From NCBI GenBank assembly GCA_018969615.1, contig JAGWYA010000001.1:169141-233140 (forward strand): 64,000 nucleotides of DNA, read 5' to 3'. Numbering within the stretch: position 1 is the stretch's first letter; each line of letters starts with the position of its first letter. This DNA comes from Patescibacteria group bacterium. Lineage in GTDB: Bacteria > Patescibacteriota > Minisyncoccia > UBA6257 > 02-FULL-45-10c. A program made the position numbers and the translations under genes. Shown piece after piece: positions 1 to 64,000 of this stretch. The notes below the pieces were generated by a model that had not been told where the DNA came from, ran no database searches, and was given only the letters and a program-made list of their open reading frames with translations.

Positions 1-690
1 CGCCGAAAACACGGATCTCATATTGCGCATGGCCGTCGAGCCGCAAACGCAAAAAATGGAACAAGTTATGCAGATCGATCTTCCAATACCACTGCGTATA
101 ATTCGCGACCGACAAGCCGATCCGAGAAAGCTCACGGGTAAGCCCCATCTCAAGCATTTCCTGATAGGCGCTGTACTGATCCTTATAAAGCCCCTTCAGG
201 AGCTCAAGTGCCCTGGCTTCCTGGGTCGACGTCAGCCGTTCGTTCCCCCGTCCCTGCCGGTTCGTTTGCGACTGCTTCCGCAAAACCTCGGCGGGCGGAA
301 GATAGAACTCATCAAGCATCTCCGAATAGCGGCCGGAATATTCATTCACGTTCGCGGTCCGATGACGGATCCACTGCCGTGCGACGAAGATCGGCATCTT
401 GCAGTGGAACTTCAGCTCAGCCATCTCGAGCGGCGACGTGTGCGCGTTGCGCATAAGATAGCGAAGAAGCCCCTGGTCCTGATTTACCTGCTTTGTCCCT
501 TTACCATACGAGACCCGTGCCGAGCGGGCGATCTCAGAATCGCTTCCGAGATAATCCACGAGATACACAAATCCATGGTCAAGGCATTTGATCGGCCGAT
601 TCAGCCACTTCTCCGCACCGGGATTCACCGGGCGCAGCGTGGACTGCTTCTCAGCGCTGATGCGAGGCGGTAATTTTTCGCGTTTCATAG
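1..690 (-). CDS. thyX: Flavin-dependent thymidylate synthase ThyX. N-terminal part only; the gene runs off the window start.
   Basis: Minus-strand ATG at 688-690 preceded by GGAGG. Translation MKREKLPPRISAEKQ...RHRTANVNEYSGRYSE contains the ThyX RHR-x7-S motif. Open to position 1, so absent from the ORF track. Confidence 0.85.
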
Positions 691-757
691 TTCCTCCTTA
701 TGAGTGAGCTGGCCTTAGTGTACGACCGAACCGTCGGAGAATCAAGAAAACAGACGC

Positions 758-1297
758 TTAGCGTTCGTTCTTGAGGATCCCGCCCGGACCTTCATGAAAT
801 TCTACGACCTTTTGCATAAGCACTGAAACATCGGTATCAGACCGTTTCATCGTCACGCCGAGGCGCTCGCAGACTTCGCCCTGATGCCCGGCAACGCTGT
901 CGGCATTATATTCCTGCAAATAGCAGATATTCTTGATGCCCGCCGCAACAAGTTCGTCAAAACAGCCGCTACTGTTGCACGGACGGATCGTCACATAGGC
1001 ACTCCCGCCCTGCAGATGATGATAGAGATCGTTCGCTTTGGCGCGGGACAAGGCGTTCTTTTCCGCGTGATTCTTCACCCGGACACAGTGCCCGTTCTCC
1101 ATAAGACATCCGATCTCATCGCAATGCGCTTCTCCCGGCAGCGATCCGTTATAGCCGGTCGCGACCACATTGCCGTTCTTATCCACTAACACACAGCCGA
1201 CACGTGCGCGGGGGCAGGTCGCCCGACACGACGCCGAAAACGCCAGCCACAAGCCGTATTCTTCTTTCGTAAGGCGCTTGGCAGCGGTCTTGGTCAT
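758..1297 (-). CDS. dCMP deaminase (cytidine/deoxycytidylate deaminase family).
   Basis: Internal Met51 of track ORF 758..1447 (MTKTAAKRL...). HAE and PCxxC zinc motifs (HCDEIGC...HAEKNA...PCNSSGC). Immediately upstream of thyX, which is functionally coherent (dUMP to dTMP). Confidence 0.8.
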   Translation of the reverse strand: MTKTAAKRLTKEEYGLWLAFSASCRATCPRARVGCVLVDKNGNVVATGYNGSLPGEAHCDEIGCLMENGHCVRVKNHAEKNALSRAKANDLYHHLQGGSAYVTIRPCNSSGCFDELVAAGIKNICYLQEYNADSVAGHQGEVCERLGVTMKRSDTDVSVLMQKVVEFHEGPGGILKNER

Positions 1298-1345
1298 TAC
1301 TTCAAAAGTAAACCAAAACCTCCCCGCGGGCAAATAAAAAAGAGC

Positions 1346-1480
1346 GCTACTTAGCGCTCTTATTTTTCTTCGCCTCCGCTCTCCGAAGTCGCCTGACAAA
1401 CAGCAGAGCAAAAATATATACCAAAAAGCAAGCGAAGCCAACAACAAGAAAAGGGACGAAGTCGTGGATAAACTTATTCA
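1346..1480 (-). CDS. Possible 44-aa single-TM protein (MNKFIHDFVPFLVVGFACFLVYIFALLFVRRLRRAEAKKNKSAK).
   Basis: ATG at 1478-1480 (minus). Hydrophobic core, stop inside a terminator-like hairpin GAGCGCT...AGCGCTC. Alternative frame of the long TTG-initiated track ORF. Confidence 0.25.
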
Positions 1481-1506
1481 TAGTGATCACCAGATCAACG
1501 TTCTGC

Positions 1507-1526
1507 AATTATCATAAATGATAATT
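1507..1526. promoter_or_regulatory. 20-bp palindrome AATTATCATAAATGATAATT in the upstream region of the small-ORF/dCMP-deaminase/thyX operon. Candidate operator.
   Basis: Perfect 9-bp arms read directly. Sits in an AT-rich 5' region of a minus-strand operon. Confidence 0.3.
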
Positions 1527-1629
1527 AGTCAAAGTCAACAAAAAATCCGTTCCCCTCTCTCTCAACAAAGTTTTGTAAGATATCGCGGAGAAAATAGGAA
1601 CGCTAAATCCATAAATAAAAGCAAAGAAT

Positions 1630-1699
1630 GATAAAAAAGAAGCGGCAGCTCTTTTTACAGCGTAAGAACTCGGTGCTGTAAAAAGAATTGCCGCTTCTT
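1630..1699 (-). terminator. Rho-independent terminator of groEL.
   Basis: AAGAAGCGGCA...TGCCGCTTCTT long stem with an inner CTTTTTACAGC/GCTGTAAAAAG stem, followed on the minus strand by TTTTTTAT. Confidence 0.7.
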
Positions 1700-1730
1700 C
1701 CGGTTATCAGAGATATCTTACAAAACGAGC

Positions 1731-3374
1731 CTACATCATTCCGCCCATACCTCCCGGCATGCCGCCCATCGGCGGATTCTGTTTCGGCTCCGGCTTCTCC
1801 GTCACCGCCGCACCGATCGTCAGGTATGTTGCCGCGACCGAAACCGCGTTCATAAATGCCGTCTTCGTCACTTTGAGCGGATCGATGATCCCCGCTTTCT
1901 TGAGATCGACGATCTCGTTCGTCATCGCATTGAATCCGAGCCATGCGTTCTTCTCTTTCTGCGCAGCAAGCTGCTGTACGACGGAGTCCGCATTCTGACC
2001 GCTGTTCTCCGCGATCGCCCGCACCGGCGCCTCCAGCGCCTTGAGCACGATCGTATGCGCCGCTTTTTCCACGTCGGATTCGTTCTTATTCCCCCGGTTC
2101 GCAAGGTACACATTAAAGAGCGCCATGCCGCCGCCCGGAACGATCCCTTCTTCCATCGCCGCGCGCGTTGCGAACACCGCATCTTCCACGCGCTGTTTCA
2201 GTTCTTTCTGCGCCGATTCGGTCGGGGCGCCCACTTTAATGACCGCCACGCCGCCGGACAGCTTGCCGATGCGCTCCTGGAGCTTCTCTTTGTCAAAATC
2301 GGAATCGGTTTTCTTCAGCTGAGCCTTCAGCTGAGTTACCCTTTCTGCGATCTGCTTCGCATCGCCGGCGCCGCCGACAATGGTCGTATTATCTTTCGTT
2401 GAAACCACCCGGCGCGCATGGCCGAGCTGAGAGACATCCACCGCATCAAGCTTCTTCCCCACTTCATCAGTGATAAAGTCCGCGCCGGTCACGATGCAGA
2501 TATCCTGCAGCATTTCCTTGCGGCGGTCGCCGAAGCCCGGCGCTTTGACCGCGAGCACAGAAAAGATCCCGCGAAGCTTGTTCAACACCAAGGTCGTCAA
2601 TGCCTCACCGTCGATATCATCGGCGATGATGACCATTTCTTTTTTCCCGCTCTGAACCACTTTCTCAAGCAACGGAAGGATCTCCTGGATCGACGACACT
2701 TTTTTATCGGTTACTAAAATAAGCGGGTCCTCCATGACCGATTCCATCTTTTCAGCGTTCGTCACCATATACTGCGACACATAGCCGCGGTCGAACTGCA
2801 TACCCTCCACCATTTCATAGGAGTTCACGATCGTGTTCGAATCCTCCACCGTCACCACGCCGTCCTTCCCGACCTTCTCCATAACTTCGGCGATCAGCTT
2901 ACCGATCTCCTTGTGCTTTGCGGAAAGGGTCGCGACCTCTTCGATCTTTTTATTGTCATTGATCATCTCGCGCTGCTTCTCAAGCGCTTTGACCACGCTT
3001 TCCGTGGACGCCTTCAGCTGTTCAGCCAGCTGGATCACATTGAATCCTTTGGCCTGGATCGCTTTCTCGCCTTCTTCGATCATCGTATGCGCAAGCACGA
3101 TCGAGGTCGTCGTCCCGTCGCCGACGTTGTCGTTCGTTTTATCCGCCGCCTGCTTGATCAGCTCGGCGCCAAGATTCTCGAACTTGTCCTCAAGTTCGAT
3201 CTCTTTCGCCACGGTCACGCCGTCGAGCGTCACCTGCGGCGCACCGAAACCCTTTTCCACGACAACCGCACGGCCGCGCGGACCGAGCGTCATGCGCACC
3301 GCTTCCGCAAGCACATCAATGCCCTTCTTGAGCGAGATGCGCGCTTCTTCATTGAATTGAACGAGTTTTGCCAT
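1731..3374 (-). CDS. groL: Chaperonin GroEL (Cpn60).
   Basis: 547 aa. MAKLVQFNEEAR...GGMPGGMGGMM. Canonical GroEL start and GGM C-terminal tail. Confidence 0.97.
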   Translation of the reverse strand: MAKLVQFNEEARISLKKGIDVLAEAVRMTLGPRGRAVVVEKGFGAPQVTLDGVTVAKEIELEDKFENLGAELIKQAADKTNDNVGDGTTTSIVLAHTMIEEGEKAIQAKGFNVIQLAEQLKASTESVVKALEKQREMINDNKKIEEVATLSAKHKEIGKLIAEVMEKVGKDGVVTVEDSNTIVNSYEMVEGMQFDRGYVSQYMVTNAEKMESVMEDPLILVTDKKVSSIQEILPLLEKVVQSGKKEMVIIADDIDGEALTTLVLNKLRGIFSVLAVKAPGFGDRRKEMLQDICIVTGADFITDEVGKKLDAVDVSQLGHARRVVSTKDNTTIVGGAGDAKQIAERVTQLKAQLKKTDSDFDKEKLQERIGKLSGGVAVIKVGAPTESAQKELKQRVEDAVFATRAAMEEGIVPGGGMALFNVYLANRGNKNESDVEKAAHTIVLKALEAPVRAIAENSGQNADSVVQQLAAQKEKNAWLGFNAMTNEIVDLKKAGIIDPLKVTKTAFMNAVSVAATYLTIGAAVTEKPEPKQNPPMGGMPGGMGGMM

Positions 3375-3463
3375 ATGATTTGTTCTAGTGATAAATGATG
3401 TAATTGTTCTATCGCTGCGCTTGTCCGACTACAACAAGTAGAACATTTAGAACGACTTGAACG

Positions 3464-3757
3464 CTACTTAATAATTGCCACGATATCGGATTCCTCTCCG
3501 ACCAGATATTTCTTTCCGTCGACCTCAAGCTCATCAGGCCCGTATTTTTTGAACAAAACCAGATCGCCCACCTTCACCGCCATCTTCACGCGCGTTCCCT
3601 TGTCGTTCAATTTGCCGGGACCCACCGCGACCACCTTCGCCTTCACCGGGCGCTCTTTCTCGGCCGTATCCGGGATAATGATCCCCGACTTCGTTGTCTT
3701 CATCTCATCCTCGACCGGCTCTAGAAACACTCTGTCGTTCAATGGTTGTAATTTCAT
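3464..3757 (-). CDS. groS: Co-chaperonin GroES (Cpn10).
   Basis: 97 aa. [16 protein letters not shown]...[13 protein letters not shown]. Directly upstream of groL. Confidence 0.95.
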
Positions 3758-3859
3758 AGTGATAAATTTAAGAGTTACGCGACTTTTTATATATACTAAA
3801 TTATCCCTTATTTTAACACTCTTGTACCAAGGATTCCAGCCTTATTCGGAACAACGCTA

Positions 3860-3889
3860 AAAATAAAAAGCTCCTTATTTAAAAGGAGC
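3860..3889 (-). terminator. Terminator of the hypothetical gene 3875..4225. Hairpin GCTCCTT-ATTTAA-AAGGAGC plus a T-run on the minus strand.
   Basis: 7-bp stem overlapping the stop codon. A-run 3860-3869 on the plus strand. Confidence 0.5.
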
Positions 3890-4225
3890 AATGAGCCGAA
3901 GAATATCCTTCTTCACCGAAGCAAGTAGCTGCTTCATCTCATCGGAAGAGTTGCTGTCCTCGGGCAAAAGCACGAACACGATGGCCTTGACCAGCGGATG
4001 CTTGCGAAGGTGTTCCTTGCGTTTATTGTCCAGGTTCCCCCTGGCGCTTTTCACCTGAACCGCCAGTGAAGAACCGTTATTTAAAAAGAGCAGAAAATCG
4101 ATCCCCTCGCAGTCCAGCCGGTCACTTTGCCGATTCCGAAGATATCCCCGAAGACATCTTTCTTTTTCCAATTCGCGCAATGCCTCTTCCACAAGATCTT
4201 CCCACGGATTCAGTTGTTTCGCCAA
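3875..4225 (-). CDS. Hypothetical protein (116 aa).
   Basis: ORF with its own terminator. No recognisable motif. Confidence 0.5.
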   Translation of the reverse strand: MAKQLNPWEDLVEEALRELEKERCLRGYLRNRQSDRLDCEGIDFLLFLNNGSSLAVQVKSARGNLDNKRKEHLRKHPLVKAIVFVLLPEDSNSSDEMKQLLASVKKDILRLIAPFK

Positions 4226-4285
4226 GTTCGGCCTCTAGGACGATTTCAAAGATATCGCTTTCAGTATAGGAAGCTTTTGCTTTTC

Positions 4286-5002
4286 TTACAAGTTATCAAC
4301 GTACTCCTTGATGCGTTTCGTGTGCGGGTGGAATTCCAGCTCGGCATCGCTGATCACCAGGCGCGGTTCATAGGTATCGCGCGCGGATGTCGCCCGGGCC
4401 ATATGGCTCAGCTGGATCTTTTTCAGAAACCGCTCCATAATATCGCCGTACCATCCCGACAAGACCCATCCCTTCATCCGAACGATCGCATAAGTACGCG
4501 CTGAAGCGAATCGTGCATCGGGCGCAAAGCTCCTCTTTTCATTAAGCCATCCGGCGTTGGCATCATAGAACGCCTGGATCGCGCGGGGGTCGCCAAAGAC
4601 CGGAACCAGCGAACGATAAAGGTGTTGCCAGTATGTATTGTGCGGCGGCGAAAGCCGATACGATGCCGGCGTTACAAAATGATTAAAACAAAAGCGGTCT
4701 TTCGTCTGCCCAGCCGCCGCTGGCGCCGCAGCAGCGAGCCTCGTCGCAGAATGACGGGAGCCCTGCGAGGGATGCCGCGCCCATAATCCGAGCGAGGCAA
4801 AGATCACAAAGCATCCCATGCGCGCCGTAAAGATCCGTCCGGTGCGAACCCCGACGATCACGTCAAAGTCGGAATCCTCACGCGGCTCACCCGTCGCCAT
4901 CGATCCCGCGACCAGCACAAAATCAACGAACGGAACCAGGCGGAAAAGCCGCACATACCGCAACAGTTTTTTCCACTTCTTATCGCTCACTGCGCTTGAC
5001 AT
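4286..5002 (-). CDS. Nucleotidyltransferase-fold protein (Pol-beta superfamily).
   Basis: AGSMATGEPREDSDFDVIVGV matches the GS-x9-13-DxD minimal nucleotidyltransferase motif. Confidence 0.55.
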   Translation of the reverse strand: MSSAVSDKKWKKLLRYVRLFRLVPFVDFVLVAGSMATGEPREDSDFDVIVGVRTGRIFTARMGCFVIFASLGLWARHPSQGSRHSATRLAAAAPAAAGQTKDRFCFNHFVTPASYRLSPPHNTYWQHLYRSLVPVFGDPRAIQAFYDANAGWLNEKRSFAPDARFASARTYAIVRMKGWVLSGWYGDIMERFLKKIQLSHMARATSARDTYEPRLVISDAELEFHPHTKRIKEYVDNL

Positions 5003-5065
5003 TTATTTAATATAATGTTATATTAATACCGGTACAAACCTCGTATCCCCCGTAAGGAGGAACGT

Positions 5066-5257
5066 ATGAAAGCCATGACGAAGTGGGAGTTCTGGGGACT
5101 GACCGCCATGACTTTACTGCTGTTCATCGGCCCCCACTGGATCAACAAGCAGTACGGGCTCGCTACCGGCATCGGCGCCGCTGTCGCGGGAGTGCTCGCC
5201 GTCATCTACGTGTTCAACTTCCCGAAGCCCATCCGGATCCCCCCTACCGAAAGGTAG
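5066..5257 (+). CDS. Small membrane protein (63 aa, 2 TM).
   Basis: AAGGAGG RBS 6 nt upstream of the ATG. Followed directly by a strong terminator. Confidence 0.65.
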   Translation: MKAMTKWEFWGLTAMTLLLFIGPHWINKQYGLATGIGAAVAGVLAVIYVFNFPKPIRIPPTER

Positions 5258-5270
5258 GGGGTTGTTTTTT
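5240..5270 (+). terminator. Rho-independent terminator (CCCCCTACC-GAAA-GGTAGGGGG plus TTTTTT). Possibly bidirectional, since it abuts the rmuC 3' end.
   Basis: 9-bp GC-rich stem, GNRA-like loop, T6. Confidence 0.8.
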
Positions 5271-6315
5271 ATTCCCGCTCCGCGATCTCAGGGCGCTCAA
5301 GAAGCTCCGGTTCAATACCCACGGCACTGTCAGTGATCTTGAGAACATCCTTATCGATCTTCCCCAGTTCCTTATAGGCGCTGTTATACATATTCACGGA
5401 CGTTCCCAAATGTCCGCCGAGCTTTTTCATATATTCTTCATAGCTCGAAAGATGCTTTCCAAGCGCCTCCACGCGCTTGCGGATCTCTTTTGCCGACTCT
5501 TCGATCTGCAACGCCTTCAGTCCCTGTAAAACCGTCTGGAGATACGCCAAGAACGAGGTCGGCGACACAATGATCACGTGCTTGTCTTTGAACGCATACT
5601 GCACCAGGTCCTGCGTGTTCACTTTTACCGCGCCAACCTTGTTGATCAACAGATCGTAATAGATCGCTTCGGCGGGGATGAACATGAACGCAAAATCCAT
5701 CGTCCCCTCTTCGGGCTTCACGTATTTCGCGGTCTCGTCGATGCGGTTCTTCAGATCCTGTTTGAATAATTTTTCCGCATCCTCTTTCGACGCTTCATCG
5801 CGCGCGTCCAAGATGCGGTTATAATTCTCCAAACTGAACTTTGAATCGATCGGGATGATCTTGTCCTGCACGAAGATAACCGCATCAACGATCACGCCGT
5901 CCTTGAACGGATACTGCATCTGATACCGGCCCGGCGGAAGCACATTCTTCAAAAGGTTCTCGAGATAATATTCGCCCAAAATACCGCGCTGCTTCGGATT
6001 CTTCAGAATATCCTGCAGGTTCTGCAGCTGGTCCGCAAAGCTCACCACCTGGCGGTTCGTTTCATCCAATTTGGTCAGCCGCTCCGTCACGTCGCGGATG
6101 ATCTTTGCGCTCTCGCTGAACTGCGACTGCATCGAACGCGTCGATTCGCCGAGCTTCGTATCCAATGTTCGGCGCAGATCGCCCAGTTGGTTCTGAAGCA
6201 TCAGCAACGATTGATCGTCCCGCTTCTCTTCCTGCGGGCGCTGTTTGATCGCGCTATACAGCAACACAAAACCGGCGACAAGGATAACGGCAAGAAGAAG
6301 TATCATGGGATCCAT
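5269..6315 (-). CDS. rmuC: DNA recombination protein RmuC.
   Basis: N-terminal TM helix then a long coiled coil and the RmuC C-terminal domain (...GILGEYYLENLL...FMFIPAEAIYYDL...). Start chosen at internal Met27 (MDPMILLL); upstream alternative at 6393. Confidence 0.8.
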   Translation of the reverse strand: MDPMILLLAVILVAGFVLLYSAIKQRPQEEKRDDQSLLMLQNQLGDLRRTLDTKLGESTRSMQSQFSESAKIIRDVTERLTKLDETNRQVVSFADQLQNLQDILKNPKQRGILGEYYLENLLKNVLPPGRYQMQYPFKDGVIVDAVIFVQDKIIPIDSKFSLENYNRILDARDEASKEDAEKLFKQDLKNRIDETAKYVKPEEGTMDFAFMFIPAEAIYYDLLINKVGAVKVNTQDLVQYAFKDKHVIIVSPTSFLAYLQTVLQGLKALQIEESAKEIRKRVEALGKHLSSYEEYMKKLGGHLGTSVNMYNSAYKELGKIDKDVLKITDSAVGIEPELLERPEIAERE

Positions 6316-6586
6316 ACGGATATTGTAACATGGCGGCAAGCTCAGGATAAATCTTTCGGCGAGTTTATGCTGAGTAAAATCCGAAGCACTCAAAATAAAT
6401 AAAAAAACCGCCCGGTATTACACGGGCGGATAGCCAAGCGCACGAAAGATCGCTTTGGCGCAGGTCACTGAAAGGTTCGTCAGAAGCTTCAGGATGCCGA
6501 GATACTTCAAGATCGGCATTGTCAGAACGGCGATGATCAATGCGGCGAGCATAGCACTGATGATCGCCTCCGGCACCTTGCTGCGT

Positions 6587-7222
6587 TCAGGCTTTTGCGT
6601 CATGGCGCACCTCCCTGGCCTTGTCGGCCTTTGCGAAGATCAGTCTTTGCAAATTCTCGTTGCCGAAGATCGGCGGCAGATACAATTCATAACCGCTTGC
6701 TGCATGCGGATCAAAAAATTTCCCTCGCTCCCAAAAATCAAGCACGAAGCGTATGAAATTACATGAACATCCGCTTTTGCCCGAAGGCATCGCTGAGATC
6801 AAGAGCCAGTCACCCGCTCGCTTGCTGAGGGCACTAACTGCCGCCCCTGCAAAACAGCAGTAATTTACGAAGATCAAATTCCCATAATGAGTGGAAAACG
6901 CTCGCTGAAGATCCCAATACCTAATGGTCTCCCTGCGGCGCGTTCCGCAAACACCCAAACCCTTCTTCCAGCCATGACCGACATAAAAAAGACAGATATC
7001 TCCAAAAGGGTCGTGAGAGATGATGCGTTTCAGTTCATGGAGAATAGAACGTGCGGACCCCGGACTACCATCCGGCATAAAAGTAAAAATATCCCCTTTA
7101 TGAAAGCCAAGCTTTTTCAGCAAAGATGATCCTATCATCGCCGCCCGGGCCGTGAATCGATCAGAAAGTCCGATATGGTGATCATCGGCATTCGGCATGC
7201 CGATCACGATGATCGCCTTCAT
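6587..7222 (-). CDS. Putative minimal caspase-like (C14/CHF-class) cysteine peptidase.
   Basis: Start at Met37 (MKAIIVIGMPN). Rossmann-like beta1, then His in LFYVGHGW and Cys in IFVNYCCFAGA about 48 aa apart, matching the caspase/metacaspase His-Gly...Cys dyad layout. Inference from motif spacing only. Confidence 0.4.
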   Translation of the reverse strand: MKAIIVIGMPNADDHHIGLSDRFTARAAMIGSSLLKKLGFHKGDIFTFMPDGSPGSARSILHELKRIISHDPFGDICLFYVGHGWKKGLGVCGTRRRETIRYWDLQRAFSTHYGNLIFVNYCCFAGAAVSALSKRAGDWLLISAMPSGKSGCSCNFIRFVLDFWERGKFFDPHAASGYELYLPPIFGNENLQRLIFAKADKAREVRHDAKA

Positions 7223-7292
7223 GACAACCTCTTCGTTTCGAAAAACTTTTTGTAGTTTACCGAAAAACAAGGTACGATACAAGAATATTTCC

Positions 7293-8066
7293 ATGTCATT
7301 TTTTGACCACAACAACGTCGAACAGTTCAAAGAAGAATCCGGCTACGACATCAACGGCCGCTGGTATCCGCGCGTCACCAAGATTGTCGGGATCAAATCA
7401 AAGCCGGCACTCTATTATTTTTACGGCGAAGCGCCGAGCTTTAAGGCCGCCAAGGCCATGACGGAGAATTCCGCGAAAGAAGGCACCGCGGTCCATGAAG
7501 CCGTGGAAAAGATCATGGTCGGCGAAACGCCGGAGATCCCTGAAGCGATCCTGCCGGCAGTGCGCGGGTACCAGGAATTCGTCAAAGAACGGGCGATCGA
7601 TGTAAGGCCGGAACATGTTGAGAAGCGCATCTTCCACCCCGTCCACCGCTATGCGGGCACCATCGATGCGCTCGCAACGATCGACGGCAAGTTCGGCGTG
7701 CTCGACATCAAGACCTCGCAGGCCATCTACCGCGATTATAATCTTCAAACCTCGGCCTATGTCGAAGCGCTCCTTGAAGAGTTCCCGCAGATCGAAACCC
7801 GCTGGATCCTCCGCATCGACCAGGTCCATACCTGCCTGCAGTGCGGCGCGACGATGCGCCCGAAAGGAGGCCGCAACAAGGTGCGCCGCGGAAAGCGGCT
7901 CCCCTGCTATCCGGAACATACCTGGTCCGATCTAACCGGCATCACCGAGCTCCAGGAATTCCCCGACTGGAAGAGCGACTTTGAAGCATTCCTCGGCGCC
8001 AAGAGGCTCTGGGAATGGGAGAACGAGAAGTGGCTGAAACTCGCAGGCTATTTCGACGGGAAATAA
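7293..8066 (+). CDS. PD-(D/E)xK superfamily nuclease.
   Basis: Start at Met33 (MSFFDHNN). Motifs AGTIDAL...LDIKTS...QTSAYVEAL fit D...(D/E)xK...Q..Y of RecB/Cas4-like nucleases. Inserted Cys cluster CLQCG...RLPCYP. Confidence 0.6.
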   Translation: MSFFDHNNVEQFKEESGYDINGRWYPRVTKIVGIKSKPALYYFYGEAPSFKAAKAMTENSAKEGTAVHEAVEKIMVGETPEIPEAILPAVRGYQEFVKERAIDVRPEHVEKRIFHPVHRYAGTIDALATIDGKFGVLDIKTSQAIYRDYNLQTSAYVEALLEEFPQIETRWILRIDQVHTCLQCGATMRPKGGRNKVRRGKRLPCYPEHTWSDLTGITELQEFPDWKSDFEAFLGAKRLWEWENEKWLKLAGYFDGK

Positions 8067-8125
8067 CCCGCATTGACACTCGCCACCCAGCGTAGTATGA
8101 TGTTGAGCGTAAATTAAACAGCACT

Positions 8126-8398
8126 ATGGCACATACAAAATCAGTCAGCGCAGCACATAATAATCGGGAATCCGAAGCAAAACGCCTTGGCGTCAAGAAA
8201 GCAGACGGCGAAATGGCGATGGCCGGACAGATCATTATCCGCCAGCGGGGCAGCAAATACTCTCTGGGAACGAACGTAAAGCAGGGCGCCGATGACACCA
8301 TCTACGCGATGAAGAACGGCAAAGTGAAGTTTACCACTTCCAAGAAAACCCGCTTCGACGGGACTCGCCGGAAAACAACGGTGGTCAGCGTTCTCTAA
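8126..8398 (+). CDS. rpmA: 50S ribosomal protein L27.
   Basis: MAHTKSVSAAHNNRESEAKRLGVKK...AGQIIIRQRGSKYSLGTNV. Canonical L27. Confidence 0.95.
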   Translation: MAHTKSVSAAHNNRESEAKRLGVKKADGEMAMAGQIIIRQRGSKYSLGTNVKQGADDTIYAMKNGKVKFTTSKKTRFDGTRRKTTVVSVL

Positions 8399-8400
8399 AC

Positions 8401-8430
8401 AAAAATACCCTTCGGGGTATTTTTGTTTTT
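8401..8430 (+). terminator. rpmA terminator (ATACCC-TTCG-GGGTAT plus T-run).
   Basis: Hairpin immediately after the stop, followed by TTTTTGTTTTT. Confidence 0.75.
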
Positions 8431-8458
8431 CCTTATTAGTTACTCTACCTCTCTGAGG

Positions 8459-8517
8459 GCAGGGATTATCTTTTCCGCAGCATAAGACCCCGGGACTGCG
8501 AAAAAGATAATCCCTGC
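8459..8517. terminator. Second, unusually long hairpin (22-bp arms, 21/22 complementary, 15-nt loop) between rpmA and nth. Likely the nth terminator or a bidirectional terminator.
   Basis: GCAGGGATTATCTTTTCCGCAG ... CTGCGAAAAAGATAATCCCTGC. The single mismatch becomes a G-U pair in the minus-strand transcript. Confidence 0.45.
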
Positions 8518-8523
8518 TATCCC

Positions 8524-9189
8524 TTATTTTTTAGGCCACCGCCGGGCAGCCGGCGGATACACCTTGGTGAGCGGATGACTTACACACGGATGCGGGCGCG
8601 CAGGACAAATGTCCCGGCCGTAACCGATCAGCCGATACGTGATTAGGAACCATTCTTTCTTCGGCAGCAATTCCATCAGATCCCGCTCGATCTGGATCGG
8701 GTCGCCCGAGTCGCTCAGATCGAACTTCAGCGCAAAGCGGCGCACATGCGTATCCACCGCGACCCCCTCAACGATGCCATACGCATTCCCCAAGACGACG
8801 TTCGCGGTCTTGCGGGCAACGCCCGGGATCGTCAGCATCTCCTCCATTGTCTTCGGCAGCTTCCCGCCAAAGCGCTTCTTTACGATCTTCGCCGCGGCGA
8901 GAATATTCTTCGCTTTGTTGCGATAAAATCCGGTGGAGTGAATATCACGCTCAAAGGCCGGCTGCTTCGCTTTTACATAATCGTCCAGCGTCCGGTATTT
9001 CTTGAACAGCGCCTTCGTCACTTCGTTCACTTTCTTGTCGGTGCACTGCGCGGATAAGATCACCGCAACCAAGAGCTCCCAATTATTCCGGTAATGAAGC
9101 GCCATCTTCGGATGCGGATAGAGCTTCTTGAGCACGCGAAGCATCTTCGCCATGCGCGCTTTCCGTACTTTCAATTGTGCCGGCGTCAT
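8524..9189 (-). CDS. nth: Endonuclease III-like HhH-GPD DNA glycosylase/lyase.
   Basis: HhH-GPD core (LPGVARKTANVVL...VDTHV). C-terminus retains only C-x6-C (ICPARPHPC) rather than the full 4-Cys Fe-S motif. Confidence 0.8.
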   Translation of the reverse strand: MTPAQLKVRKARMAKMLRVLKKLYPHPKMALHYRNNWELLVAVILSAQCTDKKVNEVTKALFKKYRTLDDYVKAKQPAFERDIHSTGFYRNKAKNILAAAKIVKKRFGGKLPKTMEEMLTIPGVARKTANVVLGNAYGIVEGVAVDTHVRRFALKFDLSDSGDPIQIERDLMELLPKKEWFLITYRLIGYGRDICPARPHPCVSHPLTKVYPPAARRWPKK

Positions 9190-9192
9190 ACG

Positions 9193-9537
9193 TTAGTGGA
9201 TCGCGGATCCAGGAGGCGTTTCGCGCTCAGGCATCAAAAAGACCGGCCCCGTATCGTCGCTTGCCGCAAGAAGCATCCCGTTGCTTTCCAAGCCCATCAG
9301 CATCCGCGGCTCAAGGTTCGCCACGATCACGATCTCCCGCCCGACGATCGCGGCCGGATCATAGACCTTGCCGATCCCGGCGAGCACCTGCCGTGGTACC
9401 GAAGTTCCCGCTTCATCCTTATCGCCGGCATCCAAAGACAGCTTCAAAAGCTTCGAAGATCCCTCAACGCGCTCGGCGGCGAGGATCTTTGCGACGCGCA
9501 ATTCTACTTTTTCAAAATCACTGAATGGGATCGGCAT
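9193..9537 (-). CDS. tRNA-binding domain protein (CsaA/Trbp111/EMAP-like OB fold).
   Basis: FEKVELRVAKILAAERVEGSSKLLKLSLDAGD...GREIVIVANLEPRMLMGLESNGMLLAA is typical of the MetRS C-terminal-like tRNA-binding domain. Confidence 0.7.
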   Translation of the reverse strand: MPIPFSDFEKVELRVAKILAAERVEGSSKLLKLSLDAGDKDEAGTSVPRQVLAGIGKVYDPAAIVGREIVIVANLEPRMLMGLESNGMLLAASDDTGPVFLMPERETPPGSAIH

Positions 9538-9541
9538 AGTG

Positions 9542-9811
9542 TTATTGTTTATCTGAGAACTTCAATAAAATGATCGTCGCCGACACCAGGACGGCGGTCA
9601 CCACGGCGGCATACAGGAACTGCGCCAAAATAGAGTTCTGGCTCAGCGGGAAAAGATAATCGATAAGGGACTTGATCGCCTGATTCCATGCCAGACCCGC
9701 CACCAGACCGAATGCGGCGAGAATATAGCCGATCGTTTGCGTCCTCACTTTGCGCGCCAGTTCGCTGCTCTTCTGCTCAGCTTTTTTCAGTTCGTTCTTC
9801 AGATCTTCCAT
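9542..9811 (-). CDS. Small membrane protein (coiled N-terminus plus 2 TM; DUF5654-like).
   Basis: 89 aa, hydrophobic C-terminal half. Confidence 0.5.
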   Translation of the reverse strand: MEDLKNELKKAEQKSSELARKVRTQTIGYILAAFGLVAGLAWNQAIKSLIDYLFPLSQNSILAQFLYAAVVTAVLVSATIILLKFSDKQ

Positions 9812-9829
9812 ATCCTTATCATCGCGAAT

Positions 9830-10639
9830 TTACTTCGCAATTGCAATCCGGCCCTGCCGGCGCACCAGCATCCCCTCTTTGATCAGATCACCGACCACGC
9901 CCTCAAGAGAATGCGCCGGCGATGTAATTTTTTTTCGAAGCTCACCAAGCGTCACCGATCTGCGATGGACCACGAAACGCAATACCTCGCCGCGGACCTT
10001 CCGGCGCGATCCTTCGAACTTCGCCTGCTTCACATAATGCTTGCTTCGGCGGTTCGCGTTCTCGCCCTGCTCCGCAAGATACGTTCCGTAATCCATTAAC
10101 GCGTTAAAGAAGCGGCGCGGATCCTTCCGGTCCATTGTCCGTTCGATCACCGGGCGGACGCGGTCATCACTCACCTTCCGCGAACCGGGAAAGAAAAAAT
10201 GAAGGTAGACGCGGCGAATATTGGTGTCCAGGAACACCGACGGCTTATTGAGTGCAAAAGCCAGGACCGCGCCCGAGGTATACGAACCGATGCCGGGAAG
10301 CTTTTCCAGCTCTTCTTTTGATTCCGGTAATTTTCCGCCATGCTCATGCACGACCGCATGCGCCATCTTCTTCAGCATCATCGCGCGGCGGTTATAGCCG
10401 AGCCCCTGCCATGCCTTGAGCACTTTCGAGACCGGCGCACGATCAAGCGCCCGCCACGTCGGGAAAAGCTTCAAAAACGCGACAAACTTCGGCTCCACCC
10501 GCTCCACCTGCGTCTGCTGGAGCATGATCTCCGAAACGGTGATCGCATACGGATCCGTCGTCCGGCGCCATGCAAAATCCCGCTTGTGCGAACGGTAATA
10601 CGTCAAAATTTTTTTTCTGAACAATAGATCCTTTTTCAT
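9830..10639 (-). CDS. MutY/EndoIII-like HhH-GPD base-excision glycosylase without Fe-S cysteines, with a C-terminal extension.
   Basis: N-terminus ILTYYRSHKRDFAWRRTTDPYAITVSEIMLQQTQVERV matches the MutY N-terminal signature. No Cys cluster at the C-terminus. Confidence 0.7.
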   Translation of the reverse strand: MKKDLLFRKKILTYYRSHKRDFAWRRTTDPYAITVSEIMLQQTQVERVEPKFVAFLKLFPTWRALDRAPVSKVLKAWQGLGYNRRAMMLKKMAHAVVHEHGGKLPESKEELEKLPGIGSYTSGAVLAFALNKPSVFLDTNIRRVYLHFFFPGSRKVSDDRVRPVIERTMDRKDPRRFFNALMDYGTYLAEQGENANRRSKHYVKQAKFEGSRRKVRGEVLRFVVHRRSVTLGELRKKITSPAHSLEGVVGDLIKEGMLVRRQGRIAIAK

Positions 10640-10684
10640 AAAAATTCGCCCTAAATGCTAGGGCGAAATGTTTGGAAGGCCGTC

Positions 10685-11134
10685 TTAGGGATTGTTACGC
10701 ACCATAGCCGCAACATACGTATAGCCTTCTTTCCTGAATCGCTCTCCATCGCCCTCTCTCGGCAAAAAAAGCAACAAAGGATTTTCTATTTCCGGAAGGA
10801 GCGGCTCAAAGCTTTCGTTCATGGGAACGAATCTGAATCGGATAAAAGCATCGTCAAATGTCTGCATCTCGATCCGTATGATCGGCGGAGCATAGCCCAA
10901 TCCCTCCAGGCATTTCTGATCAGTGACGTTCAAAAGAACGCTCAGAAATCTGATAAAGTCCCTGAAATTATCAACGGACCGCGCATTTTGAGAGCCATAC
11001 AAAGGCTTGCCACTTTTTCCCGAGATACGCTGCATCTCAGGAAGAAATTTCTTTTGCAAGAGATCCAGTAATTCCCGAGGCTCGAAATGAATCGAAAGAT
11101 CGATCGATATCACCGCTTCCCCCGAACGCATCAA
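10685..11134 (-). CDS. Hypothetical protein, paralog A of a tandem pair.
   Basis: 149 aa. C-terminal EGYTYVAAMV resembles EGYRYVSMCV of the neighbouring gene. Confidence 0.5.
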   Translation of the reverse strand: MMRSGEAVISIDLSIHFEPRELLDLLQKKFLPEMQRISGKSGKPLYGSQNARSVDNFRDFIRFLSVLLNVTDQKCLEGLGYAPPIIRIEMQTFDDAFIRFRFVPMNESFEPLLPEIENPLLLFLPREGDGERFRKEGYTYVAAMVRNNP

Positions 11135-11190
11135 TGATCTACTGTCAGAATACCAAAAATGATCCCGCCGAGCCAGCAGGGACTTATGTG

Positions 11191-11226
11191 AATAAAAATC
11201 TCCTCCAACCTTAGGTTGGAGGAGAA
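11191..11226 (-). terminator. Terminator of gene 11231..11641 (TCTCCTCCAACC-TTAG-GGTTGGAGGAGA plus T-run).
   Basis: 12-bp perfect stem. A-run 11191-11198 on the plus strand. Confidence 0.7.
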
Positions 11227-11230
11227 AAGA

Positions 11231-11641
11231 TCAATTCTCGGAAGGAGTATCCGTAAGCACGCACATCGAAACATACCGGTATCCCTCGGCAATGAGCCTG
11301 TTCACTTCATGGACGCTCGCCGGAAAGACCAAAATCGGGCGATCCTTCTTATCCAGCAGCTCATTTCCCTGTGCATCACGAGGAACAAGGGTCAGGAGGC
11401 GCACTTTCTCGGAAGGCGCACTCAAGACGATTCGGATCGATGCCGCGGAGCAATGAAACTTCTCAAGGCAAAGCTTATTGGCGATGCCCATCTTTTTTAT
11501 CACGAACACAAAAGCAAGGACGGCCATTTCCAGGTCCCTTGCCGGCAGCCCGACCTGGGCAATATCCGGCCAAAGAAGCTGGTAAAATTTCACGCAAAGC
11601 TCATTCGGGTCCGAAGCCCTCGTCGCTTCAATGTATTTCAC
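11231..11641 (-). CDS. Hypothetical protein, paralog B of the tandem pair.
   Basis: 136 aa. Shares a pattern with 10685..11134 (P.EL...L.P....G......LVF P...E.......EGY.YV). Confidence 0.5.
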   Translation of the reverse strand: MKYIEATRASDPNELCVKFYQLLWPDIAQVGLPARDLEMAVLAFVFVIKKMGIANKLCLEKFHCSAASIRIVLSAPSEKVRLLTLVPRDAQGNELLDKKDRPILVFPASVHEVNRLIAEGYRYVSMCVLTDTPSEN

Positions 11642-11689
11642 CGGGATCCTCCATTCAAACTACTGCCTCCATCCTATACCTTTTTCCGC

Positions 11690-12445
11690 CTATAATTCAA
11701 CCGATGCCGCCGCGGCGCGGTACTTGCAATAATCGCAGTCATATCCCGGCTCCGGGATCGTATCGCTCAGCAATGTTTCCTTGATCTTATATAGCGCGTT
11801 CTCGATCCAGTGGTCGCTCCCCTCATATGGGATCACTTTCACATTAAACTCGAGCTTGCCGTCGAATGCCTCCTTATCCGCATCGCCGTTGCAGTATACG
11901 AAATACGCCGTATCCGAAACGGTAAATTTATTCCGCCTGAGCAGCCATTGATAGACCTCCACCTGGCGCTTGTACGCGATCTGCCACGGCGCGTCGATAT
12001 TCACCTCTTCTTTTTTCGAGGTTGCTTTGTAATCGACGACATGGAGTTCCTCGCGATCATTGATCCAGATATCGTCGACGCCGCCGGTCACGATCAAATT
12101 CGTCGGTTCATGTAATGACCGCACGCCGCCGCGCAGCGCATCGCGCCATTCATTCATCTTGTCATGCTCAAACGGCACCGCCGCGATCTTATATTGCTTC
12201 ATCAGCGGATGCGGCGTTCCATGCGCCCGATGCACATCGAACTCTTTCTTTAAAAGCGCATCAACGGCCGAGTTCAGATTGAACGGAAAGCCGGGTGGCT
12301 GGCCGACGCCCAGGCGGCGGTCCAGATAAAAACAACGGGGACAATTCAAAAAAAGATCGATCTTCGACCGGCTTAACGTGAACGGCTTATCCGAAAGCGG
12401 ATCGAAAAGGTTCTTGACCCGCTTCGGCGTATAGAATTTCGACAT
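11690..12445 (-). CDS. Cas4-like PD-(D/E)xK nuclease with a 4-Cys cluster (not CRISPR-associated here).
   Basis: N-terminal CPRC, core GGVDDIW...VVDYKATS (D...D/E-x-K), C-terminal CDYC. RecB-family nuclease fold with Fe-S-type cysteines. Confidence 0.65.
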   Translation of the reverse strand: MSKFYTPKRVKNLFDPLSDKPFTLSRSKIDLFLNCPRCFYLDRRLGVGQPPGFPFNLNSAVDALLKKEFDVHRAHGTPHPLMKQYKIAAVPFEHDKMNEWRDALRGGVRSLHEPTNLIVTGGVDDIWINDREELHVVDYKATSKKEEVNIDAPWQIAYKRQVEVYQWLLRRNKFTVSDTAYFVYCNGDADKEAFDGKLEFNVKVIPYEGSDHWIENALYKIKETLLSDTIPEPGYDCDYCKYRAAAASVEL

Positions 12446-12451
12446 AAAAAA

Positions 12452-12712
12452 CTATTTCCCCTGCGCAAGCGCTTTCAACGCCTCATAGGAATCCTCGCCG
12501 CAAATGAACTTATCGGTTTCCGTATTGATGAAGAACGGCACGCCGCCGCAACGGCCTTTGTCATAGGTCTCGAGCTTCGCCGCGTTCTTTTCATCGTGCC
12601 ATACCTCAAAACGCTCGAACACAAGCTTGTCTTCCTTTGCCAGCTTCTCCACCAGCGGCTCCATCGTCACGCAATGCGGGCACTCCTTTCCGTAAAATTC
12701 CAATAATGCCAT
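12452..12712 (-). CDS. Thioredoxin/glutaredoxin-like protein (CPHC active site).
   Basis: Start at Met30 (MALLEFYGKECPHC). 86 aa thioredoxin fold. Confidence 0.75.
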   Translation of the reverse strand: MALLEFYGKECPHCVTMEPLVEKLAKEDKLVFERFEVWHDEKNAAKLETYDKGRCGGVPFFINTETDKFICGEDSYEALKALAQGK

Positions 12713-12746
12713 AAGGTTATTTTTAATTATCTTCTTACTATCATTA

Positions 12747-12762
12747 TATACCACGTGGTATA
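12747..12762. promoter_or_regulatory. Perfect 16-bp palindrome TATACCACGTGGTATA in the divergent promoter region between the thioredoxin-like gene and 12786..13088. It overlaps a TATACT -10-like hexamer. Candidate operator.
   Basis: Read directly. 34 bp from the minus gene start and 24 bp from the plus gene start. Confidence 0.4.
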
Positions 12763-12785
12763 CTGAATGCAGTACCTCTTTTTTT

Positions 12786-13088
12786 ATGAGGAGTCTCATG
12801 GCCGAACAGATTCAATTGCGTCATGGGAAAGTTTCCGTAGCGCTTTATGAAAAAATGAAGCCGGTGATCTTCGAATTGTACGCTCTCGGGAAAGAAAAAG
12901 AGCTTTGGGCTATGCTCGATAATGCGTTGGGCACTAAGCACATCCTCCCGCAAGTCGCCGCAATGTATCTCGAACGCGCCGGCGCGCTTCAAAGAGACCG
13001 AACCCTGAGCGCTGAAGCGAAGATCGTCATCAGATCGATCCTCCAGATCGAGGGAAGCCAGCTTCGTTTGCACAAAGACACTCCATGA
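12786..13088 (+). CDS. Hypothetical protein (100 aa).
   Basis: ATG start, followed by a clean terminator. Confidence 0.5.
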   Translation: MRSLMAEQIQLRHGKVSVALYEKMKPVIFELYALGKEKELWAMLDNALGTKHILPQVAAMYLERAGALQRDRTLSAEAKIVIRSILQIEGSQLRLHKDTP

Positions 13089-13110
13089 CCCCCACGGGTC
13101 ATTTTTTTAT
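13086..13110 (+). terminator. Terminator (TGACCC-CCAC-GGGTCA plus T7).
   Basis: Overlaps the stop codon of 12786..13088. Confidence 0.7.
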
Positions 13111-13119
13111 TTCCACTAA

Positions 13120-13866
13120 CTAGATCCTGATCTTCGAGAACAGATAGCCGCCGATCGAAAGCATGATCACGGTCATGCCGGACAGCAAAAGAAAATCGGT
13201 TGAAACCGCAAAATGCGCGTTCGCGGCAAGCGCAGCGCGCAAGCCGTCTACGCCATAGGTCAGCGGATTCGCATAGGTCATTGCGAGGATCGCTTCCGGG
13301 ATCCCGTTCAGCGGAAATAACGATCCGGACAGGAAAAAGAGCGGCATCATGATGAAGTTCATAATGAGCGGGAACGCCTGCATATCTTCAAGTAACGATC
13401 CGAAGGCGGTGCCGATCGCCGCAAAATGCAATGCGATCAGGAACACGAACACAAGCGCGAGCGGAAGCATCGCATACGAAACCGGCCGAAATCCCGCCAC
13501 GAGGGCGAGAAGAAAAACGATAAATCCCTGTATGGTTGCCACCGTGGCGCCGCCCAATGTCCGGCCGAGCATGATCTGAAAGCGAGGCACTGGAGCGACC
13601 AGCGTCTCCTTCAAAAAGCCGAACTGCCGGTCCCAGATGATCTCAATGCCGGTAAAGACCGCCGTGAACATCACGCTCATGGCAATGATGCCGGGACCCA
13701 GGAACTCGATATAATTCCCTCCTCCCGCCTTTGCATAGATCGGGCCGAACCCGAAACCGAGCGCGAACAGGAACAGGATCGGCTGCCCCAAGGACCCGAT
13801 CATACGCGGTTTGGAACGGACATAGCGTTTTAATTGCCGCAACCAAAGGATATAAATAGTGCTCAT
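13120..13866 (-). CDS. ABC-2 type transporter permease.
   Basis: 6 TM. ABC-2 family signature layout. Confidence 0.8.
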   Translation of the reverse strand: MSTIYILWLRQLKRYVRSKPRMIGSLGQPILFLFALGFGFGPIYAKAGGGNYIEFLGPGIIAMSVMFTAVFTGIEIIWDRQFGFLKETLVAPVPRFQIMLGRTLGGATVATIQGFIVFLLALVAGFRPVSYAMLPLALVFVFLIALHFAAIGTAFGSLLEDMQAFPLIMNFIMMPLFFLSGSLFPLNGIPEAILAMTYANPLTYGVDGLRAALAANAHFAVSTDFLLLSGMTVIMLSIGGYLFSKIRI

Positions 13867-13879
13867 AGCAGTGATGATC

Positions 13880-14671
13880 TTACCGGCGCCATACGTTCCG
13901 ATGCATCCGCATAAAATCTTTTGAGCTCGCCTCTTCGGCGCGGACCTCTTTCCCGGTCAATGCAAGAAAAGCGTCTTCAAGCGACTGGGTCTTTGTCCGT
14001 TCTTTCAGCTCCGCCGGAGTTCCCTCGGTGACGATCTTCCCGTGATCGATGACCGCAACGCGGTTCGCCGCGCGGTCAGCCTCTTCCATATAATGCGTTG
14101 TGAAAAAGACCGTGATCCCCTCGGCTTTATTAAGGCCATGGATATAGCTCCAGATATGGTTCCGCGTTTGCGGATCAAGCCCCAGCGTCGGCTCATCCAA
14201 AAACAGGATCTTCGGATGATGCAATAACCCGCGGGCGATCTCAAGCCGGCGCTTCATGCCTCCTGAGAAATGCTTTACCAGATCATCCTTCCGATCGGTC
14301 AATTCAACGATCTGGAGAAGCTCGGCAATGCGCTTGCGGCGGAGGTCGCGCGGCACTTTATACAGCACGCCGTGGAATTCCAGGTTCTCCAGCGCCGTCA
14401 GCTCGTCATCAAGGCTCTGGTCCTGGAAAACGATCCCGAACGACCGCCGGACGCCGTCCTGATCTTTCGCCGGATCAGCTCCATTCAACGAAATATGACC
14501 GGAAGTTGGCGACAGCAACGTCGTCAGCATTTTGATCGTCGTCGTCTTCCCTGCTCCGTTCGGACCGAGGAACGCAAAAATATCTCCGTGTGAAACTGAA
14601 AATGAAACATGGTCGACAGCCGTCAACCCATCGAATATCTTCACTAATTCACGCACTTCAATGATATTCAT
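13880..14671 (-). CDS. ABC transporter ATP-binding protein (partner of the ABC-2 permease).
   Basis: Walker A GPNGAGKTT, signature LSGGMKRR, Walker B ILFLDEPT. Confidence 0.9.
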   Translation of the reverse strand: MNIIEVRELVKIFDGLTAVDHVSFSVSHGDIFAFLGPNGAGKTTTIKMLTTLLSPTSGHISLNGADPAKDQDGVRRSFGIVFQDQSLDDELTALENLEFHGVLYKVPRDLRRKRIAELLQIVELTDRKDDLVKHFSGGMKRRLEIARGLLHHPKILFLDEPTLGLDPQTRNHIWSYIHGLNKAEGITVFFTTHYMEEADRAANRVAVIDHGKIVTEGTPAELKERTKTQSLEDAFLALTGKEVRAEEASSKDFMRMHRNVWRR

Positions 14672-14767
14672 AGAGCTATTCTAGCATGATGTGTTCTAAA
14701 GCACCAAAAGACCCCGGGATGACGTATACTGTATGAAAAGGTCGCAACCAAAAAGATACTCTCTCTT

Positions 14768-15067
14768 ATGGACACTAAAGACACTGAAGAGAAAAAGTGC
14801 GAAAAAATGTGCCACGAGCACGGCCGCGGCATGTGCCTTGGCTGCATGTGGCGTAAACACAGTGTTTGGCACTGGGTCATCGCTCTGCTTATCCTTGCGC
14901 TCGTTTTCGTCGTCGGATTCAAGCTCGGCGAATTGAAAGCACGGTTCGATTCCCGTTTCGATGCCGGATACCTGATGGGTCCGACCGGCAGGATTTGGAG
15001 CCGGAACGCCGGACCAGCCGCAGGAACCTGGGGCGAGCCGACGGCAACGACCACGCAAATGCAATAA
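14768..15067 (+). CDS. Small Cys/His-rich membrane protein (CEKMCHEHGRGMCLGC then 1 TM).
   Basis: 99 aa. Strong terminator immediately downstream. TATACT -10-like hexamer upstream. Confidence 0.5.
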   Translation: MDTKDTEEKKCEKMCHEHGRGMCLGCMWRKHSVWHWVIALLILALVFVVGFKLGELKARFDSRFDAGYLMGPTGRIWSRNAGPAAGTWGEPTATTTQMQ

Positions 15068-15078
15068 GCTCCCGCATC

Positions 15079-15106
15079 AAAAAACGCCCCTCAAGGGGCG
15101 TTTTTT
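15079..15106 (+). terminator. Terminator (CGCCCC-TCAA-GGGGCG plus T6).
   Basis: Read directly after the stop of 14768..15067. Confidence 0.8.
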
Positions 15107-15111
15107 GATGT

Positions 15112-15795
15112 CTACGCAATGGTCGGAATGACGACACGCGCCGTATGCGACGACCTCCGAAAAACAACCTCCGCATCCCGGTCGACCAGGATCGTATCCT
15201 TTTGATTGTCTGCGTAGAGCACTGCGGGGCCGCGCAAGATCTTCAGGGCGATCTCACTGTTCTCTTTCAAAACCATATGATCGGACTGCTCGGTACTGTT
15301 ATTGAACGCAAGACCCATTCCCACTTCAAAAAAGCTGTCCGTGATGCTGCGGTAATACGCCGTCGAACCGAACGGGGTTGAAACGACCACGCCGTCGCCG
15401 ATGATGGTTCCGCCGATCGGCTTCCCGTTCACCGATACGGTGTACCGGATCGCGTGACGGGCATCTTCATTATGCAAAGCGATATCATTCATCGCATACA
15501 GCGTCTTTCCCTGCGCGGTCACTTCAAGCTTCATCAGTTCTTCGATCGTATACCGATCCCTCCGAACCAGCGCCAAGACCTCTTCGTTCGTGATCCGTGA
15601 ACATTTTTTACAGATCAGACTGTCCTTCAGTACGATCTTCGGAATCCCGGGATGGGCATGCTCCGCGCGCATCAGCGTTCCGTCGCCGCCGTAGGTCACC
15701 ACGAACTGCGGATCCTCCTCGACGATCGTAAAACCTGCCGCGCGCACAGCCGGCTCGATCTTCCCCTTGTTCTTGCCGAATACAATGACCTTCAT
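15112..15795 (-). CDS. nadK: NAD(+) kinase.
   Basis: GGDGT motif (VVTYGGDGTLMRA) and the NAD-kinase C-terminal beta-sandwich. Confidence 0.85.
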   Translation of the reverse strand: MKVIVFGKNKGKIEPAVRAAGFTIVEEDPQFVVTYGGDGTLMRAEHAHPGIPKIVLKDSLICKKCSRITNEEVLALVRRDRYTIEELMKLEVTAQGKTLYAMNDIALHNEDARHAIRYTVSVNGKPIGGTIIGDGVVVSTPFGSTAYYRSITDSFFEVGMGLAFNNSTEQSDHMVLKENSEIALKILRGPAVLYADNQKDTILVDRDAEVVFRRSSHTARVVIPTIA

Positions 15796-15810
15796 ACCCC
15801 TGAGTATATC

Positions 15811-16128
15811 CTATAAATGAGCCTCGCCATACTCCCTCATTGCGCGGGCAATAGCGCCAAGTCCCCGGCCTTTCTTGGTCAGGGTGTATTCAACACGAGG
15901 CGGCCGTTCAGCGAACATAGCCCGCTTGACCAGGCCGCATTCCTCCAATGCTTTCAAGCGTTTTGTAAGAGTTCGCGTGCTCACGCCAAAAAGCGACCCC
16001 TCAAGATCACCGAAGCGCTTCGGTCCCGAAAGAAGGTCGCGGACGATCAAAAGCATGGCGGTATCGCCGATCAGATCGGCCACCTTTGCGATGGGGCATG
16101 TACGCGCATGAGCGGTCCGCATGGTCAT
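15811..16128 (-). CDS. HxlR-family winged-helix transcriptional regulator.
   Basis: CPIAKVADLIGDTAMLLIVRDLLSGPKRFGDLEGSLFGVSTRTLTKRLKALEECGLV is the HxlR signature. Divergent to the nitroreductase. Confidence 0.85.
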   Translation of the reverse strand: MTMRTAHARTCPIAKVADLIGDTAMLLIVRDLLSGPKRFGDLEGSLFGVSTRTLTKRLKALEECGLVKRAMFAERPPRVEYTLTKKGRGLGAIARAMREYGEAHL

Positions 16129-16224
16129 ATTTGCTACTGTAGCATGATGGATAATACTTTACAAGTAAAAGTATTAATGCTATGCTTTGCCTTAAGTCGA
16201 AAAAAATAATATTTTATATTCCTT

Positions 16225-16857
16225 ATGCAGAACATGCTCGAAGCGCTCCAGTGGCGCTATGCGACCAAAAAGTTCGATCCGTCAAAAAAATTAACCGATG
16301 CTCAGCTCGGCCTCCTCGAAGAAGCGCTCAGACTCTCCCCTTCTTCGCTCGGCCTCCAGCCATGGAAGTTCATCGTCGTGAGCGATCCCGCGATCCGCGC
16401 GCAGCTGCGGAAAGCGGCATGGGACCAGCCGCAGATCACGGACGCCTCCCATTTGTTCGTTCTCGCCGTAAAAAAGAATGTTGACGCAAAAGCAGTTGAT
16501 GATTTTGTGAATTCGACCGCGAAGATCCGTAAGGTGGGTCCCGAAACCCTTTCAAGGCTCAAAGAGATGCTTATGGGCTCGATCACATCCCGAACTCCCG
16601 ACCAGGCGCGCGAATGGGGATCCCGCCAGGTCTATATCGCCCTTGGCATCCTTCTTGCGACCGCTGCCAGCGAAGGGATCGATGCCTGCCCGATGGAAGG
16701 GTTCGATCCGAAAAAATTCGACGAGATCCTCGGACTTGAGGCGCTCGGAGTTGAATCCCGAGTTCTTGCCGCCGTAGGCTTTCGTGCAAGCGATGATCCG
16801 GCCGCGCAGTCCGTTAAATCGCGCTTTGCAAAGGACGAGGTCATCATAGAGCGATAA
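16225..16857 (+). CDS. NAD(P)H nitroreductase family protein.
   Basis: LEALQWRYATKKFDP...QPWKFIVV is the nitroreductase fold signature. Classic HxlR-nitroreductase divergent pair. Confidence 0.85.
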   Translation: MQNMLEALQWRYATKKFDPSKKLTDAQLGLLEEALRLSPSSLGLQPWKFIVVSDPAIRAQLRKAAWDQPQITDASHLFVLAVKKNVDAKAVDDFVNSTAKIRKVGPETLSRLKEMLMGSITSRTPDQAREWGSRQVYIALGILLATAASEGIDACPMEGFDPKKFDEILGLEALGVESRVLAAVGFRASDDPAAQSVKSRFAKDEVIIER

Positions 16858-16872
16858 CGGATATCTCATAGT

Positions 16873-16902
16873 AAAAACTCCCGCTTCAATGCGGGAGTTT
16901 TT
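16873..16902 (+). terminator. Terminator (CTCCCGC-TTCAAT-GCGGGAG plus T5). Also abuts the GNAT gene 3' end.
   Basis: Read directly. Confidence 0.75.
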
Positions 16903-17377
16903 ATCGGTCCAGACGCATGCGGATCTTATAGGGAGAAAAACCGATCGCAGCCCAAAACGCCATCGCTTCTTCGTTCCGCATATCAACGTTCAGCTCGATA
17001 TGCTTCACATTCTTTTTTTCAAACCAGCGAAATGCGTCGTGGACAAGGTGACGGGCAATGCTTTTTCTCCGATGCTGCGGCGGCACAAAAACATCATAGA
17101 TGATCCCGATCTTCTTCACGGCGGCGTATGCCGGAGCCGGTTCAACGCTGACCTGGGCATATCCGACGATCACGCCCGCCTCTTCGGCCACCAAGACCAG
17201 CATATCTTTATTCGATAACCACGCACCGATCTCTTCTTCAAGCCCCTCAAAAGAACTGAATGGCTTGTAATAAGGGTCGAGGCGCCGATGATGCGCAACC
17301 ATGCCCTCCAAAAGAGCGAGTACAGCCGGAATATCTTTTTTCCCTGCAACGCGGATGATCATAAATGACCTACTCAT
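16901..17377 (-). CDS. GNAT family N-acetyltransferase.
   Basis: Acetyl-CoA binding pattern (QHRRKSIARHLVHDAF). Confidence 0.8.
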   Translation of the reverse strand: MSRSFMIIRVAGKKDIPAVLALLEGMVAHHRRLDPYYKPFSSFEGLEEEIGAWLSNKDMLVLVAEEAGVIVGYAQVSVEPAPAYAAVKKIGIIYDVFVPPQHRRKSIARHLVHDAFRWFEKKNVKHIELNVDMRNEEAMAFWAAIGFSPYKIRMRLDR

Positions 17378-18614
17378 AGCGTAACGCTTCGATCGGGTTC
17401 TTCCGGGCCGCCTGCCGAGCGGGATAGATCCCGAATGCGATCCCGGCGATCCCCGAAACGATCAGCGCCAGAATGACCGCGGTCAGCGGGAACGCAAAGA
17501 CCCATCCGATCGAAAAGAAGGTTGAAAGGACGAAATAGATCAGTGCCACGATCAGCGCTCCAAGTGCGATGCCGATCATCCCGCCCACAAATGTCAGCAG
17601 GACCGACTCGATCAGGAATTGCTCCAGGATGTCGCGATTGGTCGCACCGACCGCTTTCCGCAGTCCGATCTCCCGCGTCCGTTCCGTGACCGCAACCAGC
17701 ATGATATTCATAATACCGATACCGCCGACGATCAACGAGATCGAAGCGATGGCGGCAAGGAAAATGGTCAGGATCGATGTAATATTCCCCAGGATCGCCA
17801 GCGCGTCCTGCTGGGTCCGGATCGTAAAGTCATCCTTGTTCGGATCAGTGATGCTGTGATTTCGCCGCAGAAGGAATGTAATGCGCGATTCAACGAACGA
17901 GATATCATAGGCCGGGTTCGCTTCGACGACAATGTCGCTGAAGTACGTGATCCCGAGTAGTTCCCGTTGAGCAACGACCAGCGGCACCAATACAAGATTA
18001 TCCTGATCGATCCCGAACGCACCGGTCCCGCCTTTTTCCAGAACGCCGGTCACGCGGAAGGTTACCTGATCAAGTCTGATCGATTTTCCGATCGGATCCA
18101 GATTCCCGAAGAGCGTTGTCGCCAGACCGGGTCCGATCACCGCCACATGCGCACCCGAATCGACGTCGTTTTTCGTGAACGTGTATCCGCGGCCAACCGG
18201 AAGGTTCCGCACGCCGAAATACTGCTCCGTCGTTCCGTCATAGGTCACTTTCACATCGTTATTCCCGTAAACAGCCTCCGCCTGGCCCCGCACCTCGGGG
18301 ACCGCCGCCGAAACCGAAGGTTCACGGCGGAAGGCATCCGCATCCCGCTCTACCAGCGAAGTGATCACGATACCCTGCGCTGCAGCCGGCGCCGAAAATC
18401 TGCCGCTTCCCGACCCTCCCGGAATGATAAAAATAAGGTTCGAACCGATCCCCTGAACCTGGTTCAGGATCAGGTCCTGCGCCGACTGTCCGATCGACAT
18501 CAAAATGATCACCGAAGCGATGCCGATGACGATCCCCAGCATCGTTAAGACCGAACGCATCTTTCCATGCGCAAGGCTGCGAGTCGAAGTTTTAAAAGCG
18601 TCGCGAAAAAGCAT
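17370..18614 (-). CDS. MacB/FtsX-family ABC transporter permease (efflux module A).
   Basis: N-terminal TM, large periplasmic MacB-PCD-like domain, C-terminal FtsX 3-TM bundle. Confidence 0.85.
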   Translation of the reverse strand: MLFRDAFKTSTRSLAHGKMRSVLTMLGIVIGIASVIILMSIGQSAQDLILNQVQGIGSNLIFIIPGGSGSGRFSAPAAAQGIVITSLVERDADAFRREPSVSAAVPEVRGQAEAVYGNNDVKVTYDGTTEQYFGVRNLPVGRGYTFTKNDVDSGAHVAVIGPGLATTLFGNLDPIGKSIRLDQVTFRVTGVLEKGGTGAFGIDQDNLVLVPLVVAQRELLGITYFSDIVVEANPAYDISFVESRITFLLRRNHSITDPNKDDFTIRTQQDALAILGNITSILTIFLAAIASISLIVGGIGIMNIMLVAVTERTREIGLRKAVGATNRDILEQFLIESVLLTFVGGMIGIALGALIVALIYFVLSTFFSIGWVFAFPLTAVILALIVSGIAGIAFGIYPARQAARKNPIEALRYE

Positions 18615-18616
18615 AT

Positions 18617-19324
18617 TTATTTAAGCGGAGCATTATGCATGTGTTTTGCGGCGACCGGCGCATCGCTTTCCACGAGGCCATCTTTAATGCGGATGATCCG
18701 GTTCGCAAATTCAGCGGTCTGCGTTTCATGCGTGACCAGAATGATCGTACGCCCCTTTTTATGAAGCGCATCGAGTATCTCCATGACCTGCAAACCGGAC
18801 TGCGAGTCGAGGTTTCCCGTCGGCTCATCGGCAAAGATCACGTTCGGGTCGGTAACCAGCGCACGGGCGATCGCCACGCGCTGCTTCTGTCCGCCGGAAA
18901 GTTTCCCCGCCTCCATATGTATCTTTTCCTCCAATCCGACCGAGCGTACCGCCTCTTCGATCCGCGCACGGCGCTGCGCCGGCGCGCCATCGGCATACAG
19001 CAACGGGATCTCCACATTTTCATAGACCGTCAACCGGGAAAGAAGATTGAACGCTTGAAAAACGAATCCCATATCCTTGTTCCGGACATGCGCAAGTTCC
19101 AAGTCGGACATCTCATCGATGCCCCGGCCCTGAAAACGATAGCTTCCGCCGGTCGGACGATCAAGGAAGCTCAAGATATGCAGCAGAGTCGATTTGCCGG
19201 ACCCTGACGGACCCATGATCGAAACGAACTCGCCTTTATCGATCGAAAAATTCACGCCGCGGAGCGCGTTCGTCGATCCCCCTTCGTCATGATATGCCTT
19301 TTGGAGGTCACGTACTTCGATCAT
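18617..19324 (-). CDS. MacB/LolD-type ABC ATP-binding protein (efflux module A).
   Basis: [36 protein letters not shown]. Confidence 0.9.
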
Positions 19325-20859
19325 TGCGTTTTAAGCCCGATATTGAGCACTTGCTCGCCTTCGGTCACGCCCGAGAGTATCTCCACATTACCGTTCTCAT
19401 CCTGAATGCCGGTCGTCACCGGAACCTGAACCACCGTGTTGTTCTGCATTTTTTCCACGAACGTTCCCTGGTCGTTCTGCAGAAGCGCGTACTGAGGCAA
19501 GATCAGTACGTTATCCTTATGCTGCGTTTCGATCGTGATATTGGCGGTCAGGCCGCTCTTGATCCGGGGATCCTGTTTCGTGAATGCGATCTTGATCTGA
19601 TACGTGATAACGCCCTGATTATTGGTCTGTGCCGGCGCGATATAAAAGACCTTTCCGGCGAAGGTTTCATTCGGGAACGCATCAAGCGTCATCGTCGCGG
19701 TATTGCCGATCGTCAGTTTCCCGATATCCGTTTCCGATACTCCGGCGTCAACCTCAAGGCCTTGCGTCCCCAAGATCGAAACAAGCGGGGTTCCGGAAAC
19801 GGCAAGTTGGCCGACTTTCGCATCCTGCTGGGTGAGAACGCCGCTGATCGGCGCGACGATCTCCGCGTTCTGCAGCTTCGCCTGCGCGCTCGCAACCCCG
19901 GCGACCGCCTGATCAACCTGCGCCTGCTGCGCTGCGATATCCTGAGCCGTTGACCCTGCCTGCTTCAGCGCAAGCTGAGCCTGGGTTTGCGCAACCAGCG
20001 CTTCCTGCGATGCAATGTTCTGTGAGATCGTGTTCAGTGCACTGACCGCCGCGTTTACCTCGGTAAGACCCGTCGTGACCGCGGCTTTATCGGTCGCCAG
20101 CTGTGCCGAGGATAGATTAATACTCCCCGCAAGGACCGTTGACATCGTATTTAAAAGATTTTGGGCAACCCCCAAATGAACAAGGTCGTTCTGCAGGATC
20201 GCTTTCAGCGTCGTGGTCGCAAGTGAGGTATTCGTCGTAGTGAGCTCGCTTTGCCATATATTAAGCTCCGACGCAGCCTGCGAGCGAAGATCGGTGACGG
20301 TGGTCGCGGCCTGAGGATTGCTCGTTTGGAAATTCAGCTGCGGCTGGCTTGTTTCCGCGTTCGAGAAAAAGGTATCGAGCTGCGTCCGCACCGCATCATT
20401 CGCCTTCGCAAATCCGCTCGCCGACGTATCGCTGATGCTCGCATAATAATTGGCGAGGTCTTGTTTCGCTTTTTGCAATGCCGCTTCGGACGCCGCAATG
20501 TCCGCAGGCTGCGCACCCGCTTTCAACCCCGCAAGCTTTGCCTGCTGCACTGCAACATCCGCTTGCGCCTGCTGAAGCGAAGCTGAAAGGTCCGCAAGGT
20601 TCAATTGCGCGATCACCTTACCCGCGGTCACCGTATCGCCTAAATTTGCATTGACCGCCGCGATCGTCCCCGTGTTCTGAAACCCGAGCGACACGCTTTG
20701 GGTCGGCGTCGTATTGCCGGTCACAGTTACCGTCTCAGAGATCGATCCGCGCTTAACCGTGATCAGCTGCACCGCGGCAGGATGGCTTTGCCGATACCAT
20801 ACCACGCCTCCGATGCCTACGACTGAGATACCAAGAACAATAAGAATGATTTTTTTCAT
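19321..20859 (-). CDS. HlyD/MacA-type periplasmic adaptor (membrane fusion protein) with a very long coiled-coil hairpin (efflux module A).
   Basis: Signal-anchor, lipoyl/beta-barrel flanks, about 300 aa of A/Q/L-rich coiled coil. Confidence 0.8.
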   Translation of the reverse strand: MKKIILIVLGISVVGIGGVVWYRQSHPAAVQLITVKRGSISETVTVTGNTTPTQSVSLGFQNTGTIAAVNANLGDTVTAGKVIAQLNLADLSASLQQAQADVAVQQAKLAGLKAGAQPADIAASEAALQKAKQDLANYYASISDTSASGFAKANDAVRTQLDTFFSNAETSQPQLNFQTSNPQAATTVTDLRSQAASELNIWQSELTTTNTSLATTTLKAILQNDLVHLGVAQNLLNTMSTVLAGSINLSSAQLATDKAAVTTGLTEVNAAVSALNTISQNIASQEALVAQTQAQLALKQAGSTAQDIAAQQAQVDQAVAGVASAQAKLQNAEIVAPISGVLTQQDAKVGQLAVSGTPLVSILGTQGLEVDAGVSETDIGKLTIGNTATMTLDAFPNETFAGKVFYIAPAQTNNQGVITYQIKIAFTKQDPRIKSGLTANITIETQHKDNVLILPQYALLQNDQGTFVEKMQNNTVVQVPVTTGIQDENGNVEILSGVTEGEQVLNIGLKTQ

Positions 20860-20938
20860 AAAATGGGGGTATCAGCTTCAATGCGCCGCACGCGTACCCC
20901 TTCAGGATACCAAATTCCAAAATAATATGCAGCAGACG

Positions 20939-22792
20939 CTAATCGCGTCGCCTGAATAATCTGCTTGAGTTGATCAGGGGGAGAAAATCGGTCGCAAAAT
21001 TATAGAATGCGGCGAGCGCGGGGCCTGCGATCCCCGTAAAGACCAGTGCAAAACCCGCAAGGTTCGATACGAACCAAATGATCATATCGCCGTAGATCAC
21101 CGAAGACGTCCGGCGGCCGAGATCGATCATCTCCGGCAAGCGCTCAAGCTGATCGGTCAGGATCACGATATCCGCAGCCTCCACGGCAACCGCCGTGCCG
21201 CCCTTCCCCATCGCAACGCCGACCGTGGCCCGTGCAAGGGACGGCGCGTCATTGATCCCGTCGCCGACCATAACAACCACGCCGTCTTTTTCCAGTTCCT
21301 CAAGACCGTGCAATTTTTCTTCCGGCTTCATGCCGGCGTGGTATTCATCGAGTCCCAACGCTTCCGTAACCCGCCGGGCAACCGCCTCGTTATCTCCTGT
21401 GAACATGACGATCCGGGCAACGCCGATCTTCTTGAGTTGCCGGAGCGTCGCCGCAGCTTCATGCCTTGGAACATCCGCAACGGCGATCGCACCGATGCAG
21501 ACACCGTTCACGCCAATCAATGAAACCGTTTGGCCATACTCGGTAACCATCTGCCGGATCTTCTCCCGCAGATCCGCCGGCAACGCAATATGTTCATTCT
21601 GCAAAAAAAGCTCATTGCCGGCCACGATCGCATCGGCACCGGCGATCGCCTTGGTTCCCTGTCCTTTAACCGTTTCAAATGTATCGGGATCGGCGATCTG
21701 GGGAACTTTCTCAAGTGCGCCGCGGAAGATCGCGCGGCCGATCGGATGCTCTGAGAACTTCTCAGCTATGCCCACCATGCGCCAAAACTGTTCCTCGGTG
21801 ACTGCCGGATCGATCACAACATCCCTGATCTTAAAGTTCCCATAGGTCAGCGTTCCGGTCTTGTCGAGAACCAGCGTCTTTGTCTTTCCCAGTTGATCAA
21901 GCCACGCACCGCCTTTCACGATCACGCCGCGTTTTGCCGCATAGCCCATTGATGCCGTGATCGCCAGAGGGATCGCGACTGCCATATCATCCGCGCACGC
22001 GACCAAAAACACCGCTGCGGTCATCGACAAGGAACGGCTGATCAGATACGTCCCGGCGCCGATCACTCCCACGATCGGCAGGAAGATCGCCGCAAATCGG
22101 TCGGCGAGTTTTTCGACATGCGATTTGTTCTTGGACGCCTCGCGGATCAGTTCCGCCATCTGTTCGATCGTCGAATCCTTACCGACGCGCGTCGCGCGCA
22201 CCTTGATCACGCCGGAATCATTGAGCGTAGCGCTGAACACATGATCCCCCGGTATTTTCTGGACCGGAACCGATTCACCGGTAACCGGCGCTTCGTTCAC
22301 CGACGCTGATCCGAAGATCACCACGCCGTCGATCGGAATGCGCGCGCCCGCCTTCACCACTACGATATCCCCTTTCTTGATCTCACTGCTGGGAACCTCT
22401 GTTACAGCCCCGCCCTGCTCGCGCAACGCGGAAAGCGGTTTCAATTTCAATAATTGTTTCACCGCATCATAAGTCCGTGATTCGGAATACCACTCAAGCC
22501 AATTCGCCGAGGTGATCATCAAGATAATGAACATCGCCGAGGTTATCTCAACGCTGGCAAATGACGCGATCAAAGCGACAAAATTGAACGTATCAATGCT
22601 GATCCGGCGCTCAGAGGTCGCCTTCACAGCCTGCCAGGCTGTCGGAAGCGCGCCGATCCCCGCAACAATGATCAGCGGGAGATGGTTCGCCGGATACAAA
22701 AGATCCTCCCCGAACGCGAGCAGCAGCGCACCGATGATGGCGACCTCCCGGTACGGCGATTCGAAAATACGGAAAAAAGTTTTTTTATTCAT
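20939..22792 (-). CDS. Cation-transporting P-type ATPase, specificity unknown. Lacks an N-terminal metal-binding domain.
   Basis: DKTGTLT, TGDN (MFTGDNEAV), GDGINDAP. Only 617 aa. TM region has CADD rather than a canonical CPC. Confidence 0.85.
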   Translation of the reverse strand: MNKKTFFRIFESPYREVAIIGALLLAFGEDLLYPANHLPLIIVAGIGALPTAWQAVKATSERRISIDTFNFVALIASFASVEITSAMFIILMITSANWLEWYSESRTYDAVKQLLKLKPLSALREQGGAVTEVPSSEIKKGDIVVVKAGARIPIDGVVIFGSASVNEAPVTGESVPVQKIPGDHVFSATLNDSGVIKVRATRVGKDSTIEQMAELIREASKNKSHVEKLADRFAAIFLPIVGVIGAGTYLISRSLSMTAAVFLVACADDMAVAIPLAITASMGYAAKRGVIVKGGAWLDQLGKTKTLVLDKTGTLTYGNFKIRDVVIDPAVTEEQFWRMVGIAEKFSEHPIGRAIFRGALEKVPQIADPDTFETVKGQGTKAIAGADAIVAGNELFLQNEHIALPADLREKIRQMVTEYGQTVSLIGVNGVCIGAIAVADVPRHEAAATLRQLKKIGVARIVMFTGDNEAVARRVTEALGLDEYHAGMKPEEKLHGLEELEKDGVVVMVGDGINDAPSLARATVGVAMGKGGTAVAVEAADIVILTDQLERLPEMIDLGRRTSSVIYGDMIIWFVSNLAGFALVFTGIAGPALAAFYNFATDFLPLINSSRLFRRRD

Positions 22793-23990
22793 AGCGCAAT
22801 GCTTCTGCGGGCTCCATTTTCGCCGCCTGACGGGCGGGCAAGATCCCGGACAGAACGCCGGTAACGAACGTTATCAGCAAAATGATCCCTAATTCGCTGT
22901 AATCGATCGTTGAAAAACTGAACAAGCCGTTCACTCCCAGCGATCCTGCAGCCGCCCCGATCCCCGCCGCGATCGCTAATCCTAGTAAGATCCCGAGAAT
23001 GCCTCCGACGAGCCCGATAAAACCGGATTCCACTAAGAACAACGAAAGAATGGCATCGCTCGTCGCGCCGACCGCTTTCATGATCCCGATCTGCCGCGTC
23101 CGCTCCACGACGGACGTATACATCGTATTCATGATCCCGACGGCTCCGACGAGCAGCGAGACCAATGAGATGATCAAAAGCGCAAGCTCAATGATGCCTA
23201 AGATGGTTCCGACGATCTGAGCGGTCTTCTCGGGAGTTAGGATCGTAAAATCTTTCACTTCTTTCTGCTTTTCAAGCTGGTACCTCACCTGAAGCGCCAC
23301 CAGATCGATATTCGCGCCGGGATCCACCTGAACGATCGCCGACACCGCCCCCGGCGCCACGCCGGAGATCGCATGGAACAGGTCCCAGGACATATAAAAA
23401 GAGTTGTCATCGGTCTGATTTCCAGACCGTGCCAGGATCCCCGCCACCCGCAGGCGCTTGGACTGAATGATGATCTCGTCGCCGATCCGGATGTTATTTT
23501 TGAACAAACTCGTTCCCGCAAGATACCCCAAAATGATATCGTTCGACTGCGGATCGGAAGGCCACGCCCCCTGATACATCTGCAGTCCTTCTGATTTCTC
23601 AAAGATCGCCTGCAGATAATCCAGACGCGATGCGTGCACAAAGACCGCTTTCTTCTCTCCCTCAAATTCCGCGTTCACCGTGCCAATATCCACCGGCATC
23701 GCCATCGCTACGCCGGGGACCCGCTCGAGATCGATAATATCGTTATAGTTGAATTTCTGACCGCCCATGAGACCGGTCAGGATCGCCGTTTCTTTCCCCG
23801 GAACGATGATCAGAAGGTCGTTCCCCAGCATTTGCAGCTGGCCGTTGATCGCCGCGCTCACGCCGTTGCTCAGCGAGATGATCACCACGACCAGCATGAT
23901 GCCGATCACGATCCCCACGATGGTCAGCCAGCTTCGGAGCTGGCGATACCGGATGCTTTTCAGTGTGAGCAAGAAATAATCCTTGAGCAT
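22785..23990 (-). CDS. MacB/FtsX-family ABC permease (efflux module B).
   Basis: Same architecture as 17370..18614. Start at Met36; Met27 alternative at 24017. Confidence 0.8.
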   Translation of the reverse strand: MLKDYFLLTLKSIRYRQLRSWLTIVGIVIGIMLVVVIISLSNGVSAAINGQLQMLGNDLLIIVPGKETAILTGLMGGQKFNYNDIIDLERVPGVAMAMPVDIGTVNAEFEGEKKAVFVHASRLDYLQAIFEKSEGLQMYQGAWPSDPQSNDIILGYLAGTSLFKNNIRIGDEIIIQSKRLRVAGILARSGNQTDDNSFYMSWDLFHAISGVAPGAVSAIVQVDPGANIDLVALQVRYQLEKQKEVKDFTILTPEKTAQIVGTILGIIELALLIISLVSLLVGAVGIMNTMYTSVVERTRQIGIMKAVGATSDAILSLFLVESGFIGLVGGILGILLGLAIAAGIGAAAGSLGVNGLFSFSTIDYSELGIILLITFVTGVLSGILPARQAAKMEPAEALRYE

Positions 23991-23994
23991 AGGT

Positions 23995-24882
23995 TTATTG
24001 CGTATAGATCTTCGCATGCGTCCGATGTCCCGGGATCGTCTTGCCGTCGCGGATCGTAATGATCTGATCGGCCCGTTCCGCAATATGCGGATCATGCGTG
24101 ACGATGATAAGGGTCTTCTTCTCTTTTTTATTGAGGTCGATAAGCATCTCCAGGATGCGATTACCGGTCACCGAATCAAGGTTTCCCGTCGGCTCATCAC
24201 CGATAATGATCTCGGGGTCGTTCGCCAAAGCACGGAGGAGGGCAACGCGCTGCTGTTCTCCGCCCGACAGCTCGTACGGCCGATGGTCCATGCGGTCCCC
24301 GAGGCCGATCTCGCGGAATCGATCCCGCATCTGAGCGCGCAATCCGCCGTCGCCGTTCCGCGCAAAAATAAGCGGAAGCAGGGCGTTATCATATGCATCA
24401 AGCCAGGGAACCAAATTATACTGCTGGAATACAAACCCGAACTTCTTCGAGCGAAGTTCAGCCCGGTCATCATCTGAGATCTTCGTGATCGGCGTCCCTT
24501 CCAAAAAAAGACCGCCCGAGGTCGGCGTATCAAGAAGGCCGATCATATTCAAAAGCGTGCTCTTCCCTGACCCGCTCGCACCGATGATCGCCGTAAAATC
24601 TCCCTCCCAAATATGGACGTTGATCCCGCGAAGAACCTCGGTCTTTGCCTCGCCTTCGCCGAAAACCTTCCACACGTCGTGCAGATGGATCAGCGGCTCT
24701 CCCTGAAAACGCTTCGGGTCGGTACGAAACCGCGCGGCGCACAGGTCGCTGCAAAAGGAAAAGGTCTTCCCGTCAGCATGCACCTCTCCTACCGGTTTCA
24801 TACCCGCAAGGTCCATCCCGCAGACGGGATCCCTGCGGTCACTGCCGTTCCCGGCTGAATGTGATGCTGAGGATGAGTGCAT
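23995..24882 (-). CDS. ABC ATP-binding protein with an N-terminal YHS/TRASH metal-binding domain (efflux module B).
   Basis: N-terminus DPVCGMDLAGMKPVGEVHADGKTFSFCSDLCAARFRTDPKRF fits the YHS/TRASH Cys pattern, followed by [36 protein letters not shown]. Confidence 0.8.
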   Translation of the reverse strand: MHSSSASHSAGNGSDRRDPVCGMDLAGMKPVGEVHADGKTFSFCSDLCAARFRTDPKRFQGEPLIHLHDVWKVFGEGEAKTEVLRGINVHIWEGDFTAIIGASGSGKSTLLNMIGLLDTPTSGGLFLEGTPITKISDDDRAELRSKKFGFVFQQYNLVPWLDAYDNALLPLIFARNGDGGLRAQMRDRFREIGLGDRMDHRPYELSGGEQQRVALLRALANDPEIIIGDEPTGNLDSVTGNRILEMLIDLNKKEKKTLIIVTHDPHIAERADQIITIRDGKTIPGHRTHAKIYTQ

Positions 24883-24887
24883 AAGAA

Positions 24888-26459
24888 TTATTCTGCGGAA
24901 ACCGCCGCAAGGCGCCCCTCCTGAGCGCCGCTCACGATCTCAACAGAGTCACCGTCCGTAATGCCGGTTTCGACCGGCGTCCGTTCAAGCTGCGATTCAG
25001 AGGTCACGCTCTGCATGCCCTCAGGCACCAGCTTTACATACGATGTCGCGCCGTCCTTATAAACCGCCAACTCGGAGACCTTAAGAACACCGGTCTTTTT
25101 AGTAGAAAGGATCGTTACATCGGCGCTCATGCCCGACCGCACTTCTTTTCCCTGCGGATCGAACGCAATATTGACCCGGTAGTATTTATCCTCGGTCTTT
25201 ACGATCTCTTGCGGATCAATGGACGTCACCGTGCCCGTGAACGACATGCCCGGGAACGCATCCAATGCGATGCGCACGCTGTCGGTAACCCCTTCGCTTG
25301 CTTCCACCTGCGCGATCTCCAGCTCGGATACGTCCGCCTGTATCTTGTAATCATTCGTCACCAGTGACACCGCAGGTTGCGTCGGGTGGAATATCTCTCC
25401 GACGCTGACTGAAAGCGCGGAAACCTTCCCGGCCGCCGGAGCGCGAAGCGTCGAGCGGTCGATGTTATCCTGTATCGCGGCAAGCTGGCTTTCCGCCTCC
25501 TGCACCGCGGATTCAGCGATCGTCACATCCTCTGTCCGCGCAGCCGCTTGCTTCAAGGCAAGTTGATTCCCGTACAGCGTGACGTTCGCCTGCGCAAGCG
25601 TATACTTTTCTTCCGCGGACGCCAGCGCGGTGATCGCGCCATCCACATTCGTACGAGCGGTGGATACCGCAAGCCGATAACCGTCGATCGTCGCTTGCGA
25701 GAACAGGACCGAAGCGGAAACATCATTGGTCGCCGAAGCGAGCTGATTCAAATAGCTCGCTACGCTTGTAAGATCATTCTTTGCGGCGCTCTCATATGAC
25801 GACAGATCGGCGGCGGCCGCAAGTGTAGGAAGCGACGTACCCCATACGTTCAAAAGCGGCTCCATCGAAAGACGGGAAGAATTGATGCTGTATTTCAATG
25901 CCTGATCCACCGGCAAGACAAGGTCCGGCGTCATGCTTCGCGGATTACTGAAAAGCTGATCCGTTTTTGCATGGACCGCATCATCCGATTGGGTATACGC
26001 CGCTTTGATCGCATCGATAAGCCCTTTCTGAGCTTCCGCTGCCGCGATCTGCGCGCTGGAAAGCTGCGCCGCGGCGACACTGATCTCTTCGGGCGTCGCT
26101 CCTGCAAGCAACTTGGCAAGGTCTGCTTTGCGCTGAGCAACGACAGCGGTAAGCCCCGCCGCCTGGATCGAAAGATCTTTTGTATCAAGGCTCATGAGCT
26201 GCTGACCCGCCTGCACCAGGTCCCCCTCATGGACAAAGACCTTCGCAACGGTCCCGGAAAAAGGAAATTCGAGCGAAAAATCGTTCTGTGCGACCGCCTC
26301 ACCCCGCACCTTCACGGATTCCTGCAGGTCCCCGCGTTCGACGGGAAAATACAAAAATGCGGTCGGCGACGGCTTCAGATACTTTTGGTACACCCAAAAT
26401 GAGATCACCGCAACGGCAGCGATGATAAGAGCTGCAATATAATAAGAGACCTTTTTCAT
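24888..26459 (-). CDS. HlyD/MacA-type periplasmic adaptor with a long coiled coil (efflux module B).
   Basis: Start at Met20 (MKKVSYYIAAL, signal anchor). Architecture parallels 19321..20859. Confidence 0.8.
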   Translation of the reverse strand: MKKVSYYIAALIIAAVAVISFWVYQKYLKPSPTAFLYFPVERGDLQESVKVRGEAVAQNDFSLEFPFSGTVAKVFVHEGDLVQAGQQLMSLDTKDLSIQAAGLTAVVAQRKADLAKLLAGATPEEISVAAAQLSSAQIAAAEAQKGLIDAIKAAYTQSDDAVHAKTDQLFSNPRSMTPDLVLPVDQALKYSINSSRLSMEPLLNVWGTSLPTLAAAADLSSYESAAKNDLTSVASYLNQLASATNDVSASVLFSQATIDGYRLAVSTARTNVDGAITALASAEEKYTLAQANVTLYGNQLALKQAAARTEDVTIAESAVQEAESQLAAIQDNIDRSTLRAPAAGKVSALSVSVGEIFHPTQPAVSLVTNDYKIQADVSELEIAQVEASEGVTDSVRIALDAFPGMSFTGTVTSIDPQEIVKTEDKYYRVNIAFDPQGKEVRSGMSADVTILSTKKTGVLKVSELAVYKDGATSYVKLVPEGMQSVTSESQLERTPVETGITDGDSVEIVSGAQEGRLAAVSAE

Positions 26460-26576
26460 AGCGCCGATTTCTCTCTCAGTATACCATACGCATCGGCACC
26501 TGACGGATCCGCTCAAACAACAAAAAACCCCCGATAAGAAAGGGGTCTTTTGGCGATCAACCGCTAATCGAAACGA

Positions 26577-26879
26577 TTAGTAGTTATCGCGTCCGCGTCC
26601 AAAACCGCTGTCCCGGCGCGGTGCGCGCGGTTCAAGCGGGCGGGCTTCGTTGACCGTCAATGAACGGCCTCCGAGCATCTGGCCATTGAACATGTCAATC
26701 GCCTTGTCAGCATCCGCATCGGACTCGAACTCTACGAAACCGAATCCTTTGGACCGGCCCGTCATCTTATCCATGATAACGATCGCTGAACTTACCGCAC
26801 CGGCCTTGGAAAACTCGTCGCGCAACTCATCCTGAGTCGTCGCGTACGGCAATCCGCCGACGTATAATTTCTTTGCCAC
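26577..26879 (-). CDS. RRM-type RNA-binding protein with a Gly/Arg-rich tail.
   Basis: RNP-2 LYVGGL and RNP-1 KGFGFVEF. 100 aa. Confidence 0.9.
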   Translation of the reverse strand: MAKKLYVGGLPYATTQDELRDEFSKAGAVSSAIVIMDKMTGRSKGFGFVEFESDADADKAIDMFNGQMLGGRSLTVNEARPLEPRAPRRDSGFGRGRDNY

Positions 26880-27056
26880 AGTGTGTGTGATTTACTTTTC
26901 TTAAGTAGGGGCGACCTGCGTTCTACAACTTAAGGAAAGACAAAGTTACTTATCGAAAACTTGTGTAACCTTAACTTAAGGGAGACCTACATGTAACCTA
27001 CGAATAATACTATACTACAATTCTGTAAAAAAAGCAATACCCCCCTCTTTTAAAGC

Positions 27057-27084
27057 AAACCCCCCTGATCATGAGGGGGTTTTC
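27057..27084. terminator. Hairpin CCCCCT-GATCATG-AGGGGG between the RRM leader and the 3' end of 27096..27566. Likely a bidirectional terminator.
   Basis: Read directly. T-rich flanks on both sides. Confidence 0.5.
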
Positions 27085-27095
27085 GGTTCGCGAGC

Positions 27096-27566
27096 CTACG
27101 GGATCACTTCATAAAAATCCTCTTTGTAGCCGGCGGCCCCGCCGAGCGGCACATCAAGATTCAACCAGCGCGCCCAGTCGATCTTCACCTCCATAACAAC
27201 GAAGTCCAGCCCGGCGATCTTCAAAAGCGGCCACCACTGCTCACGGAACGCCATATCCTTTGAGAATTGAAGCAGCATGGCAAGCCGGTTCCCGTCGGCC
27301 TCATGCGCCTCGCCCTCCATCTGGATCGTCGACGGATGGTCGGGATCGAAACCGACGACAACCGCAACCTTCGGGTTCCTCATCATGTTCGCATATTTCC
27401 GGGATGACTTCCGGGTGACAAAAAATAGATTGAAATCGTCATCCATCAGGAACGTAACGGTCGCCGCCTGCGGCAATCCCGCTTCTGAAACTGAAGAAAT
27501 GACCGCCGCGCGGTGTTCGCGAAGGAACTGGAGCGCTTTCGCTTTCAATGCTTTTTTATCATCCAT
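27096..27566 (-). CDS. Pyridoxamine 5'-phosphate oxidase-like FMN-binding split-barrel protein.
   Basis: PNPOx-family pattern (AATVTFLMDDDFNLFFVTRKSSRKYANMMRNPKVAVVV). Confidence 0.7.
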   Translation of the reverse strand: MDDKKALKAKALQFLREHRAAVISSVSEAGLPQAATVTFLMDDDFNLFFVTRKSSRKYANMMRNPKVAVVVGFDPDHPSTIQMEGEAHEADGNRLAMLLQFSKDMAFREQWWPLLKIAGLDFVVMEVKIDWARWLNLDVPLGGAAGYKEDFYEVIP

Positions 27567-27587
27567 ATGCCCTTAGTATACCATATT

Positions 27588-28127
27588 TTATTTCCGGAGC
27601 AGTTCGGGATGCGCTTCGCGGAGATGCTCGACCTTCGGGCGAATCACCAATGCGGAATACGACCGGTCGGCATGCCGCTCATAATACCTCTTATGATATT
27701 CCTCGGCGGGATAGAATGCCGTTAAAGGAGCTGTTTCAGTAACGATCGGCCCGGGATATCGGCTTTCTTTTTCAAGCATCATGATCCGCTGTACGACCGC
27801 GGCATGCTGCGCTTCCGTCGCATAGAAAACGACCGAACGGTACTGCGTTCCGATGTCATTTCCCTGCCGGTTCCGCGTCGTCGGGTCGTGGCTCATAAAA
27901 AAAACATCAAGAAGCTGGCCGAATGAAATGAGTCCCGGATCATATTCCACGAGGATCACCTCGGCATGGCCTGTGGTTCCGGTCGACACCTGCTCATAGG
28001 TCGGATCCGGCAGGTCGCCGCCGGCATATCCCGGCGTTACCGCGGTAACGCCTTTCAATTCCAAAAATACAGCTTCAGTGCACCAAAAACATCCGCCGCC
28101 GAATCCTACCTGTTCTGTTCGTGCCAT
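27588..28127 (-). CDS. msrA: Peptide methionine sulfoxide reductase MsrA.
   Basis: [12 protein letters not shown] active-site motif. Start at Met16, overlapping the msrB 3' end. Confidence 0.9.
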
Positions 28128-28525
28128 TGATGAGTATCCGGGATGAATTGTAATGCGACCGAGTTCATGCAATATCGCTTTCCGGTCGGGGGAGGTCCGT
28201 CATCGAACACATGTCCCAAATGCGAGCCGCACCGCGCACAGCGAATTTCCGTCCGATGCATATCAAACGAATCATCCGGCACTTCTTCCAATCGGTCCGG
28301 CGCGAGCGGCGCATAATAACTCGGCCATCCCGTTCCTGATTCGAACTTTGTGTCTGCGCGAAACAATGCAAGTCCGCACGCAGCGCAGACATAGTGCCCG
28401 CCCGTCTTCGGCTCATCCGTTCCGCATGTGAACGGCGCTTCAGTCCCCCGTTCCCGGAGAACACGATACTGCTCAGGCGTAAGCAATGCCCTCCATTCAG
28501 CCTCACTTTTCTGGATCTTCTCCAT
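28106..28525 (-). CDS. msrB: Peptide methionine sulfoxide reductase MsrB (zinc-binding).
   Basis: CxxC...CxxC zinc site (CAACG...CARCG) and RYCMNS catalytic motif. Confidence 0.9.
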
Positions 28526-28549
28526 AACCTCAGTATATCCTATTTTCTC

Positions 28550-29314
28550 CTACTGGCTCTGCGGCGGAAGATACCACCCCCGCATCCTCGTTGGGGACCG
28601 TTGCGCGGAATCGGGAATGCTGCTGACACCGAATGCCGCGATCGTACTCGTCGCGGTCAGCGGACCAAGAACAATAACCCGGTCATTCTGGGCGAAATCA
28701 ACCCCTGAAGGGAAAACCGTCTTCGGACCGACAACCACTGAAAAAATATTTCCTTGGCGGTCGCTCAATGTAAACCCATCCGATGTCACCGCCATGATCG
28801 TACCGATGTGCACCGTATGGGAATGCTGAGGACCGAAAGAGCGGTACAACCCGCCGAAGACCGGTAGCCGCGATCGCGCCGCCAAAGAATTGAACGTATC
28901 ATGCAGCGGCGTCAGCCCGACGACAAATGCGCCGACGATCGCGAGCGCAAGGACCGCTCCAAGCGAATACAACAAAGGGCGGCGATACACGAACCGGAAC
29001 CGAAGCGCCATAAGCTCAAGGCACGCAACGAACGCGATGACCGCCACGATGACCAGCCACGGAACCGCCGAGACCAGCGCCCACAAGCCGCGCGCGCCGA
29101 ACGCCGGAAGGAACCATGCTCCGGTCCGGTCAAGCGTAAAGAAAACGAAGCTCGCAAAAAAGATCAATGCCAGAAATGCGGCAAGCGAACCGACAAGAAG
29201 AAGCCCTGAGAGCAGCATAAAATGCCACCGGGGGCGGATCGCGGCGTTTCCTGACCGTATTTTCTCCATGACCGCTTCGCGGATGGGATGCGGGGAAGAT
29301 GGTTGTTCGCTCAT
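28550..29314 (-). CDS. Putative anti-sigma factor / membrane protein downstream of the ECF sigma.
   Basis: 4 bp overlap with the sigma gene. Cytoplasmic N-terminus, 4 TM, extracytoplasmic C-terminal domain. Confidence 0.55.
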   Translation of the reverse strand: MSEQPSSPHPIREAVMEKIRSGNAAIRPRWHFMLLSGLLLVGSLAAFLALIFFASFVFFTLDRTGAWFLPAFGARGLWALVSAVPWLVIVAVIAFVACLELMALRFRFVYRRPLLYSLGAVLALAIVGAFVVGLTPLHDTFNSLAARSRLPVFGGLYRSFGPQHSHTVHIGTIMAVTSDGFTLSDRQGNIFSVVVGPKTVFPSGVDFAQNDRVIVLGPLTATSTIAAFGVSSIPDSAQRSPTRMRGWYLPPQSQ

Positions 29315-29883
29315 ACTGCTGATCGCATATCTTCAATGATCTTTTTGAGGATCTTTCGTCCCCGATTGAGGCGTATCCCGACGGTGGATACGGGAATGTG
29401 CATAATATCCGATATCTCCTGATAGCTCATCTCTTCCAGATAGGCAAGGATGAGCGGTTCGCGGTATTTAGGATCAACCGCGCTCAAACTTTTATTCAAA
29501 AACGTCCGCATATCCTTTTCGTTCGCCTCCTGATCGGCGGTCTCGTTCGCAAAGAGGTACGGCATGATCTCGTCGAGATCGAAGGTAAACGAAGGCAATC
29601 GCTTCACTTTATAGATCCGGTTAATGAACTCATTATGGGCGATCCGGTAGATCCAGGGTGAGAAACGCATCTGAACATTGAAGCTCCGGATGTTTGCGTA
29701 CGCCTTAATGAAAATATCCTGGACCAGGTCCTCGATATCATGCGTGTTTGGAATGAACTTTCTGCCGTAGCGGAGAAGCTTCGCCTGATACCGGTCCACA
29801 AGGATACCAAACGCCTCGGTGTCGCCTTGCTGGACCCGCGCAGCGACGGTCTCGTCTGATTCTTTATGTGAAGACTGGCCCAT
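29311..29883 (-). CDS. ECF-type RNA polymerase sigma factor (sigma-70 regions 2 and 4).
   Basis: Region 2 (DLVQDIFIKAY) and region 4 HTH (YQEISDIMHIPVSTVGIRLNRGRKIL). Confidence 0.9.
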   Translation of the reverse strand: MGQSSHKESDETVAARVQQGDTEAFGILVDRYQAKLLRYGRKFIPNTHDIEDLVQDIFIKAYANIRSFNVQMRFSPWIYRIAHNEFINRIYKVKRLPSFTFDLDEIMPYLFANETADQEANEKDMRTFLNKSLSAVDPKYREPLILAYLEEMSYQEISDIMHIPVSTVGIRLNRGRKILKKIIEDMRSAV

Positions 29884-30072
29884 GGAAATAGAGGTATCCC
29901 GCCCATTACTACAACGGCGGCGGAGAAATATTACACCGCCGCGCTCATGAAATATAGCCGCATCCTTATTGTACTAAACAAGCGGATAGCCGCACAGCAT
30001 GCCGCTGCCCTCGCAGCATTTCATCGGCAGCATGGTCGAGACTATTCATAATCATATCGATCTATTCTCTCT

Positions 30073-30612
30073 ATGAACAAAACAAGGCTCAAGCTTATCG
30101 CAGCAGCGACCATCGCCGCCGGAGTTCTTACCGCCGGCCTCGGCATCGTCCATGCGGCAAGTACGACGAACGGACATCCGTCCTTTATGAGCGGTATCGT
30201 TGCGGCGATCGCCCAAAAGTTCAATGTGAACCCAAGCGACGTCCAGCAAGTCGTTGACCAGCAGCTTGCCCGGCAGAAAACACAGGCAATGACAGCCCGA
30301 CCGCAATCAATCGCCGATCGGCTCGCTCAGGCGGTCACCGACGGAAAACTGACCCAGGCGCAGGCAACGCTTATTCAAAATGAAGAAGCGTCGGTCAAAA
30401 CACAAATGGCCGCGCTGCAGGGTAAGACCGGGACCGATCTCAGGACGGCAATGGGCCAGATCATGACATCACTGAAGCAATGGGCAGCGGATAATAACAT
30501 TCCGCAGCAATACCTCATGTTCGGATCCGGCAGGCCGCAGATGGGCCGCGGACACGGCATGGGTAAAGGACACGCCCCGAGCGCCCCGACGTCATCGTCA
30601 ACGAGCCAATAA
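30073..30612 (+). CDS. Secreted hypothetical protein (signal peptide, Q/A-rich, C-terminal GHGMGKGH).
   Basis: MNKTRLKLIAAATIAAGVLTAGLGIVHA signal peptide. Followed by a strong terminator. Confidence 0.6.
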   Translation: MNKTRLKLIAAATIAAGVLTAGLGIVHAASTTNGHPSFMSGIVAAIAQKFNVNPSDVQQVVDQQLARQKTQAMTARPQSIADRLAQAVTDGKLTQAQATLIQNEEASVKTQMAALQGKTGTDLRTAMGQIMTSLKQWAADNNIPQQYLMFGSGRPQMGRGHGMGKGHAPSAPTSSSTSQ

Positions 30613-30643
30613 AAAACAAAAACATTCACTCCATACTTATTGC

Positions 30644-30678
30644 CCTTCTGCCCCGCCTATGCGGGGCAGAAGGTTTTT
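30644..30678 (+). terminator. Terminator (13-bp stem CCTTCTGCCCCGC / GCGGGGCAGAAGG plus T5).
   Basis: Read directly. Between convergent genes. Confidence 0.85.
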
Positions 30679-30698
30679 AAGACGCACCGCGGGAGCGC

Positions 30699-31193
30699 TT
30701 ACACGCGATTCAGGAACCAGATCATAAAATTGAGATATGCCGCAAAGCTCACCCAGGCGAGATACGGAACCAGGAGCCAGGCCGCCGGCCGTGAGATCTT
30801 CGCAAAGACCGCGATCGTCACTACGATCGCTCCCCAGAGCACCGCGATCTCGACCAGTCCGCTCAAAGGATTCTGCGCACCGAAGAAAAAAAGCGACCAC
30901 AATACATTCAAAAGCAACTGCGCTCCAAAAACACACACCGCCGTCCGCACTTCGTGACGATGAGGTCCTTTTTCCCACACCCAAAATACCGCGACCCCCA
31001 TCAATGCATACAAAGCGATCCACACCGGCCCGAATATCCAGCCGGGCGGCGTGAACGCGGGCTTTGTCAGCGATGCATACCAGGGCGCGAGCGCCGGTGT
31101 TGTGAAAAAAGATCCGACGAAGCCAGCCGCTTCGCAGATCAGGATCGCACTGCCGTACTGAAAAAGCCGTGATAGACGCATAAAGTTATCCAC
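30699..31193 (-). CDS. tspO: TspO/MBR tryptophan-rich sensory protein.
   Basis: 5 TM. Trp-rich motifs WYASLTKPAFTPPGWIFGPVWIALY and NVLWSLFFF. Confidence 0.85.
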   Translation of the reverse strand: MDNFMRLSRLFQYGSAILICEAAGFVGSFFTTPALAPWYASLTKPAFTPPGWIFGPVWIALYALMGVAVFWVWEKGPHRHEVRTAVCVFGAQLLLNVLWSLFFFGAQNPLSGLVEIAVLWGAIVVTIAVFAKISRPAAWLLVPYLAWVSFAAYLNFMIWFLNRV

Positions 31194-31238
31194 CTTTCTT
31201 TTAGTATATCATCAAAGCTCGAGAGGTATACTGAGGGT

Positions 31239-31790
31239 ATGAAACCCGTTGAAATTCCGGAACCGAAGCTCTCCCGTCTTCTCTTCGCAGATACTCGCCT
31301 TTCCTGGATGTGGCTGATCGTGCGCCTCTATATCGGCTGGCAGTGGGTTGAGGCAGGCTGGGAAAAGCTCACGAATCCCGCCTGGACCGGCAGTGCGGCA
31401 GGAACGGCGATCAAGGGTTTCCTTGCAGGAGCGCTGCAAAAAGCAAGCGGAGCGCATCCGGACGTATCAGGCTGGTATGCGGCATTCATTCAAGGCGCGG
31501 CGATCCCTCACCCTGTCCTTTTCTCGTATCTTGTCAGTTACGGCGAGTTCGCGGTCGGCATCGCGCTGATCCTCGGTGTCTTCACCGGCATCGCCGCATT
31601 TTTCGGAACCTTTATGAACCTCAACTATCTTTTCGCCGGAACCGTCAGCACGAACCCGGTCATGTTCTTGCTCCAGCTCTTCCTGATCCTCGCCTGGCGG
31701 ACCGCCGGCTGGATCGGCCTTGACCGCTATGTCCTCCCCGCCCTCGGAACTCCATGGGAGGCCGGCGATCTCTTCACGCGCGAACGCTAA
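31239..31790 (+). CDS. DoxX-family membrane protein.
   Basis: 4 TM, DoxX-like pattern. Confidence 0.65.
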   Translation: MKPVEIPEPKLSRLLFADTRLSWMWLIVRLYIGWQWVEAGWEKLTNPAWTGSAAGTAIKGFLAGALQKASGAHPDVSGWYAAFIQGAAIPHPVLFSYLVSYGEFAVGIALILGVFTGIAAFFGTFMNLNYLFAGTVSTNPVMFLLQLFLILAWRTAGWIGLDRYVLPALGTPWEAGDLFTRER

Positions 31791-31832
31791 AACCTTTTGT
31801 TTCAAAAATAAAGAACGCCGTGGAGGGCGTTT

Positions 31833-32219
31833 TTATCTCCGCTCAGCGAGCGCGCCAACTGCTTTTACAAGTTCATCGAGCCGATAATTGCTTTTTACAA
31901 AATAGCCAACCACATTGAATTTCTTTGCCTGTTTTTCCCTGCTGTCACTTCCCGAGACCGACACTACTGCTACTTTGATATCTTTTGTCTTTGGATCACC
32001 TCGTAAATGCTCCAAAAACTGAAAACCATCCATCGATGGCAAATACATATCAAGCCAAATAAGATCGGGCTTGCATTTTTTGAGGAGCTCTAAGGCGTCT
32101 TCGGCGGTCCGCGCGAGAACGGCGCTGTAACCCGCTTCTTCCAGCTCCAAGACAATAAGCTTGTTCAATGATGGATCGTCTTCAACTACAAGAATCGTCG
32201 TACTTGCTTTGCTCTTCAT
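31833..32219 (-). CDS. Single-domain response regulator (CheY-like receiver).
   Basis: ILVVEDD, phospho-acceptor D in LIWLDMYLP, KVAVVS conserved K region. Confidence 0.85.
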   Translation of the reverse strand: MKSKASTTILVVEDDPSLNKLIVLELEEAGYSAVLARTAEDALELLKKCKPDLIWLDMYLPSMDGFQFLEHLRGDPKTKDIKVAVVSVSGSDSREKQAKKFNVVGYFVKSNYRLDELVKAVGALAERR

Positions 32220-32261
32220 ATGCCAATAAGTATATCAGATTTGTCTGTTTTTGCATAGAAA

Positions 32262-32636
32262 CTATTCTCCCATCATGCTCAACACCGTTCCGACGATCGC
32301 TTCGATCGATGCGTTGCTTTTCACGATATAGCCGTTCGCGCCGGATTCCATCCCGCGCTTCATCTGTCCTTCACGGGCAAGGTTGGAGAGGATCAAAACC
32401 GGAATATGCGCGGTGGATGGGTCGCGTCTGATCTCTTTCAGAACCTCAAAACCGTTCATTTTCGGCAGCACCAGATCAAGCAATACCAGATCGGGCACGT
32501 GTTTACGGACCGCGAAAACCCCCTCATCCCCGGTCTTAGCGACGCGAAGGGTGATTCCCCGCTTCTCGAACGCGAATTGAAGCGGCTTGATCAAAGAATC
32601 CTCATCTTCAATTAAAAGAACATCAAGATTAGGCAT
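32262..32636 (-). CDS. Single-domain response regulator (CheY-like receiver).
   Basis: Start at Met68 of the track ORF (MPNLDVLLIEDED), just downstream of the kinase. LVLLDLVLP, PVLILS. Confidence 0.8.
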   Translation of the reverse strand: MPNLDVLLIEDEDSLIKPLQFAFEKRGITLRVAKTGDEGVFAVRKHVPDLVLLDLVLPKMNGFEVLKEIRRDPSTAHIPVLILSNLAREGQMKRGMESGANGYIVKSNASIEAIVGTVLSMMGE

Positions 32637-34776
32637 GTGTTTTCTTTTCCTCTTCACGTTTGACCGTAAAATAGAACTTCGCCCCTTTGCCGCGTCCCGC
32701 CGATTCAAAATGAGCATCGCCGCCATGGGCGCGCGCGAAAGCCCGCACAATGAACAACCCAAGCCCGAATCCGTTCGGCGACATCCGCTTCGCGGCTTCG
32801 CCGCGGAAGAACTTCTCGAACATATACCGCTGCTCATCAGGAGAAACGCCGATGCCGTTATCAGAGACGGAGATCTCTAAAAACGGTTCGTTGCCATACA
32901 CTCTTTTCTGGCCGGCCAGGGTCACGGAACCGCCCGATTCGGGAACATACCAGAATGCATTGTTCAAAAGAACTTCCAGCATCTTTTTCATCTTTTTCGT
33001 ATCGCACTCCACTGTATCGGATCCCGGCTCAAGATTAATGGTCAGATCGATCTTCTTAGAATGGACAAGGAACTCATTTTCTTTAACGATCTCATCGATC
33101 AGCGGGCGCAGCCGACAAGGCTCCTTTTTCAGCTCAAGATTCTTATCTTCCACATCAAGCGCCGTGAGCATATCATCCAAACGCTCAATGACAAAGAGGG
33201 AGTTCTTATAGGTATCCTTGAGAAATTCTTTCTGGGCCTTCAGGTCGACGGTTCCATCCAAAAGAAGCTCTGTGCTCCAGCGCACGGCGGATAATGGCGT
33301 CCGCAATTGATGCGATACCACGGAAATAAAGTTAGACTTCGCCTCGTCGAGCTTTTTCAGATCGCCGTACAAACGGGCATTGTTGATCAGCACGCCGGCC
33401 TCGCTGGTCAAATGATCAAGCAGGCGGAGATCTTCGGTCGTAAAAAGGTCGTTCGAGGACTTTGCTCCGATGAAATATATCGCAATCATCTGACTGTCGG
33501 ACGAGATAGGGATCGCCAGCGTAAAATCAAGCTTGACCAATTCCTCATATGCTGCCGGCAACAGATCAATATGGACAACTTTTAATCGCACTCTGTCACG
33601 CTCCAATTCATGGATAATTTCATCTCGGTTAAGAATAAATCCCTCGTTCATTTTCAAAAACTCGATCAACGGGTTATTAGGAGATAACTCAATGTCTTTT
33701 TTAGAGTCACTGCTTGCTAAAAAAGTATCCTTAGAAGTTAATACTGCGAACTCAGCTTCGCTAACTTTAAAAGTACTTTTTACAATCTCATTAAAAATTT
33801 TTAAGAGCCTTTCCAGATCAAGGCTCGCCGTATGAATTGTCGAGGTCAGCTCTTCAATTACATTATTAAAGTTATAATGTTTATGAAAAAATATCCTGTC
33901 AGTCGCTTTTTCAATAAACTGCTTCAGCGGCTCAAACGTAAGCGTAATGACAAGAGATGAAAGGATAAGCGAATAGATGTATCCGAGTCCTGTATACTGG
34001 CTCACGGACGCAACAATAACGATATAGACAAAGCTGATTGCCGCAAAAACCAACGAGAATATCACGCCCATCCTCACCACAACCCAAATTTCCAACAGAT
34101 GATACCGGACGATCGCATAAGTCATAAGGATAACCATAAACGTGGCGGAGATCGGTCCGACCGTATTAAAATTCTGCGCTTTAAATACCAGCGGCAAAAT
34201 TAAATTCGTAATTACCGATGGGATCAGCATAAGCGCCAACCCCAAAAGCGCATATTTTAATCTCAATACATCAACGCCATGTGCTTTGTGATATTTGTAA
34301 AGCAGATAAAATAGAGATCCCAAAATATAGCCCAAAACAAGCATGCCATAAAATGGGTATGCGCTCCCGTATGTATTGATAATATGATTATTTCTGATGC
34401 CAACCGAAGTAACCACCTTGTTAACCAAGACAAGGATAATAAATACGCTAGGGGCCGCCAATATAAAAACAGGCGCAAGCAAACTACGACTAAAACTTTT
34501 CGGTTCTAATTCATATACAAAAAAGGCGAGGAAGGCGACGATGACCAGCGGTGAAATAAAAGTTATTTTACTCACCCAAAGTGCGGGAGGGAAATTTATT
34601 GTCGCCCAAAGCGAAAGGATCCAGCCCGATGCGCCAAGTGCGAAAAAAAACAGGCCCAAATTTAACGCCTTTTTGGGATTCTCATAAATAACATACGCCC
34701 CAAGAAGTATGTTTAAAATCCCGGTGGCTAAAAGAGGAAGTGATTCCATCATCTTTAGCATACCAAGGGTCGGCAC
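32629..34776 (-). CDS. Sensor histidine kinase with an N-terminal multi-TM (7TMR-like) domain, GAF-like linker, HisKA and HATPase_c.
   Basis: H-box SHQLRTPLSAVRW, N/G boxes (LLNNAFWY, SDNGIGV, GFGLGLFIV). Confidence 0.9.
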   Translation of the reverse strand: MPTLGMLKMMESLPLLATGILNILLGAYVIYENPKKALNLGLFFFALGASGWILSLWATINFPPALWVSKITFISPLVIVAFLAFFVYELEPKSFSRSLLAPVFILAAPSVFIILVLVNKVVTSVGIRNNHIINTYGSAYPFYGMLVLGYILGSLFYLLYKYHKAHGVDVLRLKYALLGLALMLIPSVITNLILPLVFKAQNFNTVGPISATFMVILMTYAIVRYHLLEIWVVVRMGVIFSLVFAAISFVYIVIVASVSQYTGLGYIYSLILSSLVITLTFEPLKQFIEKATDRIFFHKHYNFNNVIEELTSTIHTASLDLERLLKIFNEIVKSTFKVSEAEFAVLTSKDTFLASSDSKKDIELSPNNPLIEFLKMNEGFILNRDEIIHELERDRVRLKVVHIDLLPAAYEELVKLDFTLAIPISSDSQMIAIYFIGAKSSNDLFTTEDLRLLDHLTSEAGVLINNARLYGDLKKLDEAKSNFISVVSHQLRTPLSAVRWSTELLLDGTVDLKAQKEFLKDTYKNSLFVIERLDDMLTALDVEDKNLELKKEPCRLRPLIDEIVKENEFLVHSKKIDLTINLEPGSDTVECDTKKMKKMLEVLLNNAFWYVPESGGSVTLAGQKRVYGNEPFLEISVSDNGIGVSPDEQRYMFEKFFRGEAAKRMSPNGFGLGLFIVRAFARAHGGDAHFESAGRGKGAKFYFTVKREEEKKTHA

Positions 34777-34846
34777 AATAGCAAATCAACGCCAAAAAAG
34801 TCTTTAATAAATGAGAAAATCTCGCTTTAAAAAATAACAAGCCGAA

Positions 34847-35416
34847 TTATTCGGCTTGTTTAGCAAATTTATTTATATTTTCTTCGGACACCGGACTGAT
34901 GAAAGCGATCATTTTCCATTCCCCGTTCGCACCATATACAAATGGCTGACCGGAAAAAGTAAAATTTATTTTCGCGCTTTCTTTAAGTAGCCTGAAAAGC
35001 GCAGGGCGAGTGGTTCCGCAAAAATATTTATATCCACAAGACTGTGCATATATAAAAATGAAGTACATAAGCTTATAGAAAAGCTTCGCATCCCCTCTCT
35101 TTTCGCGGATAATAGCCACTCGCGAAACCTCAAAGGATTTGTCCGAGTCCAAATCAAAATTTATCTCATACAATCCTCTGAAATTAGGCCGCTTCCCCGC
35201 TGGAATAAGCCTCGCGGTACCAACGGGCCGGCCGTCTTCCAAAACAAGAAGGTGGACTGATTGTTTATCAAATTTATCCGCGTCCAATCCAGATTTTTTC
35301 GGATGCACCACTCCATATTCTTGAGCGAACACGACATACCTTAAGCGAAAGCATTCAAGCAGATCATTTCGATCCCGTGCAATTCGTATCTCAATATTGC
35401 GTTTATCCATTGCCAC
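34847..35416 (-). CDS. GNAT-fold acyltransferase (N-acyl amino acid synthase / autoinducer-synthase-like).
   Basis: RLRYVVFAQEYG...ARLIP is the acyl-homoserine-lactone/N-acyl-amino-acid synthase-like N-terminal pattern. Inference. Confidence 0.45.
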   Translation of the reverse strand: MAMDKRNIEIRIARDRNDLLECFRLRYVVFAQEYGVVHPKKSGLDADKFDKQSVHLLVLEDGRPVGTARLIPAGKRPNFRGLYEINFDLDSDKSFEVSRVAIIREKRGDAKLFYKLMYFIFIYAQSCGYKYFCGTTRPALFRLLKESAKINFTFSGQPFVYGANGEWKMIAFISPVSEENINKFAKQAE

Positions 35417-35620
35417 CTCGCTGGTAAAGACCTACTTTGAGCATAAAGGATTCCCTTTAAATATCAAGGTAACGCGATCGTCAAAATAGGACAGCGCATC
35501 CGGCGAGAAGGCAATCTCAGCACCGAGTTCGAATACCGAAAGGTCGGCGCGCAAGAGTTCGGCGCCTTGGTGCCCAAAAAACATACCTCCTGACACAGGA
35601 GGTATGTTTATATCCCAAAA

Positions 35621-35896
35621 TTATCGATGCGGGCAGCCGGCCCAGCAACAGGGACGGCGCATGCCCTTGTGCATCTTATCCAGACCGACGGTGATCCGGC
35701 GGGCTCGCGTTTCGTCCTGTTTCGCCGAGGTCACCCAGCAGATCCATTCGTTCCGCGCAAGCGGCGTGATCTCAGCCCACAATTTATTTGCCCGGGCATC
35801 ATGCCCGATCGCCCTACGAAGATCCGCGGGTATTCTATGAACCGTACCCGATGCTATTTTTAAGTGCGCCATTGTTTTTATCATAACAAATTCCAT
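35621..35896 (-). CDS. YdeI/OmpD-associated (DUF1801-related) family protein.
   Basis: IPADLRRAIGHDARANKLWAEITPLARNEWICWVTSAKQDETRARRI is the YdeI_OmpD signature. Own terminator downstream (CATACCTCCTG-ACA-CAGGAGGTATG). Confidence 0.7.
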   Translation of the reverse strand: MEFVMIKTMAHLKIASGTVHRIPADLRRAIGHDARANKLWAEITPLARNEWICWVTSAKQDETRARRITVGLDKMHKGMRRPCCWAGCPHR

Positions 35897-35946
35897 TAAA
35901 AAGCCGCCTGCGCTTTAATAAGACGGCCCATGCTCCGGATCGGAGC

Positions 35947-36732
35947 TTATGGCTTTTTGGCAAGAACAAAAATACTCGGACCAAAATGGAACCAGGACAA
36001 CATCCGCTGCGTCGATCCTTCTATGCGCAACAGCGCGCCGAGAGAAAGGATCTTTTTCAGGAATTGCGACCGCATATTGGATACTGAGAGCTTTTTCTCG
36101 ATCACAAACCCTTGATGGGCCAATGCGCGATAGATCGTCTGGGGGTGATGATTGACGAACGGCACTTCGCCCTCGGCAGCCGCATCATTCACCTTCACCG
36201 GAGCAAGCGGCGTACGCTGCAATCTCATACCGCGCTTCAACCGCGATTTAATATGCTGCGAGTTAGCGAATTCAAGCACGAGAAAGCCGCCGGGTTTAAG
36301 GATCCGGAAGATCTCGGCAATACTTTCTTCCGGCTCAGGAAGATGATGCATGACCCGCACGATAACCACCAGATCGCATGAAGCGTCCGGAAGGCCCGTA
36401 TGCGCCGCCGATCCCGCTGCGATCGTGACGCTCTTCCCTACCGCGCGCTGCGCCAGTAACCGCTGCACTTCGGACGGCTCAACCAGCGTCACCGTCTGTG
36501 CGATATGCGACAAAAACGAAGTAAGGCGGCCGAATCCTCCGCCGATATCCACGGCTGATTTGAATTTTTTTTGCCCCACAAGCCTCCGGATCGCCATCAC
36601 CTCGGCCTGATGCTCGTATTCCCGTCCGTGCCAAAAAGCCGGATATGAAAAATCCGGGTCGTCATAATACGCGTCTTTCAGTAATTCACTCACAATAGTA
36701 CTTATAGTATCTGTCTTTAGAATATTATGCAA
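35947..36732 (-). CDS. Class I SAM-dependent methyltransferase.
   Basis: Motif I VDIGGGFG, post-I LVEPS, motif II/III (VVIVRVMHH, LKPGGFLVLEF). Confidence 0.85.
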   Translation of the reverse strand: MHNILKTDTISTIVSELLKDAYYDDPDFSYPAFWHGREYEHQAEVMAIRRLVGQKKFKSAVDIGGGFGRLTSFLSHIAQTVTLVEPSEVQRLLAQRAVGKSVTIAAGSAAHTGLPDASCDLVVIVRVMHHLPEPEESIAEIFRILKPGGFLVLEFANSQHIKSRLKRGMRLQRTPLAPVKVNDAAAEGEVPFVNHHPQTIYRALAHQGFVIEKKLSVSNMRSQFLKKILSLGALLRIEGSTQRMLSWFHFGPSIFVLAKKP

Positions 36733-36860
36733 ACAAAAGCCCGGTGCGCCCGAACAGCATGATCGCTCCCTACTTTTAGAAATACGGCGCGGGCCGGCCG
36801 AATGGTCCCTTCGCCTTTATCCGTAAATAAAAACCACCCTTTCGGGTGGAATACTAACGT

Positions 36861-37370
36861 TTATTTGAAGACAACGACATCACTTTGATGCTCCGTCACG
36901 AGCCAGTAGAGCTTCGGACGGACATAGACCAATTCTTTCGTATAAAACCCCAGGCTGAGGATCCTCATCAGCAGAGGCGTCCTCTTATAGACAAGAAGGA
37001 CCAGATCCTGAGAATCGGTTAGGGCCCCCCAGCGATAGGACAACGTATAGGTTCTTTGATTGAAGTCGCTCAAGACGCCCTTTCTGCAGATCGGTGCGTC
37101 GAGCAAGATCGCGCTGCGAACGCGATCAGTATAAGCCATGGGGGGCTCAACGAGCTGAATACTCTTCAGATCATTGCCCCGGAACCGAGTCACCATTTTG
37201 AGGTAATCGTCCATAGGAACCTCGGGGGTGAACAAAGCGCTACACACGACGACCTTTTGGCCAACGAGTGACTTGACCCTGCTTGAGCAATCACGATACA
37301 GCTCATTACAGCTATACGCGTTCGCGCTCAACGTGAGCACGAGCGATAAGACCGCAGCCAATTTCCTCAT
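36861..37370 (-). CDS. Secreted hypothetical protein (signal peptide MRKLAAVLSLVLTLSANA).
   Basis: Cleavable signal peptide. Own terminator downstream (CCACCC-TTTC-GGGTGG plus T-run). Confidence 0.55.
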   Translation of the reverse strand: MRKLAAVLSLVLTLSANAYSCNELYRDCSSRVKSLVGQKVVVCSALFTPEVPMDDYLKMVTRFRGNDLKSIQLVEPPMAYTDRVRSAILLDAPICRKGVLSDFNQRTYTLSYRWGALTDSQDLVLLVYKRTPLLMRILSLGFYTKELVYVRPKLYWLVTEHQSDVVVFK

Positions 37371-37457
37371 CCCTTTCCTCCTTCGTTTGAGTTTTATGCG
37401 TAAACGAACTGATGCTAGAATGCCATATCAAAGAGGATTCGTCAAAATTTCTCTCCG

Positions 37458-37730
37458 TGAAGGCATCTCACTCGCGCTCGCTGGATCTCACAGACAAGAC
37501 GCTCGCGCTCTTTGGAACCTGCCTGCCGGCAGGCAGGCCCGGCGGTTCCAACGCCCCGCATTTTGCGGGGCTGCCTCCGCTCCGGAGAAACTTCTCGCCT
37601 CGCTAAAGCTTTGGCGAAGCGGGCCGTTTCCCCGACCCCCTTCCCGTTCAATCCCTACCCGGAGAAACAGAAAGACCGGCATATGCCGGTCTTTCTGTTT
37701 CTGCTCCCCATCGTAGAGGTTACACGAACC
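37458..37730. repeat. Copy 1 of a hairpin-rich roughly 0.25-kb repeat family. It ends in a tRNA-3'-end-like 17-mer (GTTCAATCCCTACCCGG, 37646-37662), a 40-bp perfect palindrome (37663-37702) and a degenerate tRNA-3'-like tail (37706-37730).
   Basis: Direct alignment to 39159-39382 over about 200 nt. Inner palindromes GGAACC-TGCCTGCCGGCAGGCA-...-GGTTCC and GCCCCGC-ATTTT-GCGGGGC. Confidence 0.8.
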
Positions 37731-37908
37731 AGGATTCAGAATGATTTCATTTTCCCCACCGCATAACTCACGGTATTATTTCCTTATTTTTAACGCGCCT
37801 GCTTAATTTTTGATTGTCTTTTTTGCGCATGGCTTTTTCGTAATAGGCATAGAACAATAATGCCGCCGGGGGATAGGGTTGTAAAAGTGGCGAAAAATGA
37901 TACCTGCA

Positions 37909-38289
37909 TCAATTATAGCTCAACGCGGCTAAGGCAAGCGATGCGAAAAGAATAGCAAAATCCCGGAAGATGATGTCTAGGGCGCCAATGTTTGCGACGA
38001 TGATTCCGACAAGCGTGAGCGCCGAAAGTAGCGCTGCATAAAACGCTCTCTTTCCAGTCAAAAGCCATAGCGACAAAACTATTTGATATGTCGAAAATCC
38101 AGCGAGGAGCAAATTCGCCGGGAATATATGGCGCAGAAATACCGGCAGATATCCTATCCACGCATCGGGCTCGATGAAGGACGCCACGGCCGCATAAAGG
38201 AACACAGACGCCAAGCCAATCCTCAAGAGGAATGAAGCGAAAGAAAGTGATGCATGCGAGCCATCCTTTTTGTCCATTATTGGATTCAT
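37909..38289 (-). CDS. DoxX-like small membrane protein.
   Basis: 4 TM, 126 aa. Confidence 0.55.
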   Translation of the reverse strand: MNPIMDKKDGSHASLSFASFLLRIGLASVFLYAAVASFIEPDAWIGYLPVFLRHIFPANLLLAGFSTYQIVLSLWLLTGKRAFYAALLSALTLVGIIVANIGALDIIFRDFAILFASLALAALSYN

Positions 38290-38298
38290 CGATTGAAT

Positions 38299-38796
38299 TT
38301 ACTGGACCACTACCGTTCCACCTTCGCTCGGATTCAGGTGGTTGTGATATCCCCAGCTGCCAACGTAGATGAAAGTAAACGACCAGGAACCCCCGGGGGC
38401 GATGTTACTGCAAGAATCGAAGGTACTCCCTACGCAGCCGCCGGTTGTGGGATAGCCGTTATGGATCGGGTGTGGATTGGAGGCCACGCGCACATCGTCA
38501 GAAGCGGCATTCTTGAATATCACAACCCCTCCTTTCGGAATTGTGATTGTCGATGGAGAAAATCCCGAGTCCGTATAGGTAACGACATATTGAGCGCTCG
38601 TCTGAGGCGAAAGAGTGGATTGCTCCAAAGAGGAGGTTGCCGACGTTGTTGTGGGTTGTAACGGCTGGTCTGCAGTCGGCGCAGGGCGTGACTGATTCTG
38701 GGCTGAGTACCAATGTGCCAATTCGCCAACCGCTATGATCATGACAATAACAAGAAAAACCCCGCCGGCTAATGATACAAATCGCCTGGAGATCAT
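38299..38796 (-). CDS. Membrane-anchored cupredoxin-like / beta-sandwich domain protein.
   Basis: Signal anchor, Pro/Thr/Ser linker, then a roughly 100-aa beta-rich domain with HPIH...C...C...HNH that could form a metal site. Inference. Confidence 0.45.
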   Translation of the reverse strand: MISRRFVSLAGGVFLVIVMIIAVGELAHWYSAQNQSRPAPTADQPLQPTTTSATSSLEQSTLSPQTSAQYVVTYTDSGFSPSTITIPKGGVVIFKNAASDDVRVASNPHPIHNGYPTTGGCVGSTFDSCSNIAPGGSWSFTFIYVGSWGYHNHLNPSEGGTVVVQ

Positions 38797-38891
38797 ATAA
38801 TATCAAATATTAATTATATATTTAAGAATACCATAATTGTTCATGAAAAACATCGCGGTTTCACTGACGATACCCCCTCCTACGAACCCTC

Positions 38892-38981
38892 CTCTTTGGA
38901 ACCTGCCTGCCGGCAGGCAGGCCCGGCGGTTCCAACGCCCCGCATTTTGCGGGGCTACCTCCGCTTATATTTCTGCTCCCC
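38892..38981. repeat. Copy 3 (internally deleted) of the repeat family. It has the 5' module including the TGCCTGCCGGCAGGCA palindrome and the terminal TTTCTGCTCCCC, but lacks the long palindrome.
   Basis: Near-identical to 37508-37580 of copy 1. Confidence 0.7.
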
Positions 38982-39158
38982 AGATAACTTCGTTGCCCGG
39001 GATCACCTCGAAGAAAATAAAAATACGCCTACGCTCCCCGGGGCTTTTCGTCCGCCTTCGGCAGAATCAGGGCGAAAAGAAGCGGTAAGGAATCGGCTCC
39101 GCCGATGACTTCGTAGCCGCTGAGGGATACGAACCTTCGGTTCGATCAATACGGCCCG

Positions 39159-39382
39159 GGAGGGAATCTCACTCGCGCTCGCTTGATCTTACTGACAGGA
39201 CGCTCGCGCTCTTTGGAACCCAGCGGTTCCAACGCCCCGCCCTGCGGGGCTGCCTCCGCTACGGAGAAACTTCTCGCCTCGCTAAAGCTTTGGCGAAGCG
39301 GGCCGTTTCCCCGACCCCCTTCCCGTTCGATCCCTACCCGGAGAAACATAAAGACCGGCATATGCCGGTCTTTATGTTTCTG
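39159..39382. repeat. Copy 2 of the repeat family, directly abutting the tRNA-Asn gene. It contains GTTCGATCCCTACCCGG (39325-39341), identical to the tRNA 3' end but in opposite orientation, and a 40-bp perfect palindrome (39342-39381).
   Basis: Aligned to copy 1. The GCCCCGC hairpin is retained with a different loop. The palindrome carries a compensatory G-to-T / C-to-A pair relative to copy 1. Confidence 0.8.
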
Positions 39383-39454
39383 CTCCCCGGGTAGGGATCG
39401 AACCTACGACCTTCTCGTTAACAGCGAGCTGCTCTACCGCTGAGCTACCGGGGA
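39383..39454 (-). tRNA. tRNA-Asn (anticodon GTT).
   Basis: Manual fold: acceptor UCCCCGG/CCGGGGA, D-arm GCUC-AGCGGUA-GAGC, anticodon loop CU-GUU-AA, T-arm GUAGG-UUCGAUC-CCUAC, discriminator G. CCA not encoded. Confidence 0.85.
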
Positions 39455-39465
39455 ATATGTTACCC

Positions 39466-39494
39466 ATAATACTTAATCTATCCATAAAAATCAA
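39466..39494 (-). promoter_or_regulatory. Sigma-70-like promoter of tRNA-Asn: -35 TTGATT, 17-nt spacer, -10 TATTAT, 11 nt before the tRNA 5' end.
   Basis: Read on the minus strand. Confidence 0.55.
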
Positions 39495-39496
39495 AC

Positions 39497-39527
39497 GATA
39501 AAAAAGTCCCCGGTCATGCCGGGGACT
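39497..39527 (-). terminator. Terminator of 39514..39795 (AGTCCCCGG-CATGA-CCGGGGACT plus T6), insulating it from the tRNA promoter.
   Basis: Read directly. Confidence 0.75.
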
Positions 39528-39795
39528 TCATTTTTCTGATGTCGAGGAGATAGGTATCCTGGAGAGACGGGGTAAAGTTGCAGTACTTACACCAAGAGCC
39601 ACCGTCGAGCATGAACTGCAAGGGATTATCGCACTCCGCGCAATGCAGGATCGACTTCACCGACTCGTCCCGCTCAGATGCCTTGCACAAAGGGCAATAC
39701 CGCAGCCGATTATTTCCGATCTGCAACGGGACGCCGCACGGCTGACACCATAGAACGCGCTTCGGACCCAACGCGACCGGCCTGAGTATCGACAT
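39514..39795 (-). CDS. Small double zinc-ribbon protein (four CxxC pairs).
   Basis: CQPCG...CPLCK...CAECD...CKYCN. 93 aa. Confidence 0.55.
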   Translation of the reverse strand: MSILRPVALGPKRVLWCQPCGVPLQIGNNRLRYCPLCKASERDESVKSILHCAECDNPLQFMLDGGSWCKYCNFTPSLQDTYLLDIRKMKSPA

Positions 39796-39862
39796 GCATC
39801 CTCCTTTTGAAAAGAGAATGAGCTGCCTCTACTCTATACCGCGAAGGACCGCCAAGTCAATC

Positions 39863-42109
39863 TTAAACGATCTCGCACACGCCGCCGACGCACGCGAGCT
39901 CTTTCGCGCCCTGGGTCTCATCTTCCTTTTCATACAAAAGGATCTGCGAGAAATCGACGTCCGGAAACTGCGCCATCAAACGGTCATAGCCTTCTTTTGA
40001 GATCTCTTCATACGGGGCAAGTTCATAGACATGCTCTTCCCGCGGCAGGAACGACAAGCCGCCGACCAAGTCCCAGTTCTCGTAGACCCAGTTCGCGACC
40101 GCGATCCATTCGTTCTCTCCCACCGAGACCGTAATGGACGGATTATGCTCGGTAAAGTTCTCCTTCACCTTTTTCCAGTATTCCAGCTGCTCAAGCGCCG
40201 TCAGATCGTTCCGGAACACCGCCTTCGTCGGCGCCTTCACCGGAAATTCGAGCACAAAGGTCGTCGGGTTCGCCTCCTGTCCTACTTCCGGATAGAACGG
40301 CATCTTCTGGTCGCGAAGCATCTTGAAAAGGCTGTCAGTCGCCGCGATACGGACCCGGCGGATATAATACTGCGCATGGCGCGTATGAATGCCGGACGAA
40401 GCGTCCACGAGCTGCGAAACGGTCCCGGAGGGCTTCACGCAGGTCACCGACGCCGACGCGTTGATCCCGAACCGTTTTGCATATTCCTCGTTCACTTCGA
40501 TCGCGCGATCGCGCAATTTCCGGAACAATTTACCGGTATCTTTATGCAAGACCGGGCAATCCCACTGGCCCGTGATCGAAACGCCCAGCAGCCGCTCCTC
40601 GTCGCAGTTCTGTTTCCACTCTTTCGAAAGATACGGAAAATTCGTCAGCGTGGACTGGTACGTCCCCAGGATCGCCGCGAGGCGGATCTTGCGGAGCAAT
40701 GTCGCCTCGGTATCGCCTGCACGGGCAACCACTTCGGATAGATTGCAGAATTCCTTGGAACGCAGGATGATCTCTCCGCATGGGTTGCTTCCCGAGGTCG
40801 CACCCTTCTTCTGGAACAGCTTCCAGCGGCGTTCCGGCATCTGCTTCTGCAAACTGCCGCGGTTGAAAATGCCGCGCTCGCCGGTTCCGCTCTTGGCAAG
40901 CGCGATCCATTCATCCATAAAAACGCTCGCGGTCGGCTTGCTGGTATAAGCGGTCGAATTGTTCGCCATGCTCCGCTGCGGTTCCGTGAGATAGAACTGA
41001 CCCTTCTTGGCATCGCGCATCCCGTCATCATCCAGATCGGACAGCGAGATCAGCGCACTGCGGCGGACGCCGCCCATGACCACTACCTCGCCGATCTTGC
41101 AGACGATATCGTGGACATCGATCGGGCGCAGGCGGCGGTTCTGGTTCGCAAGGATCCGTTCACGCACGAACGTCAGGACCGAGCGAAGCGGAGCCGGGCC
41201 CGAGCTCTTCCCGCCCATCGTCTTCAAGCGCGCACCCGCCGGGCGGAGCTTCTCAAAACTGAACGAAATATCCTTTCCGCCAAACCAGGTTTCCATGCCC
41301 AAAAGCAGGGCATCCGCCCACCCCTCCTTGCTGTCCTCGATCACATGCACGGGCAATTTCTTTCCGGTCTGCGGCTTTACCTGCGGCAGCTGCTGGACCG
41401 TCTGCTGCTCCACTGAAAAGCCGACGCCGGCGCCGCACATCAGGACATACATGATCTCCGCGAAATCACGCAGCTTCGTCGGCGCGACATAAGAACAGTT
41501 ATACCCCGCGACATTCGTCGCTTTCGCCGCATATCCCGCGCTCCACACCAGGCGCATGGACGGCATCACCTCCTGGCGCAGGATCGCTTCGCGCACTTCC
41601 TGATATTCTTTCTTCGTCAGCTTCGATCCGAGGTTCTCTCTCATGAAGGTCATATAGCGGTCGACGGTCTCGATCCACGTCTCGCGGCGGTCCTCGGCGT
41701 CGATCCAGCGCGAATACGTCCGATAATAAATGAATTCGGAAAGCGGATTCTTAAAATACTTTTTACTCTCTTCCGCGAGAGCTTTTACATGCGCAGGAAC
41801 CTCTTTTTTCTTCTCGCGCAGCGCGGCGCGTTCCTGCCGATACAAAATATAGGCCTTTGCGGTCTTCGCATAATCGGACAAGATCAGATTCTCTTCAACC
41901 GTGTCCTGGACATTCTCGATCCCGATGCTGGCATGGCTCGGATATTTTTTCCGCAGCTCTTTCACGACCCGGTCGGAAACCATCGCCGCATCCTCCGCTC
42001 CCCCTTCATGCGTCACCTGCATCGCTTTCGCGATCGCGTTGGTAATATGCGTCTGATCGAACGGCACAACCCGACCATCCCGCTTCCGCACTGTTTGAGT
42101 TGACGACAT
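39863..42109 (-). CDS. nrdJ: Class II (adenosylcobalamin-dependent) ribonucleoside-diphosphate/triphosphate reductase with an N-terminal ATP-cone.
   Basis: ATP-cone (VRKRDGRVVPFDQTHI), active-site NPCGEI, C-terminal CVGGVCEIV redox pair. 748 aa, monomeric class II size. Confidence 0.9.
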   Translation of the reverse strand: MSSTQTVRKRDGRVVPFDQTHITNAIAKAMQVTHEGGAEDAAMVSDRVVKELRKKYPSHASIGIENVQDTVEENLILSDYAKTAKAYILYRQERAALREKKKEVPAHVKALAEESKKYFKNPLSEFIYYRTYSRWIDAEDRRETWIETVDRYMTFMRENLGSKLTKKEYQEVREAILRQEVMPSMRLVWSAGYAAKATNVAGYNCSYVAPTKLRDFAEIMYVLMCGAGVGFSVEQQTVQQLPQVKPQTGKKLPVHVIEDSKEGWADALLLGMETWFGGKDISFSFEKLRPAGARLKTMGGKSSGPAPLRSVLTFVRERILANQNRRLRPIDVHDIVCKIGEVVVMGGVRRSALISLSDLDDDGMRDAKKGQFYLTEPQRSMANNSTAYTSKPTASVFMDEWIALAKSGTGERGIFNRGSLQKQMPERRWKLFQKKGATSGSNPCGEIILRSKEFCNLSEVVARAGDTEATLLRKIRLAAILGTYQSTLTNFPYLSKEWKQNCDEERLLGVSITGQWDCPVLHKDTGKLFRKLRDRAIEVNEEYAKRFGINASASVTCVKPSGTVSQLVDASSGIHTRHAQYYIRRVRIAATDSLFKMLRDQKMPFYPEVGQEANPTTFVLEFPVKAPTKAVFRNDLTALEQLEYWKKVKENFTEHNPSITVSVGENEWIAVANWVYENWDLVGGLSFLPREEHVYELAPYEEISKEGYDRLMAQFPDVDFSQILLYEKEDETQGAKELACVGGVCEIV

Positions 42110-42210
42110 GAAATTGAAAAGATGAATTATTATCTTTCATCATACGCCAAATATCCGCCGACTCCCAGAGAATTCTGTGGATAGAAACGGCGCCGAAACG
42201 CGCAGTGCGA

Positions 42211-42249
42211 AAAAAGAACGGTCAAAGCCTCCATTTCGGAGGCTTTGAC
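42211..42249 (-). terminator. Terminator (GTCAAAGCCTCC-ATTTC-GGAGGCTTTGAC plus T6) after the small ORF and the ftsAZ operon.
   Basis: 12-bp perfect stem. Confidence 0.75.
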
Positions 42250-42398
42250 TACATCATGCCCGCTTCTTCGGAGCCTTCATCGCTCAGATCCATGCGAGCG
42301 TCGCTCTCAAAAGCAAGGTCGGTATATTTTTGTAATTCTTTCCGGAGCGCTTTCCGTTCTTTTTCGGAAAGTTCGCGGATCCCTTCGGACATCGCCAT
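42249..42398 (-). CDS. Possible 49-aa acidic protein (MAMSEGIRELSEKERKALRKELQKYTDLAFESDARMDLSDEGSEEAGMM) between ftsZ and nrdJ.
   Basis: ATG at 42396-42398. Stop abuts a strong terminator. Below the 60-aa ORF-track cutoff. Confidence 0.3.
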   Translation of the reverse strand: MAMSEGIRELSEKERKALRKELQKYTDLAFESDARMDLSDEGSEEAGMM

Positions 42399-42411
42399 AA
42401 TGATCAATAGA

Positions 42412-43587
42412 TTATTTTTTCTTTTTTCTTAAAAATGCGGGGATATCCCAGATATCGGACGATTTCTTCGGCGGCTCTCCTTTCCCATGACGCGCTTCTT
42501 CGTTCTTTTTCTTCGGTTCGGGAAGCTCGCGCACTTCGCTCCTGATCGTCAGCGTCTCTTCGACACGGACTTCCGCAGGGGCGGCAAACAAGTTCGATAA
42601 GGCCGGTGCGGAGCGCTGGAAAGACGGGCCGCCGGTGAATCCGGTCGCGACCAGCGTTACTTTCAGTTCGCTCGCCTTCATATTCTTGTCCTGATAAGCG
42701 CCGAAAATGATCTTTGCCGCAGGGTCAACCGCATCCGAGATCGTCTTTGCGATCTCATTGATCTCGCTCATCTTCATGTCCTTCGTCCCCGAAACGCTGA
42801 ACAGAACCCCCCGCGCTCCATCAACCGAAACCTCGAGCAACGGCGAGTTAAGCGCCTGCGTCACGGCGGCCATCGCGCGGTCCTGTCCGGATGCGATACC
42901 GATACCCACCAGCGCATTTCCCGCATTTTCCATGATCGCCTTCACGTCGGCGAAATCAACGTTGATGATGCCAGGCATCGCGATCAGTTCCGCTACGCCC
43001 TGGATCGCATACTTCAAAATATCGTCCACCGCTTCGAACGCCTTGATAAGCGTCGTATCCTTTTCGATCACCGAGAAGATACGGTCGTTCGGAACCACGA
43101 TGAGCGTATCCACTTTTTCTTTCAAAGTTGAAAGGGCGTCCTGTGCGATCCGCGACCGATGCGCGCCCTCGAACGTGAACGGCTTCGTGACCACCGCGAT
43201 CGTCAGTGCGCCCATTTCCTTTGCGGTCTCCGCAACGACCGCTGATGCGCCGCTGCCGGTCCCGCCGCCAAGGCCCGCGGTGATGAACACCAGGTCAGCG
43301 CCCTTGAGCGCTTCGCTGATCTCGGAGCGCGTCTCTTCGGCCGCCTGCCGCCCCATTTCCGGGTTCATGCCGGTTCCCAATCCTTTGGTCAGGTTCTTGC
43401 CGATATGGATCTTCGTGTCCGCCTTGCAGAGCTCCAGGTCCTGCGTATCCGTATTGATCGCAATAAAATCAACCCCTTTAAAAAGGTCTTTCCGCATGCG
43501 CGAGATGGCATTATTGCCGCCTCCGCCGACGCCGACCACTTTGATCGTCGCCATTTCGTGTTTCAGTTCGTTCGATTTGTGTGCCAT
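42412..43587 (-). CDS. ftsZ: Cell division protein FtsZ.
   Basis: GGGTGSG tubulin signature, NTD. Confidence 0.97.
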   Translation of the reverse strand: MAHKSNELKHEMATIKVVGVGGGGNNAISRMRKDLFKGVDFIAINTDTQDLELCKADTKIHIGKNLTKGLGTGMNPEMGRQAAEETRSEISEALKGADLVFITAGLGGGTGSGASAVVAETAKEMGALTIAVVTKPFTFEGAHRSRIAQDALSTLKEKVDTLIVVPNDRIFSVIEKDTTLIKAFEAVDDILKYAIQGVAELIAMPGIINVDFADVKAIMENAGNALVGIGIASGQDRAMAAVTQALNSPLLEVSVDGARGVLFSVSGTKDMKMSEINEIAKTISDAVDPAAKIIFGAYQDKNMKASELKVTLVATGFTGGPSFQRSAPALSNLFAAPAEVRVEETLTIRSEVRELPEPKKKNEEARHGKGEPPKKSSDIWDIPAFLRKKKK

Positions 43588-43596
43588 ACCAATAGA

Positions 43597-44832
43597 TTAC
43601 GGAAGCAGGTTCTTCAGCATCTGTTTTGCCCAACCGGTCACGTTTCCGCCGCCGAACGATCCTTCGCCAAGCGTCCGCTCGCGGGCCTGCAATAACAGTC
43701 CCATCGCACAGACGAACTCGGGATCCTCAAGCTGGAGGCTCAGCTCGCCGCTCGGGACCTCTAAAGACGAGGTATCCGAGATACCGATCTGCGCCGGCAG
43801 TTTCATTTCCGATTTTGCAAAGTCGATGATCCCCGGCAGCTTCGCTCCTCCGCCGACAAGGACAACGCCGATCGGCAACTTTCCCGCACGGCCGATAAGC
43901 TTCAATTCATTATCGACGAATTCCAGGATCTCTGCAAGTCGAACTTCAATGATATCGATCACTGACCTGCGGGATACGGAACCCTTCGCATGCGGATCGA
44001 TCTTTTTGAGGTCGATCTGCTCGCGCCCCGAAACACCCTTCATCGAAGCGGCGCCGAAGGTCAGTTTCACGACCTCAGCGGCATCGATCGAGGTCTTCAG
44101 TCCGATCGCGAGATCGTTCGTAATGTTCCCCGACCCTACCGGAAACACCGCCGAATGCAGAAGCTTGTTCTCTTCGTAGACGCACATGCTCGTCGTACCG
44201 AATCCGATGTCCACCAGCACTACCCCAAGTTCTTTTTGGTTCTTGGAAAGCACCGCCCCGGCATCCGCAAGCGGCGTAAAGATCGGTCCGCCGACCGTCC
44301 CGCCCGCCATCTCAATACATTTATATAAATTCTTCACCGCCGGTGCGAACGCATCGATAATGACACTGTTCACTTCAAGCCGGTTACCGGTCATCCCGAT
44401 CGGATCGCGGATATCGCCGATACCGTCGACAATAAACTCGCGCGTGATCGCATGAAGCACCATGCGATTCGGCGGAAGATGGATCGCCTGCGACGCCTGC
44501 TTCGCCCGGTCGATATCATCCGTATAGATCTCGCTGTCGGCGCGCGAAACAGCAACAATGCCGCGGGACGATTGAATATGAATATCGGAGCCGCCCACGT
44601 TCACAAAGATATTTTTAAGCGCGCTCTTATGGTCCCGCTTGATGTCGCTGAATAAAACATTGAGCGAACGCGTCATTTCACCCAGATCATCGATGCTTCC
44701 CTTTCGCATGCCGCCGGACGGCTGTTTGATGAGCCGTACCAACGCCAATCCGCCGTCATTTTTTACCTCCGCGATGACCGCTTTCAGGTTGCTTGATCCA
44801 ATATCTAAACCGAGTAAAAAAGTATTCGCCAT
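43597..44832 (-). CDS. ftsA: Cell division protein FtsA.
   Basis: Actin-like ATPase (LGLDIGSSNLKAVIAE...). Directly upstream of ftsZ. Confidence 0.9.
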   Translation of the reverse strand: MANTFLLGLDIGSSNLKAVIAEVKNDGGLALVRLIKQPSGGMRKGSIDDLGEMTRSLNVLFSDIKRDHKSALKNIFVNVGGSDIHIQSSRGIVAVSRADSEIYTDDIDRAKQASQAIHLPPNRMVLHAITREFIVDGIGDIRDPIGMTGNRLEVNSVIIDAFAPAVKNLYKCIEMAGGTVGGPIFTPLADAGAVLSKNQKELGVVLVDIGFGTTSMCVYEENKLLHSAVFPVGSGNITNDLAIGLKTSIDAAEVVKLTFGAASMKGVSGREQIDLKKIDPHAKGSVSRRSVIDIIEVRLAEILEFVDNELKLIGRAGKLPIGVVLVGGGAKLPGIIDFAKSEMKLPAQIGISDTSSLEVPSGELSLQLEDPEFVCAMGLLLQARERTLGEGSFGGGNVTGWAKQMLKNLLP

Positions 44833-44859
44833 AACGCGCCGGAGCTCAGCCCGCCCTCC

Positions 44860-45267
44860 TTATTTCAGCTTCCGCATGAGGGATCGTTCTCGTTTCTCCA
44901 TAACTATTCTATCATTCTTTCGCTCATGGTCATAGCCCAAAATGTGCAGAACTCCGTGCACCAGCATAAACACCAGATCCTCCCTCTTTTGTTCAATATA
45001 GCGGGGGTCAAGATAGACCTCGCCAAGCGCATCGCTTGGAAATCCCGGAGGAGAAACGAACGAAAGCACATTCGTTGTCTTATCTTTTTTGCGGTATTTC
45101 TTGTTCAGCGCGCGCATCGCGTGCGGGCCGATCAAAAAAACATCGATCGGCTTCTTTAATTTCAATACCGCGGCGATCGCCTTCCCCTTCTTTACCAATA
45201 CCGGCTTATAGGACTGCAATTTTTTATCGATCACCTCGATGCGGATCTCCTTGATCATAGTACTCAA
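44860..45267 (-). CDS. ybeY: rRNA maturation endoribonuclease YbeY.
   Basis: HGVLHILGYDH zinc motif. Confidence 0.9.
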   Translation of the reverse strand: MSTMIKEIRIEVIDKKLQSYKPVLVKKGKAIAAVLKLKKPIDVFLIGPHAMRALNKKYRKKDKTTNVLSFVSPPGFPSDALGEVYLDPRYIEQKREDLVFMLVHGVLHILGYDHERKNDRIVMEKRERSLMRKLK

Positions 45268-45315
45268 AGTATACCAAGGGCGCCGGAATAAAAAAACGGC
45301 CCGAAGGCCGTTTTT

Positions 45316-45756
45316 CTATCCCAGCTTTTCTTTTACCAGCTCGCTGACCATCTTGCCGTCAGCCTTGCCTTTCATTTCGGCCATCACGGCCTTCATGACC
45401 AGGCCGGTATTGCTCTTATCCGCAACGCCCGCCAGGATCTTCTCCACCAGAGCCGCCGCTTCTTCACGCGACATCTGCTTCGGCAAATATCCCTCAATGA
45501 TCGCCAGTTCCACTTTCTCTTTGTCCGCAAGATCGGCGCGGCCGCCGGTCATAAATGCTTCAATGGACTCCTTCCGCTTCTTCGCCTCGCGGAGCAAAAC
45601 CTGCATCTCGTCGTCCGCGGTCAACTGAGCGTCCTTTCCTTTTTCGATCGCCTTGTTCTTGAGCGCCGAGTTCAGCATGCGTAAAAGCCCCACCTTATCG
45701 GCGTTCCCCGCTTTCATCGCCTCCTTGAGATCGCTCATGATCTTTTCCTGCATCAT
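45316..45756 (-). CDS. GatB/YqeY-domain protein.
   Basis: Start at Met34 (MMQEKIMSDLKEAMKAGN...). Typical YqeY. Confidence 0.8.
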   Translation of the reverse strand: MMQEKIMSDLKEAMKAGNADKVGLLRMLNSALKNKAIEKGKDAQLTADDEMQVLLREAKKRKESIEAFMTGGRADLADKEKVELAIIEGYLPKQMSREEAAALVEKILAGVADKSNTGLVMKAVMAEMKGKADGKMVSELVKEKLG

Positions 45757-45856
45757 AAAGATTATTTTTTGATTAATACTATTGTCTTTCCAGTATACCA
45801 GAACCAAAATAGATATCGGAACCGAAAACAGACCTCTTCGGTCTGTTTTGGTCAAT

Positions 45857-46066
45857 TTACATCACGCCGAGCTTGCGCGCCCGTGCGACCTCTTTCTTCT
45901 TCGCTTCGCGATAGAGCGCCGCCGCCTTCAGCTTGATCCGGCTCTTCGGACGAGTGCGGAACCGCCGTTTGCGCGCTTCGATCAACACGCCGCTGTGCTG
46001 CATTTTCTTGGTAAAGCGGTAGATGAACGAGCCCGAGGATTCATTTTCTTTGCGTCGTACCTGCAT
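45857..46066 (-). CDS. rpsU: 30S ribosomal protein S21.
   Basis: Start at Met7 of the track ORF (MQVRRKENESSGSFIYRFTKKMQHSGVLIEARKRRFR...). Confidence 0.85.
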   Translation of the reverse strand: MQVRRKENESSGSFIYRFTKKMQHSGVLIEARKRRFRTRPKSRIKLKAAALYREAKKKEVARARKLGVM

Positions 46067-46118
46067 AAGAGTATATAATAGCAAACTAACTTTTACTTAT
46101 CAACCCCCCCCTACATAC

Positions 46119-46164
46119 CTCTTCCCCTATTATTCCCGCATATGCGGGAAGAATAGGGGAAGAG
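46119..46164. repeat. 46-bp near-perfect palindrome (23-bp arms, 1 mismatch) centred on CATATG, between rpsU and the HIT gene.
   Basis: CTCTTCCCCTATTATTCCCGCAT|ATGCGGGAAGAATAGGGGAAGAG, followed by TTTTT. Confidence 0.7.
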
Positions 46165-46201
46165 ACTTTTTCATTCACCTGATCGCTATTGATGCCTGTC
46201 T

Positions 46202-46588
46202 TTAGGTGCGGGGATCATGACGAGGATGCGGCATCGCATCGATCGCCGTTTTATCCTTGACCGGGTGCCAGCCGCCCAGAATGTGCAGATGCAAATGGTC
46301 GATCACCTGCCCGCCGTCGCGGCCGACATTAAAAACGAGCTTATACCCCTTCAATCCCGCTTTCGCCGCAACTTCTTTGGCGGTATAGATCATATGCGCG
46401 AGGATATCGCGATGATTTCCCTCCAGCGACGCGATCGACTGGATATGCTCCTTCGGTACCACCAGGTCATGGATCGGAGCGGACGGATGGATATCCTTGA
46501 ATACCATCAGCGTATCGTCCTCGAATACGATATCAGCCGGCACTTCTTTTTTGGTTATCTTGCAGAAGATACATTCAACATTTGACAT
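46202..46588 (-). CDS. HIT-family nucleotide hydrolase.
   Basis: Start at Met12 (MSNVECIFCKI). HLHLHILGG histidine triad. Confidence 0.9.
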   Translation of the reverse strand: MSNVECIFCKITKKEVPADIVFEDDTLMVFKDIHPSAPIHDLVVPKEHIQSIASLEGNHRDILAHMIYTAKEVAAKAGLKGYKLVFNVGRDGGQVIDHLHLHILGGWHPVKDKTAIDAMPHPRHDPRT

Positions 46589-46683
46589 AGAACCTTTGAC
46601 AATAAACAAGAGTCGATTCAATCGACAGGACGCTCTGCTTTCTGGGTCCTACCGGTCAAATGTCAATTGTTTTTTGTTAATTG

Positions 46684-47991
46684 TTATTTGAGCCGCTTCT
46701 TCACTTCCGTCACCACTTTCTTGAGCGGAATGGTTTCCTGAACGCTGTTGTCGAGATCGCGGATGATGATCGCATCCTCGAACGCTTCCTTCTGTCCGAA
46801 GATAAGCGCCAGGCGCGATCCCTCTTTGTTCGCCGCACGAAGCTGAGCGCCGAGCGAATCCTTGCCGAGCGATTCCTGCATCGGGATCCCCGCTTCACGG
46901 AGCGACTCGATCAGGGCCAGGCTCTTTTTCTTCGCCGTATCGCCGATATGGATAAAGAACACGGTCGCCTTCTCTTTCGGTGCGGAGCCGCTCTTCAGCG
47001 CCTTCATAACTTCCAGCACGCGCTCCACGCCGAGCGCGCCGCCGACCGCTCCCGCCGGCCTGCCGCCGAACATTTCGATCAGATAATCATACCGGCCGCC
47101 GCCGCCGAGCGCGAAATCGAATTTCGTCCCGTCTGCTGCCGTCGCCTCCGTGAAGATCTCGAAGACGGTCCGGCTGTAATAATCCAGGCCGCGGACAAGC
47201 TGGTGGTCCACCTGATACGGGATCTTCAATTCGTCCAAGAATTCCAGCGTATCCTTCAGGTGCTTATTGCAATAGACGCACAGGCTATCAAGCGAGATCG
47301 GCGCGGCCGGCTTATATTCCTGGCAGGTCGGATTCTTACAGTCGAGCAGGCGCAGCGGGTTCTCGCGCAGGCGCCGGCGGCAATCCTTGCACAGCTTGAA
47401 ATTCGGGTTCTTATAGTACTCGATCAACTTTTTGCGGTAGTTCGGGCGGCAGATGCGGCATCCGATGCTGTTCACTCTGACCGTTATCTGCTTGACCTTC
47501 AGCCGCTCAAGAAGCCTGACCATCGCCAAAATGATCTGCGCATCATACACCGGTTCGTCATCGCCGCCGATGATCTCAAAGCCCATCTGATGGAACTGGC
47601 GGAACCGGCCGGCCTGCGGCTGTTCTTTGCGGAACATCGGGCCCAGGTAGAACAGCTTCAGCGGCTGGCCCAAGTGCGCCAAGCCATGCTGCAGATACGA
47701 ACGCACGATCGATGCGGTCGCCTCCGGACGCAGCGCCAAACGGTCGCCGCTCCGGCTCTTATAAACGAACATCTGCTTTTCAACGACATCGGTCGTTTCG
47801 CCCAATGTTTTTTCGAATACCTCCGCGCGCTCCATCAGCGTCGTTTCGATCCGGCTGAAATGATAGTGGTCGGCGATGTATTGCAGCTCTTTGCGGACCT
47901 TGTCCCACCACGCCTGCTCCTGCGGAAGGATATCGTGCATCCCTTTCGGAGACTGCAGGTTCTGCATTTTTTGTTTATTTTGATCACTCAT
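46684..47991 (-). CDS. hisS: Histidine--tRNA ligase.
   Basis: Class II aaRS motifs and HisRS-specific N-terminus (GMHDILPQEQAWW). Confidence 0.95.
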   Translation of the reverse strand: MSDQNKQKMQNLQSPKGMHDILPQEQAWWDKVRKELQYIADHYHFSRIETTLMERAEVFEKTLGETTDVVEKQMFVYKSRSGDRLALRPEATASIVRSYLQHGLAHLGQPLKLFYLGPMFRKEQPQAGRFRQFHQMGFEIIGGDDEPVYDAQIILAMVRLLERLKVKQITVRVNSIGCRICRPNYRKKLIEYYKNPNFKLCKDCRRRLRENPLRLLDCKNPTCQEYKPAAPISLDSLCVYCNKHLKDTLEFLDELKIPYQVDHQLVRGLDYYSRTVFEIFTEATAADGTKFDFALGGGGRYDYLIEMFGGRPAGAVGGALGVERVLEVMKALKSGSAPKEKATVFFIHIGDTAKKKSLALIESLREAGIPMQESLGKDSLGAQLRAANKEGSRLALIFGQKEAFEDAIIIRDLDNSVQETIPLKKVVTEVKKRLK

Positions 47992-47994
47992 AGG

Positions 47995-48537
47995 TTATAA
48001 AGGGTATGAAAAAATTTGCGCCTTCGAGAACGGCAGCAGCCGGGCACGGACCAGCCCGATGATATATTTCTGGTCCATCGGTCCCCAGCCGCGGGAATCG
48101 TAACTGTAGTTCCGGTTATCGCCCAGCATGAAATACTGGGTCGGACCAAGCGTCACGGTCATATTTCCCGAGGTCTGCGTTCCGTACGGAAGATACGGTT
48201 CCTGCAGCATCGTCTCTGAGCCGTCCTTGTTCATGATGCCGACCTGCCCGTTTCCGATCTTGATCGTCTCGCCCGGAAGGCCGATGATGCGCTTGATGTA
48301 GAAGATCGACGGATTTTCCGGATATCGGAACACGATGACCTCGTCGCGCTGCGGAGCGCGGAAATGATAGGTCACTTCATCCACCAGAAGATAATTCCCA
48401 TCGGTGAAATTCGGTTCCATGCTCGCACCGCTCACCAAGAACGGCTGCACCAGGAACGTACGGATCAGGAATACGGTCACGACCGCGACCAAGACGACCT
48501 CGACCACCTCCCAAACTGCAAGTAAAAATGTTCTCAT
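47995..48537 (-). CDS. lepB: Signal peptidase I.
   Basis: SGASMEP (Ser box), GDNRNYSYDSR. Confidence 0.9.
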   Translation of the reverse strand: MRTFLLAVWEVVEVVLVAVVTVFLIRTFLVQPFLVSGASMEPNFTDGNYLLVDEVTYHFRAPQRDEVIVFRYPENPSIFYIKRIIGLPGETIKIGNGQVGIMNKDGSETMLQEPYLPYGTQTSGNMTVTLGPTQYFMLGDNRNYSYDSRGWGPMDQKYIIGLVRARLLPFSKAQIFSYPL

Positions 48538-48604
48538 GGCGTGAAGAATACTGTGTGTATTTATCTATTTTAATACCCTCGCTTTGATAATACAATGGGC
48601 GCTC

Positions 48605-48823
48605 GGATAGTGCGTAGTGAGTGGCGCGTAGTTCGTAGTAAAGAAGGCGCGGAATCAAAGGCCTCATAATAACGCTGGAGCTTTTTCCTTGTTTTGGAAA
48701 TTATTATTTCTAAGCCGACCTGAGTCGGCTCCCAGACAAGGGTTGAGGCCGTCTACATGCTACTTTCTACGCGCTATCCCCACTGCCTACGGTCTACTGC
48801 CTACGTGCTATTTTATGCTACAC
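48605..48823. repeat. Palindromic intergenic element, site 1 (empty). A plus-orientation word array (48605-48643: GGATAGTGCGTAG TGAGTGGCGCGTAG TTCGTAGTAAAG), a central hairpin (48713-48730) and a minus-orientation array (48753-48823: ...CCACTGCCTAC GGTCTACTGCCTAC GTGCTA...).
   Basis: Arms are imperfect reverse complements (GGATAGTGCGTAG vs GGGATAGCGCGTAG). Strongly C-depleted on one strand. Confidence 0.7.
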
Positions 48824-48836
48824 TGGAATCAATTCT

Positions 48837-49382
48837 ATGAATCCGCAGGAGCCGCAGTACAAACTGATCGTCGGCCTGGGAAACCCGGGTCCTGATTATG
48901 CGAACACGTACCACAACGTCGGCGCCTTGGCAGTGGATCATCTCATTGAGGAAACGCGGCCGCTCACATTGAAAAAGAACGTTTCCAAGAAATTCCAATA
49001 TGCGGCGGACGGCAACATCATCTTCATTAAGCCGCTGACCTATATGAACGAATCCGGCGTCGCCGTAAAGAACGCGCTCAAGCAGTTCAAAGCGACTCCG
49101 GAAGAGATCCTCGTCATCCATGACGATTCGGATATCACGATCGGCGAATACAAGCTCTCGTATGAACGGGGTGCCGGCGGGCACAAAGGCATTGAAAGCA
49201 TCATCCAGCACCTCAAAACAAAGAAATTCTGGCGGCTCCGCATCGGCATCCGTCCTCCGGCGATCGCCGGCACGCCGCGTAAAAAAGCGGAGGAATTCGT
49301 CCTCAAACGGATCTCAGCCGCACATCGGCGGTTGCTGGAAACAGTTTTCACTGCGATCAGCGCGCATATGGAACAGCTGTAA
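48837..49382 (+). CDS. pth: Peptidyl-tRNA hydrolase.
   Basis: LIVGLGNPGPDYANTYHNVG signature. Confidence 0.95.
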   Translation: MNPQEPQYKLIVGLGNPGPDYANTYHNVGALAVDHLIEETRPLTLKKNVSKKFQYAADGNIIFIKPLTYMNESGVAVKNALKQFKATPEEILVIHDDSDITIGEYKLSYERGAGGHKGIESIIQHLKTKKFWRLRIGIRPPAIAGTPRKKAEEFVLKRISAAHRRLLETVFTAISAHMEQL

Positions 49383-49465
49383 TAGCACGTAGGGAGTAGG
49401 CAGTGGGCAGTAGTTAAATGTTAAAGGTCAAAGGTAAAAATCTCCGGCTGCTGCCGGAGATTTTT
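49383..49465. repeat. Half-element plus terminator, site 2. Plus-orientation words TAGCACGTAGGGAGTAGGCAGTGGGCAGTAG (49383-49413), then hairpin TCTCCGGC-TGCT-GCCGGAGA plus T5 (49436-49465).
   Basis: Read directly. Terminator for pth and for the PilMN gene. Confidence 0.65.
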
Positions 49466-50969
49466 AAGCGGAAAACGTGATCGTGAACGAGATCGTTCCG
49501 TCGATGTTTTGCTGGATCTTGGCGAGCGGAAGCGCGATATCCTGCAATCCCGCTTTTGTCAGGTTGTTCTTGAAATCGATCGCATCGGTCTGCGTCGCCG
49601 CCTTGGCGATGATGAAGCCGGTTCGAGTTGTCGTATCGAGCTGAAGCCGTACGAAGCTGACGCCCTGGGCCACTGAATTGATCTTCTCAAGGAACGGCGA
49701 CCAGACATTGCTGTTCTGGCGCGCATACTGCGTCTTCGTCACCAGCGCATTGAACATTTTCGCCTGAGCGGCAAGCTGCGTCACCTCAACGCCGGTCGGA
49801 AGCTGGGTCGTCCCCTGCACCTGCTGCACGATATCAACATAGGTCCGCGCAAGGAAGCTATCAACGACCACGAACATCAGGATAAAAAACATGGCGGCGG
49901 TCAGCAGGACATTCCGCCAAAATGTGATCAAAAACATGACCTGGGCGTAGAAATAGCCGTCCTCCGTTCCGATCGCCATCAAGCTGATGAAAATATCCGA
50001 AGCGCGGTTGACGGTCGCACGATATGCAGCGCCGATCAAGGCAGCCCAGGAAAGAGGCACGGCTTCGTATCCGCGGAAGGAAAGCTGCGTCACTTTATAA
50101 TGAAATTGATCCTCAATGAACTGCGCAGTCTCCTGCTGGAACGCCGGCGCGATCAAAGCAACGTTCAACAATCCGCCGCCCCAATGGTTCGCATAGAACG
50201 TACTGACCTTCTTCAACTCACGGTAGATCGTCGCCTTGAAATCGTCGAACGAGATCTCCCTCGCGGTATCGCCGGAAGGCATGAGATGCCACGGCGTGAA
50301 ATAATCGAAATACATGTTGCCATACCGGTAGATCATGAAGTCGATCCCGTCGTTCGTGATATTCATCACGATATACGGCTGCTCGGCATCAACGCCGACG
50401 CCGAACATTCTGATAGCCCGGGCGAGCGCAAGAGCGGGAAACTCAACGGCAACCGTCGTAAAACCGGCTTCCTGAAGCGCATCAACGTAAAGATCCACCA
50501 CTTCCCGCCGCGCGAACGCACCAAGATATTCAACGTTCCCGTCCTTTTCATGCAGCCGCTCCCAGTCCGCGTACACTTGCGCATACTCCGTCGGCGTAAG
50601 GCTTTGGAGATTCAATTTAATTGCCTCCGCTTCCTTCGCTTCGTTCAGCTTGGGAAGCGTAAAAACCTGCGCATAGACGCGCGGCGGCGGAATGATCGCG
50701 ATGACCGACAATTTTTCTTTGCGCTCCGGCGCGAACTGCGCCTTCAAGGTCTTGAGCTGCGCGACCAAGCGTCCCTTATCCTTCACGACCCCCTCCTGAA
50801 TGATCCCCGGTTCCAGCAGAAACCCCTCTTTCTTCAGCGATTTTTTTACGATCTGGCCGATCCGCAGCGATGAGTCGCTGAACTCAAGGCCGACCAACGG
50901 CTCTTTCGGAAGCATCATCCATTGGAAAAAGCCATTGACCTGTTCTAAAAGTTTTTTAAAGGAATTCAT
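49464..50969 (-). CDS. pilM: Type IV pilus assembly protein PilM fused to a PilN-like TM plus periplasmic domain.
   Basis: Actin-like ATPase-fold N-terminal about 330 aa (LGLEFSDSSLRIGQIV...), then TM helix VMFLITFWRNVLLTAAMFFILMFVVV and a roughly 130-aa PilN-like tail. Confidence 0.65.
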   Translation of the reverse strand: MNSFKKLLEQVNGFFQWMMLPKEPLVGLEFSDSSLRIGQIVKKSLKKEGFLLEPGIIQEGVVKDKGRLVAQLKTLKAQFAPERKEKLSVIAIIPPPRVYAQVFTLPKLNEAKEAEAIKLNLQSLTPTEYAQVYADWERLHEKDGNVEYLGAFARREVVDLYVDALQEAGFTTVAVEFPALALARAIRMFGVGVDAEQPYIVMNITNDGIDFMIYRYGNMYFDYFTPWHLMPSGDTAREISFDDFKATIYRELKKVSTFYANHWGGGLLNVALIAPAFQQETAQFIEDQFHYKVTQLSFRGYEAVPLSWAALIGAAYRATVNRASDIFISLMAIGTEDGYFYAQVMFLITFWRNVLLTAAMFFILMFVVVDSFLARTYVDIVQQVQGTTQLPTGVEVTQLAAQAKMFNALVTKTQYARQNSNVWSPFLEKINSVAQGVSFVRLQLDTTTRTGFIIAKAATQTDAIDFKNNLTKAGLQDIALPLAKIQQNIDGTISFTITFSA

Positions 50970-50981
50970 AATAGCCGTTCC

Positions 50982-53900
50982 TTAATTCATTACCTGAAGA
51001 ACAGCAGTTCCCGAAACCGCAACCGGAGGGACGATCGTAAGCGAGGTCATCGCAGCGATTTTGGCATAACAAGACGTGTGCTCATTGAAGACAGACGTTT
51101 CACTTCCGTAGGTACTTGCGGCATTGTAGGTGAACATTTGGCGAGCCGAATTTGCCGCTGATGACGTAAACGGATCTATGATCAAATTTATATCATCAAC
51201 GCTTGCCGTCATCGTTCCCGTACTTAGCTGGAACGGACAGCCGGTCCCAGCAGTAGATCCGATGCCGCCGGATGCCGCCGCTGAATTGCTGTAATTCCCG
51301 GCATAAAGATATGCGGCAGTTGAAGAATTATTAACACGGAAATACCATGTTCCTGCAGTATTTGTCGTCGGAGTTAAATTTGCGGATAACCGATAAACCG
51401 TACCCGTGGTTAATCCCGAGAATGTAATAGTGGTTGCTCCGCTCACTGTTTGATTCGAAACAGTCGTCCAAGCACCCGAACCGACAACCGGAGTTGCGGC
51501 GTAGTATGCATCAATAATAATCACGCCGGAACCACCGGCACCTCCTTGACATGCGCCAGTTCCGCCTGAGCCGCCTCCGCCAACGGCGTAAGAATAAGAC
51601 GACGCAAGGCTCGTGATCATGAATTTTGCATATTCACCCGCGCCACCACCGGCGGAATAAGCAGGTGATCCGGCATTCCAATAACAGCCACCGCCGCCGG
51701 CGCCTGAATTTGCCGCACCGGCTACGCCGTTACCCTCAGATCCATTATATGTTGCACGGCCGCCGCCGCCGAAGAATGAGTTTCCGCCTCCGGTAGAATA
51801 ACCATCGGGAGTCGAGCCGCCACCACCGGCGATACGCAATAAAGCGGTTCCCGTTCCGCCAGTTCCGCCAGCACCACCGCCACCAGTAGTCACCGCCGCA
51901 CCGCCGCCGGGATTTGCCGTAACCCCATCAAATGAAGTTGCGCCTCCGGTTGATCCAGGGCCAGCACTTGTATGAGCACCCGAACCACCACCACCACCAC
52001 CGACCATCTGTATCACTAAATAGGCAGCGTTTGCAGGGGTTGTATATGTCCCGGTTCCCGAGGTAAGCACTGTTTCAGTTGGCGGAAGTGCGGATCCTCC
52101 CCCGCCCGCCGTCGTCTGGATCGTACCGTCGGGGAACTTAATACCGCCGGTTTCGGAGTAGATCGTCCCCTTCACGTCCAGCGCCGAATTCGGCGTCGTC
52201 GTCCCGATGCCGACGTTACCTGAAGAAGTGATAACCATATGTGTATTCGCTCCGCCGGTCATAAACTCGAGATTGCCCGCAGCATCTCCAACATTATAGT
52301 TGTCAGCAACCGCTGATTGGAGCGTGCCAAGATTGTTCGTCCATTTTATTAAACCGTTCGCGGTCGCCGTATTGCTCGTATTAAGGGTAAGTGTTGGTGC
52401 CGAAGAATTTAGCGCGGAAAGCTGCAAAAGACTTCCCGGCGTCGTGGTTCCAATGCCGACATAACCGCTGTTATTGATCGTCAAACGAGTCGCGCCATTC
52501 GTATTATCGTAGATCCGGAAATTATGAGTCGCATCAATCAAGCCGTTTCCGATCGTCCAGCCGCTGACGCCGTCATCGGTTCCGAAACCAAGGCCAACTG
52601 ACGAAACCGAAGTACCGATCAACTGAGCACTGCCGTTAACCGATAATAGATGTTGAGGATTTGTTGTCCCAATACCAACATTCCCGCCGTTTGGATTGAT
52701 CGCAAGCGGATGCGTCAGATCAGCGCGATTCGAATAATGCGCTTGGATCCATCCGTATGCTCCTCCTGTGTAAGCAGCTCCGATGTTAACCTCAGGGTCT
52801 CCAACGCTCAAAGACCCAAACTGCGCACCTACGGTAACCGGGGATGCTGCCGTTTGCGGGGCGCTGTCCCCCGTATTAACGGTCAAGATACTCCCGGGCG
52901 CCGCCGTCCCGATGCCGACATTACCGGTTCCTGCAGTACTATTCAAAAGAAGGTTACCGCCTCCAGTCCACGCATCAATGCCGAGATCGTTTCCGGTCCG
53001 GAATACTCTTCCCATCGTTGTCGCACCGGAGGTCAATAACGCCCAATCAGGCGATGCCGCCGTCGAATTGATCCGGAACGGCGTAGTACCGGTAGTCGCA
53101 TCAACGGTAAGCATATGATCGGGTCCTGTTGTCCCGATACCGACATTCCCGCCGTTTGGATTAAGAGCTAAAGGATATGTTGCCCCACCACCTACTTGGA
53201 GGTACCCTGTCCATGGAGGTGCGTTTAACAATCCCATGTTTATTTTCCCCGTTGTATTAGCATGTATTTGAAATTCAGTGCTTCCAGCCGTGCTCGGATT
53301 TGCTTCCGCCGTAGTATCAACCTCGAGCGCCGCTCCCGGATTCGTCGTTCCAATGCCCACATTTCCCGTATTGTAATACGCACTGGTCCCGTTCTGGGTC
53401 CACAATCCGCCCTGACTCGCCGATGTCTGAGTCGTTCCATCGGCGTACCGGATGCCGCCGGTCGTATACACCGTCCCGACTACGCTCAAGGCCTGCGAAG
53501 GCGAGGTGGTTCCGATACCGACATCTCCATTGCCTGATTTCACGACTAAGACTGGTGTTCCTCCGCCATTAGCAGTATTGAAGTAGATATCGCCATAGTT
53601 TGTCAGCACCTGCATCAAGTCTCCGCTTATCGTATTCTTAATATCCGTACGATGACCGGATGGAGATTGATTGATCGCAAACGTTTGGGTTCCTGCATTA
53701 CCAATAGAAAATCCATTGTCATAACCAGGCGTTCCCATAAGAGAAAGATAGGCACCTACCGATTGGTTGACCACGGCTAAGGTCCCCTGCGGCGTTGTTG
53801 TTCCAATGCCCACATTGCCGCTTGAATCTATATGCAGAGCGCTCACCGGATTATTGGCCGTCTTCGAAATGTCGAAATCAAGCGTGCTCAGATAACCACC

Positions 53901-56807
53901 GAGCGTTGTTGAAACGATTGAAGAGATCGGCCCTAAGTGATCCGCAAAACTCAATGTCTGCGTATCGCCCGCAATTGCATTGTCATTTCTGATCCAGGGA
54001 TCTGGGTCGCTCGTTGGTTTATAAATTTCAAGCGTGGCATTTGGGCTCGCTGTGCCGATACCCACTTTTCCGCCAACCTGCGTCAATGCCGTTTCTTGAG
54101 CGTATGTTGTCGGTGCCGTCACGGCCGAAGTTGCGGTTGAAGCCGTAAAGGCGTCGGCATTAATGCCCTCCTGCTTGATAACGATATAAGCCGTTCCCAC
54201 GTTTGCCCCATCAGTCGCCGTTACCCGCAAGCGAAGCGACAAAACAGTTCCTGACATCATTTCATCAAGTGCAAAATCATTCCCGGAATATGCCCCCGAA
54301 CTTGAAATAGGCAAAACTGTTTCCCATGTAGCATTTTGCTGGCCATATTGGATCGGAAGAATATACTGCTTCGCGGCCGAATAACCGTTTGATGGTACCG
54401 TCACCGAGATCCGCAAAGATCCTCCACCGTCCGTAAAGGCAAAACTGCCGATATCAACCTCATTATTGACCGTCAACGGCAAGGTGCGGGTCAACGGTAT
54501 AATATTTGCATTCGTAAACTTGACGTCACCGCTTCCGTCAATCGTCAGCCTCGTCACGCCATTCGTATTATCATAAATGCGGAAATTATGCGTTGCATCA
54601 ATAAGGCCGTTCCCGATCGTCCAACCGCTGACGCCATCATCGGTTCCAAAGCCAAGCCCAACCGAGCCGGTCGCGGTGCCGACTAGCTCGGCGCTACCAT
54701 TTACAGAAAGAAGGTGGTTCGGCGTAATATTTCCGATGCCGACATTGCCGCTCATAAAAACAGTATTAGCAAATGTATTATCCCTGCCAAAGTAAAGATT
54801 CCCGCCATTCGCCTGCGGATCAATATTAACGCCACTCCCCCAAGCTAATAATCTCAAAGATCCTGTCAAACTTGATGGATAGGTTACTAAAAGGGACGTG
54901 CTCGAGGTAGACGAAGAAACTTCTAGAGTTCCTCCCGGATTCGTTGTCCCGATACCGACAGCTCCGGCATCCGTAACCGTAAGCCGAGTCTGATCAGTCC
55001 CCTGAACAACGAAATTGCCGACTGAATCTTGGCCTATATCGATAAAACCAGACCCTGCTCCCTGGAAACGAACTTGCGGGCCTGCGCCGTTAGCACCAGT
55101 CCATTGCCCAACAAGCACCGTCCCTAGATAATCGGCATTATTAGCACTCACCGAGAGCCTTCCGGTTGTGCCAACAACATCGAGATTATAGGCTGGATTC
55201 GTCGTTCCAATACCGACATTGCCGGTGTTGTAATAAATATTCGAGCCATTTGAAACCCATAACCCTCCCGCCGAAGTCTGAAGCGAACCGTCAGGATACT
55301 GGATCCCGCCGGTCGCATAGACCTTTCCGGCGACGCTCAACGCCTGTGATGGCGAAGTGGTTCCGATACCGACGTTGCCGTTATTCACTATTCTCATCCT
55401 CTCCGGCGCTGCAGTACCCGCTACTTGAGATGCATCTGTATAAAAACGGATCGATCCATCGCTTGGATAGCCGATCCCAGCAAGGTTACCGGTTGAATCA
55501 TGAGAAGGCGTCGCTTGGGCAATTCCATTCCAGTTAAAATTATATCCGCCGCCATGACCGCCGCCGTTATCTAAAGTCGCAACACGCGCGTAGGAAAGAT
55601 TGCCCAGACGGAATTCACTCGCCGAGCTGATCCCATTCACATCCAAGAGCGATCCCGGGTTTGTCGTCCCGATACCAACATTCCCGTTCGTCAATACGAC
55701 CAGTTTTTGCGCCCCACCTTCGCTTAAGGCAACCGGCTGGCTTCCGCCGTTGATCGTAAAAAATCCACCCGGAGCGGCTCCGCCATCTTGGATCGTTGAC
55801 GCATTCGGGAACGAAATCCCTTCCACCGGGATCGCGTTACCGCCGATCGCGATACCCTGAAGCGTCCCGGCGCGAATACCGCCATTTACATCAAGTGCGT
55901 CTGTCGGATTCTGTGTGTTGATACCGACGTATCCCAAACTATTGACGTTAATCCCAAGCACGGCGCCACCGTCGCGACCAAGATACATATCGCCATCACC
56001 TCCGATATATCCCACCGCGCCCTCGAATGCACCGCTGGGGCCGAACATCTGAATACTCTTATTATAATCAGGTGCTACCGAAGGATCGGTGTACATTTTT
56101 ACCGCATATCCCGCACCCACATTGATACTAAGCGGATTCGTGCCAACTCCAGCCGACCCGATCCCAACACCGCCATTCGAATCAATTGATAACCGAGTTA
56201 CGCCGCTCGTATTGTCATAAATACGGAATGTGTGTGTCGAGTCGGTCAAACCATTTCCGATCGTCCAGCCGCTGACGCCGTCATCCGTTCCGAATCCGAG
56301 ACCAACCGATGAAAGCGAGGTGCCAATGAGCTGAGCATTGCCGTTCACGGAAAGAAGGTGCTGCGGGGCAGCCGTCCCGATACCGACATTGCCGTTCGCA
56401 GCGAGGATCGACATTTTCGTACCCTGATTCACACGGAATGCAAGATCATGGGCAGTGTTCAATTCCATGCCTGCATCCCAGGCGGCGCTGTTATCATGGA
56501 AATAATATCCGAGCACGGCGCCGGCGCCCGCAAGACCAATGCCGCAATTCGATGAATTCGGACACTCAACCAGAAGCGGGTTATTGGTTGGAAAAGAGGC
56601 TGAAGTTAAAAGAGAATTCCCGCCATGAACATACAGGGTCGTTCCTGTGGTGGGCGCCGCGCCTCCGATATCCAATGATGCCGGCAAGTTTCCCGATGGC
56701 GGTGATGTGCTCGGTTCAGTCCAAGCCGCAAAAACCACGTATGACGAAAGAAGCAACAACGTCGTTACCAGGAAAATAGTTGCCGTGTTCTTCACTAAAC
56801 GCAACAT
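50982..56807 (-). CDS. Giant secreted fiber/adhesin-like protein (about 1940 aa) with tail-fiber-type GNVGIGTxxP repeats and a Gly-rich C-terminal region.
   Basis: Start at Met54 of the track ORF (MLRLVKNTATIFLVTTLLLLSSYVVFAAWTEP signal peptide). More than 15 copies of ...NGNVGIGTT(N/S)P... and ...LSVNG.A.L.G... repeats. C-terminal poly-Gly tracts. Confidence 0.8.
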   Translation of the reverse strand: MLRLVKNTATIFLVTTLLLLSSYVVFAAWTEPSTSPPSGNLPASLDIGGAAPTTGTTLYVHGGNSLLTSASFPTNNPLLVECPNSSNCGIGLAGAGAVLGYYFHDNSAAWDAGMELNTAHDLAFRVNQGTKMSILAANGNVGIGTAAPQHLLSVNGNAQLIGTSLSSVGLGFGTDDGVSGWTIGNGLTDSTHTFRIYDNTSGVTRLSIDSNGGVGIGSAGVGTNPLSINVGAGYAVKMYTDPSVAPDYNKSIQMFGPSGAFEGAVGYIGGDGDMYLGRDGGAVLGINVNSLGYVGINTQNPTDALDVNGGIRAGTLQGIAIGGNAIPVEGISFPNASTIQDGGAAPGGFFTINGGSQPVALSEGGAQKLVVLTNGNVGIGTTNPGSLLDVNGISSASEFRLGNLSYARVATLDNGGGHGGGYNFNWNGIAQATPSHDSTGNLAGIGYPSDGSIRFYTDASQVAGTAAPERMRIVNNGNVGIGTTSPSQALSVAGKVYATGGIQYPDGSLQTSAGGLWVSNGSNIYYNTGNVGIGTTNPAYNLDVVGTTGRLSVSANNADYLGTVLVGQWTGANGAGPQVRFQGAGSGFIDIGQDSVGNFVVQGTDQTRLTVTDAGAVGIGTTNPGGTLEVSSSTSSTSLLVTYPSSLTGSLRLLAWGSGVNIDPQANGGNLYFGRDNTFANTVFMSGNVGIGNITPNHLLSVNGSAELVGTATGSVGLGFGTDDGVSGWTIGNGLIDATHNFRIYDNTNGVTRLTIDGSGDVKFTNANIIPLTRTLPLTVNNEVDIGSFAFTDGGGSLRISVTVPSNGYSAAKQYILPIQYGQQNATWETVLPISSSGAYSGNDFALDEMMSGTVLSLRLRVTATDGANVGTAYIVIKQEGINADAFTASTATSAVTAPTTYAQETALTQVGGKVGIGTASPNATLEIYKPTSDPDPWIRNDNAIAGDTQTLSFADHLGPISSIVSTTLGGYLSTLDFDISKTANNPVSALHIDSSGNVGIGTTTPQGTLAVVNQSVGAYLSLMGTPGYDNGFSIGNAGTQTFAINQSPSGHRTDIKNTISGDLMQVLTNYGDIYFNTANGGGTPVLVVKSGNGDVGIGTTSPSQALSVVGTVYTTGGIRYADGTTQTSASQGGLWTQNGTSAYYNTGNVGIGTTNPGAALEVDTTAEANPSTAGSTEFQIHANTTGKINMGLLNAPPWTGYLQVGGGATYPLALNPNGGNVGIGTTGPDHMLTVDATTGTTPFRINSTAASPDWALLTSGATTMGRVFRTGNDLGIDAWTGGGNLLLNSTAGTGNVGIGTAAPGSILTVNTGDSAPQTAASPVTVGAQFGSLSVGDPEVNIGAAYTGGAYGWIQAHYSNRADLTHPLAINPNGGNVGIGTTNPQHLLSVNGSAQLIGTSVSSVGLGFGTDDGVSGWTIGNGLIDATHNFRIYDNTNGATRLTINNSGYVGIGTTTPGSLLQLSALNSSAPTLTLNTSNTATANGLIKWTNNLGTLQSAVADNYNVGDAAGNLEFMTGGANTHMVITSSGNVGIGTTTPNSALDVKGTIYSETGGIKFPDGTIQTTAGGGGSALPPTETVLTSGTGTYTTPANAAYLVIQMVGGGGGGSGAHTSAGPGSTGGATSFDGVTANPGGGAAVTTGGGGAGGTGGTGTALLRIAGGGGSTPDGYSTGGGNSFFGGGGRATYNGSEGNGVAGAANSGAGGGGCYWNAGSPAYSAGGGAGEYAKFMITSLASSYSYAVGGGGSGGTGACQGGAGGSGVIIIDAYYAATPVVGSGAWTTVSNQTVSGATTITFSGLTTGTVYRLSANLTPTTNTAGTWYFRVNNSSTAAYLYAGNYSNSAAASGGIGSTAGTGCPFQLSTGTMTASVDDINLIIDPFTSSAANSARQMFTYNAASTYGSETSVFNEHTSCYAKIAAMTSLTIVPPVAVSGTAVLQVMN

Positions 56808-56828
56808 GTTCTTATTGTACCATTTTTT

Positions 56829-56948
56829 AGGGCAGTAGTCCGTAGCCCGTGGGCAGTGGGGATAGTAAGCAGGAAGTAGTGCACGGACAGTAGAAATATA
56901 GTGCGTAATAGTACACACCCCCAGTGCATCCAGTCGAGGATTGGATGC
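56829..56948. repeat. Element arm plus duplicated gene fragment, site 3 left. Plus-orientation words (56829-56904), a roughly 55-bp decayed duplicate of the 3' end of gene 57515..58801 including the 16-mer CCCCCAGTGCATCCAG (56908-56923), and a hairpin GCATCCA-N19-TGGATGC.
   Basis: Alignment of 56880-56940 to 57516-57575 is about 80% identical. 16/16 core identity. Confidence 0.65.
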
Positions 56949-56966
56949 GCCTAACCGAAGCTCCAT

Positions 56967-57155
56967 TTATTTTTTATATGCGATCCCCAGATCTTTGCAA
57001 ATTTTCTTTGCCAAAATTTCATCGATCTCGCTATGCCGGGGAACCGTAGAGGTTCGATTGAGCGACGGATTTAAAAAGACGCTGTGTCTTGCGCCTTCTC
57101 TGGCAAGGACGCATCCGTTCTTGAACAGACGCCTTATCAGATCGTTCCGCTTCAT
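56967..57155 (-). CDS. hicA: HicA mRNA-interferase toxin.
   Basis: 62 aa. LIRRLFKNGCVLAREGARHSVF... is the YcfA/HicA pattern. Confidence 0.85.
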   Translation of the reverse strand: MKRNDLIRRLFKNGCVLAREGARHSVFLNPSLNRTSTVPRHSEIDEILAKKICKDLGIAYKK

Positions 57156-57162
57156 TATTTTG

Positions 57163-57384
57163 TTATTTCTGAGAAACCGTCAGAGGCTCTCTGATTATTT
57201 TCCCGGAAACTTCTTTCCGGGCAAACTCCCTGTTCGTCTCCAAGATCAGCAGCAAGGCTTCCTTAAGATTTTCCTTTGTTTCTTTTAAGGTTTTACCCTG
57301 AGTATTCACGCCCGGAATCTCCTCGATCCAGCCCAGATACCATTTTTTGCCCTTCCTGTAATTGGCGGTAAAGCGCTTTGTCAT
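57163..57384 (-). CDS. hicB: HicB antitoxin (UPF0150 RNase-H-like fold).
   Basis: 73 aa. KKWYLGWIEEIPGVNTQGKTLKETKENLKEAL. Adjacent to hicA. Confidence 0.8.
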   Translation of the reverse strand: MTKRFTANYRKGKKWYLGWIEEIPGVNTQGKTLKETKENLKEALLLILETNREFARKEVSGKIIREPLTVSQK

Positions 57385-57468
57385 ACTTTCAAAATAACAC
57401 GCTTCAAAAGGAAAAACAATTTAATTTCGCCCCGGATCCCGCATCAAGTGCGGAATGACAATGTGGCT

Positions 57469-57540
57469 GCCACCCCTACTCCCCACTACCTACTGCCTAC
57501 TCCCTACTTACTATTTAGTTCGTATGCACGTAATAATACA
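57469..57540. repeat. Element arm, site 3 right. Minus-orientation words CCACCCCTACTCCCCACTACCTACTGCCTACTCCCTACTTACTATT, running into the 3' end of gene 57515..58801.
   Basis: Reverse complement matches the plus-orientation array at 56829-56904. Confidence 0.6.
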
Positions 57541-58801
57541 CATCCCCCCAGTGCATCCAGCCGAGATCGGCATCATCCCAAGACCAACCGCTGAAGCGCC
57601 CTCCGGAATCGATCGAGACGCCATAGCTGCTGTTATCAAGCGCGGTGCCCGCCAAATGGATCCAGCTCCCCGATCCCATCACCTTCGCCCAACCGGTCAG
57701 CGTTTTCGGGAACGTGCCGGTCAATCCGCCGGGGATCGTCGCATTACAGGTTCCGCTCGGGCAACCCACCAGATCGGATGCCGTAAAACTGATCCAACCG
57801 AGAACATCCGACCAGGCATAGCCGTCCATCACGCCGGTCGTCGCGTTCACCGTCACACCGTAATTCGATGTCCCGCAACTCCCCTGATTGGAACAACTGA
57901 AGCTGATCCAGCCGAGATTCGAGTACGCCCATCCGGAGATCGCGTTCGTACCGCTCTGCGTCAGAATGCCATACGCCACTTCACTCAGTGATTCCACCTT
58001 CACTTCACCGGTCGCCTGGTTCACATCGAGGATCGCCTTCAGTTGGTGCGTGCGGTTCTGCATGCTCCCCAGCGAAATGATCTGGTCCTTGTTCAACCCG
58101 ACGCAATTCGGCGCCGGCTGGTCCGCGCACACGGTCACGTTTGCGATACTGCCGTCGGGGAATGACAGTGCATATTGGCCCGAAAATGTTTTATCGCGCG
58201 CGATCCGCAGCATTGCATCCTGGATCCCTGATTGCGCCGCCGCGAGCGCCTGCGCGTTCAACCGCGCATTCAGCTCCGTTTTACTGGTCAATGCATTGCC
58301 CACCAATAACGCGACCGCGATCTCAATAACCAGCCCGCCGATCATGATGACAAGCGGCAAAGCGGCGATGCCCCGCTTTGCCCGTAGTCCGTGGGCAGTA
58401 GGCAGTGGAGGAAAAGATACTTTCAGGCTCCGAAGTTTTCTCAAAAGCACATTCAGCATTTTCATAACCATCTCAAGAAGTTGCTCAACTTTTTTATATT
58501 CACTTTCATTCATAAGCATGTTCCGCTTTGCTATCTCAAGTTGAGTCTCCAGTTCAGCGCCGGAACCAAAAGCGATAGATAAGAATTGAATATACGATCC
58601 GTCAGAATTCCTTCGGTATCCTTCAGCAATATTCGAAGGAATAGAAACCGCCGCACGACGCATCTGAGACACAAGACCGAATCGCTCACTATCAGGAAAC
58701 TTATTTGTCAGCAAATAGATCTCATCAACAAGATCGATGCTCTTCTGCCATACGGTTAAGTTTTTATATGTTTTCAGTTCCATAATCTGTCTATATATCA
58801 T
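57515..58801 (-). CDS. In-frame fusion. N-terminal four-helix-bundle protein of the 23S-rRNA-intervening-sequence family (about 127 aa) joined to an atypical prepilin-like TM segment and a roughly 280-aa secreted domain ending in a GW-rich module shared with 62635..63918.
   Basis: GGGAGGT RBS plus ATG at 58799-58801. Residues 1-127 MIYRQIMELKTYKNLTVWQKSIDLVDEIYLLTNKFP...IAFGSGAELETQLEIA are typical 4HB (PF05635-like). No stop before KRGIAALPLVIMIGGLVIEIAVALLV. C-terminus GWISFSCSN...CG..NYG...GWISF...GWMHW. Confidence 0.6.
   Translation of the reverse strand: MIYRQIMELKTYKNLTVWQKSIDLVDEIYLLTNKFPDSERFGLVSQMRRAAVSIPSNIAEGYRRNSDGSYIQFLSIAFGSGAELETQLEIAKRNMLMNESEYKKVEQLLEMVMKMLNVLLRKLRSLKVSFPPLPTAHGLRAKRGIAALPLVIMIGGLVIEIAVALLVGNALTSKTELNARLNAQALAAAQSGIQDAMLRIARDKTFSGQYALSFPDGSIANVTVCADQPAPNCVGLNKDQIISLGSMQNRTHQLKAILDVNQATGEVKVESLSEVAYGILTQSGTNAISGWAYSNLGWISFSCSNQGSCGTSNYGVTVNATTGVMDGYAWSDVLGWISFTASDLVGCPSGTCNATIPGGLTGTFPKTLTGWAKVMGSGSWIHLAGTALDNSSYGVSIDSGGRFSGWSWDDADLGWMHWGDVYYYVHTN
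58382..58407. repeat. Left inverted arm of the 4HB cassette (CGTAGTCCGTGGGCAGTAGGCAGTGG). It lies inside the coding frame, encoding LPTAHGLR.
   Basis: Reverse complement of 58843-58874 (GTAGTCCGT identical, then GGCAGTGG words). Confidence 0.65.
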
Positions 58802-58807
58802 ACCTCC

Positions 58808-58874
58808 CTACTGCGCACGATCTACTTTTCTACTTTCTATTTCCACTGCCCACTGCCTACTCTCTACGGACTAC
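58808..58874. repeat. Right inverted arm of the 4HB cassette (...CCACTGCCCACTGCCTACTCTCTACGGACTAC), overlapping the stop of 58871..59809.
   Basis: See the left arm. Together the arms bound a roughly 390-bp segment of visibly lower GC (about 40% vs about 58%). Confidence 0.65.
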
Positions 58875-59809
58875 TTGCTAAGCCCTATCGAAACACTATC
58901 CACTTGCGGCGTGGCGTTTGCGGTATCAAAAATGATCTTGTACCGGAAATAGCGCGCATTGATATAAGGAGATGCCGGGATCGGAACCTGCACATTCGGT
59001 CCCGCGGGCTCCAGAAGCGATCCGTAACTCCATGGACCGCCGGAACTGTTCGAGGTCGCGATCTCAAATCCCACTTTTGATCCGCTCGGCTGGGTCCCCT
59101 GCCAGATAAAATAATTATACCCTGCTCCGTTCGTTTCCTGCGTATCATACGTGCTGGAAACCACTTCACACTGCTCGGAAGCGGCGTTACAGGTCGTGAG
59201 CGACGGCAAGATCGATCCCGGCGTACCGGTATAATTGACATTCGCTGATGAAAAAAACTGACCGTTCGTACGCGTGATCGGTCCCGCTTGTCCCGACCCG
59301 TTAGACCAATCGGTCTGCGTCACGGCGAACGACTGCCACCGCGTCACATAAAAAGAAGTGGAAACGGTCTGTGCGGCGCCCAAGACCGGGAACGAGGTCG
59401 TCACGGTTACCTTCCGGGTATAGGGATCATCCCCGCTTGAACTATAAGTGGCATCGATCAACCCCGCGGTCCGGGAAACCGGGTCCACATAAAACGAGCG
59501 CGTGAACGAAATATTATTCACCGTGACGGTCTCAGGGCCGACAGCGGATGCCAGAACCCCGCCGGTATTCGTCAGATGATAGGTGTTCGCCGAGCCCGTG
59601 GTCAGCGCATACAGATCGGGCCAATTCCCGCCTGAAAATGAACGCACCTCATCGCCCAGTGAATTATTGACGATCGTTGCGCTCTGACTCTTCGTATTGA
59701 ATTCATTGGTGCGGACGCTCACCACATACGCGCCGCCGATCCCCGTCAAAACCAGCGCGCCGATACCGAGCGCCACCAATACTTCCACTATTGACTGTCC
59801 GCTTCTCAT
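58871..59809 (-). CDS. Type IV pilin/pseudopilin-like protein (class III signal peptide).
   Basis: MRSGQSIVEVLVALGIGALVL: G then QSIVE with Glu at +5, and a hydrophobic helix. Ser/Thr/Asn-rich secreted domain. Confidence 0.7.
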   Translation of the reverse strand: MRSGQSIVEVLVALGIGALVLTGIGGAYVVSVRTNEFNTKSQSATIVNNSLGDEVRSFSGGNWPDLYALTTGSANTYHLTNTGGVLASAVGPETVTVNNISFTRSFYVDPVSRTAGLIDATYSSSGDDPYTRKVTVTTSFPVLGAAQTVSTSFYVTRWQSFAVTQTDWSNGSGQAGPITRTNGQFFSSANVNYTGTPGSILPSLTTCNAASEQCEVVSSTYDTQETNGAGYNYFIWQGTQPSGSKVGFEIATSNSSGGPWSYGSLLEPAGPNVQVPIPASPYINARYFRYKIIFDTANATPQVDSVSIGLSK

Positions 59810-59824
59810 GAACTTATTCTAACA

Positions 59825-60005
59825 TAGGCAGTAGTGAGTAGGCAGTTGGCAGTAGGGATAGTGAGTAGGAAGCAGAACGTGGGCAGTAGAAATAGTAAGT
59901 AACGAGTAGGCAGTGGCGCGTAGAAAGGATGAGATACAAAAATTCCGACGAAGAGTCGGAATTTTTTACTACTGCCTACGTGCTACTTTCTACCTACTAT
60001 TTCGT
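59825..60005. repeat. Palindromic intergenic element, site 4 (empty). A plus-orientation word array (59825-59927: ATAGGCAGTAG TGAGTAGGCAGT TGGCAGTAGG ... GTGGGCAGTAG ... AGTAGGCAGTGG), a central terminator hairpin TTCCGACG-AAG-AGTCGGAA plus T6 (59943-59967), and minus-orientation words (59968-60005).
   Basis: Read directly. One strand is almost devoid of C outside GCAG. Confidence 0.75.
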
Positions 60006-60308
60006 CGGAGCTGTAAGGCTTTGGAGGATATTCTGCATTTGCTGAGGCGTCGGAGCCTGAACCGTACTCGTCGCGCTCGGCGCCGGCGCATTGATGGATG
60101 CCTGGATCTGTGCCTTCTCTTCCGGCGTTAACTGCGGCGGAGGAAGCGTCGGGCTCGTGAATCCCGGCGGTATCCGATTCGAAGACCGCGCCCACTCCGA
60201 CTGCCACCAGCCCACCAGCCATGACCCCGCCGCCAGGATCGCAGCGATCACCAATAAAACACTCAGCTGTGTGCGGTATTTTTGGAAATAAGTGATGGGC
60301 TTATCCAT
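59997..60308 (-). CDS. Small membrane-anchored Pro/Ala/Gln-rich protein.
   Basis: Start at Met7 (MDKPITYFQKY). 1 TM then a low-complexity tail. Confidence 0.5.
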   Translation of the reverse strand: MDKPITYFQKYRTQLSVLLVIAAILAAGSWLVGWWQSEWARSSNRIPPGFTSPTLPPPQLTPEEKAQIQASINAPAPSATSTVQAPTPQQMQNILQSLTAPTK

Positions 60309-60315
60309 GTTTCCG

Positions 60316-62469
60316 CTAATTAACATCCATTAACGTCAATGACGATCGCATTCTTGCTGACCAAACATTACCGCTGGCATCGCTTCCCAGCGCGTTAACT
60401 TTCAAAGCAGCGCCCTGTGGAGAATCTACTTGTATCCGATATGTCACTGGGCTCGCAGTCCCCGGAGAATCTAAATAAATAGCTGATCCTTCCTTATTAT
60501 TATTTGGGTCGGATGATCCTCCGTAGAAACTTGGCGAAGAAACGCTGAGATACCCAGTTACTGTAGGCGGAACTGCTACAACCGTATCTACGCCGCCAAC
60601 ATTCCTAACAATTCTATAATATCCGGCGTCAGCTCCACCCATTCCAATATTCACATTCGCCATCACGAGTATCCTACTCGACGCCGAATTCGGCGTTATC
60701 GTTTCAGAAAAACCAGTGACATCAACCCATGTTGTCGACGTAGTCGAAAACACAGTCATGAACTCATTTGATACAACATTCATAGAACTCATGTTTCTCC
60801 CACTAACATTCAGATCCCCATTTACCGACAAATTCCCCTGCACTCCGACGTCGTCATAGAATTGTGCATTTCGGCTCACGCCCAAACGCCCGGTCGCAAG
60901 AATATGCGACATCGGAACATAAAAGACGCTGTTCAATGTAGTCACGTTGCTTGGATCACCAATACCGTCAACAATATAGACATAGCCATTGACGATCGTC
61001 GCTGCAAAATTACGTATATTCGCCGGCATATTCGTTGAAGAGCTCCAAGCGCTGTCCATCGTGCCGTCGCTGTTGATATGAATATAATAGACTGATGAAT
61101 ATGAATAGCTTCCGGTGCAGTTATTGCAATCACCGCCAAGCACATAGAGATCGCCGTTTGATGCAACCGCAGCGCCTACGCCCCGAGGACTTGGAAGCGA
61201 CGTAGTATTACCCCATGCGCCGAGTCCTCCATCCGGTTCGATCTTTGCATAATAGCCGGTCGCTTGATATATACTCGATGAATCCCACCCGCTGATCACA
61301 TACACATACCCGTTCACGACAGCGCCCTCGGCGCCATTTCTAAATGTAGGAAGCGGCGTTGTCGTCCCCCACGTACCAACCGTCCCATCACTGTTCACTT
61401 TTGCAGAATAAACCGTTGTCGAACTGCCGCCGCCGATCTGGCCGCTGATCACGTAAATATAGTCGCCCGCGGTAACAACTACGCTCTCGCTCGCGGTAGC
61501 GGGCAGCGCCGTTGTCGTTCCCCAAGCTCCCAACGTTCCGTCGCTATTTACTTTTGAGTAATAAACGGTATTGTAACCGCTGTCTAGCATATAGATGTAA
61601 CCGTTCAACGTCACCGCAACACCGCCTTCCGCGACCGGCAAGGCGCTTGTTAACGTCCATGTACCAGGGGTTCCGTCGTTCCCAATTTTTGCATAGTATA
61701 CCGTGGTCGAGTTAGTACCGCTGACGTTCCCTCCAATGACATACAAATAACCATTCACGGATACGAGTCCGTTGCCATAGCGCGTATCGGGAAAGTTCGC
61801 AGCAGTCGTCCAAGTTCCTAGATCCCCTGTTGTGACAGGTGTATTCGTATTATAGATATTTGATCCTAACGTTGACCACCCTCCGCCTCCCGATGAAGCT
61901 GTCGTCTGCGTGGTGCCGTCGGGGAATTTGAATCCGCCGGTTTCTGAATAAATAATCCCTTTCACATCCAATGCCGAGTTCGGCGTTGTCGTCCCGATGC
62001 CGACATTGTTATTGGACTTAAGGATCGTCAATGGATGACTTGAAGTGCCGTAATTAAAAAGGGAAAAATCTTCATTGCCCGATTCATTCCCTAAGCCCAT
62101 ACCCCACTGACCGTTGCCCGCAGTGAGGAATTCAAGCCAAGCGATATAGCTGCTGTTATTTGTTCTATCCAAATTAACCCATGCATTCGCACTGCTAGGA
62201 GCGATCACCAATGCCTGTTGCGGAGTCGATGTCCCGATGCCGACATTTCCTAAACTCACAATAAGTCCATTCGCCGCGCCGCCGGTGTTCAAAATGAGGC
62301 CGCCGGCTTTCGTTTGGCCGGTCGCGCTCACATCAAGCGGCGCCGATACGTTCCCGCCTGTCGGCGCCACCGTCGGTTCTGTCCACGAGGCAAAAACAAC
62401 ATACGCCGATGCGAGCAATAAAGCACTTACCAGAAACATTTGGATCGTTTCACGAAGAAAGCGTTTCAT
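60316..62469 (-). CDS. Secreted fiber-repeat protein with a six-blade Kelch-type beta-propeller and a C-terminal beta-sandwich domain.
   Basis: Signal peptide MKRFLRETIQMFLVSALLLASAYVVFASWTEP (same N-terminal pattern as the giant protein), GNVGIGT(S/T)TP repeats, then six units of ...NGY.YV(I/L)GG...VYY(A/S)K(I/V)N.DGT.G.W... . Confidence 0.75.
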   Translation of the reverse strand: MKRFLRETIQMFLVSALLLASAYVVFASWTEPTVAPTGGNVSAPLDVSATGQTKAGGLILNTGGAANGLIVSLGNVGIGTSTPQQALVIAPSSANAWVNLDRTNNSSYIAWLEFLTAGNGQWGMGLGNESGNEDFSLFNYGTSSHPLTILKSNNNVGIGTTTPNSALDVKGIIYSETGGFKFPDGTTQTTASSGGGGWSTLGSNIYNTNTPVTTGDLGTWTTAANFPDTRYGNGLVSVNGYLYVIGGNVSGTNSTTVYYAKIGNDGTPGTWTLTSALPVAEGGVAVTLNGYIYMLDSGYNTVYYSKVNSDGTLGAWGTTTALPATASESVVVTAGDYIYVISGQIGGGSSTTVYSAKVNSDGTVGTWGTTTPLPTFRNGAEGAVVNGYVYVISGWDSSSIYQATGYYAKIEPDGGLGAWGNTTSLPSPRGVGAAVASNGDLYVLGGDCNNCTGSYSYSSVYYIHINSDGTMDSAWSSSTNMPANIRNFAATIVNGYVYIVDGIGDPSNVTTLNSVFYVPMSHILATGRLGVSRNAQFYDDVGVQGNLSVNGDLNVSGRNMSSMNVVSNEFMTVFSTTSTTWVDVTGFSETITPNSASSRILVMANVNIGMGGADAGYYRIVRNVGGVDTVVAVPPTVTGYLSVSSPSFYGGSSDPNNNKEGSAIYLDSPGTASPVTYRIQVDSPQGAALKVNALGSDASGNVWSARMRSSLTLMDVN

Positions 62470-62480
62470 ATGTTTAGTAT

Positions 62481-62638
62481 AACATAGGAATAGTACGTAG
62501 GAAGTAGCACGTGGGCAGTAGAAATGGTTAGTAGTAAGTGGCTCGTAGGCAGTGGGGATAGTCCGTAGTAAGTTGGCAGTGGTACGTAGAAAAAATTCTC
62601 TACTGCCTACTCACTACGAGCCACTCGCTACTATCTAG
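62481..62638. repeat. Palindromic intergenic element, site 5 (empty). Plus-orientation words (62481-62590: ...GTAGGAAGTAGCACGTGGGCAGTAG...GTAAGTGGCTCGTAGGCAGTGG...GTTGGCAGTGG) then minus-orientation words (62600-62638: CTACTGCCTACTCACTACGAGCCACTCGCTAC).
   Basis: Arms share a 12-nt exact inverted core CTACGAGCCACT / AGTGGCTCGTAG. Confidence 0.75.
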
Positions 62639-63918
62639 TTCACTCTCGCCCCATAGCTCACGCTTCCGCAGGCGCTGGTATTACTACAATTAAAGCTCAA
62701 CCATCCAAGCGTCGTCGAGTCCCAGCCCCAGCCTGACAGCGTTCCATTTGCAGCCAACGACACGCCGTATGTACTTGCATTCTGCGCCGTCCCACTTAAA
62801 TGGAGCCAACTTCCCGTCGAGATGATCTTCCCCCATCCGGTCATTGCCGTCGGGAACGGACCCGCAAGACCGTTCGTGATCTTCGCCACACAATTCCCGC
62901 TCGGACAGCCGGTGAGATCGTTCTGATTGAAATCGATCCAGCCGATCGTCGGCGACCACGCATACCCATTCAGGATCCCCGTGCTCGCATCAGCGTTCAC
63001 GCCATAGTTCACCGTTCCGCACGTTGTCGTATTACTGCAATTAAAACTGATCCAGCCGCTGTTCGACGACCAGGCAAAACCGGACATCGGCACATACGTC
63101 GTATTCACGGTCAGAATAAAATTCGCGGTTGTGGTCGCGGTCCCATCCCCGATCTGCACGGGCAATGTCACGCTTCCCGACGGCGTTGAAATACTTGTCG
63201 TTAAATTCAAGGTAGCGCTGCAATTCGGCGTACACGTCGCCGGATTAAACACCGCCACGACACCGCTCGGCAAATTACTGACGGAAAAGGCACCCGCATG
63301 CGGGATCCCCGCAGTAACGGTCACGGTCGCGGTTGTTTGCGTCGATCCGCCCGCCTGTATCGTCGCGGTCGTCGGCGACAGGCTCATCGTCAATTGTTCA
63401 CCCGATGCGCTCTTTGAGGTTGTGATCAATCCGCTTCCGCTTAAAACCGAAATATATCGGACGATTGACGTGTCGGCCGTCAACGCCAGCGTGATCCCAT
63501 GATCTATCGCCGGGATCCCGGTCACTTTCGGAAAGTCGATCTCTTCCGTATTTCCCTGCGCCGGAGTCAAAAATTCGACCGACTTTGGCAAATAAACCGT
63601 ATCAGTCACCGTTCCGGTCGCATACGAATCTCCGTAAAAAACCTTATAATAATGGCCCCCTACTGCCGGCGCGGCATCCAAATAAACCCCCCAGGCGGAA
63701 TTCTCATACTGCGATTGCGCATTCTGCTGCGCAGCGACCAAATTATCCTGAAGCTGTTTCGCAGCGGCATCCAGCTCAGTGGTCGAACGGAACACCGTCG
63801 GCAAACTCATAACCGCGGCGGTACCCAAGATCGCCGTGAGCGCCGTAACGATAACGATCTCCAACAGCGTGAAGCCGGCAACGTGCTTAGTCCGCAAGGA
63901 TGATCTTTTAGGCGTCAT
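62635..63918 (-). CDS. Type IV pilin-like protein with a large C-terminal domain ending in the GW-rich module shared with 57515..58801.
   Basis: MTPKRSSLRTKHVAGFTLLEIVIVTALTAILGTAAV is a canonical prepilin leader (G then FTLLE, Glu at +5). C-terminal module GWISFNCSN..CG.VNYG...GWIDF...GWLSFNCSN. Confidence 0.8.
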   Translation of the reverse strand: MTPKRSSLRTKHVAGFTLLEIVIVTALTAILGTAAVMSLPTVFRSTTELDAAAKQLQDNLVAAQQNAQSQYENSAWGVYLDAAPAVGGHYYKVFYGDSYATGTVTDTVYLPKSVEFLTPAQGNTEEIDFPKVTGIPAIDHGITLALTADTSIVRYISVLSGSGLITTSKSASGEQLTMSLSPTTATIQAGGSTQTTATVTVTAGIPHAGAFSVSNLPSGVVAVFNPATCTPNCSATLNLTTSISTPSGSVTLPVQIGDGTATTTANFILTVNTTYVPMSGFAWSSNSGWISFNCSNTTTCGTVNYGVNADASTGILNGYAWSPTIGWIDFNQNDLTGCPSGNCVAKITNGLAGPFPTAMTGWGKIISTGSWLHLSGTAQNASTYGVSLAANGTLSGWGWDSTTLGWLSFNCSNTSACGSVSYGARVN

Positions 63919-63940
63919 ACCTTATTAGCTTATCACAAAA

Positions 63941-63973
63941 ATAGGCAGTAGAAAGATAGTCGAACGTCGAATG
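63941..63973. repeat. Start of another plus-orientation word array (ATAGGCAGTAGAAAGATAGTCGAACGTCGAATG) at the window edge, upstream of the pilin-like gene.
   Basis: Read directly. Truncated by the window end. Confidence 0.5.
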
Positions 63974-64000
63974 TCCAATGTCAAAAGGAGGATGCCTTAG

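Follow-up and report, generated by a model that had tools for sequence, protein, structure and literature searches.

The window analysed here, a stretch of 64,000 nucleotides from a Patescibacteria group bacterium, contains a locus of seven genes that all lie on the minus strand. An ORF check placed each of them at the coordinates and in the order given by an earlier sequence-only reading of the window. Module B consists of a 523-aa membrane-anchored periplasmic adaptor of the HlyD/MFP type (adaptor B, 24888..26459), a 295-aa ABC ATPase with an N-terminal YHS/TRASH domain and a MacB/LolD-type nucleotide-binding domain (YHS-ABC ATPase, 23995..24882), and a 401-aa MacB-type (type VII ABC) permease with an extracytoplasmic MacB_PCD domain and a 4-TM FtsX domain (permease B, 22785..23990). 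These genes are followed by a 617-aa P-type ATPase of P1B fold with 8 predicted TM helices (20939..22792) and by module A (17370-20859), which bears a 512-aa HlyD adaptor (adaptor A, 19321..20859), a 235-aa MacB/LolD-type ABC ATPase (18617..19324), neither of them with a YHS domain, and a 414-aa MacB_PCD/FtsX permease (permease A, 17370..18614). The start of a GNAT acetyltransferase gene (16901..17377, minus strand) overlaps the end of permease A; the same gene order is found at two further loci (L088 and L085), and the gene is probably the last of the same transcription unit. At the other end, a terminator-like hairpin on the minus strand (26521..26552, a 12-bp stem and then a T run) lies between an upstream RRM gene (26577-26879, RRM_1 match) and the start of adaptor B, and likely marks the 5′ boundary of the operon. 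The stop of permease B and the start of the P-type ATPase overlap by 8 nt (ATGAATAA): the two genes do adjoin without a gap, as had been claimed, and the overlap indicates co-translation. A promoter scan of the locus gave matches that were no commoner than in shuffled sequence.

Pfam assigns residues 18-60 of the YHS-ABC ATPase (24703..24831, minus strand; translation checked) to PF04945 (YHS) with 34.3 bits and E=2.3e-8, above the gathering score of 30.3 bits, and residues 84-232 to PF00005 (ABC_tran). This bears out the proposed YHS/TRASH assignment of the N-terminal 60 residues. The domain's putative ligands D18, C21, C44 and C48 are spaced D18-x2-C21-x22-C44-x3-C48, which fits the published YHS ligand pattern (Asp or Cys)-x2-Cys-x19-22-Cys-x3-Cys (PMC4626032) with Asp at the first position, and none of the four varies across 90 homologues (57-75% identity). 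In an AF2 model of the protein (pTM 0.85; pLDDT 89-96 over residues 20-60) helices occupy residues 46-59; strand 1 of the nucleotide-binding domain begins at residue 65, leaving a linker of only ~5 residues between the YHS domain and this strand. When the model was compared with the PDB by Foldseek, matches covered ~225 of the 295 residues, corresponding to the nucleotide-binding domain only: its nearest structures are MacB, Spr0694, YbbA, BceA, LolD and MJ0796 (E about 1e-25, 40-47% identity), and no solved ABC subunit spans the YHS extension. The best NCBIfam matches of this domain are LolD, MacB, YbbA and DarD, all under the equivalog cut-offs (MacB NF007826, 215 vs 966; LolD TIGR02211, 221 vs 308). 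Both searches agree with the MacB/LolD-type motor that had been proposed, and at the equivalog level the YHS-ABC ATPase is not an orthologue of E. coli MacB or LolD.

A frameshift, mis-assembly or miscalled start codon could mimic a fusion of this kind, and the NCBI model of the identical protein is indeed shorter (268 aa, from Met28). However, the long N-terminus and all four ligands are kept in the 90 homologues, which come from many independent assemblies and sources, and the fusion occurs in 31 species-level genomes; we reject an assembly or gene-call artefact, which is hardly conceivable. Retention of the fusion in relatives, a point on which the sequence-only reading had made its proposal depend, was evident: nearly all of the best 120 database relatives carry both PF04945 and PF00005. 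Searches of the literature on YHS/TRASH with ABC or MacB, and on MacB/FtsX with copper resistance, found no paper describing the fusion, in line with the earlier impression that it had not been characterised. A C. glutamicum match for FtsX and copper proved to concern the ordinary ftsX gene.

Adaptor, YHS-ABC ATPase and permease form a triad that occurs in the same order at 31 species-level genome loci, almost entirely in Patescibacteria. In each of the 32 triad loci that are readable at that position the adaptor immediately precedes the YHS-ABC gene, and the permease directly follows it in 31 loci. Adaptor B matches HlyD_D23, HlyD_3 and Biotin_lipoyl_2 in Pfam and scores 118.6 with TIGR01730 (cut-off 94.9); permease B matches PF12704 (MacB_PCD, 90.9 bits) and PF02687 (FtsX, 68.5 bits). 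With this permease layout, a nucleotide-binding domain of the MacB/LolD/FtsE clade and an HlyD/MFP adaptor, module B is a type VII system and belongs to a conserved family of MacB-like ABC machines that is essentially specific to Patescibacteria. As judged from the sequences, every ATPase subunit of this family bears the N-terminal YHS/TRASH domain with its Asp-Cys-Cys-Cys site. Module A is paralogous: adaptors A and B share 29% identity, as do the two permeases, and the identity between ABC ATPase A and the nucleotide-binding domain of its YHS-bearing counterpart is 43%.

The layout of adaptor, ATPase and MacB_PCD/FtsX permease is the same in S. pneumoniae Spr0693-0694-0695, B. subtilis YknXYZ and E. 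coli MacAB-TolC. The nucleotide-binding domains of MacAB-type pumps (5xu1, 5lj7, 5lj9) are 40-47% identical to that of the triad and superimposable on it, and the triad probably shares the mechanotransmission mechanism of MacAB. In contrast, the ATPase subunit of MacAB-type pumps is not known to carry an additional domain in any member, while in the triad the N-terminal YHS domain is obligatory. A TolC partner would not be expected in Patescibacteria.

The 617-aa ATPase contains the Pfam domains E1-E2_ATPase and Hydrolase and scores 485 with TIGR01525 (cut-off 346). Its motifs TGES (171), DKTGT (310), HP (349), TGDN (465) and GDGIND (510), the HP dipeptide about 35 residues beyond the phosphorylated Asp and the 8 TM helices, two extra N-terminal ones included, identify it as a P1B-type ATPase, and the hydropathy peaks are consistent with helices MA, MB and M1-M6. 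Motif and Pfam checks also bore out the earlier description of a pump with DKTGT, TGDN and GDGIND that lacks HMA and CPC: neither CPC, CxxC, HMA nor HMBD was found in the protein, which has two cysteines only. In an alignment to A. fulgidus CopA and ZntA the place of CPC reads C266-A-D268, within the TM4 motif ACADD (residues 265-269; 21986..22000, minus strand; translation checked). This motif is invariant in 22 family members and was found in 54 of 80 metagenomic loci. TM6 of the family reads NFxTDF, represented by YNFATDFLPLINSS in the window's ATPase. In the PDB, 7qbz and 4umv match the window's ATPase best over its full length; aligned to the latter (ZntA), C392/C394 correspond to C266/D268, K693 to A579 and D714 to N598, and the family has an extra invariant Asp602.

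The protein lacks the combination of TM4 CPC, TM5 YN, TM6 MxxSS and usually HMA of P1B-1 pumps (CopA, Cu+/Ag+), and its TIGR01511 score of 351.8 lies below the cut-off of 397. It also lacks the TM4 CPC, TM5 Lys and TM6 Asp set of P1B-2 (ZntA, Zn/Cd/Pb); the TIGR01512 score of 426 exceeds the cut-off of 313.5, which makes P1B-2 the nearest described group by overall sequence. The TM4 signatures of P1B-3 (CPH), -4 (SPC), -5 (PCP), -6 (SCA, with HNxxT) and -7 (CSC), as given in PMC13460109 and bioRxiv 2020.01.10.902569, are not found in it. ACADD thus fits none of the seven described TM4 signatures (CPC, CPH, SPC, PCP, SCA, CSC; PMC13460109). P1B-2 ZntA and P1B-4 CoaT/CzcP have the same fold, 8 TM helices and TGES, DKTGT, SEHP, TGDN and GDGIND, but carry CPC or SPC in TM4 where the 617-aa pump has C-A-D-D and no metal-binding domain. 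By its motifs, the ACADD group is a large, widespread Patescibacteria family separate from the described P1B subclasses, and a search of the literature on P1B ATPases with Patescibacteria found no description of it. The predicted site of the 617-aa ATPase (Cys-Ala-Asp-Asp, Asn, Asp) would be rich in hard ligands and a poor fit to Cu(I)/Ag(I).

Next to the triad, metal genes recur in other genomes. A P1B ATPase directly adjoins it in 8 of 31 species-level loci (loci with an adjoining ATPase on the same strand are L002, L005, L011, L013, L016, L019, L026, L031 and L054), and at least one copper-linked gene lies beside it in 11 of ~35 loci. The adjoining ATPases are CopA-like (CPC + HMA), CopB-like (CPH + HMBD) or of a CPD + HMBD type; a CsoR-family repressor is encoded at 5 of the triad loci, a CopZ-like gene at one (L028). 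Among other Patescibacteria, either the triad or a stand-alone YHS protein is found within csoR-copA clusters; the stand-alone protein, which has the same YHS subtype, belongs to a Saccharibacteria csoR-copA operon. In about two thirds of the triad loci a metal gene is absent within 6-8 kb, and within the 64-kb window there is no CsoR, CopZ-like gene or classical Cu ATPase (CPC/CPH). The recurrent P1B ATPase and CsoR neighbours make a metal role of the triad, probably for copper, well supported. The metal link suggested by the sequence-only reading therefore holds as a general theme, through the CopA- and CopB-like ATPases, CsoR and the CopZ-like gene of other species.

The same reading had gone further and proposed that the YHS domain could deliver or sense Cu/Ag for the neighbouring pump. 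As a tethered metallochaperone the domain would hand cytoplasmic Cu/Ag or another metal to the adjoining P-type ATPase, as CopZ or the archaeal TRASH protein CopM does with CopA. The 8-nt overlap, the P1B ATPases that adjoin triads at 9 other loci and the stand-alone YHS protein of the Saccharibacteria copA operon are in keeping with such a role, as is an ATPase without HMA, HMBD or CxxC in a window without a CopZ-like gene. However, most partner ATPases elsewhere already have an HMA or HMBD of their own, two thirds of the triads have no ATPase nearby, and the C-A-D-D, N, D site of the window's pump is not thiophilic. The pairing itself is narrow: the ACADD ATPase adjoins the triad only in the closest relatives (84-85% identity), with the same overlap arrangement; in the next relative with a long contig a PspC gene takes its place, and in none of ~52 metagenomic loci does a YHS-ABC gene lie beside an ACADD-family ATPase. 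The linker of ~5 residues would also leave little freedom for docking on another protein, and suits a mobile chaperone less well than a regulatory domain. Delivery of Cu/Ag to the 617-aa pump is poorly supported, and we regard the metallochaperone as rather improbable; sensing of metal by the YHS domain is more likely than delivery, and its own ABC motor is the most likely target of regulation.

Instead of a regulatory ion, the YHS domain might hold a zinc that only stabilises or dimerises the ATPase subunit, with the metal neighbours a by-product of genome compaction. Ribosomal protein L24e has a TRASH-type fold that does bind metal structurally (PMC4626032), the four YHS ligands show strict invariance, as a structural site would, and the extracytoplasmic parts bear no metal-binding signature. 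This explanation has difficulty with repeated adjacency to three or four unrelated P1B kinds and CsoR, which is hardly chance; moreover, the Asp + 3 Cys variant is common to the YHS domains of Cu-ATPases and of a Cu-activated cyclase, and the paralogous module A works without YHS. We consider a purely structural zinc quite unlikely.

What the triad pumps is a separate question. Met/His/Cys clusters were sought in the extracytoplasmic parts of 33 homologues each of permease B and adaptor B: no CusB/CusF-like site was found, and only H119 (permease B) and M444 (adaptor B) are conserved among such residues. The pumped substrate may thus be something other than a metal ion. The YHS domain could couple to metal status the export of a peptide, lipid, lipoprotein or toxic compound, or the FtsEX-like driving of an extracytoplasmic enzyme. 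Type VII ABC systems are known to handle macrolides, peptides, lipoproteins, haem or bacitracin targets, or to activate hydrolases (PMC5985334, PMC12646458), the extracytoplasmic domains have no conserved soft-metal site, and the same operon continues with a second module that lacks YHS. Against this, no peptide precursor or hydrolase gene is conserved beside the triad, where metal genes are the sole recurrent neighbours, and we think a metal-gated machine with a non-metal substrate unlikely.

We favour a YHS domain that, throughout the triad family, senses metal in the cytosol and gates the ABC motor to which it is fused, a proposal about which our confidence is evenly balanced. The cytoplasmic domain would bind a soft transition metal, with copper as the best candidate, and the metal-bound form may alter ATP binding or dimerisation of the nucleotide-binding domain, since it sits only ~5 residues before the first β-strand. 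The mechanotransmission cycle would then run only at high cytosolic metal, and the extracytoplasmic domain of the permease, together with the adaptor, would remove a cargo from the membrane's outer surface. Most economically, this cargo would be metal just exported by a neighbouring P1B ATPase; pump and triad could then form a two-step arrangement analogous to CopA plus Cus.

Several known systems resemble parts of this model. Low-micromolar Cu activates the dimerisation-dependent catalytic domain of the M. phlei class IIIc adenylyl cyclase via a short linker from its C-terminal YHS domain (PMC4626032). The cyclase shares the Asp-x2-Cys-x22-Cys-x3-Cys site and the short linker with the YHS-ABC ATPase; its YHS domain is C-terminal, its partner is a cyclase and its regulation was tested, whereas the YHS domain of the ABC ATPase is N-terminal and known from sequence. 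TRASH/YHS domains are likewise coupled to P1B ATPases in archaeal cop clusters, where the chaperone CopM and the regulator CopT/CopR lie by CopA, and at the N-terminus of some bacterial Cu-ATPases; these sit on the P-type pump, on a regulator or on a free chaperone, but that of the triad on an ABC motor. E. coli CopA plus CusCFBA also pairs a P1B ATPase with an adaptor-containing envelope pump; however, Cus belongs to the RND pumps, binds Cu(I) at Met-rich sites and has an outer-membrane channel, and the triad has an ABC motor and no such sites conserved. In MetNI and ModBC a ligand-binding domain on the nucleotide-binding subunit causes trans-inhibition by cytosolic ligand. There too a small domain controls the ATPase cycle from the cytoplasmic side, as proposed for YHS, but in these importers it lies at the C-terminus and binds the substrate that is transported, whereas YHS is found at the N-terminus of an exporter-type machine and would have a metal as its ligand.

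A bolder version combines three elements: the first ABC machine with a metal-sensing ATPase subunit, in which cytosolic copper at the Asp-Cys3 site licenses mechanotransmission; two-step metal disposal with a P1B ATPase; and a CADD pump that would represent an eighth P1B subclass, hitherto undescribed, whose site is rich in carboxylate and amide groups and whose substrate is non-thiophilic. This combination as a whole we consider doubtful. If true, it would set two-step disposal in cell-wall-bearing, regulator-poor Patescibacteria. ABC exporters are normally controlled by transcription or substrate, and a metal sensor built into the motor, if real, would add a new mode of control to the MacB/type VII class and would show how bacteria with very few transcription factors respond to metal stress. 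The pairing with P1B ATPases suggests a route by which monoderm ultra-small bacteria may clear exported metal from the cell surface. The ACADD family fits no described P1B subclass, which makes its ion specificity a clearly defined question. The immediate value of this genomic inference lies in well-defined proteins for heterologous biochemistry from hosts that are not easily cultured.

Clustering the neighbours of the ACADD ATPase at ~52 metagenomic loci gave no informative clue to its ion. The recurrent neighbours are an ECF sigma factor, a DEAD-box helicase, BipA and a short-chain dehydrogenase, and MacB-type modules are near it at only 4-5 of these loci. A profile search of a 1.84-billion representative library with the alignment of YHS and the first strand was dominated by multi-YHS repeat proteins and yielded no usable figure for the size of the fusion family, which in this library merges into a handful of 50% clusters.

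In the window, which derives from a Patescibacteria (CPR) genome, the minus strand between 26459 and 16901 carries a closely packed gene row, in which Pfam and NCBIfam confirmed every gene assignment of the sequence-only reading. The row begins with module B, consisting of adaptor B (24888–26459, an HlyD/MFP protein), a 295-aa YHS-ABC ATPase (23995–24882, YHS domain PF04945 plus ABC_tran) and permease B (22785–23990, MacB_PCD plus FtsX). The gene of a 617-aa P-type ATPase (20939–22792), which shows a P1B catalytic signature, follows with an 8-nt overlap between the permease B stop and the ATPase start (ATGAATAA). After a gap of 80 nt comes module A with adaptor A (19321–20859, HlyD/MFP protein), an ABC ATPase without YHS domain (18617–19324) and permease A (17370–18614, MacB_PCD plus FtsX), whose end is overlapped by a GNAT acetyltransferase gene (16901–17377). 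Since a strong terminator-like hairpin stands between an RRM gene and adaptor B, a short way upstream of the latter, while no comparable hairpin was found between the P-type ATPase and module A, and given the gene overlap, the seven or eight genes from adaptor B to the GNAT gene probably constitute one transcription unit. Identity between the two modules is 43% for the nucleotide-binding domains and 29% for both the permeases and the adaptors; module A can be classified as a YHS-less paralogue of module B.

The N-terminal YHS domain on a MacB-type ATPase, which had been proposed from the sequence, was recovered as a PF04945 match at residues 18–60 with 34.3 bits, above the gathering score of 30.3, and is kept in relatives. 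The remainder of the protein is ABC_tran, with LolD, MacB, YbbA and DarD as best NCBIfam matches. Nearly all of the 120 best database relatives (57–91% identity) contain both PF04945 and PF00005, and in the few relatives without a precomputed YHS match the motif is nevertheless present. The fusion is therefore real and conserved. An alignment of 90 homologues showed no variation in the putative ligands D18, C21, C44 and C48, and little or none in V20, M23, F43, F52 and F59. The ligand spacing, D-x2-C-x22-C-x3-C, matches exactly the one reported for the YHS domains of Cu-ATPases and of an adenylyl cyclase from M. phlei (PMC4626032). NCBI's gene model gives the identical protein a start at Met28 (268 aa), which removes D18 and C21; as the longer N-terminus is conserved in the 90 homologues, we assign the true start to the ATG at 24882. 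An AlphaFold2 model based on the 90-sequence alignment (mean pLDDT 86, pTM 0.85, pLDDT 89–96 in the YHS part) lets the last YHS helix end at residue 59, and from residue 65 the first strand of the nucleotide-binding domain follows. Taken together, the Asp-Cys3 YHS domain is conserved and sits rigidly on a MacB-type ATPase. In Foldseek searches against the PDB the best matches were MacB, MJ0796, YbbA, S. pneumoniae Spr0694, BceA and LolD (40–47% identity). Only the nucleotide-binding domain was matched; the YHS extension was found on no solved ABC subunit, and we found no counterpart in published descriptions. Because a pipeline label on some members, ‘ABC-type lipoprotein export system ATPase subunit/YHS domain-containing protein’, names both parts, the architecture is already on record in databases, though unstudied.

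In a scan of one genome per species, the YHS domain together with the start of the nucleotide-binding domain was encoded at 31 loci. Thirty of these are labelled as Patescibacteria lineages (including Paceibacterota, Saccharibacteria, Magasanik-, Harrison-, Campbell-, Wolfe- and Andersenbacteria) or as plain ‘bacterium’ MAGs; the remaining one, on a contig from a co-assembly bin, bears the label Gammaproteobacteria. The order adaptor, YHS-ABC, permease on a single strand was observed in every locus of sufficient length, and adaptor and permease are obligatory partners of the YHS-ABC ATPase. This triad works like a MacAB/YknXYZ-type pump and shows the features by which type VII ABC systems are defined. 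It is an orthologue of none of the named E. coli systems, as its scores fall far below the equivalog cut-offs. In a Saccharibacteria locus (L017, 4632–7080; L-numbers denote loci from other genomes or metagenomes) the YHS-ABC gene is followed by two tandem permease genes, and an extra ABC/FtsX pair lies upstream of the adaptor.

The neighbourhood of the triad in other genomes was the most telling finding: the triad is recurrently coupled to copper-type P1B ATPases and CsoR. A same-strand P1B ATPase directly adjoins it in L002, L005, L011, L013, L016, L019, L026, L031 and L054, with a gap of −4 to about 500 nt in most loci and about 1.1 kb in L013. The ATPases of L005, L011 and L026 are CopA-like, with a CPC motif in TM4 and an N-terminal HMA domain, and those of L013, L016 and L031 are CopB-like (CPH and a His-rich/HMBD N-terminus). 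CPD together with an N-terminal HMBD (PF19335) characterizes those of L002 (10064–12229), L019 (from 1188) and L054 (from 9891), as well as an ATPase in L163. In L001/L006 a TPCP-type ATPase is encoded on the opposite strand, 2.3 kb away. Five triad loci contain a CsoR-family repressor (PF02583, 77.8 bits), its gene lying between permease and ATPase in L016; L028 contains csoR and a CopZ-like gene. Altogether, 11 of about 35 triad loci have at least one copper-linked neighbour. A Patescibacteria genome of about 1 Mb probably encodes only one to three P1B ATPases; if this estimate holds, chance alone would account for about one such adjacency over the flanking sequence covered, roughly 400 kb in total. 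That the triad pairs with ATPases of several unrelated types speaks for a functional connection with the export of metals generally, and of copper most often.

Seven triad loci further encode an unannotated Cys-rich protein of about 324 aa without a match in Pfam. This protein has a single TM helix at its N-terminus, a conserved ‘PCCGNSTYFPDCNHGMA’ motif, and SGCGA repeats at its C-terminus. It was located at 2385–3359 in L002 and also in L005, L013, L014, L016, L026, L054, L067, L082 and L083. Its recurrence beside YHS-MacB triads and copper ATPases makes it a candidate for a new copper-cluster component. A stand-alone YHS protein of 66 aa, which shares its sequence subtype with the YHS domain of the fusion, occurs in a Saccharibacteria cluster of csoR and copA with HMA domain (L058, 4894–10500; YHS protein 7938–8138), together with a His/Met-rich protein (8162–8803) and an HMA-fused membrane protein (9064–10095); L061, L065 and L070 have the same layout.

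The P-type ATPase of the window stands apart from the YHS-ABC fusion as a second case of equal rank. It has eight hydrophobic segments and the catalytic motifs TGES (171), DKTGT (310), SEHP (347–350), TGDN (465) and GDGIND (510), and scores 485 with TIGR01525 (cut-off 346). HMA and HMBD domains and a CxxC motif are all absent, and the protein has just two cysteines. Aligned with A. fulgidus CopA and ZntA, C266-A267-D268 corresponds to the C-P-C triplet, A579 to ZntA K693 and N598 to ZntA D714. Among 22 family members (52–84% identity) A265, C266, A267, D268, D269, N577, N598, D602, P605, N608 and S609 are invariant; in a metagenome scan 54 of 80 loci showed ACADD. As the signature ‘CADD … NFxTDF’ (TM4, TM6) persists in relatives at 37–42% identity (L145–L168), this CADD clade is broad and old. 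PMC13460109 and bioRxiv 2020.01.10.902569 list CPC, CPH, SPC, PCP, SCA with HNxxT, and CSC as P1B signatures. Since the invariant ACADD family fits none of the TM4 signatures published there, CADD-type ATPases represent a large, separate P1B-like clade, apparently confined to Patescibacteria. The combination of CPD and HMBD likewise lies outside the named subclasses. The predicted site of the CADD type is carboxylate/amide-rich with a single Cys, and Cu(I)/Ag(I) is an unlikely substrate.

In about 52 metagenomic loci the CADD-type ATPase had no conserved gene neighbourhood: a YHS-ABC gene was adjacent in none, and any MacB-type module was nearby in only 4–5. The arrangement of the window is common to L087 and L088 (84–85% identity). 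L085, with a 75%-identical YHS-ABC ATPase, has a small PspC gene in the ATPase's place, and in L089 a 65%-identical ATPase adjoins PspC, MarR and a pump resembling module A, while module B is absent. Neither CsoR, CopZ nor a classical copper pump was found within the 64-kb window.

The idea that the YHS domain acts as a chaperone handing metal to the neighbouring ATPase is possible but less likely: partner ATPases elsewhere have metal-binding domains of their own, two thirds of the triads lack a nearby ATPase, the ATPase of the window is predicted not to be thiophilic and the YHS linker is very short. Of what the sequence-only reading proposed, a link to metal and a role in sensing are plausible, whereas Cu/Ag delivery to the window's ATPase found no support. 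The cyclase of M. phlei carries its YHS domain on a linker of 8 residues, and at 1–10 μM copper this domain activates a catalytic domain that depends on dimerisation (PMC4626032). The YHS domain of the triad would similarly signal metal in the cytosol to the nucleotide-binding domain and gate the ATPase cycle. A purely structural zinc site is also possible. The extracytoplasmic domain and the adaptor would next remove a cargo from the membrane's outer face, and this cargo may be metal brought there by a P1B ATPase. However, the extracytoplasmic parts of the pump have no conserved soft-metal site, which weakens the metal expulsion step, and the substrate may be something other than a metal.

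Several other features of the window were recorded. Upstream of the operon, MsrA, MsrB and an ECF sigma factor (29311–29883) are encoded at 27588–29883 on the minus strand. A 254-aa membrane protein without Pfam match overlaps the end of the sigma factor gene and may be an anti-sigma factor. The order MsrA, MsrB, PNPOx, RRM, triad is kept in L087. On the plus strand, a candidate 99-aa ORF (14768–15067) without Pfam match combines a Cys/His-rich N-terminus (CEKMCHEHGRGMCLGCMW) with a subsequent hydrophobic helix, and overlaps minus-strand ORFs. At 50982–56966 the minus strand contains a very long ORF (1994 aa). The region 32000–36000, which includes a 715-aa histidine kinase ORF (32629–34776), has a GC content of 0.44–0.47 compared to 0.51–0.57 elsewhere in the window and may be foreign DNA.

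Follow-up and report, generated by a model that had tools for sequence, protein, structure and literature searches.

Seven palindromic sites in a pilus locus

The window, i.e., the whole 64-kb stretch of DNA that was analysed, carries a pilus locus between ~48.6 and 64 kb, where the genes lepB and pth, a PilM-like gene, pilins, a pseudopilin, a giant gene, and a Kelch-repeat gene are interspersed with seven sites. The intergenic sites with GTAGGCAGTRG-type words listed in the original prediction all exist: the window contains 26 copies of GGCAGTRG, where shuffles give 1.59 +/- 1.17, and 22 of the 26 copies lie in this region within the seven sites, which were assigned as intergenic by reading. 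No words of this type were found in the 15 other intergenic gaps of 1-48 kb that were checked. The sites are:

S1, 48603..48823, no strand assigned: palindromic element between the divergent lepB (minus strand) and pth (plus strand), delimited by reading, word matches, arm composition, and stop-codon content; G-orientation arm 48603-48655, C-orientation arm 48752-48823; nested hairpin in the centre (48715-48730), with a modest fold (z about -2.5); an arm directly upstream of each extended -10 box, TGTATTAT for lepB and TGCTACACT (48817-48825) for pth.
S2, 49381..49466, plus strand: lone G-orientation arm (49381-49415) right behind the pth stop codon, and a perfect 14-bp, bidirectional terminator hairpin (49435-49466) common to pth and the convergent PilM-like gene.
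S3, 56826..57516, minus strand: element with foreign content (hicBA) and inverted arms (76-89%); in order, pilin stop codon, 5' arm (57455-57516), hairpin, leaderless hicB (57163-57384; UPF0150, 3.7e-07), hicA (56967-57155; Pfam HicA, 3.7e-11), copy of the pilin 3' end (56913-56938), and long 3' arm (56826-56905); the TGGTACAAT -10 box (56814-56822) precedes the ATG of the giant gene (56808) by 6 nt.
S4, 58380..58882, minus strand: complete element with a four-helix-bundle (4HB) gene in the loop; in order, stop codon of the 312-aa pilin, 5' arm (58800-58882), GGGAGG, 4HB gene (58783-58420), and 3' arm (58380-58412), which continues into the pseudopilin reading frame.
S5, 59822..59998, minus strand: no ORF; 5' arm (59964-59998), intrinsic terminator hairpin (~59937-59967), and long 3' arm (59822-59930); the TGTTAGAAT -10 box (59816-59824) precedes the ATG of the 312-aa pilin (59809) by 6 nt.
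S6, 62478..62636, minus strand: no ORF, nearly no centre, and no terminator; 5' arm (62596-62636) and long 3' arm (62478-62592); the TGTTATACT -10 box (62476-62484) precedes the ATG of the Kelch-repeat gene (62469) by 6 nt.
S7, 63938..63986, minus strand: start of an element cut by the window end, with a word match at 63944; arm of GGCAGTAG type (63938-63962) located upstream of the 427-aa pilin promoter, and a second heptamer family, GTCGAAC GTCGAAT GTCCAAT GTCAAAA (63962-63985).

The seven sites are one family of hairpin elements, imperfect palindromes as had been predicted, whose stem is made of inverted arrays of a degenerate heptamer close to TAGGCAG. The unit is not a word of 9-12 nt, as first proposed: autocorrelation of the window arms gives a self-identity of 0.51 for lag 7 and of 0.49 for lag 14, whereas the other lags reach 0.20-0.35, and successive T[AG]G are spaced by 7 nt in 54 of 83 intervals. 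Each array is C-poor and TAG-rich and is followed by its reverse complement; on either strand, the first arm is always the G-rich, TAG-bearing one that is poor in C, and stop codons are confined to one orientation. The claimed depletion of C outside GCAG is real but was overstated, since the G-orientation arms contain 11.7% C and GCAG accounts for only 26 of the 87 C residues.

Arms in both orientations had been expected at every site. They are found at S1 and at S3-S6, the latter with identities of 82% over 34 nt in S4, 80% over 35 nt in S5, 78% over 36 nt in S6, and 76% over 29 nt in S3, but S2 has a single arm, the best partner of which lies across pth in S1 (48782-48812; 87% complementary over 31 nt). 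Among the window sites, arm pairs within a site are no more alike than pairs between sites, which counts against the IVS-type reading proposed below. S3, S5, and S6 each have a long arm next to the promoter, and these arms are paralogous modules of ~100 nt, that of S6 aligning with the other two with scores of 66. The assignment of the centres needs correcting: S2 has a clear hairpin terminator and S1 an internal hairpin, S4 has the 4HB gene as its centre, S5 has a clear terminator, and the site with almost no centre is S6 rather than S5. On the transcribed strand, S5 (-49.7 kcal/mol, z -8.8) and S6 (-48.9 kcal/mol, z -5.1) are both predicted to fold into a stem of ~30 bp, the 5' arm of S5 pairing with the distal 3' arm so as to enclose the terminator.

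Heptamer arms around 4HB genes in other bacteria

The predicted cargo is present, as confirmed by profile matches: the 4HB gene in S4 and, in S3, hicAB next to a direct duplication of the pilin 3' end (56913-56938 versus 57540-57565, 88% over 26 nt). The S4 protein matches PF05635 (1.1e-38) and TIGR02436 (129.7 bits), and its best solved relative by sequence is XCC0516 of Xanthomonas (PDB 2GSC, E 4.4e-27); the paper on this crystal structure describes five four-helix bundles joined in a quaternary assembly. The equivalog model for Avd scores only 29, below its cut-off of 80. Distantly related to the 4HB family are the Avd proteins of DGRs, which bind reverse transcriptase as well as nucleic acid.

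Arms of this kind are a common property of 4HB loci. Among non-redundant Patescibacteria loci of the family (PF05635/TIGR02436, also named S23p / IVS protein), 63 of 70 are bracketed by locus-specific inverted heptamer arrays, i.e., their upstream flank is complementary to their own downstream flank beyond the 95th percentile of cross-locus controls, against 11 of 182 non-4HB ORFs (6%) on the same contigs. A period of 7 was found in 72 of 95 arrays. The arms abut the neighbouring genes closely (median ~2 nt to the stop codon and ~9 nt to the start codon), and these neighbours are mostly co-oriented with the 4HB gene (45/55 upstream, 48/56 downstream). Upstream arrays contain TAG rather than CTA (44 to 7), and the polarity in other phyla is 10 to 1. 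The 4HB family is the only systematic occupant between such arms, hicBA at S3 being a single case with a short duplication alongside; ORF-less hairpins of this type are present on other CPR contigs. Outside this group, 10 of 14 distinct plasmid-borne 4HB loci of cultured bacteria have inverted heptamer arms, heptamer arrays adjoin 4HB genes in Mesorhizobium, a Planctomycetaceae MAG, and MAG AC1.30, and XCC0516 adjoins GGGAATC repeat #15 (supplementary file 2 of PMC4692102). We found no paper connecting 4HB genes with heptamer arrays.

Could the arrays be functionless by-products of slippage or template switching, i.e., heptanucleotide long simple-sequence repeats sitting in tolerant spacers with the 4HB gene as a tolerated passenger? 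Heptanucleotides have been described as the commonest class among the long simple-sequence repeats of most prokaryotic genomes, with polymerase slippage given as the cause (Mrazek 2007, as summarised in PMC4679880), the arrays of Xanthomonas, Nostoc, and Beggiatoaceae were described as being of unknown function (PMC4692102, PMC4679880), and the arms are imperfect, with mismatches of all types. Yet slippage alone does not explain matched inverted copies that flank one gene family in 90% of loci versus 6% of controls, and it leaves unexplained both the fixed polarity, in which the G/TAG arm leads, and the 3.8-fold excess of TAG over composition. We regard this explanation as unlikely.

One of the ten plasmid loci with arms, L214 of Azospirillum, has its 4HB gene inside the 23S rRNA gene (LSU rRNA match of 716 bits), in an intervening sequence (IVS) whose stem is made of heptamers. 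In the IVS of Coxiella, the S23p ORF lies in the loop of a 28-bp stem, which is cleaved by RNase III (PMC4990558). The analogy with rRNA IVSs drawn in the original prediction thus holds for the one rRNA case examined: there, as in the window, a 4HB gene occupies the loop of a heptamer stem. Hairpins of this kind, which bracket 4HB genes in many bacteria and form the stem of this one IVS, link two long-unexplained features of bacterial genomes.

A different relation between gene and arms is conceivable, akin to the REPIN/RAYT two-component systems: the 4HB protein would be a trans-acting partner that binds, maintains, or propagates heptamer-array hairpins, with its own gene between one pair, ORF-less copies dispersed, and the rRNA IVSs as one special insertion site. 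The near-constant position of 4HB genes within array pairs fits this view, as do the exchange of gene and arms as a unit at one site (below), the five-bundle assembly of XCC0516, and the distant kinship with Avd. Furthermore, ORF-less arrays sharing the words of the 4HB arms are present nearby in the same genome (for example, the six other window sites, L125, L153, and L175), and Xanthomonas has 186 GGGAATC arrays, one of them next to XCC0516 (PMC4692102). Against it, the protein is a 120-aa helical bundle without a known catalytic motif, a 10-kb stretch of the relative L204 contains four or more word families but only one 4HB gene, and word similarity correlates weakly with 4HB identity (rho 0.15, a value confounded by phylogeny). 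In addition, the S23p of Coxiella is seemingly not made and its ORF is decaying (PMC4990558), and (TAGGCAG)n arrays of other phyla have a 4HB gene nearby in just 3 of 120 loci, which also counts against an IVS-type reading. Such a partnership therefore seems to us rather unlikely.

The same positions in relatives

The original prediction asked whether homologous positions occur both with the element and without it, and they do. At the S4 position, the junction between pilin and pseudopilin measures 4-30 nt in L224, L225, and L226, where the element is absent; L204 has a different element with unrelated arms and a 4HB protein only 32% identical to that of the window, the proteins flanking the junction being 47-57% identical. 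Judging from these sequences, the 4HB gene and its arms appear to behave as one unit, gained or replaced together, rather than as a gene dropped into a standing site. At the S5 position, the orthologous spacers of L224 and L226 consist of a terminator and a promoter without arms, and in L204 this spacer contains arms of the GTAGGCAGTAG type as well as additional inserts; S5 is the terminator-plus-promoter spacer of the relatives with arms added around it. S1 is kept in L202 with one additional heptamer, and the S2-equivalent spacer of this relative has arms behind both convergent genes.

The idea of a site-specific element that accepts cargo is only partly upheld: the element is present, absent, or replaced at a homologous site, but the 4HB gene and arms appear to be gained or replaced as a unit and no recombinase (tyrosine or serine), integrase, transposase, or RAYT was found among the ORFs scanned in the window. 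A stronger version, in which each gene of the pilus locus is a cassette between integron- or shufflon-like palindromic recombination sites, could draw on the fact that every locus gene is bounded by arms, including those around pth, on the hicBA module and duplicated fragment in S3, and on the different contents of equivalent sites in relatives. This is very improbable: besides the lack of such enzymes among the ORFs scanned, the arm ends lack, by reading, the attC core sites RYYYAAC / GTTRRRY, the gene order of the locus is conserved in relatives, and its genes have their own promoters. The sites are neither a CRISPR nor integron attC nor classical REP, as had been stated.

Another alternative is that the arrays are regulatory DNA specific to this locus. 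C-orientation arrays upstream of extended -10 boxes would act as protein-binding or UP-like modules, or as phase-variable heptamer-slippage tracts, tuning how the genes for pilins and fibres are expressed; the inverted copies behind stop codons would be by-products. Several features agree with this: the long arms of S3, S5, and S6 all end in a TGnTAnAAT box followed by 6 nt and ATG, the S1 arms lie upstream of two divergent promoters, the arrays of the 64 kb are restricted to the pilus locus, and a heptamer indel separates the window from L202 (PilM 87% identical). However, promoters differ in how far, and in which phase, the words lie from the -10 box, and orthologous promoters are present without arrays in L205, L206, L224, and L226. 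Elsewhere, arms bracket 4HB genes in operons without promoters and inside an rRNA gene. Finally, words vary freely across sites and genomes, yet the arms of a site stay matched. We consider this regulatory reading distinctly unlikely.

Probable guest elements between stop and start codons

From the architecture, periodicity, polarity, predicted folding, 4HB specificity, rRNA example, and pattern of presence, absence, and replacement described above, we give an even chance to the window sites being IVS-type hairpin elements, one of them complete (S4), one with hicBA (S3), and the rest ORF-less derivatives. Among the latter, S5 is placed around a terminator-plus-promoter spacer, S2 has one arm beside a terminator, S6 is without a terminator, S1 has an internal hairpin, and S7 is cut by the window end. 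RNA cleavage, the way in which the elements move, and the role of the 4HB protein are inferred.

These elements are probably guest or semi-domesticated DNA occupying the spacer that separates a stop codon from the promoter or start codon behind it. With a TAG every 7 nt, all three frames would be shut to ribosomes arriving from either side, while the outgoing arm is nearly stop-free and can even be read as the opening codons of the gene that follows, as seen in S4 and L204. In the arms as a whole, TGA (1.0) and TAA (0.5) are not in excess, so stop codons overall are not enriched and frame closing is not the whole reason for the arm sequence; ~25% of the CPR 3' arms also have stops in all frames, which counts against the IVS-type reading. 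When both arms are transcribed, they may pair into a stem of ~25-35 bp that is cut by an RNase III-type enzyme or serves as a 3' stabiliser or insulator; either outcome would uncouple the guest from its neighbours, as with rRNA IVSs. Three observations go against such a role at the RNA level. First, S1 lies between divergent promoters and is therefore absent from both flanking mRNAs, so that a role in RNA cannot explain this site. Second, the good terminator between the arms of S5 means that the 3' arm is transcribed by read-through only. Third, arm mismatches show no excess of G.U over A.C (55 versus 53), and hence no strand-specific RNA signature.

The arms would evolve through heptamer slippage, with the 4HB gene and its arms being gained or replaced as a whole. 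The second heptamer family of S7 resembles the TGACCAA/TTGGTCA arms that flank the 4HB gene of L204.

Inverted heptamer arrays in a type IV pilus locus

The window comes from a Patescibacteria (CPR) chromosome; its PilM-like protein and its 312-aa pilin each have an identical counterpart that NCBI places in a "Patescibacteria group bacterium", on a contig of 240,115 bp. A type IV pilus locus, with genes chiefly on the minus strand, takes up 48-64 kb. Seven sites in 15.4 kb of this locus (S1 to S7), all of them between protein-coding genes, carry arrays of degenerate heptamers, and none is found in the other 48 kb (the 64 kb examined belong to a contig of 240 kb). The word GGCAGTRG is present 26 times in the window for 1.6 expected, with 22 copies intergenic at 48.7-64 kb, and fifteen other intergenic gaps of the window contain no comparable words. 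A role as DNA-uptake sequence was rejected because the words are absent from those 48 kb.

Genes and heptamer-array sites of the locus
47995-48537, lepB
48603-48823, site S1
48837-49382, plus strand, pth
49381-49466, site S2
49464-50969, PilM-like gene
50982-56807, minus strand, 1941-aa repetitive protein with long internal repeats and a signal-peptide-like N-terminus, next after the PilM-like gene
56826-57516, site S3, with hicA and hicB between the 1941-aa protein gene and the pseudopilin
57515 to about 58345-58390, pseudopilin
58380-58882, site S4
58420-58783, PF05635 four-helix-bundle (4HB) gene
58871-59809, 312-aa pilin
59822-59998, site S5
Between the 312-aa pilin and the Kelch-repeat gene, 109-aa ORF
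60316-62469, Kelch-repeat protein
62478-62636, site S6
62635-63918, 427-aa pilin
63938-63986, site S7, cut at the window edge

The 1941-aa protein has no convincing NCBIfam match, and its orthologue shows large size differences among relatives. An exact-protein look-up returned no identical protein on record for the 427-aa pilin or the Kelch protein. The remaining ORFs scanned across the 64 kb belong to housekeeping or transport families or have no Pfam assignment, and they include no reverse transcriptase, integrase, transposase, or RAYT (the Y1 transposase of REP-derived hairpins). Away from the pilus locus, positions 33000-35500 have a low GC content (0.40-0.43 for about 0.53 in the window) and encode a 715-aa histidine kinase and a GNAT protein resembling autoinducer/N-acyl amino acid synthases; this stretch is possibly acquired DNA.

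The arrays have a clear period of seven nucleotides: shifted by 7 or 14 nt, the arms have a self-identity of 0.51 and 0.49, respectively, for 0.20-0.35 at other lags, and the spacing from one T[AG]G to the next is 7 nt in 54 of 83 intervals, the units themselves being degenerate. Read in the G orientation, the arms contain 11.7% C and nine of the 12 close all three reading frames; read in the C orientation, they have only five stop codons in 743 nt. The original prediction had described arms that are inverted copies of each other, and this is borne out by a complementarity of 76-82% over 29-36 nt and by predicted folds of the transcribed strands that are far more stable than those of shuffled sequence (z -8.8 for S5 and -5.1 for S6). 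In the folds of S5 and S6 each arm pairs only with the opposite arm. Furthermore, the elements have a fixed layout, absent from the original prediction, which in the direction of transcription reads gene, G arm rich in TAG, centre, C arm, extended -10 box, 6 nt, and ATG.

The centre is a terminator, a gene, or nothing. S4 is a complete element, with the 4HB gene (PF05635, 1.1e-38; TIGR02436, 129.7 bits) in its loop, and S3 holds hicBA and a duplicated 26-nt piece of the end of a pilin gene. Among the sites without ORF, S2 and S5 each come with a terminator, which lies between the arms of S5 and next to the single arm of S2; S1 contains a hairpin, the centre of S6 is almost nil, and S7 runs off the window end. 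The direct repeat in S3 (56913-56938 and 57540-57565, 88% identical and longer if gaps are allowed) is a copy of the 3' end of the pseudopilin gene, and its two copies flank a segment made of the G arm and hicBA, of whose insertion it may be the footprint.

Extended -10 boxes (TGnTAnAAT) were read by eye at 56814-56822, 59816-59824, 62476-62484, and 48817-48825, and a similar one lies upstream of hicB at about 57391-57399. The genes of the locus start 6-7 nt past the box and lack a Shine-Dalgarno sequence (pth, with the box at 48817-48825, is the exception, at 11 nt), and an extended -10 box followed by 6 nt and ATG implies leaderless mRNAs. This design is kept in relatives that have no heptamer arms (L205, L206, L224, L226). 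A generic scan was uninformative (19 promoter-like signals for 15 expected, 24 terminator-like for 17) and missed the extended -10 boxes. The arrays could be viewed as promoter modules or as devices of phase variation. This would fit S1 and the long promoter-proximal arms of S3, S5, and S6, which are paralogous modules of about 100 nt, but it misfits the promoterless insertions into operons found elsewhere, and we regard such a role as very unlikely.

Gain, loss, and replacement at homologous sites

The original prediction expected the sites to recur at homologous positions with and without content. We compared the locus with its counterparts in relatives and found both.

Homologous sites in relatives of the window
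L202 (PilM 87% identical): GGCAGTAG-type arms kept at S1 and S2; S1 has one more heptamer, and S2 has the second arm that is missing in the window
L204 (PilM 61%, pilin 57%): 4HB gene at the same pilin/pseudopilin junction, its protein only 32% identical to the window 4HB
L204, arms: TGACCAA/TTGGTCA heptamers around the 4HB gene
L204, spacer ahead of the pilin gene: arms of GTAGGCAGTAG type, the centre enlarged by extra inserts
L224, L225, and L226 (pilin 52-56%): pilin-pseudopilin gap of 4-30 nt, with neither 4HB gene nor arms
L205 and L206 (PilM about 50%): plain spacers made of a terminator and a promoter

The short Logan contigs L001 and L223 match the window identically. The junction between pilin and pseudopilin is therefore filled in the window and in L204 and empty in L224, L225, and L226, and the filled versions differ in both protein and arms, which means that an element was gained, and replaced as a unit of gene and arms, at one and the same junction. 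Elements have thus been gained, lost, and replaced at homologous sites. The window 4HB protein is 60-68% identical to 4HB proteins of other CPR lineages, including Gribaldobacteria and Moranbacteria.

The element contributes codons at this junction. In relatives without it, a leader of 12-15 aa precedes the conserved GIAALPLV motif of the pseudopilin; in the window and in L204, the 3' arm codes for the residues directly before this motif. In the window this arm-encoded leader has CTG as its sole nearby in-frame start. For want of a stop codon, the 4HB ORF of the window crosses the 3' arm in frame and joins the pseudopilin in an ORF of 428 codons (57515-58801, minus strand), which could be a real fusion, a case of non-canonical start, or an assembly indel. 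In L204, the stop of the 4HB gene overlaps the ATG of the next gene (ATGA).

4HB genes and heptamer stems across phyla

We used comparative samples chosen by the 4HB protein or by the word pattern, and they are biased accordingly. Representative genomes scanned for three spaced GGCAGTRG words, and hence biased towards this word, gave at least 120 loci. Among the matches listed, 44 of 120 have period-7 arrays (Acidobacteriota, Chloroflexota, Bacteroidota, Planctomycetota, Saccharibacteria, Alphaproteobacteria, and others) and 76 are repeats of other periods, mostly coding. Also among the matches listed, 10 of the 11 loci with an inverted partner have the polarity of the window (G arm first) and one has the opposite, and only three loci have a 4HB gene: it lies between arrays in a Planctomycetaceae (L007) and in Mesorhizobium sp. 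ISC25 (L087), and L004 has TAG words upstream.

The relatives of the window 4HB protein give a different entry to the problem. We collected 80 metagenome loci at 47-62% identity, and in 63 of the 70 non-redundant ones the flank upstream of the 4HB gene matches the reverse complement of the flank downstream with a score above the 95th percentile of pairings between different loci (median 32 versus 15). The same test on other ORFs of those contigs was positive in 11 of 182 cases (6%). The stems are therefore specific for the 4HB family. The arms around these genes have a mean length of 32 nt with about 84% Watson-Crick pairs, and a stricter period detector assigned period 7 to 72 of 95 arrays in the 4HB contigs. 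The unit is locus-specific (TAGCTTC, TAGGCAC, TAGCGTA, AGTGACG, and so on), yet both arms of one locus match. Arms fill the spacer: the median distance between the upstream stop codon and the start of the 5' arm is about 2 nt, the two often coinciding, and that between the end of the 3' arm and the next start codon is about 9 nt. The upstream neighbour has the same orientation in 45 of 55 cases, and the downstream one in 48 of 56. Other spacers of the same contigs are filled by hairpins of the same build without ORF. Within the 4HB loci of CPR, TAG is 3.8-fold above compositional expectation in the arms, TGA is at 1.0, and TAA at 0.5, and 25% of the 3' arms have stops in all frames. We discarded the idea of an open 3' arm as a general rule, as it holds in the window and only partly in these CPR loci.

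Could such arrays result from neutral slippage? It would account for the unit of seven nucleotides, but not for a single gene family being bracketed by matching inverted arms, for the constant polarity, or for the bias for TAG, which makes it quite unlikely.

A tblastn search found 4HB-related proteins in 34 plasmid records, every one inspected being from a cultured strain. We inspected 15 plasmid loci, 14 of them distinct.

Arrays around plasmid-borne 4HB genes (14 distinct loci)
Inverted heptamer arms, 10 of 14: Geminocystis, Picosynechococcus PCC 7003 (cmr2-cmr3), Riemerella anatipestifer, Azospirillum lipoferum, Gemmatirosa, Calothrix PCC 7716, Nostoc C052, Stanieria, Anabaena 90 (cas6-cas4), and Leptolyngbya
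Direct arrays on both sides, 2 of 14: Pseudanabaena and Oscillatoria PCC 7112
One-sided array, 1 of 14: Nostoc PCC 7120
No array, 1 of 14: Nostoc commune

Overall, the 4HB gene within a heptamer hairpin is found in Patescibacteria, Cyanobacteria, Bacteroidota, Alphaproteobacteria, Gemmatimonadota, and Planctomycetes. Some of these genes lie with their arrays inside CRISPR-cas operons, as cas6-4HB-cas4 in plasmids of Pseudanabaena galeata (L210) and Anabaena sp. 90 (L219) and as cmr2-4HB-cmr3 in the plasmid of Picosynechococcus PCC 7003 (L212). The arrays of Pseudanabaena, about 17 AAAGCTA units upstream and AAAGCCA units downstream of the 4HB gene, are direct and not inverted. The presence of 23S_rRNA_IVP genes within cas operons was noted by Zhang and Ye 2013, without remark on repeats.

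One of the plasmid loci joins these elements to rRNA intervening sequences (IVSs). In plasmid AZO_p2 of Azospirillum lipoferum 4B (L214, 13898-15245), an unannotated 4HB ORF lies within a 23S rRNA gene (LSU rRNA match of 716 bits, model positions 774-1770), in an insert whose stem is built of GGACRGA heptamers, i.e., the same type of stem is borne by an rRNA. By our reading the insertion point is in the helix-45 region, and the insert looks like a classical ORF-bearing IVS. IVSs with an S23p ORF are known from Coxiella burnetii and Leptospira. The one of Coxiella has 428 nt and carries the ORF in its loop, and RNase III cuts the closing 28-bp stem in the middle (PMC4990558).

A second link involves Xanthomonas. 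The closest solved structure to the window 4HB protein is XCC0516 of Xanthomonas campestris (PDB 2GSC, E 4.4e-27), and GGGAATC repeat #15 lies 6 nt from bccP (XCC0517) and overlaps the annotated start of XCC0516 (Rehm et al. 2015, supplementary file 2, PMC4692102). This study described 186 GGGAATC arrays in X. campestris, with 70 convergent pairs, and called their function unknown; "S23" and "four helix" are absent from it, and the adjacency of XCC0516 and the repeat goes without comment there.

Comparison with known systems and possible roles

The window sites can be described as IVS-type hairpin elements with stems made of heptamer arrays. They resemble rRNA IVSs in several ways: 1) a size of about 0.4-0.5 kb; 2) terminal inverted repeats that give a stem of about 25-35 bp; 3) a 4HB ORF of about 120 codons in the loop, which in the window is the case of S4 only, the other sites being ORF-less or carrying hicBA; 4) a sporadic distribution, with signs that the gain was horizontal and the later retention vertical; and 5) the heptameric stem of the Azospirillum insert, which is like the window arms. 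Short ORF-less versions of rRNA IVSs exist too. The differences concern position and content. The window elements lie between protein-coding genes, whereas rRNA IVSs are inserted in helix 9, 25, or 45; they border on a stop codon, a start codon, or a promoter; in some, a terminator or other genes (hicBA) sit between the arms; and S1, between divergent promoters, would be outside either flanking transcript. Excision by RNase III, with no re-ligation of the transcript, has been demonstrated for rRNA IVSs (Coxiella, PMC4990558). We found no rRNA match within 48-64 kb.

The arms also resemble the known heptanucleotide arrays, which are the cyanobacterial STRR, GGGAATC in Xanthomonas (PMC4692102), and TAACTGA in Beggiatoaceae, Cyanobacteria, and Bacteroidetes (MacGregor 2015, PMC4679880). 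These have a unit of 7 nt with a lineage-specific sequence, are intergenic and often at gene boundaries, change their copy number in steps of 7 nt, and frequently form convergent, inverted pairs (70-75 in Xanthomonas); their function is called unknown. The window arrays differ from them in being degenerate instead of perfect and in occurring, within 64 kb, at one locus only, and a link with PF05635 is absent from PMC4692102 and PMC4679880.

Other systems are more distant. A CRISPR was ruled out, since the units are degenerate, 7 nt long, contiguous, and in inverted blocks, unlike identical spaced repeats of 24-48 nt, and an Rfam scan of 48-64 kb (E<=1) returned only sub-threshold miRNA look-alikes on the S6 hairpin, with neither an RNA family nor a CRISPR direct repeat. 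Diversity-generating retroelements were excluded, because there is no reverse transcriptase among the window ORFs scanned and the 4HB protein, a distant homologue of Avd (PF22296, 9.6e-07), scores 29 bits with the Avd equivalog model, whose cut-off is 80. A cassette system like that of integrons would explain imperfect palindromes at gene boundaries with variable content between them, but the window has no intI, attI, or Pc, its genes keep their own promoters, and relatives share the gene order. At the arm ends we read GTAG/CTAC-type words and no attC cores (RYYYAAC...GTTRRRY). Lacking recombinase and core sites, this explanation is extremely improbable, and integrons, shufflons, and RAYT were rejected in view of the absence of a recombinase or transposase among the window ORFs scanned.

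Many REPs share a conserved GT[AG]G motif. The window words start with GTAG or GTGG, and the elements have further likenesses to REP, BIME, and REPIN: they are extragenic, form hairpins, have a lineage-specific sequence, and are often between co-transcribed genes, while the gene of the associated protein is itself bracketed by inverted copies, as that of RAYT. However, a REP unit is a small palindrome, whereas an arm in the window is poor in C and has the opposite arm as its only partner in the predicted folds. The copies are few and clustered within these 64 kb of the 240-kb contig, and the Y1-transposase gene (RAYT) is missing among the window ORFs scanned. One could imagine a REPIN/RAYT-like pair with the 4HB protein as putative array-binding partner, in favour of which the arrays that enclose the 4HB gene are found, in the window as in Xanthomonas, at other places of the same genome that lack the gene. 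The covariation of heptamer word and 4HB protein sequence is unsupportive, being weak (rho 0.15) and confounded by phylogeny, and we deem such a pair unlikely. Its broader form seems to us equally doubtful: 4HB proteins and heptamer-array hairpins would be one widespread self-propagating two-part system, like RAYT/REPIN, with a pentameric protein that recognises or maintains the arrays flanking its own gene and the ORF-less copies. If this were true, the ORF-bearing rRNA IVSs, the cyanobacterial STRR and Xanthomonas GGGAATC, and the "orphan" 4HB genes in cas, acc, and pilus operons would be one element.

How might the IVS-type hairpins act? Co-transcribed arms may be processed, as by RNase III on rRNA IVSs, or may serve as stabilising or insulating stems, and an arm with a TAG every seven nucleotides would halt incoming ribosomes in any frame. 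Several observations argue against a purely RNA-level role. First, S1 is placed between divergent promoters. Second, there is a terminator between the arms of S5. Third, arm mismatches have no bias of G.U over A.C (55 vs 53), i.e., no asymmetry that would assign a functional RNA strand. Fourth, arm pairing in the window is not site-specific: pairs within a site match no better than pairs between sites, and the best one (87%) straddles pth.

Heptanucleotide arrays were described in Cyanobacteria (STRR) around 1990. Those of Xanthomonas, Beggiatoaceae, and Bacteroidetes followed (PMC4692102, PMC4679880). The family PF05635/TIGR02436 was first seen in 23S rRNA IVSs and has been described as functionally uncharacterised. 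Heptamer arrays, convergent pairs, and ORF-bearing IVSs were thus already known separately, and intergenic heptanucleotide repeats and the S23p/IVS protein family are two old puzzles so far handled apart. Our comparisons indicate that they are connected: the usual place of the 4HB gene is the loop of a predicted hairpin whose stem consists of paired inverted heptamer arrays. A full-text search of incomplete coverage found no paper tying PF05635 genes to heptamer arrays, or describing IVS-type elements between protein-coding genes. If the link holds, both puzzles become open to tests in Xanthomonas campestris, Picosynechococcus, Riemerella, and Mesorhizobium. It also matters for annotation, since the gene ahead of such an element takes stop codons from it and the gene behind it takes leader codons, and false fusions such as the apparent 428-codon 4HB-pseudopilin ORF can arise.

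Other observations concern the loops and the window edge. The centre of S1 (48656-48751) is a nested palindrome, GAGGCC...GGCCTC, around a hairpin at 48715-48730; it is nearly identical in L202 (4190-4275; PilM 87% identical) despite lying between divergent promoters, and might be a small transcript or a protein-binding site. The GTCATTCCGCAC hairpin motif is not enriched in the window. Hairpins of type GTCATTCC(C/G)...GGAATGAC recur in the palindrome centres of L204 (820-960, 5930-5990), and one is upstream of hicB in the window (57430-57460); they are not enriched in the window and may be a separate small repeat family settling in loops. At the edge of S7 (63962-63985), a second heptamer family (GTCGAAC, GTCGAAT, GTCCAAT, GTCAAAA) adjoins the GGCAGTAG arm and resembles the TGACCAA/TTGGTCA arms around the 4HB gene of L204, and another element, perhaps with a second 4HB gene, may lie just past 64 kb.

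Follow-up and report, generated by a model that had tools for sequence, protein, structure and literature searches.

Positions 49464 to 63918 of the 64,000-nucleotide stretch analyzed here (the window) hold the distal part, or back half, of an operon for a type IV pilus (T4P) in an ultra-small bacterium of the Patescibacteria. All six open reading frames previously described there are present, each on the minus strand, and the content comprises GspH-like, PilV-like, and PilX/GspK-like minor pilins, a PilM-PilN fusion, a small membrane protein, and two fiber proteins. We consider it reasonably probable that this is a distal T4P operon with an accessory fiber module, in which a minor-pilin tip would present docked, host-binding fibers. 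The T4P identity and the gene content of the region are strongly supported by profile matches of the pilins and PilM, a family-level match for PilN, synteny with PilB-PilC loci, and the housekeeping flank shared with locus L001. That the locus belongs to a small-genome Patescibacteria bacterium, as the preliminary description had proposed, is supported by an identical protein (MBU6141757.1) labelled "Patescibacteria group bacterium" at NCBI; the description of the locus holds, with the corrections given below.

None of the 39 open reading frames of the window scanned with Pfam encoded PilB, PilC, or PilD, as the preliminary description had also found. Its guess that pilB and pilC lie beyond position 64000 agrees with synteny. 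An ortholog of the first pilin lies immediately downstream of pilB and pilC in four related loci (L001, L002, L123, and L133-type), and L001 continues with the PilM-pth-lepB-hisS-HIT-YqeY flank that the window also has, so both genes are expected just past position 64000. Neither a major pilin nor PilT was found in the window. A major pilin and PilD both occur in more distant operons that carry the fiber module (L161, L142, L143, and L157).

All three pilins resemble minor pilins of the tip type, one each GspH-like, PilV-like, and PilX/GspK-like. Minor pilin 1 (62635..63918) carries the class III signal HVAG|FTLLE, which scored above the N_methyl cutoff (21.9 bits versus 21.2), followed by a pilin domain of the GspH/FimU type, an Ig-like domain, and, at the C terminus, a GW β-module. 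Its best profile matches were GspH (TIGR01708, E 1.6e-9) and ComGD, and the AF2 model (mean pLDDT, 86) placed a pilin-type helix at residues 18 to 69, the pilin β-sheet at 76 to 168, the Ig domain at 175 to 272, and the GW module at 275 to 427. Minor pilin 2 (58871..59809), which is PilV-like, has the signal MRSG|QSIVE, a hydrophobic stretch after it, and a conserved C-terminal domain of ~150 amino acids; here the claimed signal stands as a motif with its hydrophobic stretch, and the profile scores are subthreshold (N_methyl, 16.9 bits; TIGR02523 PilV, E 0.014). Orthologs of pilin 2 adjoin PilM-N in three loci (L129, L133, and L152), and the one in L001 contains an NHL propeller insert. Two of the three proposed prepilin-like genes are thus as first described.

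The third, 57515..58801, is not an ordinary prepilin with a degenerate signal, although a PilX/GspK-like pilin does lie within it. Residues 13 to 124 of its product are a four-helix-bundle protein of the 23S rRNA intervening sequence type (PF05635, 132.1 bits with a cutoff of 33.8; TIGR02436, 126 bits with a cutoff of 24), matched over the full length of the family and joined in frame to the pilin; the 144-residue N-terminal extension is a selfish-type gene. This gene (58430..58801, minus strand, amino acids 1 to 124) has no stop codon of its own, has a GUAG array upstream and a CUAC array downstream, and is flanked by an inverted repeat (58375-58408 and 58850-58883, 82% complementary). The pilin proper, with its GW module, occupies 57515..58381 on the minus strand and has a predicted cleavage site at KRG144|IAALPLV with no Glu at +5, as in GspK/PilX. 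Its orthologs (P0076 to P0080) lack the four-helix-bundle gene, are 298 to 304 amino acids long with 53 to 60% identity, and start with Met, 13 to 18 residues, and (R/K/N)G IAALPLV. No ATG, GTG, or TTG start lies between the four-helix-bundle domain and KRG in the window, and the pilin can be read in this genome only as a fusion. In comparison with a sister strain (L209), the four-helix-bundle gene is nearly identical (0 synonymous differences in 372 nucleotides), and the PilX-like part shows a pN of 0.017 and a pS of 0.43. The in-frame insertion may have inactivated the pilin; as a secondary reading, it may be tolerated if prepilin peptidase trims the 144 residues as a cytoplasmic "leader." A diversity-generating retroelement acting through Avd was considered and rejected, with bAvd at 29.7 bits (cutoff, 40) and DivGenRetAVD at 25 (cutoff, 80). 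No reverse transcriptase domain occurred among the 39 open reading frames scanned with Pfam, and, as regards a TR/VR pair, the repeats in 49000-64000 are either internal to the fiber genes or heptamer arrays.

The gene at 49464..50969 (minus strand) encodes an actin-like PilM (about residues 20 to 330), a transmembrane helix, and a PilN-like periplasmic domain. The PilM half of the fusion claimed earlier is supported by matches to TIGR01175 (E 1.8e-11), PF11104 (27.8 bits), and the PilM structure 2ych (E 0.0013). The PilN half is supported only at the family level: the window's own C-terminal half gave no direct match, but a profile of its family matched Myxococcus xanthus PilN (3jc8, E 0.0029), and Pfam PilN (PF05137) was found in 12 of 23 relatives. 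Relatives number 367 cluster representatives at E<=1e-30, and nearly all of the 150 listed are about 500 amino acids long; the joining of PilM to a PilN-like half thus recurs in hundreds of relatives.

By homology, the two large proteins are predicted to be Sec-exported, tail-fiber-like fibers related to the Bdellovibrio fiber Bd2133, and each has a signal peptide and a repetitive β-prism/helix shaft homologous to solved fibers. Fiber A (60316..62469, minus strand, 717 amino acids) consists of a Sec signal, a 57-residue N-module (WTEPTVAPTGGNVSAPLDV...GNVGIGT), a Bd2133-like β-prism (residues 64 to 216, E 1.8e-14 against the PDB entry), a Kelch propeller with six blades, and, at the C terminus, a domain of unknown fold. 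The propeller, seen already in the preliminary description, matched six-bladed Kelch structures in the PDB (E 4e-19) as well as Pfam Kelch families. Fiber B (50982..56807, minus strand) starts at the Met at 56807 and is hence 1941 amino acids long, with a Sec signal, an AWTEP N terminus, β-prism/helix repeats containing large internal duplications, a region rich in glycine, and a C-terminal domain. It matched two PHROG tail-fiber families (9942, E 1.5e-32; 18345, E 2.6e-24) and Bd2133 (8ond_A, E 5.9e-15), which bears out the tail-fiber character first assigned to this pair. The shared signal peptide and AWTEP N terminus (35% identity over 172 amino acids, E 1e-17) and the common GNVGIGT motif were likewise confirmed, but the "dozens" of repeats were not: 16 GxVGIGTxxP motifs punctuate fiber B, and 2 occur in the Kelch protein. 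The strongly conserved N-module, present in both fibers, defines with its signal peptide a family of more than 450 proteins, of which all source-labelled members are from a Patescibacteria/CPR lineage or unclassified; it is 57 residues long in 78 of 84 members, with a mean column identity of 76%. The C-terminal domains of these relatives include Peptidase_S74, Collar, Gp53-like_C, Gp34_trimer, Gly_rich_2, or Shufflon_N.

The closest parallel for the shafts is the mosaic adhesive trimer (MAT) fibers of Bdellovibrio bacteriovorus, such as Bd2133 (PDB 8OND), which are displayed on the cell surface (PMC10769870) of a bacterium that attaches to other bacteria. Besides homologous shaft repeats, the two have in common a signal peptide with a conserved N-terminal part after it, a long repetitive β-shaft, and tips at the C terminus that are mosaic and swappable; S74 chaperone tips are among those of the relatives of the present fibers. 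The N-module is a motif of 57 residues; the conserved MAT domain, which follows the signal peptide, has roughly 130. MAT fibers are obligate trimers, and the present fibers would probably trimerize; the present genes differ in lying inside a T4P operon with GW and small membrane protein partners, one of them encoding 1941 residues. PilV of the R64/IncI1 thin pilus, with its shufflon-switched C termini, is likewise an adhesin at a T4P tip whose receptor-binding ends can be exchanged, and one fiber relative (P0148) matched the Shufflon_N constant region (E 7.4e-9). In contrast to PilV, the present locus has no invertase or shufflon repeats, whole genes are replaced between strains, and the fiber itself is not a pilin.

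Sequence comparison also points to a small membrane protein as a conserved partner of the fiber gene. It is encoded at 59997..60326 on the minus strand, is about 103 to 109 amino acids long, and has one transmembrane helix followed by PPQLTPEE..IQ.SINAP....LTAPxK; its orthologs are found at this position in L001, L123, and L124. Across 80 metagenome loci, the fiber module recurs with this small protein and a GW protein encoded on its own, in many cases closing a complete T4P operon, and a small membrane protein homolog lies <=600 nucleotides upstream of the fiber gene in 23 of 65 informative cases. Among the 39 loci with at least 5 kb around the N-module, the small gene was found in 19, a GW gene in 15, and T4P genes in 9, the last figure being a minimum in view of the 6-kb flanks. 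The gene order in L161, L142, and L143 is pilB-pilC-two pilins-pilD-three minor pilins-small membrane protein-fiber, with GW directly after the fiber in L161 and L143 and L142 stopping right after the fiber; L157 has the same operon start and then reaches the contig end.

The GW C termini of the proteins at 62635-63918 and 57515-58801 are paralogous (55% identity over 132 amino acids, E 9e-51), as had been proposed. The module should not be equated with the Listeria GW/SH3b domain, for which there was no Pfam GW match, or with a ChW repeat, for which the match was only E 0.52. Foldseek with the AF2 model (pLDDT, 92) found no structural match, the best hits having E values of 0.28 in the PDB and 0.068 in the viral library BFVD. 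Pilin N termini were present in 26 of 122 sampled GW proteins, and no fusion of GW to the N-module occurred among 242 proteins. The module is a separate secreted protein in metagenome operons (L161 and L143) and is fused to two minor pilins in the clade of the window, where each fiber gene comes after a GW-pilin gene. In the T4P-2 of Saccharibacteria, the lectin-like minor pilin PilX2 is proposed as a host-binding adhesin (PMC11623550). That system, too, is a Patescibacteria T4P having a minor pilin with a large C-terminal all-β accessory domain; there, however, the adhesin β-propeller is within the pilin, whereas here the propeller and other tips are on separate tail-fiber-like proteins, and the domain added to the pilins is another one, GW, which has no structural match.

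We infer from these arrangements that GW docks the fiber on the pilus. PilB and PilC would build the filament upon the three minor pilins, which would form a priming complex and end up at the pilus tip; two of the three carry the all-β GW domain. The fibers would be exported apart from the pilus and would probably trimerize, and their 57-residue N-module probably docks onto the GW domain, the small membrane protein, or both. The pilus would thereby display a long fiber whose variable C-terminal tip (Kelch propeller or glycine-rich domain) may bind the host cell surface, so that the fibers probably let the cell recognize its host. That the fibers tip or decorate the pilus, as first suggested, is favored by the conserved gene order and the domain fusion. 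Counting against it are the lack of any GW/N-module fusion among the 242 proteins, the T4P genes seen in only 9 of the 39 larger loci, and the possible inactivation of the PilX-like pilin. In the type IVa systems of M. xanthus and Pseudomonas aeruginosa, minor pilins of the GspH/FimU, PilV, and PilX types are encoded as a cluster and form the priming and tip complex together with PilY1. From work by Treuner-Lange in 2020, cited in PMC11623550, a large Sec-exported β-propeller adhesin is reportedly expected at the pilus tip. The present locus similarly encodes a minor-pilin cluster with a large Sec-exported β-propeller protein. However, the propeller is of the Kelch type with no match to the PilY1/PilC family (Pfam Neisseria_PilC), the N terminus is conserved and the C terminus variable, the reverse of PilY1, and the shaft is tail-fiber-like; two pilins also carry the extra GW domain, and PilM and PilN are fused.

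The fibers might instead be free-standing cell-surface adhesins that are merely cotranscribed with pilus genes, GW being a lectin or cell wall module that binds glycans of the host or of the cell's own envelope; pilus and fibers would then act in parallel, not as one structure. We regard this as somewhat unlikely, yet several observations fit it. Other proteins join GW to PG_binding_1, SLH, fn3, and Ig domains, and its co-occurrence with PG_binding_1 and SLH suits a lectin that binds the wall or glycans, not a dock for fibers. Standalone GW proteins have Sec signal peptides and a conserved C-terminal motif of their own. The trio of fiber, small membrane protein, and GW occurs in L125 and L127, where homologs of pilB, pilC, PilM-N, and pilin 2 were undetected within the roughly 8 kb covered, in which most neighbors are unannotated. 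MAT fibers sit on the cell surface, and lectin-like minor pilins have been proposed as adhesins in Saccharibacteria. Against this, the trio repeatedly closes complete T4P operons at their 3' end, the clade of the window has GW fusions to two different minor pilins, and the extreme conservation of the N-module implies a conserved partner.

Much less probable is a short pseudopilus like those of competence or type II secretion, with the GspH-/GspK-like pilins as piston tip; it would serve DNA uptake or fiber export and would not be a retractile, adhesive pilus. The GspH and ComGD profiles of pilin 1, the missing Glu+5 of the third pilin, and the lack of a major pilin and PilT in the window are in keeping with it, and T4P-like systems of Patescibacteria are also tied to DNA uptake (PMC11623550). 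However, the fibers bear ordinary Sec signal peptides in organisms with no outer membrane to cross, short major-pilin genes (MKKKGFTLIELLVV...) immediately follow pilC in related operons, and homology of core minor pilins to type II secretion components is normal for true T4P. That the fiber genes are prophage or tailocin remnants lying beside pilus genes by chance is scarcely credible, despite the PHROG matches and the phage-type tip domains of relatives, as the locus has no other phage genes, its chromosomal position is kept across distant Patescibacteria, the signal peptide and N-module are common to a family whose labelled members are all Patescibacteria/CPR or unclassified, and the GW model matched none of the viral structures in the library searched.

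Degenerate heptamer arrays, (NNNGTAG)n, fill every spacer of the locus except the 12-nucleotide junction between PilM-N and fiber B. They lie within 48607..63961, at 48607-48638, 48753-48811, 49382-49413, 56835-56859, 57476-57514, 58384-58408, 58843-58881, 59831-59923, 59969-60000, 62490-62589, 62600-62638, and 63942-63961. The pattern gave 27 matches versus 0 expected, with none in 1-48600, and two spacers folded as RNA with z scores of -5.3 and -5.4. A full spacer reads, on the sense strand, stop-(GUAG)n-[hairpin or inserted gene]-(CUAC)n-start, and units are often directly 5' of start codons without a Shine-Dalgarno sequence. Arrays also occur in related locus L002 but not in L001, L123, or L124, and GTRG-type arrays occur in many phyla. 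Cyanobacterial STRR repeats are also intergenic heptamer arrays. Intergenic TAACTGA heptamers are known from Beggiatoaceae, Cyanobacteria, and Bacteroidetes (PMC4679880). These resemble the present arrays in their tandem 7-nucleotide units in spacers, often just 5' of starts without a Shine-Dalgarno sequence; unlike them, the present arrays are degenerate, flank each gene as inverted pairs, form long hairpins with inserted genes in the loops, and are confined to one operon within 64 kb. One such insert, between GUAG and CUAC arrays, is a HicAB toxin-antitoxin cassette (56967..57384, minus strand; HicB, 57163-57384; HicA, 56967-57155). Its two genes are adjacent and co-oriented, with matches to HicA_toxin (43.4 bits; cutoff, 27) and UPF0150 (30.4 bits; cutoff, 27.3), and it is followed by a roughly 40-nucleotide copy of the GW gene 3' end (56913-56950 versus 57540-57577). 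The inverted arrays and this cassette had been overlooked in the preliminary description, as had the in-frame four-helix-bundle gene and the small membrane protein gene at 59997-60326.

HicAB is missing from sister strain L209, in which the pilin 2 3' end has 96% and the PilX-GW open reading frame 92% nucleotide identity to the window. The fiber B alleles of the two strains have 33% protein identity, with an identical start (AWTEPSTSPPSGNLP). Both fiber slots appear hypervariable between strains, homology breaking within the inverted heptamer arrays that bracket the genes, and in our preferred account, that of a minor-pilin tip presenting docked fibers, the four-helix-bundle gene and HicAB would be recent selfish insertions into these arrays. 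More broadly, we tentatively raise the possibility that many Patescibacteria mount exchangeable, receptor-binding tail-fiber-like fibers on T4P through a dedicated three-part adaptor of GW (either standing alone or joined to minor pilins), small membrane protein, and 57-residue N-module. If this is true, host range in these bacteria would be set by the swapping of fiber genes, as it is in phages.

The genes between 49464 and 63918 all lie on the minus strand, and their identification as a type IV pilus (T4P) locus is well supported. In the direction of transcription, the first gene is pilin 1 (62635 to 63918), followed by a 717-amino-acid fiber with a Kelch propeller (60316 to 62469), a small membrane protein (59997 to 60326), and pilin 2 (58871 to 59809). 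Next comes a single open reading frame in which a four-helix-bundle domain runs on into a third pilin (57515 to 58801), then a HicB and HicA pair (56967 to 57384), a giant fiber of 1,941 amino acids (50982 to 56807), and, last, a PilM-like protein of 501 amino acids (49464 to 50969). Pilin 1 scored above the N_methyl cut-off, and its other matches were GspH, ComGD, and minor pilins related to these. In its AF2 model (mean pLDDT, 86), the long pilin helix at the N terminus is followed by a pilin beta-sheet, then an Ig-like domain, and finally the C-terminal domain that we call GW. Pilin 2 has a G↓QSIVE signal and weak similarity to PilV. Known systems build their priming and tip complex from pilins of the GspH/FimU, PilV, and PilX/GspK classes, and the three pilins here are similar to these. 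The last gene product matched PilM (TIGR01175, E value of 1.8e-11), and a profile built from the C-terminal halves of its relatives found Myxococcus xanthus PilN as its best PDB match (E value of 0.0029). Pfam PilN was matched by 12 of 23 relatives, and this PilM-PilN architecture of about 500 amino acids is common, with 367 cluster representatives at an E value of ≤1e-30.

The T4P identity is settled by synteny, because PilB (T2SSE) and PilC (T2SSF) are encoded directly before pilin 1 orthologs in a Candidatus Harrisonbacteria genome (L001), in GCA_039731935.1 (L002), and on a further contig (L123). The Harrisonbacteria locus runs on via a 501-amino-acid PilM_2 protein into pth, lepB, hisS, HIT, and YqeY, the same order as in the window, where the chromosome downstream of the locus encodes pth, signal peptidase I, HisRS, HIT, YqeY, YbeY, FtsA, FtsZ, and ribonucleotide reductase. 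The preliminary description had reported no PilB, PilC, or PilD in the window and had placed them possibly beyond 64000; indeed, none of these, nor PilT, was found among the remaining window open reading frames scanned, and by the synteny in the three related loci pilB and pilC very likely lie just past that position. The window likewise contains no short major pilin, and its other scanned open reading frames are housekeeping or transport genes. One protein of the window is identical to MBU6141757.1, deposited at NCBI as "Patescibacteria group bacterium." A search of the locus against Rfam found no RNA family, and a promoter and terminator scan was uninformative, with counts about 1 to 2 standard deviations above shuffled sequences and hairpins visible by eye missed. 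Elsewhere, positions 32001 to 36000, around a histidine kinase gene (32629 to 34776), have a G+C content of 0.44 to 0.47 versus about 0.53 in the rest of the window and may be a foreign island. The C-terminal 150 or so amino acids of pilin 2 (58871 to 59330), with the pattern ...WQGTQPSG..F.IA.SNSS.GPW.........YFRYK..F..., recur in a Harrisonbacteria NHL-propeller pilin (L001, 13236 to 15062) and in a GW protein (P0034); this domain gave no match in the profile scans, Pfam included.

Each large protein has at its N terminus an ordinary Sec-type signal peptide that ends in VFA(A/S)↓WTEP, and the first 172 residues of the two are 35% identical. The giant fiber matched PHROG tail fiber families (E value of 1.5e-32), and the two fibers matched the crystal structure of the Bdellovibrio MAT fiber Bd2133 (E values of 5.9e-15 and 1.8e-14). 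MAT fibers are trimeric adhesins on the cell surface that carry exchangeable tips and serve in prey recognition (PMC10769870). The six-bladed Kelch propeller proposed earlier was borne out by matches of that region to six-bladed Kelch structures, but the "dozens" of GNVGIGT repeats came down on counting to 16 GxVGIGTxxP motifs in the giant fiber and 2 in the Kelch fiber. Using the first 206 residues of the Kelch fiber as a query, we found 450 proteins, and every source-labeled member was from a Patescibacteria/CPR lineage or unclassified. Common to these relatives is an N-terminal module (N-module) of 57 amino acids, WTEPTxAPPGGNVxAPLNVGxTGQxKAGGLILNTGGAANGLIVxxGNVGIGTxxP, which is constant in length in 78 of 84 members and has a mean column identity of 76%. 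At the C terminus these proteins carry a mosaic of parts known from phage tail fibers, comprising Collar, Peptidase_S74, Gp53-like_C, Gp34_trimer, Gly_rich_2, H_lectin, and Shufflon_N domains. The C-terminal domains of the two window fibers had no Pfam, NCBIfam, or PHROG match in the scans run, and the small membrane protein had none in the profile scans run.

The paralogy of the GW C termini, recognized in the preliminary description, was upheld, the two copies on pilin 1 and the PilX-like pilin being 55% identical (E value of 9e-51). The domain is built from some four units of G(Y/W)AW...GW(I/L)SF...YGV and was seen in about 120 retrieved Patescibacteria proteins, alongside fn3, Ig, PG_binding_1, or SLH domains. 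It matched no model in Pfam, NCBIfam, or PHROG, and a profile search ruled out the Listeria GW domain and ChW. Modeled by itself with AF2, it is confidently predicted to be all beta (pLDDT of 92, pTM of 0.87); Foldseek found nothing significant for this model in the PDB or among BFVD viral models, and with the whole pilin model it returned Ig-like matches only. Standalone GW proteins and neighboring secreted proteins share a C-terminal motif, [FW]-x-E-[IVT]-x-P-[FWE], with no transmembrane helix after it (for example, WKEIVPF, PIFEEI, and FKEVPPE). It was seen, among other sites, in loci L125 (8696 to 9565 and 10367 to 11860), L127 (6163 to 7260 and 8835 to 9854), and L161 (7099 to 8469). Present in 22 of 96 nonpilin GW proteins, the motif could be a signal, specific to the lineage, for sorting or docking.

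Gene neighborhoods were examined in 80 metagenome loci around the N-module by profile searches for GW, the N-module, the small membrane protein, PilB, PilC, the PilM-PilN protein, and pilin 2. Of the 39 loci that were 5 kb or longer, the small membrane protein gene was present in 19, a GW gene in 15, and T4P genes in 9, and the small membrane protein gene stood directly upstream of the fiber in 23 of 65 informative cases. Three loci (L161, L142, and L143) have the order pilB, pilC, major pilin, second pilin, pilD, three minor pilins, small membrane protein, and fiber; GW directly follows the fiber in L161 and L143, and L142 stops just past the fiber. A fourth, L157, starts in the same way before its contig ends. 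The GW proteins of the L161/L143-type operons have a Sec signal peptide and no pilin N terminus. In the clade of the window, which also comprises L002, L123, L124, L129, L133, and L152, pilin 1 and the PilX-like pilin each carry GW as a fused domain, and every fiber gene comes after a GW-pilin gene. That one lineage encodes GW separately within the operon while another has it fused to pilins suggests that GW, pilus, and fiber act together. In a plausible mechanism, the constant N-module would plug into GW, the small membrane protein, or both, and through this docking the pilus would carry the fiber. Two loci, L125 and L127, have the trio of fiber, small membrane protein, and GW genes, with no pilB, pilC, PilM-PilN, or pilin 2 homolog detected in the stretch fetched, and no fusion of GW with the N-module was found among the proteins examined.

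A sister strain represented by ENA contigs (L209 to L211) is 95.9% identical to the window in nucleotides at the pilin 2 3' end and 91.6% identical across the PilX-GW open reading frame; the downstream fiber starts with the identical AWTEPSTSPPSGNLP, yet its protein identity is only 33%. In other relatives, the same two fiber slots hold a 267-amino-acid Collar protein, a 687-amino-acid propeller, or a 701-amino-acid phiTE-type fiber. The fiber slots are therefore swapped between strains, comparable to the exchange of receptor-binding proteins in phages.

For the open reading frame at 57515 to 58801, a degenerate class III signal peptide had been noted and a gene inserted in frame had been overlooked: residues 13 to 124 are a full-length 23S-rRNA-IVP/TIGR02436 four-helix-bundle protein (132 bits). 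Orthologs of the pilin part (P0076 to P0080; 53 to 60% identity, about 300 amino acids) lack the bundle and have a leader of 13 to 18 amino acids before (R/K/N)G↓IAALPLV. In the window, no stop follows the bundle, and no ATG, GTG, or TTG precedes KRG144↓IAALPLV; PGAP annotates the same fusion, and it recurs on three independent contigs of the sister strain in ENA. Between the two strains, the bundle part (372 nucleotides) has 0 synonymous and 2 nonsynonymous differences, whereas in the pilin part 90 differences are synonymous and 11 nonsynonymous (pS of 0.43, pN of 0.017). This disparity in synonymous change indicates that the bundle, together with the pilin 5' end, is a very recent arrival that has spread between diverged strains. 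The pilin gene has long been under purifying selection, but its pN/pS of about 0.04 cannot be taken as a sign of current function, as most of the divergence is older than the insertion. Possibly the fusion protein is produced, and 144 residues are then cut off by prepilin peptidase as a cytoplasmic "leader"; translation might also restart at a TTG or ATG within IAALPLVIM, or the pilin could have been knocked out. A DGR reading of an Avd-like match was discarded, with scores under the cut-off and no reverse transcriptase found among the 39 open reading frames scanned.

The bundle gene (58430 to 58801) sits between inverted heptamer arrays (58375 to 58408 and 58850 to 58883). Between 48607 and 63961, degenerate (NNNGTAG)n arrays occur in all spacers but one, the 12-nucleotide junction of the giant fiber and PilM-PilN genes; the pattern had 27 matches versus 0 expected, and the first 48.6 kb had no match. 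On the sense strand, a full spacer reads stop, (GUAG)n, short hairpin, (CUAC)n, start, and the bundle gene and HicBA each take the place of the short hairpin. The arrays bracket the pilus operon genes and also pth. Two spacers fold with z scores of -5.3 and -5.4, one surrounding a terminator-like stem. The HicB-HicA pair, between the PilX-GW gene and the giant fiber, is followed by a copy of about 40 nucleotides of the GW gene 3' end (56913 to 56950 versus 57540 to 57577); the sister strain contig L209 lacks HicAB and has a spacer of 232 nucleotides there. Breaks in homology between the window and L209 fall inside arrays. Hairpin-bounded genes and a toxin-antitoxin cassette had raised the idea of an integron-like cassette array, but in an unsystematic look, none of the 39 open reading frames scanned matched an integrase family, and no attC-type boxes were noticed. 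Some arrays build a 34-nucleotide higher-order repeat (59816 to 59923 and 62482 to 62589), and a second heptamer run, GACATTG GACATTC GACGTTC, lies at the window end (63965 to 63990), just upstream of a CUAC array.

The same arrays run all through the pilB-pilC-pilin operon of L002, and none were found in L001, L123, or L124. They are not a new repeat class, as GTRG heptamer arrays are widespread in many phyla. No association with four-helix-bundle genes is claimed, since of 120 loci with arrays in other phyla only 3 had such a gene nearby, which we judge close to chance. Tandem repeats in the examined Patescibacteria loci (584 kb) most often had a period of 7, with 52 arrays of at least four copies at period 7, 9 at period 6, and 5 at period 8 in the loci fetched. 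Period-7 arrays with lineage-specific units (GATACGT, ATTTGGA, TCAATTT, and others) were seen in L130, L137, L138, L142, L159, L161, L207, L208, and other loci, and in L142 (3554 to 3780) such arrays lie within the pilD reading frame. TAACTGA heptamers upstream of start codons are on record (PMC4679880). The arrays could possibly act in mRNA processing or stability, in translation control, or as recombination junctions.

In Patescibacteria, attachment to the host is already known to be mediated by T4P, and an adhesin role has been proposed for lectin-like minor pilins (PMC11623550, PMC11880426). We assign the present locus to a known kind, T4P with tip adhesins, from which it differs in its fiber, GW, and small membrane protein features. 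In the searchable literature (full text; NVGIGT motif and tail fiber/pilin/CPR terms), we found no description of a tail fiber-like family with a constant N-module, of a conserved partnership of fiber, GW, and small membrane protein at the ends of T4P operons, or of GW fusion to minor pilins. The few Saccharibacteria in culture require T4P to attach, and the receptor-binding parts are poorly defined. For the question of how ultrasmall episymbiotic bacteria choose their hosts, the locus and its relatives offer a concrete and widespread candidate: a tail fiber-like family with a constant N-terminal "plug" and swappable tips, accompanied by GW and a small membrane protein at the ends of pilus operons. 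How such elements spread inside operons can likewise be studied here, with the inserted bundle gene and the heptamer arrays as a natural case. If the plug-and-socket arrangement is true, the host range of uncultured Patescibacteria could be readable from fiber tips, fiber genes could be usable as strain markers, and the system could be directly testable in cultured strains.
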